Of a DNA stretch of 64,000 nt, positions 1-64,000 are shown one piece after another. Position numbers and translations under genes: made by a program. This DNA comes from a virus: the IMG/VR virus record IMGVR_UViG_3300033233_000031, positions 7,489 through 71,488 of that record. One strand, written 5' to 3'. The notes below the pieces were generated by a model. That model worked only from the letters and a program-made list of their open reading frames with translations. It had not been told where the DNA came from and ran no database searches. How positions within the stretch are numbered: the stretch's first letter is position 1; each line of letters begins with the position of its first letter.

Positions 1-91
1 TGAGCTACTACGGGGCTTACTGGACGATCGACTGCGACGAGTGTGGCGAGACGAACGGCGACTGCTTCCCTGGAACATGGAGAGAGGCGAT

Positions 92-181
92 ATGAAGGAC
101 ATGATCCACATCATCTGGGCCGTCGTACTGGGTGGTGCGCTAGGCATCGCTATCGCCGAACTATGGAAGCGGCTGCTGTGA
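92..181 (+). CDS. small single-TM membrane protein (29 aa)
   Basis: MKDMIHIIWAVVLGGALGIAIAELWKRLL read from the sequence; ATGA overlap upstream and GTGA overlap with the next gene. Confidence 0.6.
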   Translation: MKDMIHIIWAVVLGGALGIAIAELWKRLL

Positions 182-906
182 CTGAGGCCGAGACGGTAGC
201 CCTGCTCGTCGACCTGCTTGAGTCCCGTGAGCCCTTCTGCCACGTCCGCTTCGGCGACGGCGATGTCTTCTTTGCCACCGGCACCGGACCAACGCTCACG
301 GCGGACGGCGAGGAGTGGTCGTCGGGTCTGCAGTGGCAGCTGATCAACGCCTGGGGCAGGGTCGCCATCGCTCGTCATCGCCTGCTCGTCGGCGATGTCA
401 GCTCCTACGCGGTCGACGACGGCTGCGGCCACGAGTGGGACGTGATGCGCGAGTACGCCGTCTATCTCCGCGGCAAGGATCTCTCCCCCATGGAGCTCGT
501 GCACATCGAGGCCTTGCGTGCCGGCTTCGGATACGCACTCCCTGCCTACCAGGCGATCGCCGCCGACCCGCGCAAGAAGCTCTACATCGGGCCCAAGGTG
601 CTCGAGCCCGCCGCCGAGATGCTCAAGGCCGATTTCCGCGAAGTCCCGCTGCACGTCGCATGGGAGCCGCGCCCTCGCCGGGACGCTCTAGAGGGCTTCG
701 AGGAGTATGAGGTGATCCTCTTCTCCGCCGGCCGCGGCGGCAAGATCATGCAGGGGCAGATCTGTCACTCCGGCCATCATCCGGTCACGCAGATCGACAT
801 CGGCTCCGGGCTCGACATTCTCTTCGGCGGCGTGAAGCGCGGCACGGACGCCGGCGTTGACATCGACGCGCTGAAGGCGCAGTACAGAGATGCGGGGCTC
901 TTGTGA
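178..906 (+). CDS. GT-D fold (DUF1792-like) glycosyltransferase
   Basis: VRFGDGD motif near the N-terminus and QIDIGSGLD near the C-terminus; GTG start overlaps the upstream stop. Confidence 0.65.
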   Translation: MTEAETVALLVDLLESREPFCHVRFGDGDVFFATGTGPTLTADGEEWSSGLQWQLINAWGRVAIARHRLLVGDVSSYAVDDGCGHEWDVMREYAVYLRGKDLSPMELVHIEALRAGFGYALPAYQAIAADPRKKLYIGPKVLEPAAEMLKADFREVPLHVAWEPRPRRDALEGFEEYEVILFSAGRGGKIMQGQICHSGHHPVTQIDIGSGLDILFGGVKRGTDAGVDIDALKAQYRDAGLL

Positions 907-1613
907 GCGAGACGTTCGTTGTTCCAGATGCGCACGGCAACGGCACGCTCGTCCGCGGGCTGTTGAAGCAGGAGGGCTTACCTCGTCCTGGCGTTTTCGT
1001 CGTCCAACTCGGAGATCTTGCCAACTGCGTACTGGAGTCCGAGGCCGATGACATGGACGCGCTATCGATCGTGGGCGACGGGATCGATCTGATGCTGCTC
1101 GGCAATCACGAGGCTCCAATGCTCAATTCCGACTACTCCGCCCGCTTCGTGGGCTTCTACCAACATGCCTCCGTCCACCACATGATGAAGCATCTCGTCA
1201 GCCGCGACGCGATCCAGCTGTCGTATGTCGCCGACGATGTGCTAGTTACACATGCTGGGCTCTCGAGCTACTGGGGGAGACCTGACAAGACGGCCGAGGC
1301 CGCGCATCAGAATCTCGAGCACGCGTGGCGCAGTGGGAGCTGGCGCCACGATTCGATCGTGATGGCTTGTGGTCGCGCGCGCGGCGGCTTCAACGCCGAA
1401 GGCGGCATCCTCTGGTCAGACTGGAGCGAGCCGAAGCGATCTGCGTTCCCGCAGCTTGTCGGACACAGCGTCGGCGAGGAGATCAGGCGGAAGAGGTCGG
1501 CGATCTGCATCGACCTCGGAGCCGGCAAGCAGCGCACCCGCATCGCAGGGGCATGGATTCGGGATGGCGAGATCACAACCGTCGAGTACAGAGAGGCGGG
1601 GCTTCTGACATGA
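903..1613 (+). CDS. calcineurin-like metallophosphoesterase
   Basis: DAHG, LGDL, GNHE, THAG and GHS motifs in canonical order. Confidence 0.85.
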   Translation: MSETFVVPDAHGNGTLVRGLLKQEGLPRPGVFVVQLGDLANCVLESEADDMDALSIVGDGIDLMLLGNHEAPMLNSDYSARFVGFYQHASVHHMMKHLVSRDAIQLSYVADDVLVTHAGLSSYWGRPDKTAEAAHQNLEHAWRSGSWRHDSIVMACGRARGGFNAEGGILWSDWSEPKRSAFPQLVGHSVGEEIRRKRSAICIDLGAGKQRTRIAGAWIRDGEITTVEYREAGLLT

Positions 1614-1681
1614 GCCCATCCAGCGGAGCCCGGTCAGGGACCGTACCGAGCCGCAGCCAGCGGGGCGCGGGCGACGGTCGC

Positions 1682-1810
1682 ATGAGCACGACCACGCACA
1701 AGCTCAGTTGCGGTCACCAGACATTCGAGGCTCCAGTCAGCGCGGGCCCGAGCGGCAAGTGGTACCGCTGCCCCGAAGGCTGCGGGCTGCAGAAGCAGAA
1801 GGGTCGGTAA
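1682..1810 (+). CDS. small zinc-ribbon protein
   Basis: LSCGH...CPEGCG in 42 aa; TAATG coupling to the next gene. Confidence 0.5.
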   Translation: MSTTTHKLSCGHQTFEAPVSAGPSGKWYRCPEGCGLQKQKGR

Positions 1811-2031
1811 TGGCCGAGCTCGATGCTCCAGCCAAGTGCCCCTTGCTGTGTCGGCTTGGCTTGCATCGTTTCTCGTTCTACGACCGAACTATCAAAGCGC
1901 CATCCGGCCGCCAGGCGAGGGTGATCACGTACGTCTGGTGTCGGAGGCTGTGCCCAGCCTATGGCCAGCCCGTAGCCGTCAACGTCGACACAATCATCAT
2001 CTCCCGAGAGCGCGAAAGGAGAAGCGCATGA
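1810..2031 (+). CDS. small Cys/His phage protein (DUF1660-like)
   Basis: LLCRLGLHRF...WCRRLC pattern; coupled overlaps on both sides. Confidence 0.5.
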   Translation: MAELDAPAKCPLLCRLGLHRFSFYDRTIKAPSGRQARVITYVWCRRLCPAYGQPVAVNVDTIIISRERERRSA

Positions 2032-2342
2032 GCACCGCAAAGCAGCCCACCCAGCCACCGCAGTTCGACGCCGGCGCATTCGCCAAGCACGCGGGCATCA
2101 CCCCTGCTGACATCGCGAACTTCCAGAAGTGGAAGCAGTGGGTCGGCGGCGAGCTCGCATTCGACGGGGTCGGTCTCAGGGATGTCGTGGCAACGAACGC
2201 CACCTTCCTGAATGCCGTGAAGCAGAACGTCGATCAGAACGGCGCCGGGATCGTAAGCCTGGAGGAGCGCGTCACCGTATTGGAGGCCCGCCCCGCGGTC
2301 CCTTTCCCGGCATCTGGACAACTCAAGGATGGAGGAACATAG
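2028..2342 (+). CDS. hypothetical protein with C-terminal coiled coil; probable 0-frame partner of a -1 frameshift
   Basis: AAAGGAG RBS; IVSLEERVTVLEAR heptads; C_CCT_TTC at 2300-2306. Confidence 0.7.
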   Translation: MSTAKQPTQPPQFDAGAFAKHAGITPADIANFQKWKQWVGGELAFDGVGLRDVVATNATFLNAVKQNVDQNGAGIVSLEERVTVLEARPAVPFPASGQLKDGGT

Positions 2343-2920
2343 AGAGCTGGCGCTCAGACGTCCCTGGCACGATCGCTCGCATCAAGGCGCGCCCGGAGAA
2401 CTTCAAGTGGGTCCTGGTCGAGCACGGCGAGACACCGGAAGCCCTGAAGCCGCAGATCCTGTCGGAGTGCCACGCCCAGGGATTGATGTGCGGCATCTGG
2501 GATCCAGCCGTCGAGTTCGATAGCGCGGTGCAGGTCGCTGCCAATTTCGACTGCTGGGTCGGCCAGGTCGAAGGTCCGAATCAGTACGACCGCTGTCTGC
2601 AGAACATCGACCCGCTGCGCCAGGCGCACCCGGTGCCGTACCCAGCGGCGATCGTGACGAACTTCGGCGGCCTCGGCACGGCCGATCTTGCCAAGCCGTT
2701 CATCGACGCCGAACTCTTCTGTATCACCGAGGCGCACATCGGCGAGGGCGACGTGGTCGACAAGACTGAGGATCGACTGGCCTACGCGGCGAACGTGCTC
2801 AAGTGGCCAGGGCCGCAGCCGATGGCTGGTCTCGGCGGCGGCGTCTCGCTGTCCCAGTACACCACGCTGAAGCAGCACTCGGGCTGGAGCGCCTTCGCCG
2901 CCGAGGAGCTACTCACATGA
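2300..2920 (+). CDS. -1 frame extension, possible glycoside-hydrolase-like (TIM barrel) domain
   Basis: Protein-like reading from PFPGIWTTQG onward with no suitable start codon; alternating alpha/beta pattern; the hydrolase call is weak. Confidence 0.55.
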   Translation, partial: PFPGIWTTQGWRNIESWRSDVPGTIARIKARPENFKWVLVEHGETPEALKPQILSECHAQGLMCGIWDPAVEFDSAVQVAANFDCWVGQVEGPNQYDRCLQNIDPLRQAHPVPYPAAIVTNFGGLGTADLAKPFIDAELFCITEAHIGEGDVVDKTEDRLAYAANVLKWPGPQPMAGLGGGVSLSQYTTLKQHSGWSAFAAEELLT

Positions 2921-2930
2921 GGAGCTAGCG

Positions 2931-3275
2931 ATGTCCTACCCCATGACGTGGCAGCGGGTCGTGAACCGCAACCGCCTGCAAGACGGAGACTACGGCAGCA
3001 AGATGTCGGGCCTCAACACGAAGCCGTGGGATCGAGAGGTGCTCGCGCGCTTCAATGACGACGCCGACCGCGTGGATCTGCTGCTCGGCCAACGCGAAAC
3101 GGTCTGTCGCGAGATCGACACCCTGAACAATCGATGGGGAGCGTTGCTCGGCGACATCCGTCGCCTCGAGCAGGACGTCGTCGACGAGCAAGCGATCGCG
3201 AAGCAGATCGCTCACCGTCTGGGTATCGCCGACGACTTCGTCGCGGCAGTGCTCAAGGAGTTCATGAGCATCTAG
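2931..3275 (+). CDS. hypothetical coiled-coil protein
   Basis: GAGGAG RBS; 114-aa helical ORF. Confidence 0.65.
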   Translation: MSYPMTWQRVVNRNRLQDGDYGSKMSGLNTKPWDREVLARFNDDADRVDLLLGQRETVCREIDTLNNRWGALLGDIRRLEQDVVDEQAIAKQIAHRLGIADDFVAAVLKEFMSI

Positions 3276-3308
3276 GCTTGTCGTCAAATTTCCAAAAGAG
3301 GAGCAAAG

Positions 3309-3935
3309 ATGAAACGGATCGCAGCGCTGCTTGTCCTGTTCGTTGCAGGGCTGGCTGCCGCGACGCTGTTCACACAGGCAGCCGTCGCACATAACGGACA
3401 GATCTCGATCTCGTGCGAAGAGGTCACGTTCAACTTCAGCAGCTTCCCGACCGGACCGAGCACGATCAACTGGACGGTGACCGTGGATGGGAAACCGTCG
3501 ACAGGCACGTTCTCCATCGGCCAGTCGGCGACCGAGACCGTGCCACTGCACCTGGCATCGGGGCGTCACCACATCAGTGCGTCTGCAACGTGGACGGTCG
3601 ACGGTGGTGGCTCGACCAGTTTCGAGGCCGACCTGCACTGCGGATCGACGACAACGACGACAACCGAGCATCCGCCTCCTCCGCCGCCGACGATCACAGT
3701 CACGACGACAGTGACCTCGCCGCCTCCACCGCCTGTCACCAACATCGTCACGACGACAGTGACTCAGCCCGCGGCGACGGTGACTCAGCCGGCGAAGATC
3801 GTCATCAAGTACAGGACGCGAACGATCGTGAAGTACAAGACGAGGGTGAAGGTGATCCACAGCAAGTGCAGCTGCGCGCCAGGCACAAGGCTCTGGCATG
3901 GGAAGTGCCACGCGATCGTCACAGGGAGTGGATAG
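3309..3935 (+). CDS. secreted protein with Ig-like domain and Pro/Thr-rich stalk
   Basis: Signal peptide MKRIAALLVLFVAGLAAATLFTQAAVA; TTTTTT/PPPPPP tracts; small Cys-containing C-terminal module. Confidence 0.75.
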   Translation: MKRIAALLVLFVAGLAAATLFTQAAVAHNGQISISCEEVTFNFSSFPTGPSTINWTVTVDGKPSTGTFSIGQSATETVPLHLASGRHHISASATWTVDGGGSTSFEADLHCGSTTTTTTEHPPPPPPTITVTTTVTSPPPPPVTNIVTTTVTQPAATVTQPAKIVIKYRTRTIVKYKTRVKVIHSKCSCAPGTRLWHGKCHAIVTGSG

Positions 3936-3942
3936 GAAGCCG

Positions 3943-4326
3943 GTGAGCGTTCGAGCCCCAGTCGGACCCAAGCCGCATCCCGGTGACAAGAAGCGGCGCC
4001 TCGCTCTGCAGGAGCTCTACGACGAGCTGCCGAAGATCGACTGCAAGCAGCAGTGCTCCGAGTCCTGCGGTCCGGTCTTCATGACGCGCGTCGAATGGCA
4101 GAGCGTCTGCCGCGTGGTCGGCGAAGAGCGAAAGGGCGACGCAGATCTCACCTGCCCGATTCTTGAAGAGGGGCTCTGCTCGGCCTACGAGGTGCGGCCA
4201 ATGCTCTGTCGTCTCTGGGGCGTCGTCGAGTCGATGAAATGCCCCTGGGGCTGCATCCCAGAGCGGTGGCTCACTGCCGATCAGGGTCACGAGTTCCTCG
4301 CGCGGACAGCCGAGATCGGATCGTGA
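3943..4326 (+). CDS. YkgJ-family cysteine cluster protein
   Basis: CKQQCSESC...CPIL...CSAYEVRPMLCR motif. Confidence 0.8.
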   Translation: MSVRAPVGPKPHPGDKKRRLALQELYDELPKIDCKQQCSESCGPVFMTRVEWQSVCRVVGEERKGDADLTCPILEEGLCSAYEVRPMLCRLWGVVESMKCPWGCIPERWLTADQGHEFLARTAEIGS

Positions 4327-4334
4327 GGGGAGAG

Positions 4335-5087
4335 GTGGCACACGTCGACGTGCTCTACGTTGCCTGGAACCGCCGCGAGTTCACAACCGCGACCTGGGCC
4401 TGGATGATCGCGCACACCAACTGGAAGCTCGTCAACAAGCTCATCGTCTACGACGACGGCTCGAGCGACGGGACGCTTGAGTTCCTCCGCGAGCAGACCG
4501 AGAAGGGGAAGATCCCACTTCGTCGCTCCACGCGCGACGTGCCGATCGAACTGCGCCTCTCGAACACGGGCTCGCCGCCGGCGATCATGAACCACTATCT
4601 CACGACGGCGGAGGCCGAGTTCTTCGCGAAGATCGACAGCGATATCGCACTTCCCGGCAGCTGGCTCGACCGCTTGCTCGATGTCATGCACCAGCATCCC
4701 GAGCTCGATCTGCTCGGAATGGAAGCGGGCATGGTCGCGCTCGACGGACGCGACGGCAAGAACTACGAGCGCTACGACGCCTCCCCTTGCTCGCACATTG
4801 GCGGCGTCGGCTTGATGCGCGTCTCGGCCTTCAAGTCGCGACCGGAGATTCCCTATCGCGGCAGGTTCGGATTCGGGGAGTGGCAGGATCGCTACGAGCC
4901 CACGCGGGCATGGATCGAACCGGATCTACTGGTGCCCCAACTCGACCGCGTTCCGACGGAGCCCTGGGCCTCTCTCACGGAGGAGTACATCGAGAACGGA
5001 TGGAGTCGCCCGTGGCCGAAGTACGACCCCGACTGGATGCTTCCCTATTTCAACTGGGTCAATCTTGAGCCAGAGGTGACCGGGTGA
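4335..5087 (+). CDS. glycosyltransferase family 2
   Basis: VAWNR, VYDDGSSDGT and KIDSD (DxD) motifs. Confidence 0.85.
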   Translation: MAHVDVLYVAWNRREFTTATWAWMIAHTNWKLVNKLIVYDDGSSDGTLEFLREQTEKGKIPLRRSTRDVPIELRLSNTGSPPAIMNHYLTTAEAEFFAKIDSDIALPGSWLDRLLDVMHQHPELDLLGMEAGMVALDGRDGKNYERYDASPCSHIGGVGLMRVSAFKSRPEIPYRGRFGFGEWQDRYEPTRAWIEPDLLVPQLDRVPTEPWASLTEEYIENGWSRPWPKYDPDWMLPYFNWVNLEPEVTG

Positions 5088-5473
5088 ATAACCGGGTGAA
5101 GAACGAGAAGGCAGCGCTCTGGCGGAACCGTGCCAAGTCGCTCAATGACCGGGCGCGAATGTTCCAGGCTGACGGGCACTTCACTCCTTCAGATCTGCGA
5201 GAGATCGTTCGTCGCGACGGATCGATATGCGTCTACTGCTCGCTGGCACTCGACTACTCAGTCGCCGGAGATAACTCCCAGAACGCCGCCAGCTTTGACC
5301 ACATCATTCGCCTGACAGATGGTGGCTCGAACACATTCGAGAACGTCGTCTGCTCCTGTCGTGGATGCAACCAGCGTAATGCGAAGGAATCGACACGCGA
5401 CCCGCAGGCAGCGGCGCTGGAGCGTCTCCGGTGGTTCCTCTCGCGCAAGGCACAGCGGAGGGAGGTCGCATGA
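5084..5473 (+). CDS. HNH endonuclease
   Basis: RDGSICVYC...FDHII...GGSNTFENVVCSCRGCN. Confidence 0.9.
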   Translation: MNNRVKNEKAALWRNRAKSLNDRARMFQADGHFTPSDLREIVRRDGSICVYCSLALDYSVAGDNSQNAASFDHIIRLTDGGSNTFENVVCSCRGCNQRNAKESTRDPQAAALERLRWFLSRKAQRREVA

Positions 5474-6216
5474 ATCTCGTAGCCAGCATGATCGTGAAGA
5501 ATGAGATCGGACGCTACCTCCAGCCTTGCATTCGGCATTTGCTCTCCTACTGCAACGCGATCGTCGTTCTCGATGACCATTCGGATGACGGGACATTCGA
5601 GTGGCTGCAGGGGCAGGGCCGCGTAACAGTCGCGCGCAATCAGGGCCCGGCTTTCTACGAGCACGAGGGCAAGGCTCGGCAGGAGCTCTACCACCTCACG
5701 ATGGAGGCTAAGCCGACACATGTCTTAGCCATCGACGCGGACGAGTTCGTCGGCGACCCGAGCTGCGTGCGCCAGGCATGCGCGAGTGGTGTCGAGGTGG
5801 CAACGCTCACGCTCTCCGAAGTCTGGGCTGCCGATGAGAGCAATCTCTCGATCCGGGTGGACGGGCTGTGGCGCGCGCGCACCGTGCCGATCCTCTATCA
5901 GCCGCAGCCCGGCTGGACGATCAAGGACAAGGCGCTTGCGTGCGGCCGGGAGCCAACGCAAGTAGTCGAACGCTACGGCCGCGCCAAGTCGGCCGGATCA
6001 TCCATCCTCCACTTCGGCTGGACGAGAAAGAGCGAGCGGATCGCACGCGCCGAACGCTATGACGTCCACGACGGCGGCAAGTACCACCAGGACGCCCATC
6101 TGCGCTCGATCCTCTGGGAAGAGCAGCAGAACCGGAGGCTACGTCTCCAGAGCACCTTCTGGCCGGTGGAGCTGTTCGAGCACGCCGAGGAGATCTGCGC
6201 CATTGCCAACCGCTAG
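5470..6216 (+). CDS. glycosyltransferase family 2
   Basis: MIVKNE, VLDDHSDDGT, AIDADE and ILHFGW motifs. Confidence 0.88.
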   Translation: MNLVASMIVKNEIGRYLQPCIRHLLSYCNAIVVLDDHSDDGTFEWLQGQGRVTVARNQGPAFYEHEGKARQELYHLTMEAKPTHVLAIDADEFVGDPSCVRQACASGVEVATLTLSEVWAADESNLSIRVDGLWRARTVPILYQPQPGWTIKDKALACGREPTQVVERYGRAKSAGSSILHFGWTRKSERIARAERYDVHDGGKYHQDAHLRSILWEEQQNRRLRLQSTFWPVELFEHAEEICAIANR

Positions 6217-6234
6217 CGGTACTAGCCTTCCGAG

Positions 6235-6432
6235 ATGCCAGCGACGCGCTACCCGAAAAGGAACGTGCATGAGATCGTCGTCGAGAACACGATGCGGGGG
6301 TACACCTACAATGCGCGCGGCGCAGATGGTCGTATCGTCTATGAATCTCCACGCTACTTCCGCTCGGCGCAAGCTGCGCGCGCTGAGATCGTGTCACGGT
6401 GGGGACAAGAGATGAGGATCGCCTACAGATGA
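6235..6432 (+). CDS. hypothetical protein (probably leaderless)
   Basis: TAGCCT -10 box 6 nt before ATG; ATGA overlap with the next gene. Confidence 0.55.
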   Translation: MPATRYPKRNVHEIVVENTMRGYTYNARGADGRIVYESPRYFRSAQAARAEIVSRWGQEMRIAYR

Positions 6433-6767
6433 AAATTCCGAACTGGTACGAGCTCCTGGTCCTCGGCCTCGCGGTCTGGAGGACGTTTCAGCTGCTCGCC
6501 TTCGATGAGATCGCTCAGCCCTTGCGCGGTCGCCTGCTCCGCATGGGGAACTGGCGCGAGGAGGGTGACCCCGTGCCCGAGAACTATCGCGTGGAATGGG
6601 CGAAGTTCATCACCTGCCCGTACTGCGCCGGCACCTGGACCGCGCTCGCCTGGTGGGGAGCCTGGCAGCTGAGCCAGCACTGGACGATGGTCGTCGCCTC
6701 GCTGGCAGCGCTGGCGACCCTTCCAATTGCAGGCCACAAGGTGCTCTCACGGGAACAGGATCGATGA
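6429..6767 (+). CDS. DUF1360-like membrane protein
   Basis: LAVWRTFQLLAFDEI and ITCPYCAGTW motifs with hydrophobic segments. Confidence 0.75.
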   Translation: MKIPNWYELLVLGLAVWRTFQLLAFDEIAQPLRGRLLRMGNWREEGDPVPENYRVEWAKFITCPYCAGTWTALAWWGAWQLSQHWTMVVASLAALATLPIAGHKVLSREQDR

Positions 6768-6957
6768 GGAGGAACGTGCGCCCGCCGGGCGCACGTTCCT
6801 CGTCATCGAATTGGGCAGCGGTGAGACGACGCCAGCGTCATGCCAGGCGCTGGGTGCCCACGTAGGTCGCTAGGGCTGTTCTCCTTTCGGGCCAGAGCGA
6901 CACGGTACGGACTCGCCGCATCCAATGTCGTCCGCTCACCTTCCTTACACTGGGGCC

Positions 6958-7137
6958 GTGCCATGTGGGTGCCGGCAAGGTCGCAGCGTGCCTCAAACCG
7001 CTGAGCAAATCGCCATTGAGGAGGCGAAGGCTGAACGTCGCCGTCAGCGGGTAGAAGAGATCGCGCGCCGTCGAGCTGATCGCGAAGCTCAGCGTCAGGC
7101 CGCATTCGAGGCGCGCCGAGCGGCAAGGGCGCGCTAA
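6958..7137 (+). CDS. small CGC-motif basic protein upstream of portal
   Basis: MPCGCRQGR...; TACACT 6 nt upstream of GTG. Confidence 0.55.
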   Translation: MPCGCRQGRSVPQTAEQIAIEEAKAERRRQRVEEIARRRADREAQRQAAFEARRAARAR

Positions 7138-9060
7138 ATGGCGATTCCAACCACCAGGCCAAATCGGCATCCGCGGATCCTGACGGCATCGGCGATGAAG
7201 ATGCCGTCGAGTCGCGAGCAGCCCGGTCAGGCGCGGAGGCGCAGCAAGGACTGGCAGAAGATGGCCTTCCTCTACGTGAAGCTCGTGCCCGAGCTGAACT
7301 ACGCGTCGCGCTTCTACGCGAAGCTGCTGAAGCAGCTCAAGATCTACCCGGCGATGCTCGACGACGCGGGCAAGATCGAGCGCATCACCGAGGGCCCTCC
7401 TGTCCAACTGCTGAACCGAATCCAGGATCCGGGCGGCGGAATGTCAGGCATCCTCGGCTCATACGGACGCTTGATGTTCATCGTCGGCGACGGGGTGCTC
7501 TTCGGGCGCGATCTCGACGAGGACACCGAGACCTGGGCATTCCTCGCCAAGGATGAGGTCACGGAGACGGAGGACGGCGGCTACCTCTGGAAGTCAACTC
7601 CCGAAAGCACTGGCGTCAAGTACACGCCCGAGCAGGCGGTTGGCTATCGGATGTGGACTCCTGACCCAGAACATTCCGGCGAGCCCGAGTCGCCGATGCG
7701 AGCAATCCTCGAGGTTGCCGAGGAGCTTCTGCTCCTGACGAAGACCGTGCGCGCGACGGCTGTCACGCGCATCGTCAACGGAATCCTGAAGGTCCCGAGC
7801 GAGCTCTCTTTCGGAGCTGACGAAGCGGGCACGGACGATGATCCAGAGCAGAACCCATTCCTAGCCGACCTGATCGACCACATCGCGGGCGCGATCGAGG
7901 ATGCTGGGTCAGCAGAAGCCGCGACGCCGTTCATGGCCGAGGGCGCGCAGGAGTATCTCGCCGCGCTCGAGTGGATCAAGATCCACGATCCGCAGACGGA
8001 CTACATGGAGCAGGGCCTTCGCAAGGAGGCGATCGAGCGCCTGGCGCACGGGCTCGACTTCCCGTCTGAGTACCTGATGAGCCTCGCGAACGTGAACCAC
8101 TGGAGCGCGCGCACGATCACGCACGAGATGTGGAGAACGCACGGCGCACCCGTGGCCGAGCAGTTCGTCGACGACGTCTGCGAGTCGTACCTCCGCCCGG
8201 GGCTTCGCGAACTCGGCTACGAGGACTGGAAGCGCGTCATCGTTGTCTACGACGATGCCAATGTGGTCACGCCGGTCGACCGCACGGATGACGCAGACGA
8301 TGCGGCCAACCACGGCAACATCAGCAACAAGGGCTATCGCCTGATGAAGGGCATCGATGAGTCGCTGGCACCGAGCGAGATGGAGACGAAGATGTACCTC
8401 GCGGTCAAGCTCCGCGAGCCCGCCTTCCTCGAGGGCACGCCGTACGAGATCGTGGCGCCCCAGCCCGCTGCGATGCCTCCCGGGCCAGCCCCTGTCGACA
8501 AGAACGCGCCGCCGGCTGATGAAGGTCCGCCCCCTCCGGGGAAGGCTGGCGTCTCGCGCGAGGAGTCGCGCGCGTCGGCACTCAACGGCGCCGCCTATGC
8601 CTCCCTCCTCCGCTGCCGGGAGGTCGCCGGTGCGCGAATCCGTCAGGCACTCGGCCGCAAGGGCACATGGAAGATTCAGCCGCCCGAACTCGAGCTGCTC
8701 AACGGCCACAAGAACGCAGAGGTCGCAGCGATCCTCGGCGCCGACACGCTCGAGCGCTACGAGCTGATCGCGCTCGACCTCGTGAAGGGCGGTTCCGAGT
8801 CGTTCGTGACGATCGCGCTGGAGTGGGGCATCGACAAGACGCAGGCCATGGCGCTCGGACAGGCGATCGAGGTCACGGCAATGCGGACGCTCTGCACCAC
8901 GGGTCTTCCGGCTTTCCCGTCTGGTTTCTTCGCGCAGATCGCGCGCGCAAGCGATGTCTCAAGCGAGATCGGCGAGGAGGGTGTCGTGCGCCGCAACAAC
9001 GAGGCGCTCGCACGTCTGGAGCAGATGCTCCCGATCTCGTCCATCGCGACGCTTCGCTAG
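7138..9060 (+). CDS. portal protein
   Basis: 640 aa; WQKMAF..VPELNYA, GILKVPSEL and RLAHGLDFP..VNHWSA resemble actinophage portals; precedes protease and capsid. Confidence 0.85.
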   Translation: MAIPTTRPNRHPRILTASAMKMPSSREQPGQARRRSKDWQKMAFLYVKLVPELNYASRFYAKLLKQLKIYPAMLDDAGKIERITEGPPVQLLNRIQDPGGGMSGILGSYGRLMFIVGDGVLFGRDLDEDTETWAFLAKDEVTETEDGGYLWKSTPESTGVKYTPEQAVGYRMWTPDPEHSGEPESPMRAILEVAEELLLLTKTVRATAVTRIVNGILKVPSELSFGADEAGTDDDPEQNPFLADLIDHIAGAIEDAGSAEAATPFMAEGAQEYLAALEWIKIHDPQTDYMEQGLRKEAIERLAHGLDFPSEYLMSLANVNHWSARTITHEMWRTHGAPVAEQFVDDVCESYLRPGLRELGYEDWKRVIVVYDDANVVTPVDRTDDADDAANHGNISNKGYRLMKGIDESLAPSEMETKMYLAVKLREPAFLEGTPYEIVAPQPAAMPPGPAPVDKNAPPADEGPPPPGKAGVSREESRASALNGAAYASLLRCREVAGARIRQALGRKGTWKIQPPELELLNGHKNAEVAAILGADTLERYELIALDLVKGGSESFVTIALEWGIDKTQAMALGQAIEVTAMRTLCTTGLPAFPSGFFAQIARASDVSSEIGEEGVVRRNNEALARLEQMLPISSIATLR

Positions 9061-9128
9061 CTCGTCTTTACACCGTCCGACACTCCAGCTACTCTCGCGG
9101 CCATGTCTTTACAGAGAGGAGTGCTCTC

Positions 9129-11207
9129 ATGCCGGTGAAGGAAATCTGGAATCTCCGTCTTACGCCCGAGACGAAGCGTCGCTGGTCGGAAGTCGCGCAG
9201 GAGCGAGGATACGACTCTCTCTCCGACTACGTTCGCTCGGTCGTCACCGAGGACGCGCTCTCCCAGGAGGAAGATCTCGCGGGCATGAAGACCTGCCTCG
9301 CGTGCGGGAACGACATCCCGATGGACGCGCAGAAGTGCCCCGACTGCAGCAGCGACCAGACGGACTTCGTGCTCGACACGGGGGACGTCGGCGAGTACGG
9401 CATGAGCGAGGAGAAGAGCGAGGAGCTCGCCGTCGCCGAAGCCCCGCCAGCAGAAGACGAGGCCGAGGCCGAGCTGCAGAGCGAGCCCTGGGAAGGCGTC
9501 ATGGGCACGATCGGTTCACCGACGACCGATGGCCGCTACTTGATCCCGGACAAAATCGGATCACGCGAACTGCCGGTCGAGTTCCACATGCAGCCGCAAC
9601 TGGCCGACGGCCACGACGGCGCAGTCCCGGTTGGCCGGATCGACTCCATCGAGCTCATCCCGTTCTCGCAGTTCGATCGCGCAGACGAGTTCTACGACGA
9701 GGAGCAGCTCGCGAGCATGCCCGAGCATGCCGTCGTCGTCTGGGGCGAAGGTGAGCTCAACGGGCCGAGCATGCCCGAGGCAAAGCGCCGGATCGAGAAC
9801 GGCGCGGACGTCTCCATTGACGGCCTCCAGATGGACGGCACGCTCTGGGACTCGGAGACGTACGCCGAGATCGATACCGAGGACCTCGGCCTCGATCAGA
9901 TCCTCTCCGGGCTTTCCACTGGCGAGTACATGCAGGGCCTCTCCGGAGACATCGGCGGTCTGACGATCGTCTCGATCGGCGCCTTCAAGGAGGCGCGCGT
10001 GGTCACGGCGAGCGCCAGCCTCCGGATCGTCGAGACGAAGAGCACGGTTGCGGAGCGCTTCGCAGTTCTCGTCGCCGCGGCCGGCCCGATGAAGCCGCCC
10101 AAGGAGTGGTTTGAGGACCCGCTGCTCAAGAAGCTGACACCGCTCAAGATCAGCAAGGACGGCCGCGTCTTCGGTCACCTGGCCGACTGGAACGGCTGTC
10201 ACGTCGGCTTCCTCGGCGTCTGCGTCCCGCCCTTCCAGTCGCCCTCGAACTTCGCCTACTTCAATGTCGGCGAGATCGAGACGGCAGAGGGAGATCTCGT
10301 TCCCTGCGGCAAGCTGATGTTCTCGATGGACGGCGGCAAGCATGCGCCGACGGATCCGCGACTCGGCTACCAGGAGATCATGCGCCACTACGACGACGCC
10401 ACGAAGGTCGGCGCGTTCGTCAGGGCTGGCGCAGATCGCTTCGGCACCTGGCTCGCCGGCGCCCTGCGACCCGGGCTGAACGACATCGAGATCCAGCACC
10501 TCCGTTCGCATCCGCCGTCGGGCGACTGGCGCCCGATCCGCGGTGGATCATCAGAGCTGCTCGCGGCCTTCGCAGTCGCAGTGCCTGGGTTCCCGATCCC
10601 ACGCGGCGAGGCGCTCGTTGCCTCGGCCGGTGGCGACATCAGCGCGATCATCACGGCCCCGCTCGCGATCGACGAGAAGGAGAGCGAGAGGTCTCGGCGT
10701 CGCCAGCAGCGGCTCAGTGAGGCCATGGGTATTCGGACGGGGGAGAAGTCCCGCGCCGAGATGCGTCGCGAGCTCGCCGCCAAGATGGCCGGAGGAAAGA
10801 AGAAGATGCCCCTGGCCGAGATCCCGCTGTGGATGACAGCGGATGAACTCAGCGAGCTGGCGATGGACCATGCCAAGGCTGCCGACTGGGCCCAGCAGGT
10901 CGTCGACCTCGGGAACAAGCTGGTCGCGCATGAGCACGAGGCACAGGCGGAGGATGCGAAGGAAGGCGAGAAGCCGGGCATGGCCTTGATCGAAGCTCTC
11001 GCTCCTTCAGCTGACCAGCGTCGTCAGTGGGCGAAGTCGGGCATCGCCATGTCTGACGGCTCCTTCCCGATCACCAAGTGCTCGGGCGCCGGAACTTCCG
11101 CCGAGAACGCACGTCGGGCAATCGGCCGAGCTCCGGCAGCTAAGCGCGCTTCCGTCAAGGCCCACATCTCCACTCGCGAAAAGGCCCTCGGCTGCAGTAG
11201 CGACTAG
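9129..11207 (+). CDS. capsid maturation protease with N-terminal RHH-like and zinc-ribbon domains and a small C-terminal domain
   Basis: GRVFGHLADWNGCHVG, HYDD, GTWLAGALRP, SGDWR and AVAVPGFP motifs as in cluster B-like actinophages; position between portal and capsid. Confidence 0.75.
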   Translation: MPVKEIWNLRLTPETKRRWSEVAQERGYDSLSDYVRSVVTEDALSQEEDLAGMKTCLACGNDIPMDAQKCPDCSSDQTDFVLDTGDVGEYGMSEEKSEELAVAEAPPAEDEAEAELQSEPWEGVMGTIGSPTTDGRYLIPDKIGSRELPVEFHMQPQLADGHDGAVPVGRIDSIELIPFSQFDRADEFYDEEQLASMPEHAVVVWGEGELNGPSMPEAKRRIENGADVSIDGLQMDGTLWDSETYAEIDTEDLGLDQILSGLSTGEYMQGLSGDIGGLTIVSIGAFKEARVVTASASLRIVETKSTVAERFAVLVAAAGPMKPPKEWFEDPLLKKLTPLKISKDGRVFGHLADWNGCHVGFLGVCVPPFQSPSNFAYFNVGEIETAEGDLVPCGKLMFSMDGGKHAPTDPRLGYQEIMRHYDDATKVGAFVRAGADRFGTWLAGALRPGLNDIEIQHLRSHPPSGDWRPIRGGSSELLAAFAVAVPGFPIPRGEALVASAGGDISAIITAPLAIDEKESERSRRRQQRLSEAMGIRTGEKSRAEMRRELAAKMAGGKKKMPLAEIPLWMTADELSELAMDHAKAADWAQQVVDLGNKLVAHEHEAQAEDAKEGEKPGMALIEALAPSADQRRQWAKSGIAMSDGSFPITKCSGAGTSAENARRAIGRAPAAKRASVKAHISTREKALGCSSD

Positions 11208-11218
11208 GCGACGCCAAG

Positions 11219-11771
11219 ATGCCGCCAGCAGATATTCGTCGACATGATCGGGTGAATCACGGCTCGCCTAGTGAGGTCGACGTCGAGCGCGTGCGTATTC
11301 ATGGCGAGGGCTGGCGCACCGTACCCAGGGTTGACGGCAGCGGTTCGCTGCCCGACCCTCTGACCACCGCGCTCCACATCGCGCCGACCGATGACACGCT
11401 CTCCGAGGTTCTGACGATCGTTCTTCCGGCCGGGTACTTCGACAACGGTGGCTCGGGCGTCTTCAAGATCACCGACGAGAACGGCGTCGTGCTCTTCTCG
11501 ACCGACAATACTGGCCACGTAGCGTTGCGCGCCCCGAGCGCACAGATTGCCCAACTCACTCTCAACGATGTTGACAGCGACGGGTCGTTCTCCGCTGATA
11601 GCCACGGACAAGTTCAAGGACAGTTTCTCTGTCCAGGAACAGCCCGACGGAACGCTCTCATTCTTTGGCCAGGTGCAGACGGCTCAGCCGGTCGTACCTC
11701 TGACCACGCCGAACGTCCAGCAAGTCATCGACGCACTTGTCAACCTCGGGCTGGTCGCCCAGCACGACTGA
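11219..11771 (+). CDS. fibre-like structural protein, apparently split by a +1 frame change near 11624
   Basis: Beta-rich 0 frame; the +1 frame gives LSFFGQVQTAQPVVP...VIDALVNLGLV, a typical fibre C-terminus. Confidence 0.5.
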
Positions 11772-11792
11772 CGTAGGACGCGAATCGAGATT

Positions 11793-12461
11793 CTGATCCC
11801 GACGAGAGTCGCCGCGCGCATCCAGGCTCATCCGAGTCGGGAGCATCTCTGGCCTGCGCTGATCGAATCGCTTGCTCCGCTCCCCGTCGAGGTGAGCGTC
11901 CACTCAAGTGAACCGCCGAGTCCCTGGGCTGGCTACAAGCAGGCGCTCACCGATCCACCGAACTGCACGCATCTGCTCGTGCTGCAGGAGGACGTCCAGG
12001 TCTGCCGCAATTTACCGCTAGCGGTAGAGAGGATCGCTGACGCGAAACCTGACAATCCTGTCTGCCTTTTCCTCAGCTGGCTGCCACCGCGTCTCGCGAA
12101 GGACGCGCGTCTCGCGGCGAAGATAGGTCAGCGCTACATCCAGGTGATGCCAGCCAACTTCTGCCCCGTGGTCGCAGTGCTCTGGCCGGTAGACGCCGCC
12201 GCTCGCTTTCTCGACTGGTCATCCCGCGCGAAGCTGCCAGGGCATCCCGGTCGAGTAGGTTCGGACGACGCGGTGCTCGGCGACTGGATCAAGCGGATGC
12301 GCGAGGTCGTCTGGATCACGGTGCCGAGTCTCGTCGAGCACCCCGACATGGTGCCCTCAGTGAAGGGTCGGAATAACGTCGGTTGGGGCAAGGACAAGAA
12401 CCGCGTGGCGCTGAACTGGATCGGTCGCGAGCGAGATCCGCTCGAGCTCGACTGGTCGTAG
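11793..12461 (+). CDS. GT-A-like glycosyltransferase (start uncertain)
   Basis: IQAHPSR, LVLQEDV, DDAVLG and PSLVEH motifs; first canonical start (11892) lies downstream of the AHPSR motif. Confidence 0.6.
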   Translation: MIPTRVAARIQAHPSREHLWPALIESLAPLPVEVSVHSSEPPSPWAGYKQALTDPPNCTHLLVLQEDVQVCRNLPLAVERIADAKPDNPVCLFLSWLPPRLAKDARLAAKIGQRYIQVMPANFCPVVAVLWPVDAAARFLDWSSRAKLPGHPGRVGSDDAVLGDWIKRMREVVWITVPSLVEHPDMVPSVKGRNNVGWGKDKNRVALNWIGRERDPLELDWS

Positions 12462-12560
12462 CGGTACCGACCCACGCTCTCTTCATCATGGGTTGAAATC
12501 GCTATCAGAGTCGCTCGTCGTTGCGGTATCGCCTTCTGCCGCGGACGACAGTGGGTTGAC

Positions 12561-13262
12561 ATGGAAGACGCGATCTCCGAAGCAACCCTCGCCTGCCTCG
12601 AGGAACTGCCTGGCTTCGACCCTGACGTCTACGGCAGGGACATCAGCGGCTTCCTCGGCCAGCGGGCGAACTGGCGGCTGCTCGACTGGCAGCGGCGGGA
12701 GAAGGTGTTCAGCGTCCGCACCACCCGACGCGGCGAGGACGGAATCGAACGGAAGGTGCAGGAGCTCGTGCCCTGGCGTCCCGACATGCTCGTCGAGGCG
12801 TTCGGCCCAGTCGAAGACGTCGTCGACGACCTGGCGCTCGCCCACCGGAACGAACCCGCCGTCGTCGAACACGGCTACGAGCTCGTCGAAGCCCTTGACT
12901 TCCACCGCCGCCTCGTCAAAGCCAGGGCGAAATTCGCCGACGACCCGCTCCGCTGGCATGCCATCACAAGGAACGCGCGCCTCGTAGCCGCCGGCGCAGA
13001 AACGAGGATCGTGCATAACCAGGTGTACGTCGTAGGCTCTCCTCTCTCCCCCACCGAACGGCTGGCGATCATCGGCGCCGCCCGCGGCGAGACAAGCGAC
13101 ACGACAGCCGCCCGGCTACACAAAAGCCCTGAGACGATCAAGGCTCAGAAGCGGGCGGTAATTGCCCGGTTGGGCGCCCACAACATGACTCACGCCGTCG
13201 CGCTCGCCTTCGCGAAAAACATACTTCAGCCGTCCGATCTTGAGGCCGATCCCGCAGAGTAA
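12561..13262 (+). CDS. LuxR/GerE-type HTH transcriptional regulator
   Basis: LSPTERLAIIGAARGETSDTTAARLHKSPETIKAQKRAVIARLGAHNMTHAVALA. Confidence 0.85.
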   Translation: MEDAISEATLACLEELPGFDPDVYGRDISGFLGQRANWRLLDWQRREKVFSVRTTRRGEDGIERKVQELVPWRPDMLVEAFGPVEDVVDDLALAHRNEPAVVEHGYELVEALDFHRRLVKARAKFADDPLRWHAITRNARLVAAGAETRIVHNQVYVVGSPLSPTERLAIIGAARGETSDTTAARLHKSPETIKAQKRAVIARLGAHNMTHAVALAFAKNILQPSDLEADPAE

Positions 13263-13263
13263 T

Positions 13264-13327
13264 TTCTCGGCCGGCTGAGAATCCGCTACCGCCAGCGGTT
13301 GACGTCGTCCGATGACCAAGCTATCTT
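13264..13327 (+). promoter_or_regulatory. major capsid promoter with upstream 18-bp palindromic operator
   Basis: TTCTCGGCCGGCTGAGAA at 13264-13281; TTGACG-N17-TATCTT at 13299-13327. Confidence 0.75.
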
Positions 13328-13432
13328 GCCGCCCATCTCAGGCACTGCATAGCTCTGCCTGACGAAACGGAAGCTCCAAAGTCGACTTCCGGCGCATTCG
13401 TGTGTCGAGACCGCATAAGGAGTTTTCCAGAC

Positions 13433-15232
13433 ATGAAGACAAAGGACGCTTCCGGAGATCGTCTGTTTCCTGAGCTTCCCGAGGGCCTCTCGGGCATCTC
13501 GGACGAGGATCTCACTTCGTTCCTGCGTGAGCACGAGGCCGCTGCCGAGCTGATCAAGGTCGGCGACGAGGAGTTCCTCGACGGGCTCAACGCAGAAGAG
13601 ATCGTCGCGGAGCTGAAGGTCGGCGCAGAGCAGACCCAGCGCATTCGCGACGCCCTTGCCTCCCGTGCCGAAGGGCAGGAGGAGTTCCGCAATGCTGTCG
13701 CCGAGCTCGCCGACGCGATCACCGGCTCCGCCTCCGAGGAGGACGGGGACGAGGGTGCCGAGGCCCAGAGCGGCGAGACGCTCGCCGAAGAGACCGATGG
13801 CGAGGGTGACGGCGCAGAGGGCGACGGGACCGAAGAGGGTGACGGCGCAGAGGGCGACGGTGGCGAAGAGGCCGCCGCGGCCGATGTCGTCGAGCTCTCG
13901 GAGAAGCGCAAGGTCGCGCTTCGTCGACCGCCTTCCCCGTCAGCCGAGCGTCGGGCTGCGATCGCCACGCACGGCACACCGCTGCTCGCAGCGGCAGGCC
14001 TGCAGGAGGTCCGCAGCGCTTCGGTCATGAACCGCAAGGAGTACGCACGAGCAATTCGCATCACGGCCGAGCGCCGAGGGCGTCCGACCAAGAGTGCGAA
14101 CGGGGTCGAGGAGCGGATCCTCATCGCCTCGGCAAACTTCCCGTTCCCTCCGGATCGTCAGCTTCGCGCGGGCGATCTCGACGGAAACGCTGACAAGATC
14201 GGCGCAGTCATTCCGGGTTACATCCCGGGCGTCGGTCGGTTTAGCGGCGAGGCGCTCGTTGCCTCCGGCGGGCTGTGCGCACCGCTCGAGCCGATCTACA
14301 CGATGCCGAACTTCGCATCGCCCGCCCGCCCGGTTCGGGACTCGCTCCCGACCTTCCAGGCGGATCGCGGCGGCGTGAACGTCCCGGCAGCGTCGTACAT
14401 CGGCGACATCGACACGGCAATCACGGTGATCACCGAGGCCGAGGACGCTCTTGGCGGCACGTTCGCCACGAAGTCCTGCCAGGACCTCGACTGCCCGACG
14501 TTCACCGAGGTGCCCGTCACTGTCGTGAGCCACTGCAGGGAGTACGGGAACCTGAACGCGATGGCGTGGCCGGAGAAGATCGCGCACGAGAACGATCTGA
14601 CGATGGCCGCACACTCGCGGACAGCAGACACGTACCTGCTGCAGCGCATCAAGGCCCTGTCCATCAACGTCACCGACTCGGTCGCCGCGACGCTCAACGC
14701 CTACGCGGCGTTGGTGTCAGCGCTCGAGCGGGCGACGTCGGCAACTCGGTTCCGCCTCCGCATGGAGCCCAGCGCACAGTTCCGCGCTCTGCTTCCGGCC
14801 TGGCTGCCGGATCTGCTCGTCGCCGACGCGGCGTTCAACCAGTTCGACCGCTACCAGGTCGAGGCGGGGCTGATCGCTCAGCTCGCCCGGCTCGGTATCT
14901 CCGTGACCTGGCACCTCGATTCAGTCGCCGGTGAGGCGGCGGCCACCGACTTCGCAGCAGAGGTTGGCGGCACGAGCCTCGACGACTTCCCGAACCAGGT
15001 GGAGTACGCGGTCTACGCGGAGGGCGCGTTCATCCACGTCGACTCCGGCTCACTCGAGCTCGGGCTCGTCCGTGACTCCACGCTCAACTCGACGAACGAC
15101 TTCCAGCTCTTCGGGGAGACCTTCGAGAACGTCGCCCTTCTCGGGCCGGCGCAGAGCGCGCTGTGGATCAAACAGGACATCTGCCCGAATGGCGTCTTCC
15201 CGGCACTCGGGACGGCGATCACCTGCTCGTAA
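13433..15232 (+). CDS. major capsid (hexamer-type) protein with N-terminal acidic scaffold-like region
   Basis: TAAGGAG RBS; ALVASGGLCAPLEPIY, DRGGV and LELGLVRDSTLNSTND motifs; coiled-coil plus Glu/Gly/Asp-rich N-terminus. Confidence 0.88.
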   Translation: MKTKDASGDRLFPELPEGLSGISDEDLTSFLREHEAAAELIKVGDEEFLDGLNAEEIVAELKVGAEQTQRIRDALASRAEGQEEFRNAVAELADAITGSASEEDGDEGAEAQSGETLAEETDGEGDGAEGDGTEEGDGAEGDGGEEAAAADVVELSEKRKVALRRPPSPSAERRAAIATHGTPLLAAAGLQEVRSASVMNRKEYARAIRITAERRGRPTKSANGVEERILIASANFPFPPDRQLRAGDLDGNADKIGAVIPGYIPGVGRFSGEALVASGGLCAPLEPIYTMPNFASPARPVRDSLPTFQADRGGVNVPAASYIGDIDTAITVITEAEDALGGTFATKSCQDLDCPTFTEVPVTVVSHCREYGNLNAMAWPEKIAHENDLTMAAHSRTADTYLLQRIKALSINVTDSVAATLNAYAALVSALERATSATRFRLRMEPSAQFRALLPAWLPDLLVADAAFNQFDRYQVEAGLIAQLARLGISVTWHLDSVAGEAAATDFAAEVGGTSLDDFPNQVEYAVYAEGAFIHVDSGSLELGLVRDSTLNSTNDFQLFGETFENVALLGPAQSALWIKQDICPNGVFPALGTAITCS

Positions 15233-15250
15233 GGACCGAAGATCGGAAAT

Positions 15251-15302
15251 GGGGAGATGAGGCAAAGATGACCACCACAAGTCACCAGAGCCTCATCTCC
15301 CC
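15251..15302. promoter_or_regulatory. intergenic stem-loop after the capsid gene
   Basis: Perfect 13-bp inverted repeat GGGGAGATGAGGC/GCCTCATCTCCCC with inner TGAC/GTCA stem; no U-tract. Confidence 0.7.
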
Positions 15303-15327
15303 GTACGCCCACGAGGAGGTTCACTAG

Positions 15328-15984
15328 ATGGCGATTAACTGTGGGCCGAGCTTCGGGCTTTGCGCGCTCCGCGTGACCTTGCTCGATGACGTCGGCAATG
15401 TTGCCGCAGGAAACAACACGTACGTCACCGACAAGCAGATCTCGCTCGCTTTCCAGCCGAACATCGACACAGGCAACACGTTCTCGCTGCGAAACGGGTG
15501 CGGCTGCTCTCTCGCCAAGTTCAAGGCGGAAGACGTCTTCAACTGGTGGGAGTTCACGTTCACCGACGGTGCTCTCGAGCCCGAACTCACCACGCTGATG
15601 GTGGGCGGGACGACGATCTCCGACGGCGGAACGGTCGGTCAGCACTTCCCGGGTGACCTCGCCTGCGACGAGGCTCGCCGTCAGGTCGCTCTGGAGATCT
15701 GGACCCAGCACATCGTGGGTTCCAACAAGGATGCGACCTTCCCGTACATCCACTGGGTCTTCCCGGCGTCCGTGTGGCAGTACTCGAGCAACACGGCTCA
15801 GGACGACTTCATGAATCCGGTGCTCACGGGCTTCTCGCGCTCGAACGAGCTCTGGGGCGGCGGCCCGTACGGCGACGGCCCCCCGGATGGTTCCGACGTT
15901 GGGTCGAACGGTTCGTACTGGAAGACCGCAGATCTTCCGCCGGCCGCCGACTGCGTCACGTCTGCTGTCACGCCAGGCAGCTAA
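15328..15984 (+). CDS. major tail protein
   Basis: LRVTLLDDVG, RNGCG, ALEIWT, YIHWVFP and WGGGPY motifs as in cluster B-like tail tube proteins. Confidence 0.7.
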   Translation: MAINCGPSFGLCALRVTLLDDVGNVAAGNNTYVTDKQISLAFQPNIDTGNTFSLRNGCGCSLAKFKAEDVFNWWEFTFTDGALEPELTTLMVGGTTISDGGTVGQHFPGDLACDEARRQVALEIWTQHIVGSNKDATFPYIHWVFPASVWQYSSNTAQDDFMNPVLTGFSRSNELWGGGPYGDGPPDGSDVGSNGSYWKTADLPPAADCVTSAVTPGS

Positions 15985-16008
15985 GGACAAGAGGAGGAGG
16001 GTCAACAG

Positions 16009-16854
16009 ATGAGCGTTACGGCAGTAGGGCCCGCTTATCCCCTGGTTGGCCCTCCTCCACATCGGCGAGAGCACGCGCTGCTCTCCATTCCGGGCGTCCT
16101 TGTCGACGACCCGTCGGATCCACCGCGCTGGCTGACCCAGGTCAACGTCATCGGCTACCCCGATGGCGTGCCACAGCTCTGGGAGGCCTGTTCCAGCGGA
16201 ACGGATCGCGTAAAGGGCTCTGCCAGCCCGCGGCCGCAAGGGACGTTCAACCCCTTCGCGGCCGTGTTCCCGCTGGAGTGCTGGACGGCCAGCATCGGAC
16301 CCTTCACAGAGTTCTACGGCCAGGCAGATGCCGCACTCGACGCAACGCTCTCGCACAGCATCGAGGAAGCGCTCGCCCAGGGCATCGACACCAACCCCTT
16401 CTTTGGAGACACGGGCTTCATCAGTCTCGGCCTGAACGTCTCGCCGATCATCGGTCTCGCGATGCTTGAGAACGCGATCGGCTTCGACACCGGGCGCGAG
16501 GGCATGATCCATGCCTCTCCGGCCATCGTCGCTCAGTGGACGTATGGCAACAACCTCTACATCGACGACGAGGGCGTGCTCCGCACCTACAACGACACGC
16601 CGGTCGCCGCAGGTAGCGGCTACATCGGCCGTCATCCGACAGGCGGCGGTGGTCTGCCGGCGGCGACTGCGACGAGCGACTGGGCGTATGCGACGGGTCC
16701 CGTCGAGGTCAGAGTCGAGGCGGAGCCGCGGCATCGAATCGAGGAGACGCTCGATCGCAACGACAACACCGTGATCGTGTACTCCGAGCGCTACGTCCTC
16801 GCCGAGTGGGACACCGCTCTGCAGGTTGGGGTTCTCATTGACTGGACGTTGTGA
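16009..16854 (+). CDS. second capsid protein (pentamer-type)
   Basis: PFAAV..EC, GMIHASP, TPVAAGSGY, WAYATGPV and SERYVL motifs recalled from actinophage capsid pentamer proteins. Confidence 0.65.
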   Translation: MSVTAVGPAYPLVGPPPHRREHALLSIPGVLVDDPSDPPRWLTQVNVIGYPDGVPQLWEACSSGTDRVKGSASPRPQGTFNPFAAVFPLECWTASIGPFTEFYGQADAALDATLSHSIEEALAQGIDTNPFFGDTGFISLGLNVSPIIGLAMLENAIGFDTGREGMIHASPAIVAQWTYGNNLYIDDEGVLRTYNDTPVAAGSGYIGRHPTGGGGLPAATATSDWAYATGPVEVRVEAEPRHRIEETLDRNDNTVIVYSERYVLAEWDTALQVGVLIDWTL

Positions 16855-16855
16855 G

Positions 16856-17350
16856 CTACAGGACATCCGCCCAGATATGACCATTGCGAACCGCAGATAC
16901 GAGCGACTGGCTGACTTCGAGATCGCGAGCAAGTCGCGTCCCGGAAAGTTCGCTCGCGCGAATAAATCGCACTCGGTCAGGGGTGAGCTTCGCGGCGCGC
17001 CGTTGATTCTCAAGCTGCGTGACCGCTTCAAGATGCGCCGCGTTCACGCACAGAGTCACGCGACAGAGATGGTCGAGTTGAAGTCCCTTCGGAACCGGGC
17101 CGATTCCGTTCTCGTAAGCAACACGGTGGGCCGCTCGGTATCGCCCGTGGATGTAGACGCGACCGTATCGTCCCGGCTTGCCGTCCCGACTTCCAGAGCG
17201 AGCTCCTACCCAGACATGGCATGGGCTTTCGTAACCCATGTCTCGAATCTCGAACTGAGACATCGGATCAGCACGAAGAGATGGGCGCACATGCTGCGCG
17301 GCGTACTGCGCAAGTTCGCCACAACCGCATCTGCACAGATTGGTCTCCAT
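16856..17350 (-). CDS. HNH homing endonuclease with C-terminal HTH
   Basis: CRCGCG, PCHVWVG, AAHRVAY and LDHLCRVTLCVNAAHLEAVT motifs. Confidence 0.9.
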   Translation of the reverse strand: METNLCRCGCGELAQYAAQHVRPSLRADPMSQFEIRDMGYESPCHVWVGARSGSRDGKPGRYGRVYIHGRYRAAHRVAYENGIGPVPKGLQLDHLCRVTLCVNAAHLEAVTQLENQRRAAKLTPDRVRFIRASELSGTRLARDLEVSQSLVSAVRNGHIWADVL

Positions 17351-17465
17351 CGACTGGAGCACATGATGAATCTCGGATCGGACAATCGCTGCCGGGGGTG
17401 CTACCGCTAGGCCCTGACGCTCCCGTCGTGAGTGCCGGGGGCGTCGGAGGAGTGACGGGAGGCCT

Positions 17466-19730
17466 ATGGCTGCCGTACGCGTTATTCGCTTCCTCCGTCG
17501 TCTCCTCGATGTAGACGACGCTGCGATCGCGGTCGGCAAGTTCCTCCAGGTCCGGGCTGGCGGAGCTGGCGAGCCGCCATTCGTCCACGAGTACGTCGTT
17601 GCTGGAGGGACCGGCGCGACCGGTGTCACCGGGGCAACAGGCGTTCAGGGATCGACGGGGACAGGCACGAGCGGAGCAACGGGGACTGCTGGCGCACCAG
17701 GTCTCGACGGGATCGATGGCGACGATGGTGCGGTCGGTTCGACCGGCACCACAGGAGCGACCGGCTCCGCTGGCGCTACGGGCGCGACGGGATCGACGGG
17801 TGCATCGGGTTCCGCCGGAATCGATGGCCTGGACGGAACGTCTGGCTCGACGGGAGCTCAGGGCGCGACGGGCGTTGCGGGCACGACAGGTACGACCGGG
17901 GCGACGGGTACCGCCGGCAGTACTGGATCCACAGGCGTCGCTGGAGTCGACGGGATCGACGGCCTCCAGGGATCGACAGGATCGGCTGGCGCGACTGGAA
18001 GCCAGGGTGCTACCGGAACCGTAGGCGCCACGGGCACGACCGGCACGACCGGCGCGACTGGCGTCTCTGGTCTGGACGGTATCGACGGCGAGAAGGGGGC
18101 GACCGGATCTCAGGGTGCGACGGGAACGGCGGGCACGCAGGGCTTCACTGGCACGACGGGAACGACTGGCGCCACAGGAACGACGGGCGCCACAGGCACG
18201 CAGGGCAACGATGGTCTCGAGGGAGCTCAGGGCTTCACGGGCACCGTCGGCGCGACGGGGACGACGGGGACCACGGGCGCGACGGGAGCTAACGGCGCCA
18301 CTGGCACGACCGGGACGACCGGCGCCACCGGAGCCGTGGGCCTCGATGGTCTGGATGGCGCTCAAGGATCGACTGGCTCGCAGGGTGCTACGGGCACGCA
18401 GGGCACCCAGGGGTTCACCGGCACCCAAGGATTCACGGGCACACAGGGCACCACGGGTGCGACTGGCGCGCAGGGCAACGATGGCCTCGAAGGGGCGACC
18501 GGATTCACTGGAGTCGCGGGCGCTACCGGCGCGATCGGTGGAACGGGCGTCACGGGTACGACAGGCGCCACCGGCACTGCGGGCCTCGACGGCATCGATG
18601 GTGCGCAAGGAGCAACTGGATCGCAGGGCGGCACCGGCACCGTCGGAGCTACAGGCGCGAACGGCGCGACGGGCACGACAGGGTCAGCGGGTGCCACTGG
18701 CGTCCAGGGCAACGACGGCCTCGAGGGGGCGACTGGCTTCACAGGCGTTGCTGGAGCGACGGGCGCGAACGGAGCGACGGGCATCACGGGCACGACTGGG
18801 GCCACGGGTGTCTCCGGCCTTGACGGCGTCGACGGTTCGCAGGGCGCTACGGGAATTCAGGGCGCAACCGGAACCCAGGGAGCTCAGGGCTTCACCGGAA
18901 CAGCTGGTACGACGGGCTCGACCGGACCGCAGGGAATCGACGGGCTCGACGGAGCGCAGGGAGCTCAGGGCGCAACCGGCACGACCGGCATCCAGGGATT
19001 CACGGGCACCACCGGAGGTACGGGCACGACTGGATCCCAGGGAGCGACCGGAGCAGCTGGTCTCGATGGAGTCGATGGATCGCAGGGATCGACAGGCGCC
19101 ACAGGAACACAGGGCATCCAGGGATTCACCGGAACCACCGGCACGACAGGAGCTACAGGAGCGCAGGGCAACGATGGCCTGGAGGGCGCGACTGGATTCA
19201 CGGGGACGCAGGGCGCGACAGGAGCAGTTGGAGCGACCGGGACGGGGACGGCAGGCGCGACCGGGACGGCGGGTCTCGATGGCCTCGACGGCTCGCAGGG
19301 CGCGACCGGAGTCTCTGGCTCATCAGCCAGCATCAACATCAATCAGACGACGCACGGGTTCGCAGTCGGCGACATCGTGCGCCTCAGCGGGTCGGCGACA
19401 TACACGAAGGCTAAGGCCGACAGCGCCGCGAATGCCGAGGTCGTGGGCATCGTCACCGTCGTGATCGACGCCAACAACTTCACCCTCATCACAAACGGGC
19501 GCGTGACCGGGATGACCGGGCTGACGGCCAACACCGTCTACTTCCTCGATCCCTCCACTGCCGGGGCGCTCACCACGACGGAGACCTCGACGGTCGGCCA
19601 GGTCAGCAAGCCGTGCTTCACCGCCGATACCACGACCACGGGCTACTTCTTCAACTATCGCGGCGAGGTGATCGGCGGCGGCGGCGGATCGGGCGCCGAG
19701 ACCCTCTTCACATACACGTTCGGGAGGTAA
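17466..19730 (+). CDS. collagen-like (Gly-X-Thr) fibre protein with C-terminal beta domain
   Basis: About 570 aa of near-continuous Gly-X-Y; C-terminal [26 protein letters not shown] domain. Confidence 0.9.
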
Positions 19731-19733
19731 GAG

Positions 19734-20126
19734 ATGGCTGCAGCACCTATCTACACCGGGACGGTCAATGTCGGCTCGGGGCTCGTCCCGGGGACAGCGG
19801 ACACGTCGCGCACGGCGCCGTCCAACGCCACAACGATCTTCACTGCCGGCTCGTCAGGTAGTCGTATCGAGGAGATCATCTTCCAGGGCGTTGGCACAAC
19901 CGTCGCAGGGATCGTCTGCGTCTTCCGCCACGACGGGTCGACCTATCACCTGATCGACGAGGTCGCCATCACAGCCGTCACACCGTCGACGACGGTTGCC
20001 GCTTTCCGCACGACGCGCCAGTACGCGAACCTACTCCTGAAGTCAGGTGACACGCTTCGTGTCACGACGCAGATCGCGGGCAACCAGTCGCTCGTCAAGG
20101 TCACCGCAGAAGGCGGGGACTTCTAG
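19734..20126 (+). CDS. fibre-associated structural/adaptor protein
   Basis: 130-aa beta-rich ORF between the collagen and glycine-rich genes; GGAGG RBS. Confidence 0.6.
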   Translation: MAAAPIYTGTVNVGSGLVPGTADTSRTAPSNATTIFTAGSSGSRIEEIIFQGVGTTVAGIVCVFRHDGSTYHLIDEVAITAVTPSTTVAAFRTTRQYANLLLKSGDTLRVTTQIAGNQSLVKVTAEGGDF

Positions 20127-20129
20127 AAG

Positions 20130-21059
20130 ATGAGCAACAAAGGGCTGCTTGGCCCTCCTCTGTCTGCGGTCGTCCCGGTCGACGTCCAACTCTTCACGCC
20201 GCTGAACGCTGCTCCCGTCTGGATCAAGCCTCGCGGCGCTACATGGGTTGAGGTCATTTGCGTTGGCGGTGGCGGTGGCGGCGGCACTGGGGCAGGGAAC
20301 ACAGGAGGCACCGCGGGCGGCGGCGGAGGCGGCGCTGGTGGCGCAGTCTCGGTTGCCCTAATGCGCGCCTCTGATCTGCCTGATGCGGTGGTCGTCATTG
20401 CCGGTGCTGGTGGCATCGGCGGAGCTGGCGACGGAGGGTTGAGTAGTTTCGGCTCACTGTTGAAAGCGGGCGGAGGTGGCGGTGGGGCAACGGGCGACAA
20501 CAACGGCGCTATCAGCGGGGGCGGTGGATCGGTTGTTGCCAGCGGCGTCGGTTCAACGGCTGGTGCTCCGTCGTCCGCTACCGCTATCGGCGGTCAGGCT
20601 GCAACATCTCCCGGCACAACGACAAACACGCCGGGCAACAACGCCGAGTGGGGCGGAGCTTCCGGCGGATGTGTTTCGGGAGGAGCCGTGGGGGGTGCAG
20701 CAGGCGGCAGCTCGATCTACGGCGGGCCTGCCGGTGGATCTGGCGCTGGCAAGGGAGCAGGATCTGGTAACGGTTCGGCGGGCCCGGGCGGCATCACGCA
20801 GTCTTACGCGGCTGGCGGTGGCGCGGCAGCCGGTGGCAGCGCTGGCGTGGCTGGGACGGCAGGCACGACCTTCCTCGGGCCTTACTGCGGAGGCGGCGGC
20901 GGAGGCGGCGGCAGCAACGCGGGGGCGGGTAATCCAAGCGGAGCAGGTGGAGATGGCGGCATCGGGGCTGGCGGCGGCGGCGCTGGCGCCGCTGATGTCG
21001 GGCAAGCCGCAACCGGCGGCAAGGGCGGAGACGGCTACGTGAGGGTGACTTGCTGGTGA
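20130..21059 (+). CDS. glycine-rich adhesin-like protein, paralog 1
   Basis: WIKPRGA..VICVGGGGGGG...GGKGGDGYVRVTCW. Confidence 0.8.
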   Translation: MSNKGLLGPPLSAVVPVDVQLFTPLNAAPVWIKPRGATWVEVICVGGGGGGGTGAGNTGGTAGGGGGGAGGAVSVALMRASDLPDAVVVIAGAGGIGGAGDGGLSSFGSLLKAGGGGGGATGDNNGAISGGGGSVVASGVGSTAGAPSSATAIGGQAATSPGTTTNTPGNNAEWGGASGGCVSGGAVGGAAGGSSIYGGPAGGSGAGKGAGSGNGSAGPGGITQSYAAGGGAAAGGSAGVAGTAGTTFLGPYCGGGGGGGGSNAGAGNPSGAGGDGGIGAGGGGAGAADVGQAATGGKGGDGYVRVTCW

Positions 21060-22073
21060 GCAACCGCGGGACATTCGGAATGCCTCTCGCCGCTCTAGCG
21101 GGAGTTGATATTCGCGTCTACACGCCGCTGGATTCCGCGCCCGTCTGGCTGAAGCCAAAAGGGGCGCGTTATGTTCGCGTGATCTGTATCGGCTCTGGAG
21201 GCGGTGGTGGCGGTGGTGCCACCAGCGTTCTCTCGGTCGGCGGCGGCGGCGGCGGCGGTGGGGGAGCAGTTTCTGTTGGTCTGTTCCGCGCTTCTGATCT
21301 TGCTGATGCCGTTCAGATCACAGCGCCTACCGGAGGCGTTGGTGGTGCCAATACCTTTGGCGGCGCAGCTGGCGGAACGACGTCTTTCGGTTCATACCTC
21401 AAGGCCGGCGGTGGCGGAGGCGGCGGCGCCGCTGACAACAGTGGGAACGGGCCTGGCGGTGGCGGTGGTGGAGGATCGGTTGTCGCCTCAGGTTCAGCTG
21501 GAGGCAACGCTCCGGGAAGCTCAGCAGGCGCAGGGGGCGCGGCCGGAGCGCCAAGCTCGGCTACTGCCATAGCCGCTCAAGCGTCTGCTGTCGGTGGAGG
21601 TGCTAGTGAGTGGGGAGGAGCTAACGCCGGAGGCGGTGGGTACCCAGGGGCAGGCAACAACGGAAACCAGTCGATCTATGGTGGCCCAGGTGGTGGCGGT
21701 GGAGGTGGCAGGCATAACAGTGGAGCCGCTGGCGCTGGCGGGGTCGGTGGAGGGACGCAGGGATATTCGTCCGGCGGAGGTGCGGCGTCCGACACCGCGG
21801 GTGTGTTCACAGGGCCGTACTGCGGACAGGGTGGCGGCGGCGGCACTGGTGGCAGCGGGGGCGTCGCCAGCAAAGGTGGTCTTGGCGCTGGCGGTGGCGG
21901 TGGCGGTGGGAATGGGGCAACAGGAGGAAACGGTGGAGACAGCCGAGTGATAGTGGTTTCCTGGTGAGCAATCCCGGCATCATGTCTCTGCCGAAGAGCG
22001 GGCGCTTCACGCCCGACGTCCAACTCTTCACGCCGCTGAACGCTGCTCCCGTCTGGATCAAGCCTCGCGGCGC
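20180..22073 (+). repeat. exact 60-bp direct repeat (20180-20239 and 22014-22073)
   Basis: CGACGTCCAACTCTTCACGCCGCTGAACGCTGCTCCCGTCTGGATCAAGCCTCGCGGCGC occurs in paralogs 1 and 3. Confidence 0.9.
21056..21967 (+). CDS. glycine-rich adhesin-like protein, paralog 2
   Basis: WLKPKGA..VICIGSGGGGG...GGNGGDSRVIVVSW; GTGA overlap. Confidence 0.8.
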   Translation: MSNRGTFGMPLAALAGVDIRVYTPLDSAPVWLKPKGARYVRVICIGSGGGGGGGATSVLSVGGGGGGGGGAVSVGLFRASDLADAVQITAPTGGVGGANTFGGAAGGTTSFGSYLKAGGGGGGGAADNSGNGPGGGGGGGSVVASGSAGGNAPGSSAGAGGAAGAPSSATAIAAQASAVGGGASEWGGANAGGGGYPGAGNNGNQSIYGGPGGGGGGGRHNSGAAGAGGVGGGTQGYSSGGGAASDTAGVFTGPYCGQGGGGGTGGSGGVASKGGLGAGGGGGGGNGATGGNGGDSRVIVVSW

Positions 22074-22914
22074 GCGCTTCGTCGAAGTCATCTGCGTCGG
22101 AAGCGGTGGTGGCGGCGGCGGTGGCGGTTCAGGCAATACCACCAACTCGGTCGTCGGTGGTGCTGGCGGCGGCGGCGGTGCGGTATCGGTGGCGTACATG
22201 CTCGCCTCCGATCTGCTGGATGTGGTCGCCATTACTGTCGCAGCTGGCGGAGCGGGTGGGGCGGCGGGAACGGGGAGTGGCGGGTCGGGTACTGCGGGCA
22301 CCAATGGAGCAGTGTCTAGCTTCGGTTCCTACTTGAAAGCCGGTGGCGGCGGCGGCGGCGCTGGAGGATTCCTGAATAACGGATCCACATCCGGTGGCGG
22401 CGGCGGGTCGGTTGTCACATCAGCCAGCGGCACGACAGCAGGCACGCCGTCGAGCGCTACGGCGATAGGCGGCCAATCGGGGACATCGGGGGCAAACGCC
22501 GCAGGGAATCCGGCCGAGTGGGGAGGTGCAGCTGGTGGCGGTACCGCCCAAGACAGTACGGGTCGGAACGGTGGCTGCTCAATCTACGGCGGGCCGGGAG
22601 GCGGCGGCGCTGGAAGCAACGCTGCTGGAGGCGCGGGTCACGACGGTTCTTCGGGAGGAACTACCCAGAGCTACAGCAATGGCGGCGGTGGAATAGCAGG
22701 CAGCAGCAGCCCTGGCGGAAATGGCACCCTATTTTTGGGGCCGTATTGTGGGAGCGCAGGCGGCGGCGGGTCGACACCTAATCCCACTGCTAACGATGGT
22801 GGCAAAGGTGGCTACGCAGCAGGCGGCGGCGGTGGCGGTTCTTTCTACGACCCGGGTACGGCTGGTGCTGGCGGCAAGGGTGGCGATGGCTATGTCAAGG
22901 TGACTTGCTGGTGA
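21964..22914 (+). CDS. glycine-rich adhesin-like protein, paralog 3
   Basis: WIKPRGA..VICVGSGGGGG...GGKGGDGYVKVTCW; GTGA overlap. Confidence 0.8.
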   Translation: MSNPGIMSLPKSGRFTPDVQLFTPLNAAPVWIKPRGARFVEVICVGSGGGGGGGGSGNTTNSVVGGAGGGGGAVSVAYMLASDLLDVVAITVAAGGAGGAAGTGSGGSGTAGTNGAVSSFGSYLKAGGGGGGAGGFLNNGSTSGGGGGSVVTSASGTTAGTPSSATAIGGQSGTSGANAAGNPAEWGGAAGGGTAQDSTGRNGGCSIYGGPGGGGAGSNAAGGAGHDGSSGGTTQSYSNGGGGIAGSSSPGGNGTLFLGPYCGSAGGGGSTPNPTANDGGKGGYAAGGGGGGSFYDPGTAGAGGKGGDGYVKVTCW

Positions 22915-22966
22915 TCGGTGACATGAGAATCGGTGTCCGTCAGATCATGAAGCGAAGATTGCCCTA

Positions 22967-23875
22967 ATGGGCCAGTCTGCTCTCAACAACGTCTCACTCA
23001 CCGGGGCCACCGGAGTCACGGGGGCAACCGGCACGGGGACGACCGGAGCGACCGGCGTCGGTCTGGATGGCATCGATGGGCTGCAGGGCCCGGCTGGCGC
23101 CGTCGGTGCCACGGGAGCTGGCACTACGGGCGCTACGGGTACGACCGGCGCGACCGGCACGTCAGGCCTTGACGGGATCGACGGCGAGAAGGGCGCAACA
23201 GGCGCTGGCGCGACGGGCACCACCGGCACCACCGGAGCGACAGGCACTACTGGCGCCACGGGTGTATCGGGACTCGACGGAATCGACGGAGAGAAGGGCG
23301 CGACCGGCTCAGGAGCGACCGGAGTCACGGGAGCGACAGGCACGACGGGAACGACCGGCGCCACGGGCGGCAAGGCGGCTGGAGTGATCTATGTCGCGGC
23401 GGCGGCTATGTGGCCTTCGATCACGAGCGGCTGCCAGACGCCGACGCAGACAGAAGCGGCGACGAACAAGGTGAACTACATCACCTGCGACTTCGATACA
23501 ACGACGCAGGAATTCGCCGAGTTCACGCTCGCTATGCCATCCGACTGGGATGCAGGAACGATCACGGCGCAGTTCTGGTGGACGGCGACCGGCACGAGCA
23601 CCAACTCGATCGTCTGGGCGCTCGAGGGTCGCTCGCTTGGTGACTCGGAGACGATCGACCAGTCGCAGACGGGTGCGCAGCAGATCGCGGACGCCCATAC
23701 GGCCACGGCATCGCAAGCTCAGCTGTCCGGGGCCACGCCGGCGATCACCCTGACGGGCGCGGGCGCCTCGGATCTCTGCTTCTTCCGCGTGAAGCGCGTC
23801 CCGGCGGATGGGTCGGACACGTTGGCAGTCGATGGCCAGCTGCTCGGCGTGGTCATCAACTACACGCGCGCATGA
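22967..23875 (+). CDS. short collagen-like protein with C-terminal beta-sandwich domain
   Basis: About 125 aa of interrupted GATG repeats, then [24 protein letters not shown] domain. Confidence 0.85.
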
Positions 23876-24612
23876 GCCTCATCATCCCGACCTTCAGGGC
23901 GGTCGACACCGCTGTGTTCACCTCGAACAACGTGGCGAACCCGACCACGCTCTCGCCAGCGCTCCCCACTCGTGTCCGCGGCGATGTGCTCCTCTGCTTC
24001 GCCTGGTCGAGATCAATCACAGCCACAGTGGCGACGCCAGCGGGATGGACGCTCCTCACGACCTTCCCGCTTCGCTCGGCAACGGCCTCAGGTGGCTCGC
24101 TTTACGTCTTCGCCATCCTCGTCGACGGGGCGGAGACTGCGCCATCGATTGTCTGGACGGGGCTCACGACGGGCACGAGCGGCGACGCTTCGGGGGCTGC
24201 GATCTGCTCCTACTCCGGCGTGGATGTCTCGCGCGGCATCGCGAACATTCAGGCCGGTACGGCGACGTCCAGCGATCAGGCCGGGAGCACCACGACCGTC
24301 ACGATCCCGGCGATCACACTGGTCTCACAAGCTCTTTGGGTCGGCTTTGCCCTGAAGCTCCTGGAGTCGGGCGCCGCAACTTTCACGCCGCCGACGAACT
24401 TCACCGAGCGCCTCGACTACAACACCACGACAGGTACGGGTCACTTCGGAGAGATCTCGGATCGCTTCCTGACGGCGATCGGATCCTCAGGATCGACGAC
24501 GTGCGCGCCCTCTGTCACGACATCGTCGCGGGCACTCGGTGTCTCCCTGGCTCTTCGCCGAGCTCAGCCGCCGCGGTCGATGACGAACTTCCAGAATCCT
24601 GGCCTGCTCTGA
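23872..24612 (+). CDS. Thr-rich structural protein
   Basis: [13 protein letters not shown] and TPPTNFTER internal repeat; ATGA coupling. Confidence 0.65.
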
Positions 24613-24640
24613 TCCGGTCCTCCTTGTAGAGTCCTCCGAC

Positions 24641-25234
24641 ATGGAGACACAGTTCACGCAAGAGCTCGACCACCAGGCATGGGAGAGCGACTGGTGGGGC
24701 AAGTGCCTGATCACCTTCGGCGAAGAAGCGAAGCAGCTCACCTACGCGCATGTGATGGGCCTCGTGAACATGCCGCGCGACGGCCACTGGCCGGTCTACG
24801 ACCTCGCAGGTAGATCTGTTCTAGATCTCGGCGGCGGCCCGGTCTCGATGCTTCTGAAGACGGTGAACGGAGCAACCCGCACCGTCGTCGACCCGTGCTC
24901 CTACCCCGACTGGGTGGGCGCGCGCTACGAGGCAGCCGGGATCGACTACGTCGTTCAGGAGGCGGAGACCTTCGCCGGTGAGCGCCACGACGAGGTCTGG
25001 ATCTACAACGTGCTGCAGCATGTGATCGACCCCAAGGCTGTGATCCGAACCGCGCAGAAGCACGGTGCGCTGCTGCGGATCTTCGAGTGGCTCGAGACGC
25101 CGGCGATGCCCGGGCACCCGCACACGCTGCACGCCGACAAGCTGAACAAGTGGATCGAAGCCACGGGCACCGTCAATCAGATCGACGAGAACGGAGCCGT
25201 CGGGCTCGCCTACTACGGTGCCTTCGAGCTGTGA
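24641..25234 (+). CDS. class I SAM-dependent methyltransferase
   Basis: VLDLGGGP motif I, VVDP and YNVLQHVIDP. Confidence 0.85.
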   Translation: METQFTQELDHQAWESDWWGKCLITFGEEAKQLTYAHVMGLVNMPRDGHWPVYDLAGRSVLDLGGGPVSMLLKTVNGATRTVVDPCSYPDWVGARYEAAGIDYVVQEAETFAGERHDEVWIYNVLQHVIDPKAVIRTAQKHGALLRIFEWLETPAMPGHPHTLHADKLNKWIEATGTVNQIDENGAVGLAYYGAFEL

Positions 25235-25563
25235 GAGAGAAGAGTCGCGCAACCCAGGAATGGATCCTGCGTCTGCTCGATGAAGACGGACCGCAAAGCG
25301 CCAATGAGCTCAGCAAGAAGATGTATCTCGAGCAATGGGAACGCTGGGCAGAAGAGCACGATCTGGGCGGCGAGATCGAATGGGACTCTGGCTCAGAGCC
25401 AGTCGGCGCTCGCTTGCTTGCGAACGTCGAGGCCAGGAAGCGTGGCGTTGTCGCCCTGGCGTCGTATCGTCTCTACAACCATCTTGTCCGCATGGAGCGC
25501 GATGGATTCATCGAGCGGATTCAGATTCCGGGTCACCGGCCGATACTTTGGCGGCGTGCGTGA
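25231..25563 (+). CDS. winged-helix protein
   Basis: ILRLLDEDGPQSANELS...LYNHLVRMERDGFIER. Confidence 0.6.
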   Translation: MREKSRATQEWILRLLDEDGPQSANELSKKMYLEQWERWAEEHDLGGEIEWDSGSEPVGARLLANVEARKRGVVALASYRLYNHLVRMERDGFIERIQIPGHRPILWRRA

Positions 25564-25578
25564 TCATTGGAGGGAAAC

Positions 25579-26739
25579 TTGAGTAGCGGAGCTCTGCACG
25601 TTGTCGCGATGCCACATGTCCAGACGAACGGCGCGTACTGGACGTGCGCCTATACCCAGAAGGTCATCAACTTCTGCCGGATGCACTACGGCCACGATCG
25701 CAAGGTCTTCCTCTATTCCGGCGAGGAGAACATCGCGCCCTGCGACGAGCACATCGTCTGCGTCACGAAGAAGCAGCAGAAGAGCTGGTTCGGGGAGCAC
25801 GACGAAGGCGACATCGACCGCGGCGGCTTCAACTTCAACGCGGCCGAGGCCTGGTGGACGGAGATGAACGCGCGCGCGATCGGCGAGATCAGGAAGCGCT
25901 GCGAGCAGACCGACCTTCTCTGCATCACGCAGGGCCAGTCGCAGCAGCTGATCGCCGACGCGATCCCGTTCCTGACCGTCGCCGAGATCGGTGTCGGCTA
26001 CGAGGGCATCATCCTCAGCCGCAAAGGTGGGCCGTGCTTCGCCGCCTACGAGTCGCTCGCCTTCATGCACTTCGTCTACGGCCTGAACGGATGGCGATGC
26101 CCGAATCGCTGGTACGACACCGTCATCCCCAACTACTTCGACCCGCAAGACTTCCCGCTCGTCAATCAGGGCGGTGGCGAGTATCTGCTCTTCATGGGCA
26201 GGCTCGTGCAGCAGAAGGGCGTCGACTGGGCGGCGAAGGTGGCAGCAGCGCTGGAGATGCCGCTGATCGTCGCGGGATCAGGCGCCACTGCGCATGGAGA
26301 CGGCTGGGTCGAGGTTGTCGACCCGCCGCGGCGGGTCGAATGTCCGGGGCTCAAGTACGTCGGCCCAGTCGGCTGGGAGGAGCGCGCAGAGCTCATGTCG
26401 GGCGCCGCGGTGCTGCTCGCGCCGACCATGTACCTCGAGCCGTTCGGCGGTGTCGCCGTCGAGGCCATGCTGGCCGGTACCCCCGCAGTCACGACCGATT
26501 GGGGCGCGTTCACGGAGACAGTCCAGGAGGATGTCTCCGGCTATCGCTTCCGAACTCTCTGGGGCGCGGTGCAGGCAACTCAGAAGGCGATGGAGCTCTC
26601 CAATCAGGGAATCCGCGACTACGCGATCGCGCGCTACTCGCTCGATGCAGTCCGCCCGCTCTACGACGAATGGTTCGCGCGTCTCGATGGCCTCTGGGGC
26701 CATGGTCTTCTCGATCTCCCGGAGAAGCAAACCGCCTAG
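25579..26739 (+). CDS. glycosyltransferase family 4 (GT-B)
   Basis: LFMGRLVQQKG and EPFGGVAVEAMLAGTPAVTTDWG motifs. Confidence 0.92.
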   Translation: MSSGALHVVAMPHVQTNGAYWTCAYTQKVINFCRMHYGHDRKVFLYSGEENIAPCDEHIVCVTKKQQKSWFGEHDEGDIDRGGFNFNAAEAWWTEMNARAIGEIRKRCEQTDLLCITQGQSQQLIADAIPFLTVAEIGVGYEGIILSRKGGPCFAAYESLAFMHFVYGLNGWRCPNRWYDTVIPNYFDPQDFPLVNQGGGEYLLFMGRLVQQKGVDWAAKVAAALEMPLIVAGSGATAHGDGWVEVVDPPRRVECPGLKYVGPVGWEERAELMSGAAVLLAPTMYLEPFGGVAVEAMLAGTPAVTTDWGAFTETVQEDVSGYRFRTLWGAVQATQKAMELSNQGIRDYAIARYSLDAVRPLYDEWFARLDGLWGHGLLDLPEKQTA

Positions 26740-26772
26740 AGACGACCTCCCGACTCCCTACACTGCGGAGGC

Positions 26773-27909
26773 ATGGCGATCGAAGCGACCCAGAGCGAGG
26801 TCTTCGAGGCCGTCTACGAGGCTGGCGTCGTCGGGCTCGCCGGAAACCTCGCTGTCGCGATCAACGACAACCAGAACAACAACGTCTTCGGCCCGACGAC
26901 GCTGCAGATCATCGAGCTGACTGTGGGCGGCAATCCGATCGGCACGTACCGCGCGATGCTCACGGCGCCGGCTGATCTCGGCCAGTACTCGATCAACTGG
27001 TCGAACGATGGCTCCTTCGATCCGGACCATGGCGGCGCAGTCGAGGATCTCATCGTCGGCCTGCCTGGGAGCTTCGGCCCTCCGGCGATAGGACTCGATC
27101 TCGAAGACAGCGCGCTCTGCAACGCCTGGACGACGTCGGAGGAGGTCGCGCTCTGTTGCAATCTCGACAACGTCGGGTCAGACACGACGATTCTCGACTG
27201 GGCCGTGGTCTCGGCATCCGAACTGCTCTACGAGGCATCGGGACACCGCTTCCCCGGCGAGTGCGAGCGCACCGTCCGTCCCTGCCATGGCGACAGCTGC
27301 CTCTTCGGAATCCAGATCCTCTCGCGCGGGCACCTCGTCGGCTGGAACGGCTGGCGTTGGGGCAGCTACGAGTGCGGCTGCACGCCGACCTCGCGCGTGA
27401 AGCTCGCCGGGCGCGTCAAGGAGATCGTCGAGGTGCGCATCGACGGCTCGGTGCTCGATCCCAGCCAGTACACCGTTGAGGGGAGGCGCTGGCTGATCCG
27501 GCGTAGCCCGCATCGCTGGCCTGTCTGTCAGACGATCGGGCTGCCCGACACGGAGCCCGGGACATGGAGCGTCACCTACTCCTACGGCAAGAACCCGCCG
27601 GTGATCGGGCAGGGAGCAGCTCGAGCTCTCGCTTGCGAGATCGTGAAGTCATGCACTCCCGGCGTCGAATGTCTGATCCCGCCTGGTGCCACTCGCATCA
27701 CGCGTCAGGGCATCACGTTCGAGCGCAGCCAGTTCATGCGCCTTCGCTCCGGTCCGCGCCTGAAGGGTCAGGTCGGCGTCTTCTGGCAGACGGGAATCCA
27801 GGAGGTTGACTTCTTCCTGAACGGGATCAACCCGAACGGCATCCCACGGCGGGCGACCTTCTGGAGCGCCTCCTCGCGGAACCGCTACGCGAGGCCGAAC
27901 TCGATTTGA
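26773..27909 (+). CDS. head-to-tail adaptor
   Basis: ASELLY..SG..F.G.C..TVRPC, WPVCQ, LACEIVK.C and ITRQG motifs. Confidence 0.75.
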   Translation: MAIEATQSEVFEAVYEAGVVGLAGNLAVAINDNQNNNVFGPTTLQIIELTVGGNPIGTYRAMLTAPADLGQYSINWSNDGSFDPDHGGAVEDLIVGLPGSFGPPAIGLDLEDSALCNAWTTSEEVALCCNLDNVGSDTTILDWAVVSASELLYEASGHRFPGECERTVRPCHGDSCLFGIQILSRGHLVGWNGWRWGSYECGCTPTSRVKLAGRVKEIVEVRIDGSVLDPSQYTVEGRRWLIRRSPHRWPVCQTIGLPDTEPGTWSVTYSYGKNPPVIGQGAARALACEIVKSCTPGVECLIPPGATRITRQGITFERSQFMRLRSGPRLKGQVGVFWQTGIQEVDFFLNGINPNGIPRRATFWSASSRNRYARPNSI

Positions 27910-28283
27910 GCGTCACGCTCCACGACGGCGCGATCGATCAGTTCTTCCGCTCGACGAGCGGAGAGATGGCTCGCTACATCCGCAAGCGCTCAACGAAGAT
28001 CAAGGCGCTGACGGCGCGCAACATGAGCGCCCATTTCCGGGACGGCGGGATGATCGTCGGGCTTCAGATCAAGGGCCCGTTCCCGAACCCGACGGGCGTG
28101 TACGAACTCGTTGGCTCTGACGCGACAAAGCCGTGGAGTGGGCATCAGCCCTTCAACTACCCGATCGCGCTCGAGCTCGGGTTCCCACCTGCGAGCGGCC
28201 CCGGAAAGTCGACCGCTGGGGACTACCACTACCCGATGATCATTCCCGCGGTCGAAGACGCTGGCTTCTCGCCGATCGCATGA
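27906..28283 (+). CDS. neck/tail completion protein (HK97 gp10-like, tentative)
   Basis: Position after the adaptor; YPIALELG and PMIIPA motifs. Confidence 0.5.
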   Translation: MSVTLHDGAIDQFFRSTSGEMARYIRKRSTKIKALTARNMSAHFRDGGMIVGLQIKGPFPNPTGVYELVGSDATKPWSGHQPFNYPIALELGFPPASGPGKSTAGDYHYPMIIPAVEDAGFSPIA

Positions 28284-28849
28284 GCGCGGGCCCCAACGAT
28301 CTCCACAACCTCGTCGCCGAGGTCCTGGCGGAGGCGTCCTACGCGCTCGATTCGCTTCCGGGTTACGACGCGACGCTTGAGGGTGCGCCGGATCGGCAGT
28401 TCGTCTCCCCAGGCACGCCTGTGCAGGATTTCGTCAGCGCCGACTGCTGCTCACAGCTCGCGGCGTGGGCGGCTCCGATCAACGAGGCCGACACCTCGCC
28501 GGGTGGACTAGACGCAGGGAAGAGATCCTCGCGGTTCGCCTGGATCAATCAGGTCGGCATCTACATCGGGATTGACCGCTGCATCCCAGGCGGTGAAATG
28601 AGCGGCTCGGGGATCTTCACACCGCCAGCTGCCGACACGCTGACCGAGGTTTCTCGGCAGTACCACGCGGATGCCTGGGTGCTCTGGAACTACCTCCATG
28701 AGGCTGTGCACGCCGCCCGTCTGCTTACACTCTGCGACGAAATGTTCTTCGACACCATCACGCCGTCCACCCCTACTGGCGGATGCTGTGGGTGGGTTGT
28801 TTCACTACGCGCAGCGCTCGGCGGCTTCTCAGAGAGCCTCGGTTCGTAG
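28280..28849 (+). CDS. tail terminator-like protein
   Basis: Cys-rich DCC, IDRC and P.GGCCGW motifs; position before chaperones. Confidence 0.55.
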   Translation: MSAGPNDLHNLVAEVLAEASYALDSLPGYDATLEGAPDRQFVSPGTPVQDFVSADCCSQLAAWAAPINEADTSPGGLDAGKRSSRFAWINQVGIYIGIDRCIPGGEMSGSGIFTPPAADTLTEVSRQYHADAWVLWNYLHEAVHAARLLTLCDEMFFDTITPSTPTGGCCGWVVSLRAALGGFSESLGS

Positions 28850-29410
28850 GCCATGCCGGCCACCGATCCGCAGGTGCCTCATGACGGTATCCCGGGTGAC
28901 GCCGAACATGCGCGCTAACGCTCGGACAGATTTTCCGCTGGAATAGAGATTTGCCATCCTGGCGATCTGGATTTCATCCAGCTTGGCTCCCCTTCCTCGA
29001 CGTTGATTGACCGACTGCGTGACTGGCTCGATGTGATCGGGATTGACGCACAGACGCACGCGACATAGATGATCGGCCTGGAGGCCAGCGGGCCAGGGCC
29101 CAATTCTCTCCTCCCAAACTGCACGATGAGCGACGACCTTCTTGCCGCAGACACTCACCTGACCATATCCACGCTCTCCCACTGTGGCGCGCTTCCAGAC
29201 CCAACAAGGCGTCTTGTACCCCTTGTCCTCGATGCTGAAGTACCGCTCATCGAGTACGTGCTTGCGACGAAGGCTTGAGATTCGGCCTCTGTTCTGATGG
29301 CCGTTGACGAACCGCCTGGGCTTCCCCTTCTCGTACCCTCGAGCCCTATCTGTGAAGGAAGCGACTGGGGCAGGCTCCCCGCATCCGCACTCACACATCG
29401 TCACTGCCAT
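28829..29410 (-). CDS. HNH homing endonuclease with C-terminal HTH
   Basis: CECGCG, PCWVWK, VAHRAVW and DHLCRVRLCVNPDHIEPVT motifs; HTH SVRALARMFGVTRDTV. Confidence 0.9.
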   Translation of the reverse strand: MAVTMCECGCGEPAPVASFTDRARGYEKGKPRRFVNGHQNRGRISSLRRKHVLDERYFSIEDKGYKTPCWVWKRATVGERGYGQVSVCGKKVVAHRAVWEERIGPWPAGLQADHLCRVRLCVNPDHIEPVTQSVNQRRGRGAKLDEIQIARMANLYSSGKSVRALARMFGVTRDTVMRHLRIGGRHGLRTEAL

Positions 29411-29419
29411 CTAGGCGCA

Positions 29420-29455
29420 ACATATTGGCGATGTCGGATGGCATCGCCAATATGT
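29420..29455. repeat. perfect 14-bp inverted repeat between divergent genes
   Basis: ACATATTGGCGATG-N8-CATCGCCAATATGT. Confidence 0.85.
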
Positions 29456-29492
29456 GGCCACCTACTGCCGTTCTCATCACTAAGGAGGAAGG

Positions 29493-29906
29493 GTGGCAAA
29501 GAACTTCGACGAGCTTTACAGCATTGACCGCGAATTCGTCATTGCTGGCGAGACGTTCGCATGGCGCCCCGTGCACTGGCGTGTGTACGGCGAGTGGTTC
29601 GAGAACGCCTCGAAGGAAGAGCAGAGCGAGGAAGAGGGCAAGGTCGGCGAAGAGGGGAAGGCCGGCGGCCTGAAGCTCGTTCGCTCCTACGAGCAGATGG
29701 TCGACGGCATCGCGCTCTACCTCGCACCGGAGGAGGCGGAGCGCTTCAGGGCGCTCGCCGAGGATCCGGAGAAGCCGGTTACGGCCGTACTGCTGAGCGC
29801 GGTCTTCACCTGGCTCACGGAGGTGCAGGCGAACCGCCCTACGGATCAGTCCTCACCCTCCAACGGTGGGGATGGAGCCGTCGCTCCTACCTTGCAGGCC
29901 GTGTAA
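29493..29906 (+). CDS. tail assembly chaperone (G)
   Basis: AAGGAGG RBS; position before tape measure; ends ...NRPT plus a low-complexity tail. Confidence 0.75.
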   Translation: MAKNFDELYSIDREFVIAGETFAWRPVHWRVYGEWFENASKEEQSEEEGKVGEEGKAGGLKLVRSYEQMVDGIALYLAPEEAERFRALAEDPEKPVTAVLLSAVFTWLTEVQANRPTDQSSPSNGGDGAVAPTLQAV

Positions 29907-30202
29907 CGCTCGGGGGAGGAAATCCAGAGGCGATGACCTCCCTCGAATTTCTCAACGCAACCCACGCAGTACTGATCGAGGAGTTCATGCGCCCGCGCTT
30001 CGTAGGCGCGACGCAGGTTCCCGGACTCGATCTGGAGAAGTCGCTCGAGGCAGCCTCGATCTGGGCTGAGGGCTACGCAAGACCTGGGCAGGATCTACCG
30101 CCAGCGGTAGAACGGCACGCCGAGGATGAGGTCGTTGCTCAGAACGAGGCGGCGCTGGCACAGATCCAGGCAATGATGGGCGGCATGACAGGGATGAACT
30201 GA
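29837..30202 (+). CDS. tail assembly chaperone -1 frame extension (GT)
   Basis: Overlapping -1 frame open from CCC TAC to the tape measure start; an alternative ATG exists at 29933. Confidence 0.6.
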   Translation, partial: PYGSVLTLQRWGWSRRSYLAGRVTLGGGNPEAMTSLEFLNATHAVLIEEFMRPRFVGATQVPGLDLEKSLEAASIWAEGYARPGQDLPPAVERHAEDEVVAQNEAALAQIQAMMGGMTGMN

Positions 30203-33200
30203 TGGCTCAGGACTACTTCGCAACAGCATTCGTACGGGTCAAGGCCGACCCGGCCGAATTCAAGCGAACCCTGAAGGCGACGATCGAGGCCGCCCAGAAC
30301 ACGGTCAAGCCGCTCAAGGTCCCGATCGTCTTCGTCCCGACAGCCTTCAAGAAGTCGATCCAGGACGTGATCCGAGCGGCTGGCCCGTTCAAGGCGAAGA
30401 TCGAGCCGGACACCTCGGGTTTCCAGAAGAAGCTCCAGACCCAGCTGAAGGGCATCAAGATCCCGGTCCAGGTCATCCCGGTTGCGGGACCGGAAGTCAG
30501 GCAGGCGATCAAGAGCATCCAGGCGTCAGCGGTTGGCGGAATTGCCGCAGCGGCCGCTGCACCGCCTGTCATCCCAGCGTCATTCGTGCGCGGGGCGGTA
30601 CCGCTTCCGACGCCTACGGTGCTGTTGCCGCCGCCGCCAGCGGGGCGTCAGACGGGGTCAGGGGCGGGAGGTGGACTCGCCCGCCTCACGATCGAAGAGA
30701 AGGCCCTGCAGCAGGTAGAGAGCACGAGAAGGACGCTCCTCGAGGGAGTCACGAGGGCGCAGACTCAATACGACGCTGCGATCAAGGCTGAACTCGAGCC
30801 CACCGCTGCCCTAGAACAGCTCACGGTAGCTCTCAACACCGCGGAGAAGGCTCACCTCGCGATCATCACTCAGGGGGCGCTCGAGGAACAAAACCTGGCC
30901 AAGGCCAGAGTGAGAGGCCTGGTGGGCATCACAAACCAAAGCGCTGAGCTGAAGGCAAAAGTGAAGCAGACCAAGGACGACGTCGTGGCGACGATCGCGA
31001 ATACAGCCGCCCAGGCGACGTACCAGAAGCTCATCGCGGAAGCCGCCGTGATTCAGGCGGCCGACATCAGTCAGATCAAGACCAAGTCGGGCCTGCGCTC
31101 GTTTGAAGCCCGTCGACTGGCTGTCGTCAATGGTCTCCAGCAGCAGGTTGCTATAGGTGCGGGGCGCGCGGCACAGGCTGCGCAGGGAGTCGCTGGCGCC
31201 CTGACCGAAGAGGCCGCGGCCTACGACAAGGACGCCGCCGCGATCCTCAAGAACGTCCTTGCTCGCGGCGCAGATGTTCAGGCCCAGCGCAAGACGATCA
31301 GCTCGGCCACGAACAATGCGCGCAGAACCAGCCAGGTCACTCGCGGTGGTGAGGCTACGGGTCTCTCGCTGCTGGGCATCCGCGGCGCCACGCTCGCGGC
31401 GAGCAGCGCATTCCTCGTCGGCGCTGCAGCCGTCACGGTCTTCGCCAAGGCCGTGAAGTCGGCCAGCGGACTTCAGACAGAGCTCAACGTCTTCCAGGTC
31501 ACAGCCGGAGCGACTGCCGACCAGATGAAGCGCGTGCGCGAGCAGGCAATCGCGCTCGGCGATGACCTGACGCTCCCGTCCGTCAGCGCGTCGGATGCAG
31601 CCACGGCGATGACCGAGCTCGCCAAGGCAGGTCTGTCGGTCCAGGATTCGATCGACGGCGCGCGCGGCGTCCTCGAGCTCGCTACTGCGGCGGCGATCGA
31701 CAATGCGGCGGCCACGCAGATCGTCGCAAGCGCGCTGAATGCCTTCGGCCTCAGCGGCCGAGATGCCGTGAAGGTTGCCGACGTGCTCGCGAATGCGGCC
31801 GACGCGGCCCAGGGATCGATCGCCGACATGGGTCTGGCACTGGCGCAGTCGGCGGCGGTCGGACGCCAGGTCGGCCTGTCTATCGCGGACACGACCTCAT
31901 TCCTCACGACACTGGCGCGCGCAGGCCTTCGAGGCTCAGACGCAGGAACGTCGCTGCGCACCGCCCTGATCAGAATCATCAACCCGAGCAAGGCGGCCAC
32001 GGCCATCTTCGAGAAGCTCGGCATCACCGTGCGAGACGCAGAGGGGCATTTGAAGCCCGACTTCTTCGTCAATCTCGGCATCGCCATTCAGGGAATGGGC
32101 AAGCGTCAGCGCGACGCGACCCTGGCGCTGATCGGCGGCCAGGACGCCGTGCGCGCGCTGTCGATCCTCACCAGGCAGAACATCGGCGATCTGATCAAGC
32201 AGCGCGACACCATCAACACGAGCGGCAAGGCGCTCCTGGATTCCGCCGCACGCACGAAGGGGCTCGCCGGTGCCAGCGAGTCACTGAAGAACACACTGGA
32301 GACCCTCGGCGTACAACTGGGGGGAAATGTCACTACTGGCCTCTCCAACTTCGTCAACACGCTGAACAGAGGAGTCCAGTCGCTGACTTCATCCCAGTCC
32401 CTCAAGAGCGCGCTCGGGACAATCGGCGCCGCATTGCACAACTTCTCTGCAGCCATTGGATCTGTCGCCTCCGGGCTCACCCATCTGGAGTTTGTTCCAA
32501 AGGCGCTGGCATCGGTCTTTGGAGCGGTTGGCGCCACACCCATCTTCACCGCAATCGCCTCGTTCAAGCTCCTGTCTGGGGTGATGGACTCATTCAATGC
32601 GAAGTCCGCCGAGACTGGCAAGCGGACCGGAGCTCTGGGGAGAGCCTTCCAAAGCGCATCCGGCTTCGCTCTTCTTTTCAGAGGGGCGGCGAGGGAAGTG
32701 GGGACAACTATCAAAGAAGCAGGCGTGGCTGCTGGGGGATTCAGGGCTGTGGCGGCAGGAGCTGCGGCGGGGCTGGGAGCAATGGCATCGGGCGCCCTCG
32801 CATTTGCAACGAGTCTCCCCGGGATCATTGCGGGAGTCGCCCTACTCGCAGGCGGTCTCATCTTCCTTCTCACGAGAGAGAGCGCCGCAACGCACGCCGC
32901 CAAGGAGCTCAAGAATGCTCTGGATGCGCTCTCCAGCACGACCGACAAGAACGCCGACGCGCAGAGGAGAAACGTCCAGGCCACTGCCGATCTCAGGGCG
33001 GCACGCGACCAGGTCACCGCAGCCGCCATAGCTTCAAATGCAGCTGACAAGGCGGCTGCGGCAGCCCCAGCATCCGGTCGTGTCCAGGCCATCAATGACG
33101 CGAAGATTGCGTTCGACAACCTTCGCCAAGCCGTTCTCACGGAGCAGCAGGCAGAAGCAGATGCTCGCACAGCATCGGTGGCCGCATCGCAGGCAAAGAT

Positions 33201-35094
33201 CGATCTCGATAAGGCTCGAGGGCAGTCGATCAAGGATCTGAACCAAGAACTCGCCGCGCAGCAAGATAAGGCCGCGCAATTCACAGGAGGAGGAGGAGTC
33301 CAGCTAGACCAGATCCAACTTGCTCTCAATCTGGAGCGGGCGCATAAGGACTTCATCAAGACCCTCCAAAAGGAAGCGCAGCAGCAGGACCACAACAACA
33401 CCGACGCATCGCATGCGGTTGCCGCACGGATCCGCGAGGTCATCAACTTCGCCAAGCAGGTTAAGGGTCTGCCGAACAAGCAGCAGATCGACATCCTCTT
33501 CAACTTCGCGAAGTCGCCGCGGGAGGTCGCACAAGAGCTTGCGGATTCGATCGGGAGGGGAGGAGGAGCAGCCGGGAAAGCATTCGTCGACAGCCTGGCG
33601 AATGGCATCTCACTCGCGGGGACAGCGGCTAAGGGCCCCGCCGATGATCTTCTGAACCAGATAAAGGCTCAGTTTGGCAACGCCGGAAATGATGCTGGGC
33701 TGAGCTTCCTCCAGTCCTTCATCGCAGCGCTCGCTTCTGGCGACCCCAGCAAGATCCTGGGTGCTCTACTCGGCAATCTCGCGAAGCCTCAGCCGCAGGG
33801 GAGCAAGCTCAACCTGGCTGATGCCGGTGCGCTCGCCGCAGCCACTGGTGCGTCACAGGGAGATCAGCTGGCAGCTGCACAGAAGCGTGCGGATAACGAC
33901 CGGCGTGTGCTGGCGCAGCTGGTTCATCTCAACCAGAATGCGACTGACGCCCAGATCCGGGCAGCGGGGGAGAGCGGGAAGTTCTCGAAGAAGCGGCGCG
34001 ATGCGATCAACAAGGCTGCATCCGATCTCGCTCAGGATAAGTCAACGATCGCGGGCATCCAGCAGGGTCAGGCGTCGGCTGCCGAGGCTTCCCAGCAGAA
34101 GGCTCAAGCCGCCCAGCAGAAGGCCGATCAGGCGATCATCTCCAGCATCGGCGTCAAGGAGCAGGGTCTTCTCAACAAGCTGCTGAGGGCGCAGCAGACG
34201 AAGCGGCTCTCGGACGACATCACGCGCGAGAAGGAGCTCGTCCGCTTCTACAGACGCGAGATCAACATCGTCAGAAGGACGGTCAAGAACGGCCAGACCC
34301 AGGACGATGAGGTCAGGGCGCTCCAGCAGAAGATCCTCCAGATTCGAGTGGTTGATCTGCCGCGCGACAGGGCTGCCCAGAAGAAGGCCATCGCAGATGC
34401 CAAGACGGCGGCGAACGCCGTGCGCGAGCAGAAGATTCAGCTCGATATCCAGTTCGCCCAGACGACCGGGAACAAGTCGCTCGAGATCAGACTCCACGAG
34501 CGGCTGATCGCCGCACTCAAGCAGGACGAGCGGAACCTGATCAAGGAGAAGGGTCAGCACGCAAAGAACACCATCGCCTACAAGGAGCTACGCAACCAGA
34601 TCGCCGTCGAGGAGAAGGCGATCAGCGACCTGAAGGCGCAGAACGACGCCAAGACCGACGCCACGCGAGCTCTGTTCTTCAGCTTCCTCCAGTCGCAGCA
34701 GGGATTCGCGTCGAACCTCTTCTCCAACCTGATCCCGGGGTTCGCCCGTGGCGGACTCGTAGGTGGCGGCAACGGACCGAACATCCCGGGGTCGCCGGCG
34801 CCAGTGACCGGCCCGGGCTTCGGCGGTGGTCTGCTCAAACCACAGCCGACACTGTCCGGCACCCAGATCCTCTCTGAGGGCGCCAGGCCTGGTGACGCGC
34901 TTGCCAGAGCTGCGAGTTCCAATATCGCGGCAGGGAATCCTGGCGGGGCGACGACCGGACAGGCTGCGACGATGATCAAGTTGCTCGGGGACCTGGTCAT
35001 CGCCGTTCGTGGGCTCAGTCGCGGTACCGAGCATCCAGAGGCCCGCACGCAGAGGAAGCGCGGAGCGACCGTCGGCGACGACTGGTGGAACTAG
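30202..35094 (+). CDS. tape measure protein (TP901-like core)
   Basis: 1630 aa, Ala-rich; AMTELAKAGLS, ALNAFGL and AGLRGSDAGTSLRT motifs. Confidence 0.95.
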   Translation: MAQDYFATAFVRVKADPAEFKRTLKATIEAAQNTVKPLKVPIVFVPTAFKKSIQDVIRAAGPFKAKIEPDTSGFQKKLQTQLKGIKIPVQVIPVAGPEVRQAIKSIQASAVGGIAAAAAAPPVIPASFVRGAVPLPTPTVLLPPPPAGRQTGSGAGGGLARLTIEEKALQQVESTRRTLLEGVTRAQTQYDAAIKAELEPTAALEQLTVALNTAEKAHLAIITQGALEEQNLAKARVRGLVGITNQSAELKAKVKQTKDDVVATIANTAAQATYQKLIAEAAVIQAADISQIKTKSGLRSFEARRLAVVNGLQQQVAIGAGRAAQAAQGVAGALTEEAAAYDKDAAAILKNVLARGADVQAQRKTISSATNNARRTSQVTRGGEATGLSLLGIRGATLAASSAFLVGAAAVTVFAKAVKSASGLQTELNVFQVTAGATADQMKRVREQAIALGDDLTLPSVSASDAATAMTELAKAGLSVQDSIDGARGVLELATAAAIDNAAATQIVASALNAFGLSGRDAVKVADVLANAADAAQGSIADMGLALAQSAAVGRQVGLSIADTTSFLTTLARAGLRGSDAGTSLRTALIRIINPSKAATAIFEKLGITVRDAEGHLKPDFFVNLGIAIQGMGKRQRDATLALIGGQDAVRALSILTRQNIGDLIKQRDTINTSGKALLDSAARTKGLAGASESLKNTLETLGVQLGGNVTTGLSNFVNTLNRGVQSLTSSQSLKSALGTIGAALHNFSAAIGSVASGLTHLEFVPKALASVFGAVGATPIFTAIASFKLLSGVMDSFNAKSAETGKRTGALGRAFQSASGFALLFRGAAREVGTTIKEAGVAAGGFRAVAAGAAAGLGAMASGALAFATSLPGIIAGVALLAGGLIFLLTRESAATHAAKELKNALDALSSTTDKNADAQRRNVQATADLRAARDQVTAAAIASNAADKAAAAAPASGRVQAINDAKIAFDNLRQAVLTEQQAEADARTASVAASQAKIDLDKARGQSIKDLNQELAAQQDKAAQFTGGGGVQLDQIQLALNLERAHKDFIKTLQKEAQQQDHNNTDASHAVAARIREVINFAKQVKGLPNKQQIDILFNFAKSPREVAQELADSIGRGGGAAGKAFVDSLANGISLAGTAAKGPADDLLNQIKAQFGNAGNDAGLSFLQSFIAALASGDPSKILGALLGNLAKPQPQGSKLNLADAGALAAATGASQGDQLAAAQKRADNDRRVLAQLVHLNQNATDAQIRAAGESGKFSKKRRDAINKAASDLAQDKSTIAGIQQGQASAAEASQQKAQAAQQKADQAIISSIGVKEQGLLNKLLRAQQTKRLSDDITREKELVRFYRREINIVRRTVKNGQTQDDEVRALQQKILQIRVVDLPRDRAAQKKAIADAKTAANAVREQKIQLDIQFAQTTGNKSLEIRLHERLIAALKQDERNLIKEKGQHAKNTIAYKELRNQIAVEEKAISDLKAQNDAKTDATRALFFSFLQSQQGFASNLFSNLIPGFARGGLVGGGNGPNIPGSPAPVTGPGFGGGLLKPQPTLSGTQILSEGARPGDALARAASSNIAAGNPGGATTGQAATMIKLLGDLVIAVRGLSRGTEHPEARTQRKRGATVGDDWWN

Positions 35095-35097
35095 ACC

Positions 35098-35568
35098 TTG
35101 GCTGACCTGACCGTCCACTATCACCTCGTCACTGGCGCCGGGACCATCGTCTTCAACAACGGGGCGCTCAAGTCGCTGACCGATCTCTACTGGATTCAGT
35201 CAATCCAGGGGCTCGACGGTGCCCCCATCCGCGCTCCAGTCGACAACGTCGGCTTCGGTGACGGCGGACTCGTGCACACCTTCTGGAAGGGGGCGAGACG
35301 CATCACCTTCGACGGGATGATCTTCATCCAGTCGGTAGGCATCGGGGGCGACTGCCGCGCGCCCCTGAACGCGATGGAGGAGGCCCTCCGCGCGGCGACA
35401 GAGAGCATCCTCGCGGTGGACGGAACGCTGACCTGGACGCCAGTCGGCCAGAGCGCGCGATCGCTGACGGTACGCACCGAGGTCCCGCTCGACTGCCAGC
35501 CGCAGGAGAACTACGCCCTGCGCTCCTTCTCCTTCGGGCTCGTAGCGGCCAACCCAGACTGGGTCTGA
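35098..35568 (+). CDS. distal tail (Dit-like) protein
   Basis: Directly follows tape measure; IQGLDGAPIR..DG..ARRITF..LVAANP. Confidence 0.7.
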   Translation: MADLTVHYHLVTGAGTIVFNNGALKSLTDLYWIQSIQGLDGAPIRAPVDNVGFGDGGLVHTFWKGARRITFDGMIFIQSVGIGGDCRAPLNAMEEALRAATESILAVDGTLTWTPVGQSARSLTVRTEVPLDCQPQENYALRSFSFGLVAANPDWV

Positions 35569-36866
35569 TGTCGACGGCAACTGTCTGGATCGACGGTGTC
35601 GACGTCACTGCGGAAGCCCAAGCGGGCTCGGCGACGCGTCGGCTGAATCGGCCTAGCGTCGCATCCGTGACGCTTCCCTATGACGCCTCGATCGGAGGCG
35701 CAGGATCACGCCTGAAGATCGCCTTCGACGGAAACCTCTTCTTCCACGGGACGATCCTGATGTGCGAGACCGACTGCGATACAGAGTCGGGCACGACTGT
35801 CTACAACGCCACCGACCCGATGGAGATGTGGCAGTGGCGTCCGGCGCGCGACTACGACTCGATCACACCCGGCAACTTCGTCGATCCCTACTTCACGAAG
35901 ACGATCGCGCTGGGCGGCAAGCAGACCGGCCCGCAGATGGTCCAATCGATGCTGCAGGCTTCAGAGAACGCCGCGCTGATCCCGAGCGCCGCAGAGGGAC
36001 CGCTCTTCATCACCTTCGGAGGGTTCGCGGGCGGGGGTATCGATCTTTCCGGCATCCCGGTCAACTGGCCGATGACGATCATGGAGGTCGTCTCGCTGCT
36101 GACGTCGACAGGTGAGGTCGATGTCATCCTGACGCCGATCGACGCCGGCGGGAACATGGCCCAGGTAGACGTCTATAACGGCAACCACGGGACAGACCGC
36201 TCCGGCAGTGTGATCTTCGACTTCGGCATGGGCTCCAGGAACGTGCAGGGGGTGCGCTGGAGCGAAGACATGACGAGCCTGAGGAACAAGATCCAGTACT
36301 TCTTCACGCCGAAGGAGACGACTCGTCGCTACAAGGCCAACATCACGGGTGATGATCCGTGCCTGCCGGGAAACCTCGGCAACCCTGGTGGGCCAGGAGG
36401 GTCAATCGATCCAGCCGACGACGGAGCGACCCATCCGTCGTGGCTCGCCCCAGGTCAGCTCGGGAAGCTCATCTACTCCTCTCGCCAGCAGTACGGCGTG
36501 CGCATGGCGATCGAGACCTTCGACGTGGATTCCATCGTCTCGAAGCAGGGCTGTGTGACGGGCGCGCCCACACTGGGGTGCTGCGACTGCCCGGACCCGA
36601 CCAGGGTTCTCTTCCGCAAGCTCTGGCAGATCGAGTCGTGGGCTTCGGCACAGGCGCTCGAGATGGTGCACGTCACGCCCGAGCGGGACGCGGAGATCGC
36701 GACATTCGACATCGGCGATCTCGTCGGCGTCAACATCTCCCCGACGATCCGCGGCGGCAAGAGCGGCGTCGAGAGGGTCTACGAGTACACCATCTCGTGG
36801 GACGCGGAGGCGAGCGTGCCAGCACTCAGCGAGCTCGTGACGTCAGCCTCTCAGGAAGGTGCATGA
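35568..36866 (+). CDS. minor tail (baseplate hub-like) protein
   Basis: Position; RRLNRPSVASVT and FDIGDLV motifs. Confidence 0.7.
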   Translation: MSTATVWIDGVDVTAEAQAGSATRRLNRPSVASVTLPYDASIGGAGSRLKIAFDGNLFFHGTILMCETDCDTESGTTVYNATDPMEMWQWRPARDYDSITPGNFVDPYFTKTIALGGKQTGPQMVQSMLQASENAALIPSAAEGPLFITFGGFAGGGIDLSGIPVNWPMTIMEVVSLLTSTGEVDVILTPIDAGGNMAQVDVYNGNHGTDRSGSVIFDFGMGSRNVQGVRWSEDMTSLRNKIQYFFTPKETTRRYKANITGDDPCLPGNLGNPGGPGGSIDPADDGATHPSWLAPGQLGKLIYSSRQQYGVRMAIETFDVDSIVSKQGCVTGAPTLGCCDCPDPTRVLFRKLWQIESWASAQALEMVHVTPERDAEIATFDIGDLVGVNISPTIRGGKSGVERVYEYTISWDAEASVPALSELVTSASQEGA

Positions 36867-37375
36867 TGACAAAGAGTCTCGCGGAGCCCACGTTCCCACG
36901 CGACATCGCGGCCAGCCGTTTTGGCGTCAAGGGTCAGAGGCAGAAGCCACTTGCCAGCAACTGGATCACTCCCGACTGTCTGGATATTCTCAACGGGACA
37001 GGCGCCTACGGTGGTGGCTTCAACGGCGGTCGTCTATCCGACGTCGACTGCGGCTTGGTCGGCGGCGTCGGAGAGGTCATTCTCCAGAACAGCTGGCTGC
37101 AGCCACCCGGCACGCTCGAGCTCTTCGCTGTCCGCAAGCACATGGACGGATCGCTCGAATTCAAAGGGCATCTAGACGCCTCCGGGGGTGCTGTCTCTGG
37201 GACGGTCGCGGTCACTCTTCCTGGCGCGGGAGATTGCGAGCCCGATTATCTTCCACCCTACGATCAGTACTTCTCAACGGTCATCACGCCCGACAACGGC
37301 GCGACCTTTTCGATCGCACTCGTCTTCGCCGATTCGACGACGGGTGACGTCACTATCACCTGGCCAGCCACCTAG
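36863..37375 (+). CDS. minor tail protein
   Basis: LQNSW..VRKHMDGSLEFKG..TVAVTLP fibre-tip-like pattern; ATGA coupling. Confidence 0.55.
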   Translation: MMTKSLAEPTFPRDIAASRFGVKGQRQKPLASNWITPDCLDILNGTGAYGGGFNGGRLSDVDCGLVGGVGEVILQNSWLQPPGTLELFAVRKHMDGSLEFKGHLDASGGAVSGTVAVTLPGAGDCEPDYLPPYDQYFSTVITPDNGATFSIALVFADSTTGDVTITWPAT

Positions 37376-37403
37376 AGGTACCGCTGGCGGGAAAGGAGAT
37401 CGT

Positions 37404-37703
37404 ATGGCAGTCACAGAAGGCCAGGTTGACGTCTCGGCCGCCGCGACGCAGATTGTGCCACCGACGACCGACAGGATGCCACGAGGCTTCGCCAGTCGGA
37501 TCGGCCCAACGCGATGCATCGTCGTCAAGAACACCGGGCCAGACACTGTGTACGTCGGAGGAACCGGGGTGGCCGCCGACACCGGCATCCCAATCTCGAA
37601 CGCCGGCAGCTTCACATTCTGGGTGTACCAGGACGAAGAGATCTGGGCGATCTGCGCGGCAGCGAAGACCGCGACGATCGCGTACTTCCAGTCCGGCGGG
37701 TAG
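37404..37703 (+). CDS. small beta-sandwich structural protein
   Basis: AAAGGAG RBS; [26 protein letters not shown]. Confidence 0.6.
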
Positions 37704-37705
37704 CC

Positions 37706-40348
37706 GTGCCGCCAGCCAACGACGATCTCGCGAACCGCACTCTACTCGGCACCCTTCCGTCCGGCGCGACCGTCGTTTCCGGGACGACGGTCGGCGCCAC
37801 CGTCGAAGGATGGGAAGGCGCTGGTGACTACCGTTCGGTTTGGGTTGAGTTCATCGCCCCGAACACCGATCTGATCACGCTCTTGGGCGTGACCGCCTCG
37901 TACACGATCTACGCCGACGTCGAGCATGAGGATGTCGACCCGCCCACCTCCTGGTCAGACCTCTCCTACGCCGGCATCTACGTCGGCGATGGAGGCAACA
38001 ACCCGCCGGACAGTACATCGTTCACACCGGTCGCCGGCGACAAGTACGTCGTCTACATCGCGAGCTGGAACAACGACGGCGCGACAGGCACGTTCTCGTT
38101 CACGATCTTCTCCGGCAACCCGCCGCCTGCGATTACGTCGTTCACGCCGACCGCGGGGACCGCGGGAGACACCGTCGTCATCACCGGCACAGGCTTCACC
38201 GGCGCTACATCCGTGACGTTCAACGGTATCTCTGCATCGTTTACAGTCGACTCGGACACGCAGATCACGGCGACGGTGCCCTCCGGAACGGTAACCGGCA
38301 CGATCGCGGTGACAACCCCGAGCGGTACCGGATCCCGTGGTGGCTTCGGGCAGATCTACATCTGCAACGCCGAGGATGGTGCGGTCGCGGCAGGAACGGT
38401 GACGCTCGACGGCTCCACACCGGCATTCGTAAAAGACACGCAGTACCGAGTCGTGGATGACACCACGTCGACGTTCAAATCAGACGTCGACTACACCGAG
38501 ACCTTCTACATCGACACGAGCGTCTGCGGTATTCCGAGCGGATACTACGACGTCGACGTGTATGCCAAGTTCGGAGGCTCGACGACGAACAGGGAGGTGC
38601 TCTGTCAGGTCTTCCGCAACGGCGTGCCGGTTGGTCCGGCCGTGATCTACGGAGACAATGGTGGTGCTGAGGCGGTGAATGGCACTGCCGCCTACCGGAG
38701 GATCACCGGCGCTTCGATCTCACCGGGTGGCAAGCAAGGGCCGGCGAGGATCGGGTTCAACACCGGAGACATCCTCTCGTTCCACATCGGTGACTGGGGT
38801 GTGGTGGCCGGGCGCCGCTACTGGGAGGTGCAGAAGGTCAAGTTCACGACGATCAGCACCGGGTCGGTGCCGTCGGTGCCGACGGCAGCCACAGGAATCG
38901 TCCCCGACCTCGGCGCGACGGCCGGTTCGCCGATGTTCAATGTTCGCGATCACGGAGGTGTATCGGGAGCTGCTTCCGACACCAATTCCGTGGACTTCGT
39001 CGTCATGCCGGACGGCGTGACCATCTATGCGATCTACGCCGAGAACCCGAGCTCGCCAAGCGGGGATAACTATCTGTATCTCAAGAAATGGGACGGCGCC
39101 TCGTGGACGACGATCAGCAACGACGTGTGGGGTCGTGGAAGCCCGGCGGCGTCGAGCACATACATTTGCTGGGGCGGCGTCTCTATCGACACCGACGGAA
39201 CTGATCTCTGGATGGCCTGGCATGAATTCCAGCATCCCTCGGGCGTAGGCAAGAGCGTCATCCGTGTCTTCAAGTACGACGTCGGCGGTGCCTCCCTTAC
39301 GCAGATCGGAAGCGACATCCATCACTTTTCAGGGGCAGGCTCTGGGACGACTGGTGTCGCTCAGGACGCTGGCGAGAGCGGAATGCTGCTCAAGGTCGCA
39401 CCGAACGGGACGCTCTGGCTTTCGTGGGCGGAGACTGACAGCGACACCACGGGGACGCCCAATACTCACAATTACCCGTTCCTCTACCACTGGAACGGCT
39501 CCTCGTGGGTTGACGACGGTCTTCCGTTCCTGACCTACCGTCGCAACGTCGACCCGCATGTCACCTTGGTCAACACGGTCGAGGAGTTCGGCCTCAACCA
39601 CGTCGCCTTCACCTTCTGCCACCACGACGGCCCGAGCAACTACCCGGCGGTGATCTACCAGGCGGAGTGGGATCAGGCTCCGGCTGATGGCGACGACATC
39701 GAGCTCGAGTTCATCTACCAGGAGTACGACGGCGGCTCGTGGGGAAACCTCGTTCGGTTCACCCCGAGAGATGTGTGGACAGGGCTGCTCTACACGGCGA
39801 CACCAGACCACGGTCACTGGCACGAGGGCCTCGGCCTTGTCGACGACGGTCATGTCCCGTACCTGTTCGCGCAACTCGGCATGTTCACGAATGCTTCCGA
39901 CCATTCCGTCGTCGGCAAGATGAAGTCCGATGGGTCGGCGTTCGCACCCGTAGGATCCGGCTTCCCCGATCAGGAGCTGACGCCGTACAACGGTGACACA
40001 TGGTCCTACGCGATGAACGGTGTCGGAGGGCTCATCGGGGGCATCCCGATCCTCGTCACGAAGAACCCGGACGGGTGGGGCCTCGGCTTCGCGATCATCT
40101 CGAAAGGCGAGAACGGTTCCGGTACGGGATGGCAGAAGGCGAGCGAGCACGTCGACGAATGGGGCGAGGACTTCAACGAGGCCGCCGCCGTCAAGGTCGT
40201 GGGCAACAGCATCTACATCATGTACGACTCGTTCGGTGACGCGCACGGCTTCCTGGGGATATGGAAGTTCGATCTTGCTTTGGGAGGGATCGTCTCGATG
40301 AACTGGCGCTCGAGCGATCGCGGAGGAACCAGGAAGGTCTTGACGTGA
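37706..40348 (+). CDS. large receptor-binding/minor tail protein with IPT/TIG and beta-propeller-like domains
   Basis: [10 protein letters not shown]-terminal module; [32 protein letters not shown] domain; repeated WDGASW/WNGSSW/YDGGSW blades. Confidence 0.75.
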
Positions 40349-40377
40349 ACGGGCCCGCCTGAGCGCGGGCCCGTTCA
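40346..40377. terminator. bidirectional hairpin between convergent operons
   Basis: TGAACGGGCCCGC-N6-GCGGGCCCGTTCA. Confidence 0.75.
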
Positions 40378-40385
40378 ACATCCGG

Positions 40386-40655
40386 TCAGTCGCCGGTGTC
40401 GCCGACGAAGACTGCGATGTCGCCCTCGTCGATCACTGCGCCACGGACGCCGTCGACGAGCTGGAAGATGGTGACGTGGTCCTGCCAGAAGCCCGGCGGG
40501 TACGTCTCGAAGTGGAACCCATCGTTCGAGTCCTTCTGCGTGCCGACGTCGCCGTTGACAGAGTTCACGGCAACGATCTCGACCGGGCCCTCGTAGTCAC
40601 CGGGGGTCCAGCTGACGTTCGCGCCCTCGCGCTGGATGTTGATGCCAACAGCCAT
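40386..40655 (-). CDS. hypothetical acidic protein
   Basis: AAAGGAGG RBS; 89 aa. Confidence 0.6.
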   Translation of the reverse strand: MAVGINIQREGANVSWTPGDYEGPVEIVAVNSVNGDVGTQKDSNDGFHFETYPPGFWQDHVTIFQLVDGVRGAVIDEGDIAVFVGDTGD

Positions 40656-40712
40656 GCTGCCTCCTTTGTTGGTAAGCGGAGGATACCGCTCCATTGTGGT
40701 CAAACGAAGACG

Positions 40713-41468
40713 CTAGAGATGGATTCGCGGTGCTAGCGACACCGCCGTGATCCTCTTCTTGGCGTCCGCCTCGCCAAACGGCGAGGTCACTCCGTAATGA
40801 CAGTGATCTGGTCTGAACTTCTGATCGCCGACCTTGCCGATCACATCACCGACGGAGACCTTGGCTCCGACTGAGAACTTGGGGTTCTGCCAGCCCAGGT
40901 GCGTGATGAAGTACTCGTAGTTGGCTCGTGTGCGGATGTACGTGTTCCAGCCGAAGACGCCCTGGGTGTCCCACGTATCTTCGGTTGGCGGATGACCTGA
41001 CAGCCTGGAGATCGTGCCCGCTTCGACTGCCAGCACCCGAGCTCCCGGCGTATCGCAGAAGTCGATCGCCCAGTTGCCGGGGAGGCCCGCGGTCGGATGA
41101 AGACCCTGGCAGACGCCGCCACCCTCGCCGGTCGGGTACGGGTAACAGATCGCCACCGGCGTCTTCGCATACTGCATCCGCCAGAGGCCGGAAGCGATGA
41201 CGTCGAAGGCCTTCGCGTCCTCGAGCGCGCGCAGAGTCTCCTCGTCGAACTGGCCGCGCTTCGCGCCGGCGGTCAGTCGATCCTGGGCCAGACCGACATC
41301 TGCTGCCAGCACCACTCCGTAGGTCTTCTTCTCCGCATCGGTGAGCTTCTGGAAGCGCTTCCACTTCTTGTCATCGTCGAGGAATCGGAGCACTGCACGT
41401 CGTGCGCCCCACACGTCGTACCCAGTCGTTCGCAGCTTCAGAACGCGATGGAATGGGAGCTGGCTCAC
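40713..41468 (-). CDS. endolysin, M23 peptidase with possible N-terminal peptidoglycan-binding domain
   Basis: H...WAIDF, VLAVEAGTI, THL, VSVGDVIGKVG and DHCHYG motifs. Confidence 0.85.
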   Translation of the reverse strand: MSQLPFHRVLKLRTTGYDVWGARRAVLRFLDDDKKWKRFQKLTDAEKKTYGVVLAADVGLAQDRLTAGAKRGQFDEETLRALEDAKAFDVIASGLWRMQYAKTPVAICYPYPTGEGGGVCQGLHPTAGLPGNWAIDFCDTPGARVLAVEAGTISRLSGHPPTEDTWDTQGVFGWNTYIRTRANYEYFITHLGWQNPKFSVGAKVSVGDVIGKVGDQKFRPDHCHYGVTSPFGEADAKKRITAVSLAPRIHL

Positions 41469-41478
41469 GATGGTCCTT

Positions 41479-41580
41479 TCAGAGAACTCTTCGGACGAAG
41501 CAGATGGTCGCCGCGATGATCCCGACGACGATGACCACGGAGAGCCACTCGGGCGCTCCGAACACCGAGAAAGCGATCAT
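41479..41580 (-). CDS. small membrane protein
   Basis: MIAFSVFGAPEWLSVVIVVGIIAATICFVRRVL. Confidence 0.55.
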   Translation of the reverse strand: MIAFSVFGAPEWLSVVIVVGIIAATICFVRRVL

Positions 41581-42014
41581 GCGTCCTCCTCCCTGTTCAG
41601 AGTCAATCCTTCCTTCTCCATGATGTCTTCGATGACCTCTTTTCTCGTGTGGCGGTCGGTAAGAGTGGACCACATTGTGAGACTCTGGATGATCAGCACC
41701 GTGCAGATGAGCGAGATCCTGTACTGGTATCCGGATGGAGAGGGGTTAGAAGGAGTTCTCGAAGCCGAGAGGCTGAAGACGAGTATCGTGGCCTGTATGC
41801 CCAGTCGAGAGGTCGACCTGACCATTGCGTTCCACGTAATGAGCTGCAAGATGCCGTTCAGCTTTTCGAGCTTCACGTTGCGCCAGTCCAGGAAAGAGTT
41901 CTTGAGCGAGATGTAACTGACCATCAAGAGCAGCACGCTGGTCACGATCCAAGAGATTTCCCACCAGCTCGTGTTACTGAAGGGGCCAGCTGTAGTCCAG
42001 TCTCCCAAGATCAT
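41577..42014 (-). CDS. 3-TM membrane protein (holin candidate)
   Basis: Three hydrophobic segments and a charged C-terminus; upstream of the endolysin. Confidence 0.6.
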   Translation of the reverse strand: MILGDWTTAGPFSNTSWWEISWIVTSVLLLMVSYISLKNSFLDWRNVKLEKLNGILQLITWNAMVRSTSRLGIQATILVFSLSASRTPSNPSPSGYQYRISLICTVLIIQSLTMWSTLTDRHTRKEVIEDIMEKEGLTLNREEDA

Positions 42015-42163
42015 CTGCGCCTCCCGATGGTCCTGACTTCGGCCTGCAAAGCCCGTAACTCGGCTTGTACTCTGGCTTGCCTCATCCTCGTGTCCTCTAT
42101 CTCTTTCTTCAAGGACGGTGGAAGGTCACGGTGACGAAACCCAAGTCGCTTGAGGAGTCTCAT
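42011..42163 (-). CDS. small coiled-coil protein of the lysis cassette
   Basis: MRLLKRLGF...; ATGA coupling on both sides. Confidence 0.55.
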   Translation of the reverse strand: MRLLKRLGFRHRDLPPSLKKEIEDTRMRQARVQAELRALQAEVRTIGRRR

Positions 42164-42423
42164 CGCTTCACCCGCGATAGTTCTTTCGCTGTGTTGATCG
42201 TCTCTTCTGATAGCGAAGTCCCGTGTAGGGCTAGGTCTCTCCACATCTCTAGCTCCTTCTGCTGAGCTCCGTACTGCCACCCCCAGACCCACCATCTGCG
42301 AAATCCTCCTAACAGGATGATCGCCAGTATCGTTGCTGGGCCCGCTTGCGAGATGTAGTCCAGCCATGCCTGTGACGGATCCACTGAAAGCAAGATCCTT
42401 GGCACCATGGGGAGAAGACTCAT
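42160..42423 (-). CDS. single-TM membrane protein of the lysis cassette
   Basis: GPATILAIILLGGFRRWWVWG...EMWRDLAL. Confidence 0.6.
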   Translation of the reverse strand: MSLLPMVPRILLSVDPSQAWLDYISQAGPATILAIILLGGFRRWWVWGWQYGAQQKELEMWRDLALHGTSLSEETINTAKELSRVKR

Positions 42424-42730
42424 CAGTCACCGCTCGCGCCTAGTTCGGCTGCAATCCGCTCGTGGGCCGCCTCTATCGTCTCTCCCCTGGTGAGGCAAGC
42501 ACCGTTTCCAGTCGCTTCCGGCCACGGGCAGTCTGGGAGTTCGTCACTGGTCACTGATCATCCTTTGGCGAATGGAGTTCGGCAGGCTCTTCCCAGAGAT
42601 CGTAAAGACATAGAAGGACGGAGGTTGTAAGGAGCCGATGGTCACGGTAGGGTTCGTCTTACAGACAACTAGGCCGCCGCTCCTGGTGGGAGCGGCCCGC
42701 CGGACCTGTTCCCTAGTAGGAGGAGCGACC

Positions 42731-43531
42731 GTGAAACGGCACGCGATCCGATGCGTTGTGATTGCAGCGATCGCTGCAGGATTCGTCTCAATCTCGACAG
42801 CAGCACAAGGCGACGGCAAGAGGAGCCAGAGGCTGCCTCCCACCGCCGCAGTGAAACACAAGGCCTCGGCAGCCGCCTCCGCCAGAGTGAAGCCGCCGAC
42901 GCCGTACTCGAGGATGACGCTCCAGCAAAGAGCTCGGTATCAGGAGCGCGCGCTACAAACGTACATGAGCCGGTGGCACTTCTGGCTCCGTCACCGATCC
43001 GGTGGATCAGCCAAGACGATGAGGTGCCGTGGCGCGCTCGCGCCAGCGTGGGCCTGCTGGAGCCTTGAAGCCTCAAACTGGACCAGACTCGAACTCGCCA
43101 AGACGCGCGAGCGCATTGAGGTCGTGCGTCGCAACAAGATCATCGCTCGCCTGAATCGCGGCTTGGTCGGCACGCCTATGGAGGGTCTAGGTGCCGCGTA
43201 TGAGGAGGCTGGTCGTCTCAACGACGTATCCCCCTATCTGCTCGCCGCGGCCTCCGGCACCGAGTCTTCGTTCGGCGTATCAGCCTGCGGAAGCTACAAC
43301 GCATGGGGGCTTGGCAACTGCTCGGGCAGTAGCTGGGTGCCCTCCTTTGCATCGTGGTCGGAGGCCATTCACTGGTACGCCGTCTACCTGCGGAGAACGT
43401 GGCCAAGCGCACGAACAACCTACGACTTCACGCACCCCAACTACGCGGCCTGCCCGCCGTGCTGGGGTCGTAAGACAGCCTGGTGGATGGCCTCGCGCTT
43501 CGGTGCACCCGGCACAGTCGCCTACCGCTGA
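42731..43531 (+). CDS. secreted lysozyme-fold cell-wall hydrolase (glucosaminidase/transglycosylase-like)
   Basis: Signal peptide; VSPYLLAAASGTESSFG..YNAWGLG..FASWSEAI; AGGAGGAG RBS. Confidence 0.75.
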   Translation: MKRHAIRCVVIAAIAAGFVSISTAAQGDGKRSQRLPPTAAVKHKASAAASARVKPPTPYSRMTLQQRARYQERALQTYMSRWHFWLRHRSGGSAKTMRCRGALAPAWACWSLEASNWTRLELAKTRERIEVVRRNKIIARLNRGLVGTPMEGLGAAYEEAGRLNDVSPYLLAAASGTESSFGVSACGSYNAWGLGNCSGSSWVPSFASWSEAIHWYAVYLRRTWPSARTTYDFTHPNYAACPPCWGRKTAWWMASRFGAPGTVAYR

Positions 43532-43553
43532 TTCTCAGTCGGCTGAGAAACGA

Positions 43554-43585
43554 GAAAGAGCCCGGGCAACCGGGCTCTTTCTTTC
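43554..43585 (+). terminator. intrinsic terminator
   Basis: GAAAGAGCCCGG-GCAA-CCGGGCTCTTTC followed by TTT. Confidence 0.85.
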
Positions 43586-43617
43586 GAGGGGGGGCATCGA
43601 ACACTACTCCCCTTTGA

Positions 43618-44628
43618 TTATCCTTTCCAGTGCCCGCTGCCGGTCTGGACGTGGTAGGTGATGTACTGCTCGATCGTCATCCCTTTCGCTGCCGCCCGAG
43701 CAGCCAGCCGAGCAGCCACTCGATCGCTGAAAGGACCCACGAGAAAGGGACCGGGGGCGGTACCACCACCAGGCGCTGGCGGCAGAGGTACGGGAGGTGG
43801 AGGTGGAGGTGGAGTAGGGGCAGGGCCCGGAGGAGGTAGATCGGGCAGCGTGACGCCTGTGAGCGTGTGGTACGCATCGGCGAGAGCCTGAACGTCGATC
43901 CCTTCCTGGAAGGCCGGGTGATCGATGTTCCACTGCCAGATCACGACCCAGGCCTCTTCGAGCTGATGCTTGCGGAAGGGCGAAGTCGTCTTCACCCGCA
44001 GCCCCCAGCTGATCACGTCTTCGATCTTCGTGCCTTCGTCGAAGGCGCCGTTGACGATGGCGTGGCCTCCCCACTCCGGACTCTTGCTGTAGTCCCACTC
44101 GCCCTGATCGGTCTGGTCCTGCTGGGCCGTCAGAAGGTTGACGCCCCAGAGGACGCCACCGAAGATGCTGACGGCAGCGTCGAGTTCGGCGTCGCTTGAT
44201 TCGTCGACCTTCGCGAAAGCGAGCGGCTTCACATCGCCGATGCCTCCGGAGTGCAGTGCCTCGAGCATCGTCTGCATATCGACACCGTCGTCGCCAGTGC
44301 CCGTCGCGGGGTTGAAACTGGGATTGCCGGAGCGTCGATAGAGATCGAAGACCTCATCCTGCGACGGCTGGACTTCGGCACCGAGAAGACCGGCGCTGAC
44401 GAGGCGGACGAGATTCGCGACCGAGGTCGGGCCGCAGTCTCCGAACTGATCGTTCTCGTAGAGGCCGAAGGGATTGGCCGCGATATGGTCTGTGACGGCC
44501 GGATGCGCCGGGACGGCACCTGACAGGAAGTCGGCCAGCATCAGGGCTGGCGCATGCTTCGGCGGTCGGCGCCCGAGCTTCCTGCTCGGATAGTCGTGGA
44601 CGCCGGACGCGCGATGTGGAATTGCCAC
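43618..44628 (-). CDS. papain-like cysteine peptidase with Pro linker and C-terminal RHH-like domain
   Basis: NDQFGDCG (Cys), GGHAI (His) and VISWG motifs; PPPP linker. Confidence 0.75.
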   Translation of the reverse strand: MAIPHRASGVHDYPSRKLGRRPPKHAPALMLADFLSGAVPAHPAVTDHIAANPFGLYENDQFGDCGPTSVANLVRLVSAGLLGAEVQPSQDEVFDLYRRSGNPSFNPATGTGDDGVDMQTMLEALHSGGIGDVKPLAFAKVDESSDAELDAAVSIFGGVLWGVNLLTAQQDQTDQGEWDYSKSPEWGGHAIVNGAFDEGTKIEDVISWGLRVKTTSPFRKHQLEEAWVVIWQWNIDHPAFQEGIDVQALADAYHTLTGVTLPDLPPPGPAPTPPPPPPPVPLPPAPGGGTAPGPFLVGPFSDRVAARLAARAAAKGMTIEQYITYHVQTGSGHWKG

Positions 44629-45028
44629 TTCTCTCCTCTCGATGGACGACACCGATGGTACGAGTCTCGTCGGCTTGACCTTCGTCCGCCAGTCGTTCTA
44701 AGCTGGTGGTGCGCCGTGGAGCAGTTGGGAGCTCGGGCGCGAAGTGACCGAAGAGGTGATCGAGTTCGATGCTTCGATCCCCGGCTACAGAGCCCGTCGC
44801 GTTGTCCAGTTCTCACGGATCGATACGCGATCGATGACTTTCCTGTCTCTGGTCGGCACTGGCGTCATGCTCGACTCCGGGACGAGAAGCTCAGCCCAGT
44901 AGCGGGACCAAAAGGAGCCCCCGCGTGCCTTCGTCCTACTCAGTGAGGAGGTGCACCTCTTCACCTTTCGTCCAGCACCCGGGGGCAAGGAGCAGGACTC
45001 TAGCAGACTCCGTGCTTACACTTCAACC

Positions 45029-45586
45029 GTGGATCCAGACGGCGACGAGTTCTACGACGCGGACGGCGAGAAGATCCCCGAGAAGGGCGTCTCGGATATC
45101 ACCGCCGCGGACAAGTACGAGTTCATCCAGCTGACGTCGCAAGGCTACGACCGGAGCGAGGCCGCGCTCGTACTCGGCTACAAGGCGCGGCCCTGGCGAT
45201 CGCTGACGTCACAGATGTCGCCGTTCTACGACGAGGAGTTCACGCGCGCGTACTACGACGCGAAGGGAACGCCGGAAGCGAACCTCAACTACATCGAGCG
45301 CGTGCGCGAGATGGTCAACCATCGCGCGATGACCGACTCGGACCGTCTGCTCGAGAAGATCGCGCTCGTGCATCTGCCAGAGTGGCAGGTGCTTCGCCAG
45401 CGCGATGTGAACATCAACGTGCGCGCCGTCTTCGAGGCGCAGCTGAAGGAGCTGCCCACCGAGCTCTTGGACAAGATCATCGAGGCCCTGGAAACCGGGC
45501 ACGTCATCGATGCTGAGCCGGCCGACTTCGACGAGCTACCGCCAGCAGTAGAGAGTGATGATGACCCGCAAGAGGAGGCCGCGTGA
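45029..45586 (+). CDS. terminase small subunit (probable)
   Basis: Directly upstream of and coupled to TerL; N-terminal HTH-like segment; SDRLL; TACACT 6 nt before GTG. Confidence 0.65.
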   Translation: MDPDGDEFYDADGEKIPEKGVSDITAADKYEFIQLTSQGYDRSEAALVLGYKARPWRSLTSQMSPFYDEEFTRAYYDAKGTPEANLNYIERVREMVNHRAMTDSDRLLEKIALVHLPEWQVLRQRDVNINVRAVFEAQLKELPTELLDKIIEALETGHVIDAEPADFDELPPAVESDDDPQEEAA

Positions 45587-47172
45587 CTCACGACGATGAC
45601 TGGAAGCTCGAAGTCGCGCAGGGCATCCGCAACTCCCGCAAGATCGCCGAAGAGGCGGAGGAGTTCTCTGGCTCGCTCGTGAAGTTCATCCGCGCCGCCT
45701 GGGAGCATATGAAGCCGGAGGAGCTGTACCGGCACAACTGGCACATCGACGCCATCTGCGAGCACCTGGAGGCTGTGTCGCACGGAGAGATCGATCGACT
45801 CCAGATCTGGATTCCGCCGCAGTCGATGAAGTCGATCCTGACGAGCGTCTGCTGGCCCGCGTGGGAGTGGACGTTCGCGCCGGGCATCTGTTACTGGACG
45901 GCGTCCTACTCAACCGATCTCTCGGGACGGCTCTCAGCCGAGTCGCTCTTCCTGATGAAGAGCCAGTGGTACCAGGAGCGCTGGGGGCACAAGTTCAACT
46001 TCATCCGCGACGCCGAGTCGTTCTTCAAGAACGACCGTGGCGGGCATCGGCTCGCGACATCGCCAACGGCCGAGATGGGCACGGGCTACCACGGCCACCG
46101 CGTCCTGATCGACGACGCGATCAATGCGAAGGCGGCTGACGCGACTTCGCGAGTCCGGCTCGACGAGGCAAACAGCTGGTACGACGGAACGGTCGAGTCA
46201 CGAGGGATCGGCGATGACCATGCGCGCGTGATCATCATGCAGCGACTGCACGAGAAGGACATCGCCGCGCACGTCTTCGACGACCACACGAGTTGGACGG
46301 TGCTCTGTCTCCCCGAGTTCTTCGAGCCCAAGCATCCGTATGCCTGGCGTGGTGATCCTCGTAAGGAAGACGACTCCCTGTGGCCTGACTATCGGCCGCG
46401 AGAGGCCGCCTTGTCGAAGATGTCACGCCTCGGCTATCGGTCATCCGGCCAGTACCAGCAGCGGCCAGAGCCGAAGGAAGGATCGATCCTGAAGCGCGAC
46501 CAGTGGCGCTTCTACGATCCGAAGCTCTTCAACGAGGATCTGCCAGCGAAGGAGCTCGCGGGCTACCGTAACCGGCGCCCAAAGTGCACACGCGTCGTGA
46601 TGTCGATCGACGCTCCGCTCAAGGACAAGGAGACGAACGACCATGTCTCCATCCAGTCCTGGGGCGTGCGCGGCGCCGACCGCTTCCTGCTCGACATCCG
46701 CACCGACAACATGGCCTACCCGCAGGCCAAGCGGGCGATCATCGAGCAGGCGCGGTACGTGCGCAAGCTCTACCCGCGCGTCGCTCACACCGTCCTGATC
46801 GAGAATGCTGGCTACGGTCCGGAGCTGATCGCTGATCTCAAGCGTGACCTGACCGGCGTGACGAAGATCCCGGCAGGGCAAGACGGCGACAAGACCACGC
46901 GCGCCGAGGCGGCGTCCTCAGACCTCGAGTCTGGGAACTGCTGGCTGCCCGGAATTGGCGGCGGCGTGGACGAGACGACCGGCCCGCCCACTAAGGTCAG
47001 CGCCGAGGTGCAGGAGTTCATCGAGGAATTGGCCCGCTTCCCGAATGGCAGCTACGACGACCGTGTTGACGCCTGGAGCCAGTGCATGAACTGGCTGCGC
47101 GCGCGCCTGGTGAAGCCTGGCCGAACTGCCTCGCCGTATTCACGAAGGAGACGACGCCGTGCCCCAGCTTGA
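45583..47172 (+). CDS. terL: terminase large subunit
   Basis: IPPQSMKS Walker A variant, VLIDD Walker B, IIMQRLHEKD, QYQQRP and FPNGSYDDRVDAWSQ. Confidence 0.95.
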   Translation: MTHDDDWKLEVAQGIRNSRKIAEEAEEFSGSLVKFIRAAWEHMKPEELYRHNWHIDAICEHLEAVSHGEIDRLQIWIPPQSMKSILTSVCWPAWEWTFAPGICYWTASYSTDLSGRLSAESLFLMKSQWYQERWGHKFNFIRDAESFFKNDRGGHRLATSPTAEMGTGYHGHRVLIDDAINAKAADATSRVRLDEANSWYDGTVESRGIGDDHARVIIMQRLHEKDIAAHVFDDHTSWTVLCLPEFFEPKHPYAWRGDPRKEDDSLWPDYRPREAALSKMSRLGYRSSGQYQQRPEPKEGSILKRDQWRFYDPKLFNEDLPAKELAGYRNRRPKCTRVVMSIDAPLKDKETNDHVSIQSWGVRGADRFLLDIRTDNMAYPQAKRAIIEQARYVRKLYPRVAHTVLIENAGYGPELIADLKRDLTGVTKIPAGQDGDKTTRAEAASSDLESGNCWLPGIGGGVDETTGPPTKVSAEVQEFIEELARFPNGSYDDRVDAWSQCMNWLRARLVKPGRTASPYSRRRRRRAPA

Positions 47173-47426
47173 CCCGGACGATCCCAAGCGCGAATACTGC
47201 CTCCCGAAGAGACGCGGCGGAAGGAAGCCGGACATCAGCCAGATCGCCGGCGGGATCCCCGTGAACGATCGCACCGCCGATCAGATCGGTCGCAGCTACA
47301 CGCGCGAGCAGATCGAGAAGTTCGAGGACAAGAGGCGTCGGCGATGAGCTTCAACCCGTACTGGCTCGCGGTTGCGGTTGGCTTCCTTCTCGGCGTCCTC
47401 GTCGAGCACCGCTGGGCGATCCTCTG

Positions 47427-48137
47427 ATGTCTATCGCGATCGTCATTCCCGTTCTCGGGCGACCGGAGCGGGCACCCTCGCTCGTCGAGTCGATCAAGAT
47501 CAGCACGACCGTCCCTCACCGCGTGCTCTTCATGCTCTCCCCGAATGACCGAGCTGGGCGCGTCTACGCCAAGCACGGCGAGGTGATCCTCGTCGAGTGG
47601 GAGTCTGGGCCCGGAGACTTCGCCCGCAAGACGAACCGCGGCTTCGCCGAGACGACTGAGGAGTTCATCTTCTGCGGTGCGACAGATCTGACCTTCGAGC
47701 CCGGATGGGACGTCCGCGCGCTCGATGTCGCCGAGTCCTCCGGCGCTGGCGTGATCGGCACCTGGGATGGAGCCAACCCGGTCGTGATGAAGGGCGACCA
47801 CTCGACGCACTCGCTCGTCCGACGTTCGTATGCCGAGGATCCTGGCTGCACCGTCGACGGAACGGGGGCGATCTACTGCGAGCTCTACGACCACCAGGCA
47901 GTCGATAACGAGCTGGTCGAGGTAGCGCAGATGCGCGGGCAATGGGCATTCTCGCCGTACTCGAGAGTCATCCACCACCATCCCTTCTTCGATCGCAGCA
48001 TTCCGATCGACGCGACCTACAAGAAGGCGTTGGCGAAAGGTCGAGATGACAGGGTGCTCTTCATGCAGCGACGACGGCTGTGGCAAGTAGAGGCGCGCGC
48101 TCGGCAGCGGCAAGAGCGGAGAGCGAGGATGAGGTGA
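47427..48137 (+). CDS. glycosyltransferase family 2
   Basis: IAIVIPVLGRP, N.G, GATDL (DxD variant), VDNE and IHHHP motifs. Confidence 0.8.
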   Translation: MSIAIVIPVLGRPERAPSLVESIKISTTVPHRVLFMLSPNDRAGRVYAKHGEVILVEWESGPGDFARKTNRGFAETTEEFIFCGATDLTFEPGWDVRALDVAESSGAGVIGTWDGANPVVMKGDHSTHSLVRRSYAEDPGCTVDGTGAIYCELYDHQAVDNELVEVAQMRGQWAFSPYSRVIHHHPFFDRSIPIDATYKKALAKGRDDRVLFMQRRRLWQVEARARQRQERRARMR

Positions 48138-48688
48138 ATGCGCTCCTGCTCGCACCACACTCGGATGACGAGGCGCTCTTCGCCTGTTACCTCTGCCTGG
48201 CGTTCAAGCCTCACATCGTCATCTGCACCGTGTCGCAGGCGCAGGAATCCTATGGCGTCAGTGCCGAGGAGCGAGCGTCCGAGAGCCTTGCGGTAGCTGA
48301 CCTCCTGGGGTGCGCCTGCACCCAGCTCGACTTCCTCGACACCGATCGCGGCGCGATCCGCAAGCCACTCATCGGCTGGCTCGAGCTCCACCGCGCGCAC
48401 AGCGAGGAGTACGACGTCGTCTTCGCGCCGGCGGTGGAGGAGGGTGGCAATGAGCAGCACAGTGCCGTGGGAGAAGCTGCCGACGAGGTGTACGGTGAGA
48501 TCGTCGTCCACTACCTCACCTACACGAGCGACGGCCGTTCGCGAAGCGACACAGAGTCAGAACCGCGCGACCCAGACTGGATAGGGATCAAGCTCGAAGC
48601 TCTTTCTCGCTATCGCTCACAGCTCCGTGTGCCAAACTGCCGCCCTTGGTTCTTCGATCTACTCGACCTTCGGGAGTGGCTGCAATGA
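48134..48688 (+). CDS. PIG-L/LmbE-family deacetylase
   Basis: LAPHSDDEAL, R..ES, GNEQH and KLEALSRYRSQ motifs. Confidence 0.85.
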   Translation: MNALLLAPHSDDEALFACYLCLAFKPHIVICTVSQAQESYGVSAEERASESLAVADLLGCACTQLDFLDTDRGAIRKPLIGWLELHRAHSEEYDVVFAPAVEEGGNEQHSAVGEAADEVYGEIVVHYLTYTSDGRSRSDTESEPRDPDWIGIKLEALSRYRSQLRVPNCRPWFFDLLDLREWLQ

Positions 48689-48996
48689 GCGATGGATCTG
48701 GCGGCAAGAGCGCCGCGGAGATGGCGCAGGCGGAGATGGATTTGCTCCTCTCTCGCCCGATCCGTGCTGCCTGCTCCTTCTGCCCGTGGTCGTACGAAGG
48801 CATCTTCGGAGATGCGCGCGAGCTGTCAGAGGCTCATCGGCAAGAAGCGCATCCTGAAGCCAAGCCTGTGATCTCGCGCCGCAAGCGTCGGACCCTGACG
48901 CTCAGGCAGCCGCGACTCAGCGATGCGGAGCTGGAGGAGATCGAGGTCGAGCGCAGGCGCCGCGCGGCTGCACTTGGGATCGACCTTGGACCCTGA
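48685..48996 (+). CDS. C2H2-like zinc-binding hypothetical protein
   Basis: CSFC...HRQEAH. Confidence 0.5.
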   Translation: MSDGSGGKSAAEMAQAEMDLLLSRPIRAACSFCPWSYEGIFGDARELSEAHRQEAHPEAKPVISRRKRRTLTLRQPRLSDAELEEIEVERRRRAAALGIDLGP

Positions 48997-49345
48997 TCCT
49001 CGCCCTACCGGCGCTATTCGCGATCCCGATCTACTGCGCGCCCTTCATCTGACCTGGCTGGAGTGCGCGATCTGTGAGCGATCAGACGTGAGACTCTCGC
49101 TGCACCATGTGCTCAAGAACCCACGCCAGGACGTGAGGGAAGGTCTCATGATGCTCTGCGGCGACGGTGTGCAGGGTTGCCATGGGCTGATCGAGGCGAA
49201 CGACCGCGAGGCGCGGCGAGCTCTGGCACAGTACATCGTCGACCAGCGTCCTGACATCGTTCAGCACCTGATCGCCCGGCTCGGCGAGATCGTCGCGCAG
49301 AATTGGCTCGAGCGGCGTTTGCAAGGAGTCATGAAGGTGGGCTAG
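48986..49345 (+). CDS. HNH-type endonuclease
   Basis: CAIC..LHHV..LCGDGVQGCHG. Confidence 0.75.
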   Translation: MDPDPRPTGAIRDPDLLRALHLTWLECAICERSDVRLSLHHVLKNPRQDVREGLMMLCGDGVQGCHGLIEANDREARRALAQYIVDQRPDIVQHLIARLGEIVAQNWLERRLQGVMKVG

Positions 49346-49420
49346 ACTGACTCAGACAGGCAGTCGAGCCGCGCCGTTCGTCACACCGCCGAACGGAAGG
49401 TCTGACTCCTTTCACTGGGT

Positions 49421-49449
49421 ACGAGGAGCCCCCGCAAGGGGCTCTTCGT
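49421..49449 (+). terminator. hairpin terminator
   Basis: ACGAGGAGCCCC-CGCAA-GGGGCTCTTCGT. Confidence 0.65.
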
Positions 49450-49516
49450 CTGTGTAAAGACAACTCCGTCCTGTCTCGTAGCTTTAATCCGGGCATCCGA
49501 CGACGGAGGAGGCGCA

Positions 49517-49954
49517 GTGGATGTGATTCTCGGGAAGGCTGGCCGTGCGGCGCTCAGAGCCGGACTAGTGATTGCGGTAACGCTCGCGGCTGGAATTCTC
49601 AACGCACCGAACTTGCAGGAAGCGAAGGCGCTCGCGACAGCCGCGTCGATCGCGATCCTGGTCGCGGCGGTGGGGGCTCTTCGCGCGTTCGTTCCAGGCT
49701 TCGCGGAAGCACTCGCGGCGGCCCTCCACGTTCCAGTCGCATACGCGGACGTCTTCATCTCGACAGCAACGACGTTCGTGCTCGGCTTCATCGCACTCTC
49801 AGAGGGCGTCCTGTCATCACCTGATTGGCATGCGGCAAAGGCCGCTGGGGTGGCGGGGATCGTCGCTATCGGAGATGCGCTCATCAAAATCGCCTCGAAC
49901 TGGCTCACGGCCGGGAACTCTCCCAAGCCTGAGCACGGATTCGGCGGCGTATAG
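49517..49954 (+). CDS. 4-TM holin-like membrane protein
   Basis: Internally duplicated two-TM unit; GGAGGAGG RBS. Confidence 0.6.
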   Translation: MDVILGKAGRAALRAGLVIAVTLAAGILNAPNLQEAKALATAASIAILVAAVGALRAFVPGFAEALAAALHVPVAYADVFISTATTFVLGFIALSEGVLSSPDWHAAKAAGVAGIVAIGDALIKIASNWLTAGNSPKPEHGFGGV

Positions 49955-50179
49955 GTGAACGAGCAGACGACGGCGGGCGTCAGGGTTGGGGCTGGTGGGG
50001 GCTCCGGCCTCGGCCTCGGCGTCCTCGTCGTCTGGCTAGCTGGCAACCGTGGCGTGGATATGCCCGCCGAAGTAGGCACTGTCATCGGCGCAATGGCGAT
50101 GGGCGGCGGGGCAGCTGTCGGAGCCTGGGGCATCATCGGCTGCTGCAAGCGCCTGTTGTACGGCCGTGGTCAGGGCTAG
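49955..50179 (+). CDS. 2-TM holin-like protein
   Basis: LGVLVVWLAG..GVDMPAEVG. Confidence 0.55.
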   Translation: MNEQTTAGVRVGAGGGSGLGLGVLVVWLAGNRGVDMPAEVGTVIGAMAMGGGAAVGAWGIIGCCKRLLYGRGQG

Positions 50180-50340
50180 GATCCCTCCGTGGCACAGATC
50201 ATCGCGCAGCCCCTCACGGTCCAAGTCGTGACGACCTCGATCCAGGTCGCGATCTCGCCCGCCATCGCAGTGACCGAGGCGCAGGTGCTCAGCAAGAGCT
50301 TGTCGACCTCCCCGCTTACCGTCCTGATCCAGCCCGCCTG

Positions 50341-50826
50341 ATGGCCAACTTCACCTTCAACGTCTCGCTGGGCCGCGTGGTCGAGTTCTACTCGCGCGTC
50401 GACGGGAACGACCCGGCGAACTCAGCCCTGATCCTCGTCGTTCTGGCGAACGCCGGGCTCGAGACCGACGCGATCCTCAAGGCGAAGACCACTCTCGCTG
50501 ACGTGGTCTCCGGCACGACGAACGAGGTCACGAACACGGGCTACTCCCGCAAGACGCTGACCGACTCAGATCTCTCCGCCTACACGGTCGACAACACGAA
50601 CGGCCAGATCGTTCTTTCGATCGGCACGCAGACCTTCTCGTCCATCTCCGCCGGCGACCTCTGGCGAAAGCTCCTGGTCTGCTACGACAGCGACACGACG
50701 GGCGGCACCGACGCGAACATCATCCCCGTGACGGCGCACGACCTCCTGCTTGACGGAGCCGCGATCACCCCGGCCGGGTCGAACATCTTGATCTCTGACC
50801 CGACTGGCTTCGCTGTGGCGCGCTAG
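50341..50826 (+). CDS. virion structural protein (tentative)
   Basis: MANFTFN..G, TNEVTNTGYSRKTL; Thr/Asp-rich beta composition. Confidence 0.55.
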   Translation: MANFTFNVSLGRVVEFYSRVDGNDPANSALILVVLANAGLETDAILKAKTTLADVVSGTTNEVTNTGYSRKTLTDSDLSAYTVDNTNGQIVLSIGTQTFSSISAGDLWRKLLVCYDSDTTGGTDANIIPVTAHDLLLDGAAITPAGSNILISDPTGFAVAR

Positions 50827-50934
50827 AACCGGGCGGCGGACCGAAGTAGCCCTCTTGGTAGAGGATCACCCAACAGCGGTGACAGAACGGATTGTTGCGC
50901 AACTTCTCCCAGTGCCCGCATCGAGCGCAGCCGC

Positions 50935-52656
50935 TCACTTGACGAACATCAGGTCTTCAGCCCGTACGCGACCGGGACCGGAGCGCGCGATCACTCCGAG
51001 CGAGGTCAGGCTTGAGACGAGGTTGTTGAAGTTGCCCGACTGCGTGTAGCCGGTCTGCGCTGCCAACTCCTCGCGCGAGATATCTCCCTCGTAGGCATCG
51101 AGGATGACTGCGAATACGCGCTGCTGGGCAGGCTTGAGCTTCTCCATCACCCGCTCGCGCAAGTCAGCCGTCGTGAGTGCGGCGATCGGATACACAGCCA
51201 GATCGCGACCTAGGTCAGTGAGCTCGACGGCTCCAGGCGTTGGGTAGATCAGGACATCGGCCGAGGAGAGCTTCGAGATGATGTTGTTGAAGTTCCCGCT
51301 CTGGCGATAGCCAGCGAGCAAGGCGACGCGGAGACGATCGGCCTCAATGCTGGTCGATTCCAGCCAGGCTACGGCATTGATCACCCTCTGTTGAGCATCA
51401 GTCGGCTTGAAGCCATTCGACGAGACTGGAGTTACCGCTGGCGTGACCGCGGCGACAGGCTTGGTCGCCCGTGAAGCTGAGGCAACCGTCCGTCGATTCC
51501 GCTCGTCGTATGACTTCCGCTCGGACAAGGCGAGAATGATCTCGTCCGCCTTGACGATGATCGGCTCTATGATCTCGGTCGCCAGGCCGCGTAGCTCATG
51601 GACGACAGTCTCCAGGTCGGCGATATCCGAGTCGCCCAGGACAGGGATCTCGACTGCGACCTCTTGGATCTTCTCCTCGACCGGCCGTGACTGCAGCTGC
51701 TTCTCCAGCTGGATGATGCGCTTGCGAAGCTCTGTGGGATCCGATGCCTTGACCCGCTCCACAGTCGCAGCCATGCGCGCGCCGAGATCATCAAGATCGA
51801 TCTCAGCCATCTTGCGCGGCTGGGCTGCGATCTCTCCTGGCTTGGGCGTCCGGTAGCTGTCGAAGGTCTTGATCTCACGGATGTCGATCTGCTCGAGGAT
51901 GTCGCGAACAGGCGACCAGACCCACGCGGTGCCGGTACGAAGCCCAGGCAGCGTGTCGAGCACGCCGCCGCCGCCGGCGAGCGCGTGGTGCGAGATCCAG
52001 CCCTCGATCGCCTTGCGGTCGTGCGGACCAGGCGTCCGCATGATGATCAGCGTCTCGGCGAGGGCAAGCACGTTCTTGTTCAGCGCGGCGGAGCGCTGCG
52101 TGATCAAGGTACAGCCGAGACCGCGCGAGCGGCCGCGACGAACGATCGCCTCCAGTGCGCCGAGCATGAAGGGCTCGTCGCGCCCCAGTGGCTTCTGTGG
52201 GGCGAATTCGTCAGCCTCGTCGATGATCAGATGCAGGGTGCCACGGTTCGCGGCCTTGCGCCGGTAGAGCCTCTCGGCGAAGGAGCGAACGAAGCGCGAC
52301 TGGGCACCCTTCGACTCGAAACTGGAGAGATCGAGCACGAACGAGTTCGTGCCCTCTGCGGCCAGATCAGCGAGAACGTCACCGGCCGTGGCCTCAAGAG
52401 GAAGATCGCCATGCTCACCACCGAAGATGTAGATCGGCAGACCATCCGAGGCGCCCTTCCCGCGCAAGCCCCAGTAGACCCCGGTCGGATCGAGCACGAC
52501 GACGGGAACGCCGGCGTCGTGCAACTCCTCGACCAGAACGGCCGAGGTGTAGCTCTTCCCAGCTCCGCGCGTAGCCAGAATCGCGGTCGCCTCACCGGCG
52601 ACTTCGAGCGGCAGCGAGAAGGTGGAGTTCAGCTCGAGCCGAGTCTTCGCCGCCAT
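50935..52656 (-). CDS. HerA/FtsK-like (DUF87) ATPase with coiled coil and tandem C-terminal winged helices
   Basis: ATRGAGKS Walker A, VLDPTG, IIDEAD Walker B and RRGRSRGLG..ITQR arginine finger. Confidence 0.85.
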   Translation of the reverse strand: MAAKTRLELNSTFSLPLEVAGEATAILATRGAGKSYTSAVLVEELHDAGVPVVVLDPTGVYWGLRGKGASDGLPIYIFGGEHGDLPLEATAGDVLADLAAEGTNSFVLDLSSFESKGAQSRFVRSFAERLYRRKAANRGTLHLIIDEADEFAPQKPLGRDEPFMLGALEAIVRRGRSRGLGCTLITQRSAALNKNVLALAETLIIMRTPGPHDRKAIEGWISHHALAGGGGVLDTLPGLRTGTAWVWSPVRDILEQIDIREIKTFDSYRTPKPGEIAAQPRKMAEIDLDDLGARMAATVERVKASDPTELRKRIIQLEKQLQSRPVEEKIQEVAVEIPVLGDSDIADLETVVHELRGLATEIIEPIIVKADEIILALSERKSYDERNRRTVASASRATKPVAAVTPAVTPVSSNGFKPTDAQQRVINAVAWLESTSIEADRLRVALLAGYRQSGNFNNIISKLSSADVLIYPTPGAVELTDLGRDLAVYPIAALTTADLRERVMEKLKPAQQRVFAVILDAYEGDISREELAAQTGYTQSGNFNNLVSSLTSLGVIARSGPGRVRAEDLMFVK

Positions 52657-55600
52657 CACCAGACCTCGCGGTCGTTGCGGTGGATCCACTCGTGATGAGC
52701 GACGGCACCGACGATGGCGCAGCAGATGCCGAAGAGCATGATGAGAACGATGTCCATTGAGATCTCCTTGTCGCTGGGTTTCGGAACTATACGGCGACGC
52801 GCTTCCGGCGTCGATCTTTCTTGCGTCGGTCCTGTGCCTCCTGGACGCGAGTGAGCAGATCGTCCAGGCCGTTCTCGTCGATCGCTTGAGCAACGTGGCA
52901 GAGCAGCTCGCCGATCGTCTGCTCCTCCACAGCAGTGAAGGAGGCGTCACGCCAGGCGCCGTGCCCCTTGGCATCCGGATCGGGCTTCCAGTGCAAGCGC
53001 ACGCAGGGTGCTGTGCGCGAGTCGCCTGTCTTCAGATCGAGGATCAGCGCACACGGCTCGATCTCCAGATAGACGAGCTCTGGGCTGACCCTCATGCCCC
53101 GAGTTCCTTCCGTCCTGCCGTCGTCAACTCCCAGAGCGTTGGGCGCGTGGCGGCACGGCGAGCCAGGCCGCGGTCCTCCAAGCGTCGCAGGATCGAATGC
53201 ACCTGATCCCAGCTGAAGTGCCCCGTGTCGCGGCTCCTAGACCAGGACGCATCGACGATCCCCTTGACGATCCTAGGCTGATGTCGCATGAGCTCCAGAA
53301 CGGTGCGCTGGTTGCGCGTCAGTGCGTTCATTTCTTCTTCCTCTCCTCTTTGAAGTTCGCCTTCCCGGCCACGCGGTCGATGCCCATCGGCACACGCACC
53401 GGAAGCCCGAACTCGATCCGATAGCGGTCATCCTCGCCGTCTGGTCTGCCGTCGAACTCCCAGGCGGCATACGCCTCAGCTCTGTGAATCCGCTCTTCGC
53501 GGACTTCCCCAGTCTCGCCGCGCAGGTCGGCCTCGATCCCAGCGCCCCGGCGTCCTTCCGCGATCGCCTCATCCCGGAACTCGTTGTGGAGCAGATCGGC
53601 CATCGAGTCAGGCAGGTCAGACATCGATGTCTTCGAATGGATAGACCGCGACCTCGACAACGCTCGGCGGGTCCGGCTGCAGCTTCGAGCAGATGATCGT
53701 GAACGCCTCTTGAGCCTGGCGACGAACATCATCCGCGCTCTCGCCCTCGACGACGGGCGTGCGCAACGTCACCTCGACCGTGAACTTCACAGCTGCCCCA
53801 CTTCGACCTCGGCCCGCGTCGGTTCCTTGACGGGCTCGATGGCAAGCTCCAGATCGGTGAATATCAGCTGGAAACGCTCCGCTGACGAGCCCATGATCAT
53901 CGGCCCGAGCCCATAGCGCTCTGACAACTTCTCGTACAGGGATGGGTGCAGCTTCTCGAAGCCGAGCAGCAGAATGTCGCTGCCCGAGCGACCCAGGCTG
54001 ATCGACGCCGTCTCGTAGAGGTCTGACACGAGGACATCGCCCTCGAGATCTCGCCCCATCCGGATCCCGTCAAGAGATGGCCTCGATGAGGGTGCCGGTC
54101 GCCTCCTCACCTTCGCGCGCCTGGTGGTCAAGCGCCCATGGCCGAACATGCAGCGTTACCTTCATTCCGCCTCCTCCACGTAGTGTCTTTCCTTGGCGTA
54201 GCCATCGAGAGAATCCAGCCGCTCGTTCGCGTCGTACTCGGCCTCGGCCTCGGTTTTGTAGACGCGGGTCGACGTAGCATGATGCGTCCAGTGGACCCAC
54301 TTCTGCTCGATCACGTACTTCCAACCATGACGGAACCAGCCGTCATAGCGCACGATGTAGGCGCGGTACTCATACGGCCAGCCACGGGCGGTCACCGTCC
54401 TCATCGCGCGACCTTCACATTCGATAGTCGCGGGCCGAGCCCCTGGAGCAGCGCGCTGCAGCTCGCCTTCGGATAGAGCTCGTCGACGCGGCAGGTGACC
54501 CCTGTCTCGGTACGCCAGAGGATCTCGTTGCCCTTCGGCTTGTCACGCGTCTGCCAGAGTGGAACGAAGATGCAGAAGAGGAACAGGCCCACCCCGATCA
54601 CAACGCCGAGGAAGAAGCTACCCCCATCGAAGTGGCCCTTCTCGTGCGTGCACGGCTCGCTCATATCCGCCTACCGATCGAATCTTCAGCGCCCTGAGGA
54701 TGACCGTGCAGTTCGCTCAACAAGCCCTCGTTCAGTTCGAGCAGACCCGTCGCTCTCGTCACTTCCCGACGCGAATACTCGCTCAGGCGTTTGGCCGTTC
54801 GGAGTGCTAGGTGGCCGACGATGACGGCAGCGCTGCCGACCGCTAGCGCAGTAAGGGTGAGGACCCATGCCCACCAGGTCATGATGCGAACCCCGGATCG
54901 GGGTAGCCGTGTTGCACCACGAACATGTCGCCGCATTTCTCGCATCGCGCCTCACAGCGCCACGTCGGCCGGGATTGGCACGCCATCGCAACGGCGAATA
55001 CGTCAGCCGCCGCTAGGGAATGTGCACATGGCTTCTTGGTCGAAGACAGCCGTCTCTTCAGGAACGACATCATTACTCTCCCTCCCAGCGCACGCAGCCG
55101 AAGTTCTCGGCCGTGTAGAGGTTCGCTTTGTAGCCACTGCCGTCGGCGATGCCGAAGCCATCAGCGCTGATCGGCGTCTCACAGAAGGTGAGCTCTGGGT
55201 GCTTGCAGGTGCGGACCTCGTAGCCCATCTCCTTCGGCTCGTAGGTCTCCTCATCGACCGGATTCGCGACCCCGTCGTATCCCTCGACTGGCGTCCACCA
55301 GCGGCAGTTCTTGCAGTTGCTCATCGGCGCACAGCCTCCTTGAGGCTCTCCTGCCAGACGAGGAGCGACTCGGCGTATTGATCGACTGTGAGCACGAACT
55401 CCTCCCTCCCATTCGGCGCAGTCTCCGACAGGAACTCGACCGTGACTGTGGTCAGGCCGAAGATCGGCCTCGGCTGCTCGAGGCGATAGCCAGGCTCGAT
55501 CACTTCGGTGCAGAGCCGACAGCGCCACTCGCCGACGTCGTACTCCTGACCGTCGTACTCGTCCCCGACCCAGTGCTTGCCGGTCACGACCCATTCGAGC

Positions 55601-57245
55601 GTGGGCAGCTCTCCGGTTGACCAGAAATGGCCGTGGCCATTCAAGTCGACGTAGCGCCACTTCTCGTCCGGGACCTTCACCATCTCGCCGAGCACCTCCG
55701 TGGGCATCTGCTCGCGGTTGACCGAGACCGAGAACTTCGGGTAGGTCATGCTCATGGGCACTTCGATCTCCTCTGGCTCGACACTCATAGCCCTGCCATC
55801 TTCTCCACCGCCGCTACGAGGCGACGCATCAGCTCCATCATCTCCTTGCGCTCCCGTCGCTTGCGGCGCCAGATCGCCAGGAGCCCGAGCCCGATGATGC
55901 AGTCGAGCCCGATTGCGAACGCGACCACGACGCTCATGTCTGGATCTCGCCTTCGGCGACGCGCGCGCGCACGATCTCGGTCAGTTCCGACCAGCAGTCG
56001 CCGCACATCTCCTGCCACTCCTCTCGAGCCGGCCGCCACGACAGCGCCCGGGAGAAGAACTGCCACACGGTGCGATGTACTTGGTAGACAGCCGTGTCGC
56101 CCGAGCGGTTCATGTTGCCGAGCACGGGGAGCTTGCGGCCGCATACGTCGCAGCTATGGATGGTGCGCTTCACACCGAACCCTCCTCGGTTGCGGGGGAA
56201 GAAGTGCGAGCGAGTGTGAACGCTGCGAAGCATGGTGTGCATCCGTCATGTGGCATGGCACCAGCTTGGTGAGGCGCGTTCTCGGCCAACCATTCCAGCG
56301 CCTCCCTTAGCGCGGCTACCTCAGCCGCTCGCACGATTGCGCGCTCCCGCCAATATTCCCCGCGCTTCGCCGCTTCGTCTCTCTCGGCCCGGAGCGTGGC
56401 AAGCTCGGCGAGGAGAGCGAGGACGGCCTGGGCGAGGTTCGGCACCCTGCCAGTCACGCCCGCGTACGGCTCCGGCTGCCGGTCTGAGGTCAACTCATGC
56501 GCCTCAAGCAACGAGACCTCGGCCAAGGCGCGTATCTCCTGCTCACGCTCAGGCGTCATGGTTAGCTCCCGAACGCTTCCCGATGTCCTCAGCCCATGCC
56601 TCACTAATCACAGCGCCGACGAAGATCGGGAAGACGTACCACCAGGGCAGTACCACCAGGGCAGCCAGTGAAGAAAAAGAGCGGGCAGCATCGCAAGCCA
56701 AAGCGGCCCGGCGGCGAGGAATCGTTCACTCATCAGTGTCTCCCCTTTCCTGTGGGGTTGGGGAAGGAGCGGTGAGCAGATGAACGCCTGCGCCTTTGCA
56801 GCCAGGGCATACGGCCTTCGGCGGCCACTGCGATACGTCGGGCACGCTGCCGGTTCCGTCACAGTGACGACACGGCACCTGCACCACTGGCACGCTCGTC
56901 CAGAGATCACTCATCGTTCGCCTCCTGTGGGGTTGGGATAGCCCCAGCAGCGTCGAGACGGGCGAGGGAGTCTCCGAGAACCAGCCACGCGCCGTCAGCG
57001 GCCTCCGCCGATGCGTCTATCGAAAGGATCCTCCGCGCTTCTCGCGCCGCTTCTACGACTGCTTCCTGCGCCAGCCAGTCATCGCAGAGAGCGACGACCT
57101 CCTCTTCGTCGAGCCATTCGCCGTGTCCCTCGACGATCATCTGGCGCAGTTCCCCTACCTGTTCTGCGGTCGGGCGGTTCATGGGCGGCGGCTCGCTCAT
57201 CGGCGCGCGGTCAGGACTCATCGAGTGGAAGCCGGGCGCGGTCAC
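52656..57245 (-). other. array of roughly 18 short, translationally coupled hypothetical early genes
   Basis: Successive ATGA/GTGA overlaps; includes a winged-helix ORF (53092-53331), several Cys-pair proteins and a DnaJ-type CxxCxGxG protein (56726-56914). Confidence 0.7.
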
Positions 57246-58375
57246 GCGACATACCCGGGCGTGACATAGCCGAGCCCGCCAGCCTTCGCGCCGGCTTCAT
57301 AGGATGCGCCATCGCCGATATGCGCCTTGCCGAGCATGTCGGCACCAGCGACCCAGCTGACGAAGTTGCCGACGGCGTCGCTACCGGCTATCGCAGCGCG
57401 GGTCGGGTCAGCTGGCGCGGTGTAGAAGCCACTGGCATCTGGCATCACCCACTTGCGCGCGTCCGTGCCGTACGCGCCAGCGAGCTGGCGCAGCCAGAAG
57501 TTCGAGAGGCTCACTCGTGACGTGTTGCCCCACTTGTCGGTCCGGTAGGTCTTCCAGAGCAAGTGCTCCGAAGAGGCCGAGGAGCCGTCGAGCTGCACGT
57601 TGCGGAAGTCGCCGCCGCCGAACGGGCCGTCGTGGTTGCCGAGGAAGATGCCCTGGTACTCGCTACGACCCGAGAAGCGATCGATCAGCAGGTTGCGCAC
57701 GCCGCCGTACTGCCACGGGTTGTTGCCGACATCCCACAGCTGGACGCAGACGAAGTGCGTCTCGCAGGAGAAGTTCTGCAGGACGACGTCGGCGCCCTGG
57801 TACGGAGGTCCGCCAGTCGAGAGGCCAACGCAGGCGTCGATCACGCCCTTGCCGGAGAGCTTGAAGCCTTCGAGATGAACGCGGCCGGTACAGGCGAAGA
57901 CGGCTACCTGTGCCGAGGAGTTCTGATCGTTGACCATCTCGCAGCCCAGGCCGACGACGTTGCGCCAGCCCTGCAGAGTGAGGATCCGCTCGCGCAGAAC
58001 CTCCTTGAAGTCGAGCAGGAGATCGAGGCCGGGCGAGGGCGCGACGAAGCGCGAGCTCGTGTTCGTGACCTGCTTGACGATTGGACTCGAGAGCGACGGC
58101 GGTGCCCAGGAGAGCTTTCCCACAAGCGACGGCGGGTCAGTGATCGCGCCAGAAGCTATGGAGCCAAGGATGACCACGCCATATTCGTGCGGCATGCCAT
58201 CGCCGGGCCTGCCGATCCTCACCCAGTTCTGTGTCTTCGAGCTCGAGGCGTGCCGCTTGTTATCAGTCAGGGTCTGCGACCCGTCGATGGTAGGAATAAA
58301 TCCTTCCTGCCCGTCGACGAAGTCCCAGCCGATCGTGATCGTTGTCGGGGTCTCCGTGATCTTGTAGACGTTCAT
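57242..58375 (-). CDS. beta-rich protein, possible FN3-like plus parallel beta-helix domains
   Basis: TTITIGWD N-terminus; repeated short beta strands with Asn/Asp ladder-like pattern; GGAGG RBS. Confidence 0.5.
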   Translation of the reverse strand: MNVYKITETPTTITIGWDFVDGQEGFIPTIDGSQTLTDNKRHASSSKTQNWVRIGRPGDGMPHEYGVVILGSIASGAITDPPSLVGKLSWAPPSLSSPIVKQVTNTSSRFVAPSPGLDLLLDFKEVLRERILTLQGWRNVVGLGCEMVNDQNSSAQVAVFACTGRVHLEGFKLSGKGVIDACVGLSTGGPPYQGADVVLQNFSCETHFVCVQLWDVGNNPWQYGGVRNLLIDRFSGRSEYQGIFLGNHDGPFGGGDFRNVQLDGSSASSEHLLWKTYRTDKWGNTSRVSLSNFWLRQLAGAYGTDARKWVMPDASGFYTAPADPTRAAIAGSDAVGNFVSWVAGADMLGKAHIGDGASYEAGAKAGGLGYVTPGYVA

Positions 58376-59126
58376 GTCCTCCTACCTCCCGTAATCATCT
58401 GCCACAGAGCACTGAACGTGTCCCGCACGATCTCGTAAACCGTCCCGAGTGTGGCGATCAGCACAGCGAGCAGGAGCAGTCCCACGACGTAGGCCGCGAC
58501 GATCACGGGCGCTGCTCCAGGTGCCGTCGCGCCAGCCAGCCGAGAACGCAGATGTTGAAGGCCACGACGAGAAGACTGAAGAGACTGCCCTTCACGATGT
58601 ACGTCGCTGCCGCGATGACCGACGCCGCCGAGAGGCAGATAACGCCAGCCAATTTCATGAGCCCGGCACCCACATGATCCCTCTCATCCGCTGCTCGACC
58701 ATGTATCCGACAGCGTTCTGTCGCGCCGTGGTCTGCGACTCTCCAGTGGCGAAGCCCCACATGAATGATCCCTCGTCGCTCACCCAGGTCAGCAGGCAGC
58801 CATACAGGCCGCCGGCGACACGACCGAGATAGTCGGGCTTGAGATTCTTGGCCCACTTGATGACCGGCGTGTCGTCTGGTTGCGGCAGATGGCCCATCAC
58901 CCTCGCGAAGTCTGTCATCGATCCCCTTCCTTGATCTGCCGAACATAGAAGTCCGTGAACAGGAAGTTCCCGTTGATGAGGTTGTCGCAAAGCTCGTCAG
59001 CCTGTTCCCGAGTCAGCGGATGGGCGTCCTCGGTGGCCACGAACGTGTCATCCCCCAGCGGCTTGATGTAGCCGCGCTCGCCGGTCATTGTGCGGTGGAA
59101 GCAGACAGCCCAGGAAGGATCCGCGC

Positions 59127-59504
59127 TCATCGGAATCTCCGGCTTCCTCGACGACGAGAAGGATCGCGGTTCTCCTCCGCAAGCTGTGCCGGTCTGATCC
59201 CTCTGAGTACATTGGTCTGTGGGGTAACCGCCTCAAGATGCAATGGCCTCACGCACTTCAGCGAAGAGCACCCGGCGGCCTTGACATGATCGATCTGATA
59301 GCCGTCTGGTATCGGACCGACCAGCGCCTTGTAGACGACGCGATGGGCATAGTCGACTCCTCTCGTCCCGTCGGCTAGTGACCCGACGCCCACCACTCCG
59401 TACCCGTTCCCGTTGTCAGCGCCTTGGAAGATCCAGCACTCACCAACGACTCGCGTTCGCTCTAGCACGCGGATGTGCGGCGGCTTTGGCTGAAGCCCCT
59501 TCAC
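59127..59504 (-). CDS. HNH endonuclease
   Basis: CWIFQG..GYG, AHRVVY, IDHV..C...CVRPLHLEAVT..N. Confidence 0.88.
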   Translation of the reverse strand: MKGLQPKPPHIRVLERTRVVGECWIFQGADNGNGYGVVGVGSLADGTRGVDYAHRVVYKALVGPIPDGYQIDHVKAAGCSSLKCVRPLHLEAVTPQTNVLRGIRPAQLAEENRDPSRRRGSRRFR

Positions 59505-59884
59505 GGCCCAGCTCTTCGGTCATCTATTTGCCATAAATGCATACAGAAGTCGTGCAGATTCACGTACTCGTCCGGCGGCGGCAGTAGCAACGCCATCGTC
59601 ACATCGTCGGGGACGAGCTCGTAGCGAACGTCGGCGATCTCATCCCAGGTCGGATAGCGGTGCTGGTGGGCGATCGAGAGATGCCAGAGCATCGTCTCGG
59701 CAGGTGGCAACCAGATGCCCGCCGGCGCGGCACGGTTCGGTTCGCGCGCGCAGATCACCGAGCAGCCCGAGGCTGTTCGGTAGGCGTGATGGTCGCCCGG
59801 TAGATGCCCGATCGCGTCAGGCCGGTCGACCTCCGTGAGCTTCCCGGCTCGTCGGCCCTTGGCGCTACGTGGCCGCGTGCTCAC
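59501..59884 (-). CDS. conserved phage hypothetical protein
   Basis: WHLSIA..RYPTWDEI..P...YVNLH..CMHLW motif. Confidence 0.7.
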   Translation of the reverse strand: MSTRPRSAKGRRAGKLTEVDRPDAIGHLPGDHHAYRTASGCSVICAREPNRAAPAGIWLPPAETMLWHLSIAHQHRYPTWDEIADVRYELVPDDVTMALLLPPPDEYVNLHDFCMHLWQIDDRRAGP

Positions 59885-62088
59885 CGCCCAAGCCTCGCCC
59901 TGCGCCGAGCCTGCCGCGCGCGCTTGTGCGCCCGCCGCAGCTTGACCGGACGGCAGTGCTTTACCGCGGCCCGGACCGCCTCTGGCTTGAAGCCGAAAAA
60001 CTTGTTTAGACGGGCGACCCCAGCCTCGTGCTTATCGCGCGCTTCCTCTGTCTTCTTCTTGTCCAGGCGCCTCATGCCTGTCCCTCCCGCTTATCGAGCG
60101 GCATCCGCCCGTGGCGGCGAAGGGCGCGCGCGACGCTGCGCGCATCCTTGCGCCCGCTGGCCATCGCCAGCAGGCGGAATCGCTTCAGCCTGCGTGCCTT
60201 GCTCATGCGTCCCCCTCGATGCTCTTCGTCTCGAACTCCATCCACTGGTTCTGGTCGTGCCCGTGCGGGCAGACGAGTTCCTGGCTGACCTCGGTCCTCT
60301 CGGATATACCGAACTGGGTGACGATCTTGCGCGTTGTCTCGACTCGGCGCGCGAAGCGCGGCTCGCGACAGGTAAGGCAGAGGCCGTAGCAGAGCACGTT
60401 CTCGACCTCAGCCGCGCTCCACGCGCGCCGCCCCGATTTCGATTCTTCGATCTTGTCCATGTACGCCTGCGAGTAGGAATGCGTGTTGCAGACGGCCCAG
60501 CCCCAGCCGGTGTTCGCGCAGGGAGGCTCTTCGCAGCCGTCCACGAAGCAGTGGTAGCTCATCCGCGCTGCTCCGCGGCCATCCGCTCGAGAGCGCTCTT
60601 GACCACGCCGCGCACCCACTCCGCCGGCTCCTTCCCCGTCGCCTTGATCCGCCGCGCGTCCTTGGCGCGGATGTAGACCACCACGTTCTGATGCTCAGCC
60701 ACTGATCACCTCACGCGAAGCAGGCGGATAGGTCTTCACGGCGTCTCGTCCTCGCGCGGGTGATATGCCCGCCGTCTGATCTCGCCCGCCAAGTCCTCGG
60801 CGTATGCCGCCGTGATCAGCGCCGCCGCCTCCAGCGTCGTCTGCGGCAGCTCGCTCAGCGTGCAGCCGCCGGGAACTCCGATCGCCTCGCGGATCGCGCG
60901 GCTGAGCCTGACCGTGACCTCGAGATCTGCGCTCTTCCACGTCCTCCAGCGCGCCCTTGCTGCCCCGGAGCAGGAGGTCACGTTTTCCTCTCCGCTTCGA
61001 CGGACAGCGGGACGGCAGCCCCTTCTACAGCACCCGCACAGTCACACGGCTCGTCGTACTCGGCCCGCAACTCCTTGACGGCACGTACCGCGAGCACGTC
61101 AATGCCGGGAGCAATTTGCCCCATGTCCGACAGCGTTCTCGCTCCATCGGTGTCGGCCCCGGCGTGAACGAAGCACTCGAACAGTGCGTCCTCTAGCGCG
61201 GCTAGGCGAGCGGAGAGAGCGTCGAGCGCGGACTCAACAATGGGGTCACCCGACATGAAGCCATGCTCCACAGCCCGGCATGACGCTCCCCGGGTCGGAT
61301 GGGTGAAGTGCTCCGAGATGTACTGTTCCGCAGCCTCCTTTGACGGGAACATGGCTCCATCCCTTGCTGTCTCCGTCCAGCGTTTCTCAGTTGCCGGATG
61401 CCAGCCGGTGTGTTCTAGCCATACAGTCGGTGTCTGTCTCTCCGGTTGACCGCGCTCGATGAGCCATTGGAAGGTCGTCCCCGTGGGTAGTGCTCCGTGC
61501 TTTGTCAGCGCCTCCCGGATAACCGTCCAATCCGATGCCGCGCTCACGTCCCCAACCGTTCTTCGAGTGCGGCTAGGCGAGCGGAGAGAGCGTCCGGGTC
61601 ATCTTCCCGTGGTTCCCTCTTGGCGGCAGCGTCACAGTGAGCCAGCAGACCATCGAGAGTTCGCGCCGCGTCACTGAGTTTGCGGTGCGCGGCTTCCGCA
61701 CGGACAGCACGGTCCTCAGCAGCCTCAGCGCGAGCGAAGTAGTGATCTGCCGCGAGTGCTTGCAGGGCATCGCTTGCTTCGTCCCGTTCCTTGCGGGCCG
61801 CGGCAAGCTCGGAGAGGAGCCACGACACGTCCTTCTGATACTCGCGCTCCCAAGGCCGCAGGCCCGTTGCGTCGTCGGTGCGCTCCTGTATCGCCTGTTC
61901 TCTCCCGTACCCGCGCGCGCTCATCCGACGGCCTTCCACAGCAGCATGCCGCCGGCAGCCAGAGTGAGCAGTGAGGCCGCCAGGCCGAGCCAGTCGCGGT
62001 CGACGATGCACCTGGCGACGCTCCCAGCAGCGACAAGAGTCGCCAGCCAGAGCGCCACCAGTGCAAAAGATCTACTCACCGCCAGACC

Positions 62089-62117
62089 ACTGTACTACTT
62101 CACTAGTTCAGTATCAA
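62089..62117 (-). promoter_or_regulatory. sigma70-type promoter for the leftward early operon
   Basis: TTGATA-N17-TACAGT on the minus strand in an AT-rich patch. Confidence 0.8.
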
Positions 62118-62277
62118 GCCGCATCGGCCGCGCGCCGATTCTCGCGGCGCACCCGCTGCCAGAGAACGGGATGCCGCAGCCGCCAGACGAGACGCCGGCG
62201 CCGTGTCCAGCCGGGCTCGATCAGCCAGGGTGGCAGCGCGAAGGCCTGAGCGATTCGAGTCGGAGCGAGCCGCCTTC

Positions 62278-62787
62278 TCACGCCCAGCTCCCGCCCGCCG
62301 AGCTCGTCTCCTTCCGGCACGCCGCACACCAGGCCTTGGCCCCTCCCTCGTGCTGCTTGCAGGCCACCGGCTTGACCTTTCCTTCGCGCAAGCGAACCGA
62401 TTTTTGCGGCGCCGCCGACTTGCCGCCGCGCACCCCCAGCGGATCCGCCTCACCCGTCGAGCGCACGCGCACTCCTTCGCAGCCGCCGCGGTTTCGCCCC
62501 TCGGCGTCGACACCATGTGAGCCGATCTCCCCCAGCTCCCCCTGCGGGCTGACTAGCCCCAGGTCGCCCTCGCCTGGTTTGCCGCTGCCGCCGGCTCCCC
62601 CGCCGCTCTCGATCTCGACCCGCGCCCCGTTCTGCAGCGCCTCCGTCATATCCAGCCCGTCACCCTCGAGCTGCTGCACGACCCACTCGTTCAGCGAGAG
62701 CCCGGCGAGCGCCGCGCGTTCCCGCCAGCGGGAGATCTGCGCCTCACCCTCGGGGCGAACTGTCAGTCTCGGGCGATCACTGGGCAA
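62278..62787 (-). CDS. ribbon-helix-helix DNA-binding protein
   Basis: RLTVRP....ISRWRERAALAGLSLNEWVVQQL; disordered tail with a C-terminal Cys cluster. Confidence 0.65.
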   Translation of the reverse strand: MPSDRPRLTVRPEGEAQISRWRERAALAGLSLNEWVVQQLEGDGLDMTEALQNGARVEIESGGGAGGSGKPGEGDLGLVSPQGELGEIGSHGVDAEGRNRGGCEGVRVRSTGEADPLGVRGGKSAAPQKSVRLREGKVKPVACKQHEGGAKAWCAACRKETSSAGGSWA

Positions 62788-62875
62788 GGTGACGTCACCC
62801 TAGCGCGAGGTGACGTCACCTGCCGAGCGCCCGCGACTGAGGTGACGTCACTTCCAGCTGTAGGTGACGTCACCT
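62787..62875. repeat. four palindromic AGGTGACGTCAC(C/T) sites
   Basis: Copies start at 62787, 62808, 62840 and 62862. Confidence 0.92.
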
Positions 62876-63348
62876 TTGCTGGACTAGTGCACCACGTACA
62901 CCGTGATTTTCTGTGTGTATGGCGAGGGGCTCTGCGCCCAGGATCGAGGGGGGAGGGGTAGGGGTAGCAGCGAAGTTCGGCACGGCGGCGCCCGTCGGCG
63001 GCGGCGGGCTAGCTCGCGGGCAGGCGGCGCCGGTACGGGCTAGGACGTCGACCGCGAGCCGGGCGCCCGTCTACGGGCTAGCAGGCGCCGCGCGGGCGCC
63101 CGTAGGGGTCGGGCGCGAGGACCGATTCTCGGCCGACTGAGAAAGGCGGAACGGGTGACTAGGCAGGCATCCGCCCGATGGTGTAGAACTACGGGTGACA
63201 CGAAGACCAAGACGCGGCGCGGCAAGCGGCGGCACACGGGTAGCTATCCGATGCAAGCGGCAAGTCAAGCGGGCGAGACGTCCTAGTGGTACGTGCACCA
63301 GACAACCTCAATCGACCGTGACTCACTCACCCAGTGAAGGAGTCACGA

Positions 63349-64000
63349 ATGAGCAAGATCGACAGGGCAGCCCTCAAGGCAGCCCTAGACGCCGCCCTTT
63401 CGGCTATTGGCGCTTTGCGCGTCAAGGCGGGCGAGACTCAGCAGGCAAACCGTGGAGTCATGCTCGGCCTTGCGGTCGAGCTATGGCTCGGCGGTGAGGC
63501 ATACTCGGCGCTTCATCCGGCGGCATCAGTCGTCGACTGGGCGGTTGAGCATGCGCAAGGATTCGGTCAGGACGGCGGCGGCATTAGCCCGCAGACAGCC
63601 TACCGACTCCGCAACGCTGGCAGAGTCGCGACCGTGCTAGGCACGAAGCTAGACGGGCGAGACGTCAACTACACATCGCTCGTGCCTCTGCACCGCTACA
63701 TCGCGGCGGCAGCAGGCAAGAGCGAGAAGGACCAGGCCACGGCCGCCCGCAAGGTAGGCACGTTGTGGTCGCAAGCGGTCAAGGCGGCAGGGCGCCGCGG
63801 GCGCCCTACCGAAGAAGCGGTCAAGGTCCTCTGCGAAGCCGATATGCCTTCGGGTACACGCGGCAGCAAGGGCGCCACGGCCGAAGGGCGGAAGGCAGCG
63901 AAGACAACCTCGCGAGCCTCATCCGCCACCAAGGCGGCAGCGAAGAACGAGCCGACCAAGGGCAACGAGCCGACTACGAGCGTTGTGGTCGAGTCGGCAG
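63349..64000 (+). CDS. Ala/Lys-rich hypothetical protein, truncated by the window end
   Basis: AAGGAG RBS; open frame MSKIDRAALKAALDAA... runs to the end of the window. Confidence 0.7.
   Translation, partial: MSKIDRAALKAALDAALSAIGALRVKAGETQQANRGVMLGLAVELWLGGEAYSALHPAASVVDWAVEHAQGFGQDGGGISPQTAYRLRNAGRVATVLGTKLDGRDVNYTSLVPLHRYIAAAAGKSEKDQATAARKVGTLWSQAVKAAGRRGRPTEEAVKVLCEADMPSGTRGSKGATAEGRKAAKTTSRASSATKAAAKNEPTKGNEPTTSVVVESA

Follow-up and report, generated by a model that had tools for sequence, protein, structure and literature searches.

Two putative, separable virion-protein glycosylation modules in a phage with threonine-rich collagen-like fibre genes

The window analysed here, a stretch of 64,000 nucleotides of phage DNA (positions 7,489 to 71,488 of IMG/VR record IMGVR_UViG_3300033233_000031), appears to carry two separable modules for virion-protein glycosylation rather than one pathway dedicated to the fibres, a reading that we hold to be fairly likely. 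A GT4 glycosyltransferase and its partner methyltransferase probably sugar-coat the threonine-rich collagen-like fibres, and a larger set of enzymes probably decorates other parts of the virion.

All enzymes listed in the first-pass annotation, i.e., six glycosyltransferases, a SAM methyltransferase and a PIG-L deacetylase, were recovered in the window along with two nearly proline-free Gly-X-Thr collagen genes, a few start positions being slightly shifted (Table 1). Three further candidate enzymes, one strong and two weak, lie just 5' of the window in the record. Nucleotide-sugar synthesis genes had been described as missing, and the Pfam scan of ORFs across the 71.5-kb record agreed, with zero such families. 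The scan also found no polyprenol-linked initiating transferase, flippase or polymerase families in the record, and no hydroxymethylase, TET/JBP-type oxygenase, nucleotide kinase or DNA methylase families.

Table 1. Features of the window and of the adjoining part of the record, with the principal evidence for each assignment
Feature	Position	Strand	Evidence or remark
FkbM methyltransferase	just upstream of window, same record		PF05050 4e-16
GT32-like DXD protein	just upstream of window, same record		PF04488 4.7e-5
Weak FkbM-like ORF	just upstream of window, same record		
GT-D-fold glycosyltransferase, island member	163..906	+	predicted model fold, RFGDGD motif, synteny
GT2a glycosyltransferase (GT2), island member	4239..5087	+	PF00535 7e-6; DDGSSDGT and DSD motifs
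HNH endonuclease gene	5084-5473		separates GT2a from GT2b
GT2b glycosyltransferase (GT2), island member	5431..6216	+	PF13704 2.4e-12; LDDHSDDGT and DAD motifs
Small GT-A-like glycosyltransferase, between MuF-like gene and capsid gene	11892..12461	+	phrog_854 6.5e-11
Collagen-like fibre protein 1, 754 aa	17466..19730	+	PF01391 1e-81; tail-fibre PHROGs
130-aa ORF and three tandem Gly_rich_2 paralogues, between collagens	19734..22914	+	PF21722 1e-5 to 8e-7; phrog_863
Collagen-like fibre protein 2, 302 aa, C-terminal jelly-roll domain	22967..23875	+	PF01391 5e-11
246-aa Ser/Thr-rich ORF, between collagen 2 and methyltransferase	23872..24612	+	
Class I SAM-dependent methyltransferase, GT4 partner	24641..25234	+	phrog_3603 3e-52; LDLGGGP motif
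GT4 (GT-B) glycosyltransferase, collagen-associated family	25609..26739	+	PF13692 5e-16; PF00534 1e-14; EX7E
GT2c glycosyltransferase (GT2), adjoins large terminase, island member	47427..48137	+	PF00535 via family
PIG-L family de-N-acetylase, island member	48080..48688	+	PF02585 31.7 bits (cut-off 28.2); APHSDDE motif

Most of the enzymes belong to a conserved island of their own, which is contiguous from terminase to portal in six relatives and has the order GT2c, PIG-L, FkbM-like ORF, GT32-like, GT-D, GT2a, GT2b, to which this genome adds the FkbM methyltransferase. GT2c alone has a weak Pfam match (0.0046), and five of the six aligned members of its family match PF00535 (best 6.9e-8); homologues that are 40-45% identical follow the terminase gene in G001, G002, L316, L318 and L319, and in the last three a PIG-L homologue (25-33% identical) comes after GT2c. 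Homologues of GT2a (44-45% identical) occupy the same island position in six relatives, in which number GT2b and the GT-D gene are also syntenic. The GT-D ORF spans 43-906, and its start was set at 163 because the database protein has 247 aa. Its Pfam match (PF22882, E 0.065) lies below the Pfam threshold and is too weak on its own; however, the AlphaFold model (pLDDT 94.6) matched only three PDB entries at E<=0.001, the DUF1792/GT-D structures 4phr, 4pfx and 5v4a (TM 0.51-0.53), an Atlas feature search of the protein likewise pointed to GT-D clusters, and the RFGDGD motif is invariant across 26 homologues. The phage protein shares the fold and the conserved acidic GDGD-type N-terminal motif with these streptococcal enzymes, but at 12-15% identity, and it is phage-encoded within a multi-glycosyltransferase island. 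In streptococci, the characterised GT-D enzymes elongate the O-glycans of a serine-rich-repeat adhesin, a repetitive surface protein rich in Ser/Thr. A gene for a DUF1360 membrane-type protein comes after the island.

The small glycosyltransferase on the capsid side is, judged by a partial match (E 6.5e-11), distantly related to Che8 gp110 and Corndog gp38, for which phrog_854 scores 1e-99 and 1e-74, respectively; a direct phmmer comparison with Che8 gp110 gave 4e-6. Its homologues are located between MuF-like and capsid genes in G001, G002, G006 and G009; in L319, the homologue immediately follows the MuF-like gene, where the locus ends. The capsid protein sequence displayed no obvious Ser/Thr-rich tail and no glycosylation-site feature. 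Virion glycosylation in mycobacteriophages Che8 (gp108-110), Corndog (gp35-38) and Myrna is reportedly the subject of a 2023 study by Freeman et al. in Cell Host Microbe. According to the available text of a citing paper, the Che8 gp110 and Corndog gp38 enzymes glycosylate capsids, the reported targets being capsid and tail tube as opposed to the collagen-like fibres considered here. As far as that text goes, the systems have in common phage glycosyltransferases with an O-methyltransferase, host sugar donors (both by prediction in the window) and a location in or near the morphogenesis genes. In Corndog, a methyltransferase and three glycosyltransferases lie between portal and protease, and the methyltransferase/glycosyltransferase cluster of the window similarly adjoins the portal gene. 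However, the other enzymes of the window are unrelated in sequence to those of Che8 and Corndog (no significant BLAST or phmmer match, different PHROGs), and the set is larger, including GT-D, GT32-like, three GT2, PIG-L and FkbM enzymes. The available citing literature on Che8, Corndog and Myrna glycosylation makes no mention of a GT4-collagen cassette.

The described dominance of Gly-X-Thr and near absence of proline in both collagens was borne out. Collagen 1 has 190 G-X-Y triplets, with Thr at Y in 93 and at X in 43, and 2 Pro in 570 repeat residues; collagen 2 has 37 triplets, 19 with Thr at Y, and 1 Pro in 111 repeat residues. In its model (pLDDT 85), the C-terminal domain of collagen 2 is similar to Eph ligand-binding, MAM and CBM22/28/61 domains (TM 0.5-0.6) and is 42-59% identical to the ends of GT4-linked collagens in L003, L004, L005 and L041; a match in L047 within the same range belongs to a collagen 8.6 kb from its GT4. 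The ORFs between the two collagens are probably further fibre or appendage components. The methyltransferase and GT4 had been placed directly after the two collagens. Collagen 2 is indeed close, but collagen 1 lies 5 kb upstream, the 246-aa ORF (GC3 0.79; zero Pfam or PHROG matches) intervenes between collagen 2 and the methyltransferase, and an ORF of about 100 codons separates the latter from GT4. Among relatives, the slot between collagen and methyltransferase/GT4 holds different genes.

The methyltransferase matches Methyltransf_11 right at threshold (21.4 bits, cut-off 21.2), and among solved structures the UbiG O-methyltransferase comes closest to it (E 0.003). Its gene adjoins GT4 in 45 cyanophage records, in L003, L004, L005 and L041, and in L289. 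In GT4, the EX7E motif corresponds to E277-x7-E285, and the structures closest to the family profile are the UDP-glucose alpha-glucosyltransferases 7fg9 (TeGSS glucosylsucrose synthase, 5.5e-37) and 5zer (UDP-glucose:tetrahydrobiopterin glucosyltransferase, 4e-21), both also GT4 enzymes, with UDP-glucose as donor according to the entry names and the available part of a listing (PMC9909042). Unlike the window enzyme, these two belong to cyanobacterial metabolism, use small-molecule acceptors and have no link to structural proteins. Sucrose, tetrahydrobiopterin and phosphatidylinositol are the acceptors of the nearest solved relatives, none of which is a protein O-glycosyltransferase; therefore, GT4, which we propose as the Thr O-glycosyltransferase of the collagen-like fibres, might extend a sugar instead of starting on Thr.

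The tie that the first-pass annotation had drawn between GT4, with its methyltransferase, and Gly-X-Thr fibres was strengthened by its conservation in cyanomyophages, IMG/VR contigs and prophage-like loci of several phyla. The only isolated phages matched by the methyltransferase and GT4 are Synechococcus myophages (52 and 45 records), in which the order is collagen gp015, gp016, methyltransferase, glycosyltransferase, 2OG-Fe(II) oxygenase and tail fibre. In IMG/VR, 80 GT4 loci were surveyed, 63 with at least 3 kb upstream and 52 with 3 kb on both sides. Upstream of GT4, 49 of the 63 have the end of a collagen ORF on the same strand within 5 kb; in 30 the distance is at most 1 kb and in 17 at most 100 bp. 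Only one of the 52 is free of collagen within 10 kb. The first kilobase upstream of GT4 holds 38 collagen ORFs, compared to 0-3 per kb at 4-10 kb. The loci are redundant, 37 of the 80 falling in one 70% cluster; counted per cluster, collagen occurs within 3 kb of GT4 in 16 of 22. As a control, 65 viral collagen loci were retrieved by a pattern blind to position Y, and only two of them have a GT4 of this family within 6 kb. For Y=Thr, the median is 0.18 in the controls and 0.56 per cluster in GT4-linked collagens, and values of at least 0.4 were reached by 21/22 linked clusters vs 16/63 control collagens (Fisher p=5e-9, Mann-Whitney p=1.4e-5). Thr-rich viral collagens with no such GT4 nearby are many, as these 16 controls illustrate; for bacterial collagens, the available text of PMC8968730 gives Thr at Y as 31.6% overall and 48.3% in Gram-positives.

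The majority of the 105 ORFs neighbouring GT4 in 27 cluster representatives had no Pfam match, and those matched are nearly all virion genes (portal, protease, capsid, MuF, adaptor, baseplate, sheath initiator), with a 2OG-Fe(II) oxygenase, GT25, MazG and an amidase as exceptions. In the GT4 tree of 85 rows, collagen adjacency occurs in both halves, the count of 50 linked vs 14 unlinked being biased because a collagen-linked member was kept per 85% cluster where available. The contexts are phages or prophages of Actinomycetota, Bacillota, Chloroflexota, Saccharimonadota and Pseudomonadota and one cyanophage. Across many phyla, phages and prophages have genes of the GT4 family, often accompanied by the methyltransferase, beside collagen-like genes. 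The family is not strictly bound to collagen, as the association is weaker in bacterial genomes (15/38 eligible loci) and the Nocardia homologues are found in collagen-free type VII secretion loci.

The proposal of the first-pass annotation that all eight enzymes cooperate on a single multi-sugar glycan dedicated to the fibres now appears decidedly unlikely. Every enzyme is real and lies in or beside morphogenesis genes, the island and the collagen/GT4 cassette are both present in the window and in G009, where a homologue of the island ORF o4531 is directly upstream of GT4, and in the tail-fibre region of G006 a short ORF of 19 Gly-X-Thr triplets could serve as an island target. However, the 100% complete G006 carries the gp110-like glycosyltransferase along with the island, but no methyltransferase, GT4 or large collagen. 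Conversely, G001 and G002 keep collagen, methyltransferase and GT4, and in these incomplete contigs (76% and 70% complete) GT-D, GT2a, PIG-L and GT32-like genes were not found, the island members seen there being GT2c and, in G001, a weak GT2b-like match. In G005 (87% complete), GT4 follows a Thr-rich collagen of 131 triplets and is the sole Pfam-recognisable glycosyltransferase among 51 ORFs scanned, the methyltransferase homologue sitting 40 kb away. GT4 and collagen co-vary within the lineage, occurring together in five relatives (G001, G002, G003, G005, G009), and the collagen is never found in a relative that lacks GT4. The island and the collagen/GT4 cassette are thus gained or lost independently, and the capsid-side enzyme belongs to the family with reported capsid activity.

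Each module could instead have a target other than the virion. GT4 and the methyltransferase could modify an envelope glycan, lipid or small molecule of the host, e.g., as a superinfection block, both they and the collagens merely accumulating in hypervariable host-recognition islands. The acceptors of the solved GT4 homologues, the collagen-free Nocardia copies and the variable genes between collagen and GT4 are in line with this, and genome papers, in their available text, assign phage glycosyltransferases of host-recognition clusters to host-surface or DNA modification. We consider it unlikely, as hitch-hiking leaves unexplained both the Thr enrichment at Y and the presence of collagen at most GT4 loci when only 2/65 control collagens have a GT4, and as GT4 often starts immediately past the collagen stop on the same strand. 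In addition, the cassette has moved as a unit between two head-module sites (window vs G002), and flippase, lipid-carrier and membrane-protein families were absent among the 105 neighbour ORFs scanned. Somewhat less improbable, though still doubtful, is a role of the terminase-portal island in modifying the host envelope, in the manner of serotype conversion, or a secreted polymer. Its GT2, GT32-like, PIG-L and FkbM enzymes belong to families typically found in cell-wall and polysaccharide pathways, there are weak NCBIfam matches to EpsE, TuaG and MftF, and both the lack of a glycosylation-site feature in the capsid protein and the membrane-type gene after the island would fit. Against this, seven genomes have the island on the late-gene strand with terminase and portal on either side, comparable to the virion-glycosylation cluster of Corndog, it co-occurs with the gp110-family enzyme beside the capsid gene, the only fold matches of its GT-D are the streptococcal structures, and the record is devoid of the scanned families for polyprenol-linked initiation, flipping and polymerisation. 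Hypermodification of phage DNA against restriction, a classic role of phage glycosyltransferases, is highly improbable. For Rhizobium phage RL38J1, the available text proposes that a glycosyltransferase similar to 7fg9 glucosylates DNA, and genes for a thymidylate-synthase-like protein, a dCMP deaminase and a C5 DNA methylase are present in G005; these genes are, however, more than 25 kb from GT4, the families scanned for such pathways are missing from the record, MazG is the only nucleotide-related match among the GT4-flanking ORFs, none of the enzymes grouped with DNA-hypermodification genes, and the tie to Thr-rich collagen would be left unexplained.

Glycosylation of collagen-like fibres by a virus would have parallels elsewhere. 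Mimivirus glucosylates hydroxylysine by a bifunctional enzyme, in a eukaryotic host, whereas the likely acceptor here is Thr, the enzyme a GT4 and the virus bacterial. The C-terminal domain of BclA is C1q-like; that of collagen 2 is a CBM/Eph-like jelly roll, with C1q/BclA entries absent among the matches listed. Mimivirus collagen hydroxylation and glycosylation, mentioned in the available text of PMC8968730, resemble the present case in that one virus encodes collagen-like proteins and, here by prediction, their modifying enzymes. In C. difficile, the gene of SgtA, which adds GlcNAc to Thr of GPT repeats, adjoins bclA3 (PMC7157674), an arrangement of glycosyltransferase immediately beside collagen gene as found here, and Gly-X-Thr repeats of exosporium BclA3 and of B. 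anthracis BclA are acceptors as proposed for the phage fibres (PMC7157674, PMC8968730; available text of both). However, SgtA is of the GT-A type, carries TPR repeats and adds beta-GlcNAc, the window enzyme being a GT-B GT4 with no TPR and with alpha-glucosyltransferase relatives, and the context is a spore instead of a virion.

From enzyme families, gene order and conservation, we infer acceptors, donors, linkage and effect on the particle as follows. The island, together with the capsid-side enzyme, would furnish capsid or tail proteins with a larger glycan, partly de-N-acetylated and methylated, a proposal modelled on Che8 and Corndog for which gene position and the distant family match suggest the acceptor; it may or may not extend the fibre glycan too. 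In the second module, consisting of the collagen-like fibre gene(s), variable small ORFs, methyltransferase and GT4, GT4 would move a hexose from a host nucleotide sugar to exposed Thr of the Gly-X-Thr repeats, and the methyltransferase would O-methylate the added sugar. For the hydroxyproline-free collagen helix of exosporia, a Thr-linked sugar has been proposed to aid hydration and stability (PMC7157674, PMC8968730; available text). The fibre sugars of the phage may likewise replace the helix-stabilising and hydrating role of hydroxyproline in animal collagen, and they may coat or shield the fibre.

The record comprises 71,488 bp at an estimated completeness of 95%, and the window covers its bases 7489-71488 with a GC content of about 64%. 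No close relative of the window turned up when 20 kb were compared by megablast with 50,697 isolated phage records. The capsid protein shares 35-37% identity with capsids of Gordonia, Arthrobacter, Microbacterium and Mycobacterium phages and, on this basis, the genome fits a siphovirus of an actinobacterial-type host. The LuxR/GerE-type helix-turn-helix (HTH) protein encoded next to the capsid gene also matches the phage sigma-factor family phrog_3282 and may be a late-gene regulator. Three HNH endonuclease genes look like homing-endonuclease insertions; one is wedged between GT2a and GT2b, and another, carrying an HTH domain, sits inside the tail module on the opposite strand. A promoter and terminator scan of 13-30.5 kb yielded fewer sites than were obtained in shuffled sequences. 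The protein collection further contains an entry identical to the GT-D protein (P0121) that is listed with a longest contig of 130,796 bases, compared to 71,488 bases for the record, and that may represent the same phage in a longer or concatenated assembly.

Gene order and coordinates of features in the window
Feature	Position	Strand	Remark
Several enzymes, then DUF1360	start of window	+	
GT-D	163-906		island
GT2a	4239		island
HNH endonuclease	5084-5473	+	
GT2b	5431		island
Portal	7138	+	
MuF-like gene	8667	+	
Small glycosyltransferase (gp110-like)	11892	+	after MuF-like gene
LuxR/sigma-like gene	12561-13262	+	directly 5' of capsid gene
Major capsid, then two conserved ORFs	13400	+	
Collagen 1	17466-19730	+	after capsid-proximal ORFs
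Small ORF	19734	+	
Three Gly-rich paralogues	20130-22914	+	between the two collagen genes
Collagen 2	22967-23875	+	
Unknown ORF	23872	+	
Methyltransferase	24641	+	
Winged-helix-like ORF	~25250-25563	+	in the 375-bp methyltransferase-GT4 gap
GT4	25609	+	
Head-tail adaptor	26773	+	
HNH endonuclease	28829-29410	-	
Tape measure	30202	+	minor tail genes follow
Lysis genes		-	3' of minor tail genes
Large terminase	45583		then GT2, PIG-L
GT2c	47427		island
PIG-L	48080		island
Early genes, ~15 kb		mostly -	after PIG-L
HNH endonuclease	59127-59504	-	

The first-pass annotation had placed all sugar-active enzymes of the window in one pathway acting on the collagen fibres. Whole contigs of relatives were fetched and all ORFs were compared, which concerned two gene sets: a cassette of collagen-like fibre gene(s), variable small ORFs, the methyltransferase and GT4, and a glycan island between terminase and portal. 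The cassette, often including the methyltransferase, was present in the relatives G001, G002, G003, G005 and G009. In G002 its neighbours are portal and MuF; in the window, G001 and G009 it is flanked by the capsid-proximal ORFs and the adaptor, indicating that it has moved as a unit. In G006, a relative of 54 kb rated 100% complete with a capsid protein 54% identical to that of the window, the capsid gene, two ORFs and the adaptor are contiguous, and ORF comparison identified no methyltransferase, GT4 or large collagen. Across the six relatives examined, GT4 and collagen were gained or lost together. In G005 (87% complete), GT4 was the only Pfam-recognisable glycosyltransferase (GT) among 51 ORFs scanned and is located 3' of a collagen of 131 triplets, which argues that GT4 does not need other phage GTs.

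The island was found in the contiguous order terminase, GT2c, PIG-L, o4531 (weakly FkbM-like), GT32-like, o6695, GT-D, GT2a, GT2b, DUF1360, portal, MuF and gp110-like GT in the relatives L315-L320, and GT2c and PIG-L, which seem to stand alone at 47-48 kb of the window, share one ancestral island with the genes located between 0.2 and 6 kb. About 20 kb of mostly reverse-strand early genes, together with the record ends, interrupts the island here (window 48688-64000 and record bases 1-4530), reflecting either a true rearrangement or the effect of assembly or permutation. The terminase gene in this record follows the lysis genes rather than preceding the island, and PIG-L lies directly before the o4531 homologue in six relatives. 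Just upstream of the window, three further candidate enzymes are encoded: an FkbM methyltransferase, a GT32-like DXD protein and a weak FkbM-like ORF. No alignment was obtained between o4531 and the cassette methyltransferase.

G006 retains the whole island without the cassette, whereas G001 and G002, which carry the cassette, displayed only traces of the island, namely the terminase-side GT2, the gp110-like GT and, in G001, a weak GT2b-like match; GT-D, GT2a, PIG-L and the GT32-like gene were not found in these two contigs (76% and 70% complete). Island and cassette thus vary independently, which speaks against a single pathway of all enzymes on the fibres, and that model should be replaced by two independent modules. 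The expected co-occurrence of the GT set with the collagens held for GT4 in the six relatives examined but not for the island GTs, which are kept in G006 without a large collagen. Two reverse-strand ORFs at record bases 658-2026 have homologues of 57-77% identity in G009 (9279-10385), where they lie inside the cassette between collagen and GT4. At the G009 GT4 an apparent open frame of 734 codons was noted; many stops appeared in the one frame translated, and the apparent frame is assumed to have arisen by chance in GC-rich DNA.

The enzyme and collagen genes seen in the first pass proved correct, with GT2a, GT2b, GT4 and PIG-L scoring above the Pfam thresholds and the methyltransferase narrowly so. 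GT4, which by family would have the two-Rossmann-domain GT-B fold, matched the C-terminal nucleotide-sugar domain families PF13692 at 59.7 bits (cut-off 27) and PF00534 at 54.7 bits (cut-off 26.4). The E-x7-E motif of the C-terminal domain, which is characteristic of retaining GT4 enzymes, is present as E277-x7-E285, with E285 invariant and E277 at least 90% conserved among 23 homologues. In a PDB profile search, the nearest solved structures of the family were 7fg9 (5.5e-37, aligned at its residues 64-340) and 5zer (4e-21), both of which are listed as alpha-glucosyltransferases with UDP-glucose as donor, and the solved relatives include no protein glycosyltransferase. The methyltransferase barely exceeded the PF08241 cut-off (21.4 against 21.2 bits); its motif I reads VLDLGGGP, and its nearest solved structures are UbiG-type O-methyltransferases (E 0.003).

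By their Gly-X-Y runs and PF01391 matches (1e-81 and 5e-11), collagens 1 and 2 are assigned as collagen triple-helix repeat proteins. Their repeats are almost free of proline and rich in Gly-X-Thr, as had been noticed in the first pass: collagen 1 has 190 triplets, of which 93 carry threonine at Y and 43 at X, its 570 repeat residues including 136 Thr and 2 Pro, and collagen 2 has 37 triplets with threonine at Y in 19 and a single Pro. For a predicted model of the C-terminal domain of collagen 2, the top fold matches listed are Eph ligand-binding, MAM and CBM jelly rolls, and such a jelly-roll domain fits a receptor-binding tip of the fibre. BclA-type exosporium collagens carry a C1q-like head on the collagen stalk; the approximately 37 matches listed include no C1q or BclA entry, although a distant relation may exist, as all of these domains are beta-sandwiches.

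The cassette sits in the head-neck part of the structural module, and its fibres may therefore belong to the head, the neck or the tail. The earlier statement that methyltransferase and GT4 directly follow the collagens is too tight: between collagen 2 and the methyltransferase there is a 246-aa ORF, and an ORF of about 100 codons precedes GT4. The ORF in the gap between the two enzyme genes reads like a small winged-helix DNA-binding protein (LRLLDEDGPQSANELSKK...), and in G001 and G002 methyltransferase and GT4 abut without it. The ORFs at 19734 and 23872 were compared with those at the same position in G001-G003, G005 and the cyanophage, which yielded nothing significant, and a resemblance of C-terminal motifs among these variable ORFs noticed by eye was unsupported and dropped. 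The tandem paralogues between the collagen genes are Gly_rich_2 proteins (phrog_863; 305-316 aa) ending in VTCW in two cases and VVSW in one, and a Gly_rich_2 protein also occurs near GT4 in locus L020.

GT4 and the methyltransferase (METHYLTRANSFERASE) go with collagen genes also beyond this lineage. Among isolated phages, both matched only the Synechococcus myophages ACG-2014f, S-CAM7 and S-CBWM1. The order in ACG-2014f is collagen gp015, a small ORF, the methyltransferase homologue (47% identical), the GT (32% identical), a 2OG-Fe(II) oxygenase and a tail fibre, and the same cassette is thus shared by a T4-like cyanophage and an actinophage-like siphovirus. A search for related IMG/VR loci with the single GT4 protein returned none and an alignment was needed; with a profile of 23 GT4 homologues, the best 80 of more than 569 hits were retrieved, and all IMG/VR counts refer to these. 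Collagen ORFs were counted if they were on the same strand and had at least 15 triplets. Upstream sequence of 3 kb or more was available at 63 loci; a collagen ORF ended no more than 100 bp before the GT4 start in 17 of these, and the number rose to 30, 40 and 49 for distances of up to 1, 3 and 5 kb. Where 3 kb were available on both sides, a collagen was found within 3 kb in 39 of 52 loci, at a distance of 3.1-8.6 kb in 12 and not at all in one. Collagen ORFs peaked in the first upstream kb (38 in the 69 loci covering this bin) compared to 0-3 per kb past 4 kb. The loci are redundant, forming 27 clusters at 70% identity with 37 loci in one of them; counted per cluster, 16 of 22 eligible clusters were positive.

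As a control, viral collagen genes were sampled with a DNA pattern in which the glycine codons alone are fixed, resulting in 65 distinct loci, and a member of the GT4 family was located within 6 kb in only two of these. Threonine occupied Y at a median fraction of 0.18 in the control collagens (at least 0.4 in 16 of 63), compared to 0.56 in the GT4-linked ones (at least 0.4 in 21 of 22, each GT4 cluster contributing a single value; Fisher p=5e-9, Mann-Whitney p=1.4e-5). The GT4 family is therefore tied to Thr-rich collagen repeats in particular and not to collagen genes generally, which is what an enzyme-substrate relation predicts. Threonine at Y is described as common in bacterial collagens generally in PMC8968730. 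The linked collagens elsewhere are mostly Gly-Pro-Thr-like, with a median of 0.42 Pro per triplet, and the nearly Pro-free repeats of the window represent one extreme.

Of 105 neighbouring ORFs from the 27 cluster representatives, most were unmatched in Pfam, and nearly all matches were to virion functions (portal, prohead protease, capsid, MuF, SU10 adaptor, Dit, Baseplate_J, sheath initiator and fibre chaperone), the others being one further 2OG-Fe(II) oxygenase, one GT25, one MazG and one amidase. The GT4 family hence resides in structural modules of siphoviruses and myoviruses. The 2OG-Fe(II) oxygenases (PF13640) and the GT25-family protein lie beside GT4 at L002:10651-11244 (ACG-2014f gp019), L049:8699-9415 and L018:4700-5275. 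The PF13640 superfamily includes prolyl hydroxylases, and GT25 includes the animal collagen galactosyltransferases, which suggests variable cassettes for post-translational modification of collagen.

In bacterial genomes, sampled at one per species, the best 80 of at least 198 hits placed the GT4 family in Saccharimonadota, Bacillota, Chloroflexota, Actinomycetota and some Pseudomonadota; among these hits, a collagen gene was present within 3 kb in 15 of 38 eligible loci, with Y=Thr fractions of 0.4-0.9. In one Anaerolineae locus, a methyltransferase and GT4 are accompanied by a collagen that shares its C-terminal domain with collagen 2. In a FastTree phylogeny of 85 dereplicated members, 50 were collagen-linked, 14 unlinked and 21 undeterminable, a count biased in that a linked member was kept per 85% cluster where one existed. 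Linked genes occurred in both halves of the tree, indicating that the linkage is family-wide and not restricted to one clade. The clear exception is Nocardia, whose genomes contain as many as four copies, in no case next to a Thr-rich collagen gene (L242:5896-7053 of Nocardia albiluteola, L240, L244-L246, L250, L252, L254, L255, L257, L258, L275 and L298). The L242 copy is part of an ESX/type VII secretion locus, where it is flanked by EccB and EccA/EccD and has EccE and EspG near, which hints at glycosylation of secreted substrates; the Nocardia clade thus indicates that the family can work without collagen.

Among the island enzymes, GT2a matched PF00535 at 26.5 bits (cut-off 23.3) and has a DSD motif, and GT2b matched PF13704 at 47.6 bits (cut-off 27.5) and has a DAD motif. 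GT2c by itself remained below the threshold (17.3 bits) and has no DXD; five of six aligned relatives match PF00535 (best 6.9e-8), and it is a weaker, putative GT2. PIG-L matched PF02585 at 31.7 bits (cut-off 28.2) and contains APHSDDE at residues 25-31; the metal-binding motif of PIG-L/LmbE proteins is an N-terminal (A/P)H(P/S)DD. The GT-D fold, which the first-pass annotation had called at 178, was recovered despite a faint Pfam match: a model built from an alignment of 26 homologues (pLDDT 94.6) matched the DUF1792/GT-D structures 4phr, 4pfx and 5v4a as its top three and only PDB folds at E<=0.001 (TM 0.51-0.53, probability 1.00). As the PF22882 score was 13 bits at a cut-off of 27, with one homologue carrying a precomputed PF22882 match, the protein was filed as GT-D-fold and not as a Pfam family member. 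PDB profile searches with the GT2c and gp110-like families gave nothing significant. By tblastn against isolated phages, GT-D, the gp110-like GT and PIG-L were unmatched, GT2b had one match and GT2a one weak match, so that isolated phages provide no context for the island.

The gp110-like protein matched phrog_854 at 6.5e-11 (residues 23-180 on profile positions 52-202 of 211), a distant match that leaves the N-terminal quarter of the profile uncovered; Che8 gp110 and Corndog gp38 match the same profile at 1e-99 and 1e-74. In the window and four relatives, its gene is flanked by the MuF-like and capsid genes; at the end of locus L319 it comes directly 3' of the MuF-like gene. Papers citing Freeman et al. 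(2023) and our own sequence comparisons form the basis of the comparison with Che8 and Corndog. A 2025 paper calls Che8 gp110 and Corndog gp38 essential GTs for capsid glycosylation, and according to two others capsid and tail-tube proteins are the targets of the enzymes of Corndog and Che8. Corndog carries a methyltransferase and three GTs between portal and protease, a position comparable to that of the window's island. A search for a Che8-like acceptor revealed no obvious Ser/Thr-rich tail in the capsid protein or in candidate tail proteins. Gordonia phage Phendrix, a distant capsid relative, has two annotated GTs (gp79 and gp80; L327:12803-14730) inside its head-tail module, between head-to-tail adaptor and major tail protein and unrelated in sequence to the window's GTs, and actinophages of this group may commonly carry GT genes within their structural modules.

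By position and relatives, the island together with the gp110-like GT is probably best read as producing a Che8/Corndog-like virion glycan, which would be enlarged by the three GT2 enzymes, the GT32-like protein and GT-D, trimmed by the de-N-acetylase and methylated. The solved GT-D enzymes 4phr, 4pfx and 5v4a are streptococcal and extend O-glycans on a serine-rich adhesin. A serious rival is that the island acts on the host envelope instead of the virion. No Pfam family for DNA hypermodification was present in any ORF scanned of the record, nor was one for nucleotide-sugar synthesis, in agreement with the first-pass observation on the latter.

The acceptors proposed here are read from gene neighbourhood. 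In the cassette, GT4 would transfer a hexose from a host UDP-sugar to threonines of the Gly-X-Thr repeats, and the UbiG-like class I methyltransferase may O-methylate the added sugar. In the collagen triple helix, the side chains of X and Y point outward. The boldest reading is that one GT4 clade is a dedicated threonine O-glycosyltransferase of collagen triple-helix repeats and has travelled with its Gly-X-Thr gene into cyanomyophages and into the tailed phages and prophages of five or more bacterial phyla, a reading for which we judge the balance to be even. The closest experimental precedent is C. difficile SgtA, which is encoded beside bclA3 and, according to PMC7157674, adds beta-GlcNAc to threonine of GPT repeats. 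However, SgtA is a GT-A/TPR enzyme and the phage enzyme a GT4, and the phage system would thus be an independent solution. In the review PMC8968730, BclA glycosylation is credited with better hydration-network formation.

Phage virion glycosylation and Thr-glycosylated bacterial collagens are already known. In a full-text literature search, with most subscription journals outside it, no paper was found on a GT linked to phage collagen-like genes; the literature searched also contained no description of a systematic coupling between a GT4 family and phage genes for collagen-like fibres or of a seven-gene glycan island between terminase and portal. Two genome papers that report GTs near fibre genes attribute them to DNA or host-surface/LPS modification. 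Phage-particle glycans alter antibody recognition and are relevant to phage therapy, as stated in papers citing the Che8/Corndog work. A fibre-specific cassette would be a second and far more widespread route to glycosylated virions, ranging from cyanophages and actinophage-like IMG/VR contigs to prophage-like loci of Saccharibacteria, Clostridia and Chloroflexota, and would act on the component by which the particle contacts the host surface. GT4 and its Gly-X-Thr repeats would also provide a simple enzyme-substrate pair for glycosylated, hydroxyproline-free recombinant collagens. If the reading of a dedicated threonine O-glycosyltransferase is true, the default annotation of many phage GTs in host-recognition regions would be corrected, as many of those annotated as DNA- or LPS-modifying would be protein-modifying, sugar-coated collagen fibres would be a widespread, so far unrecognised virion feature, and glycosyl-threonine would be the microbial answer to hydroxyproline.
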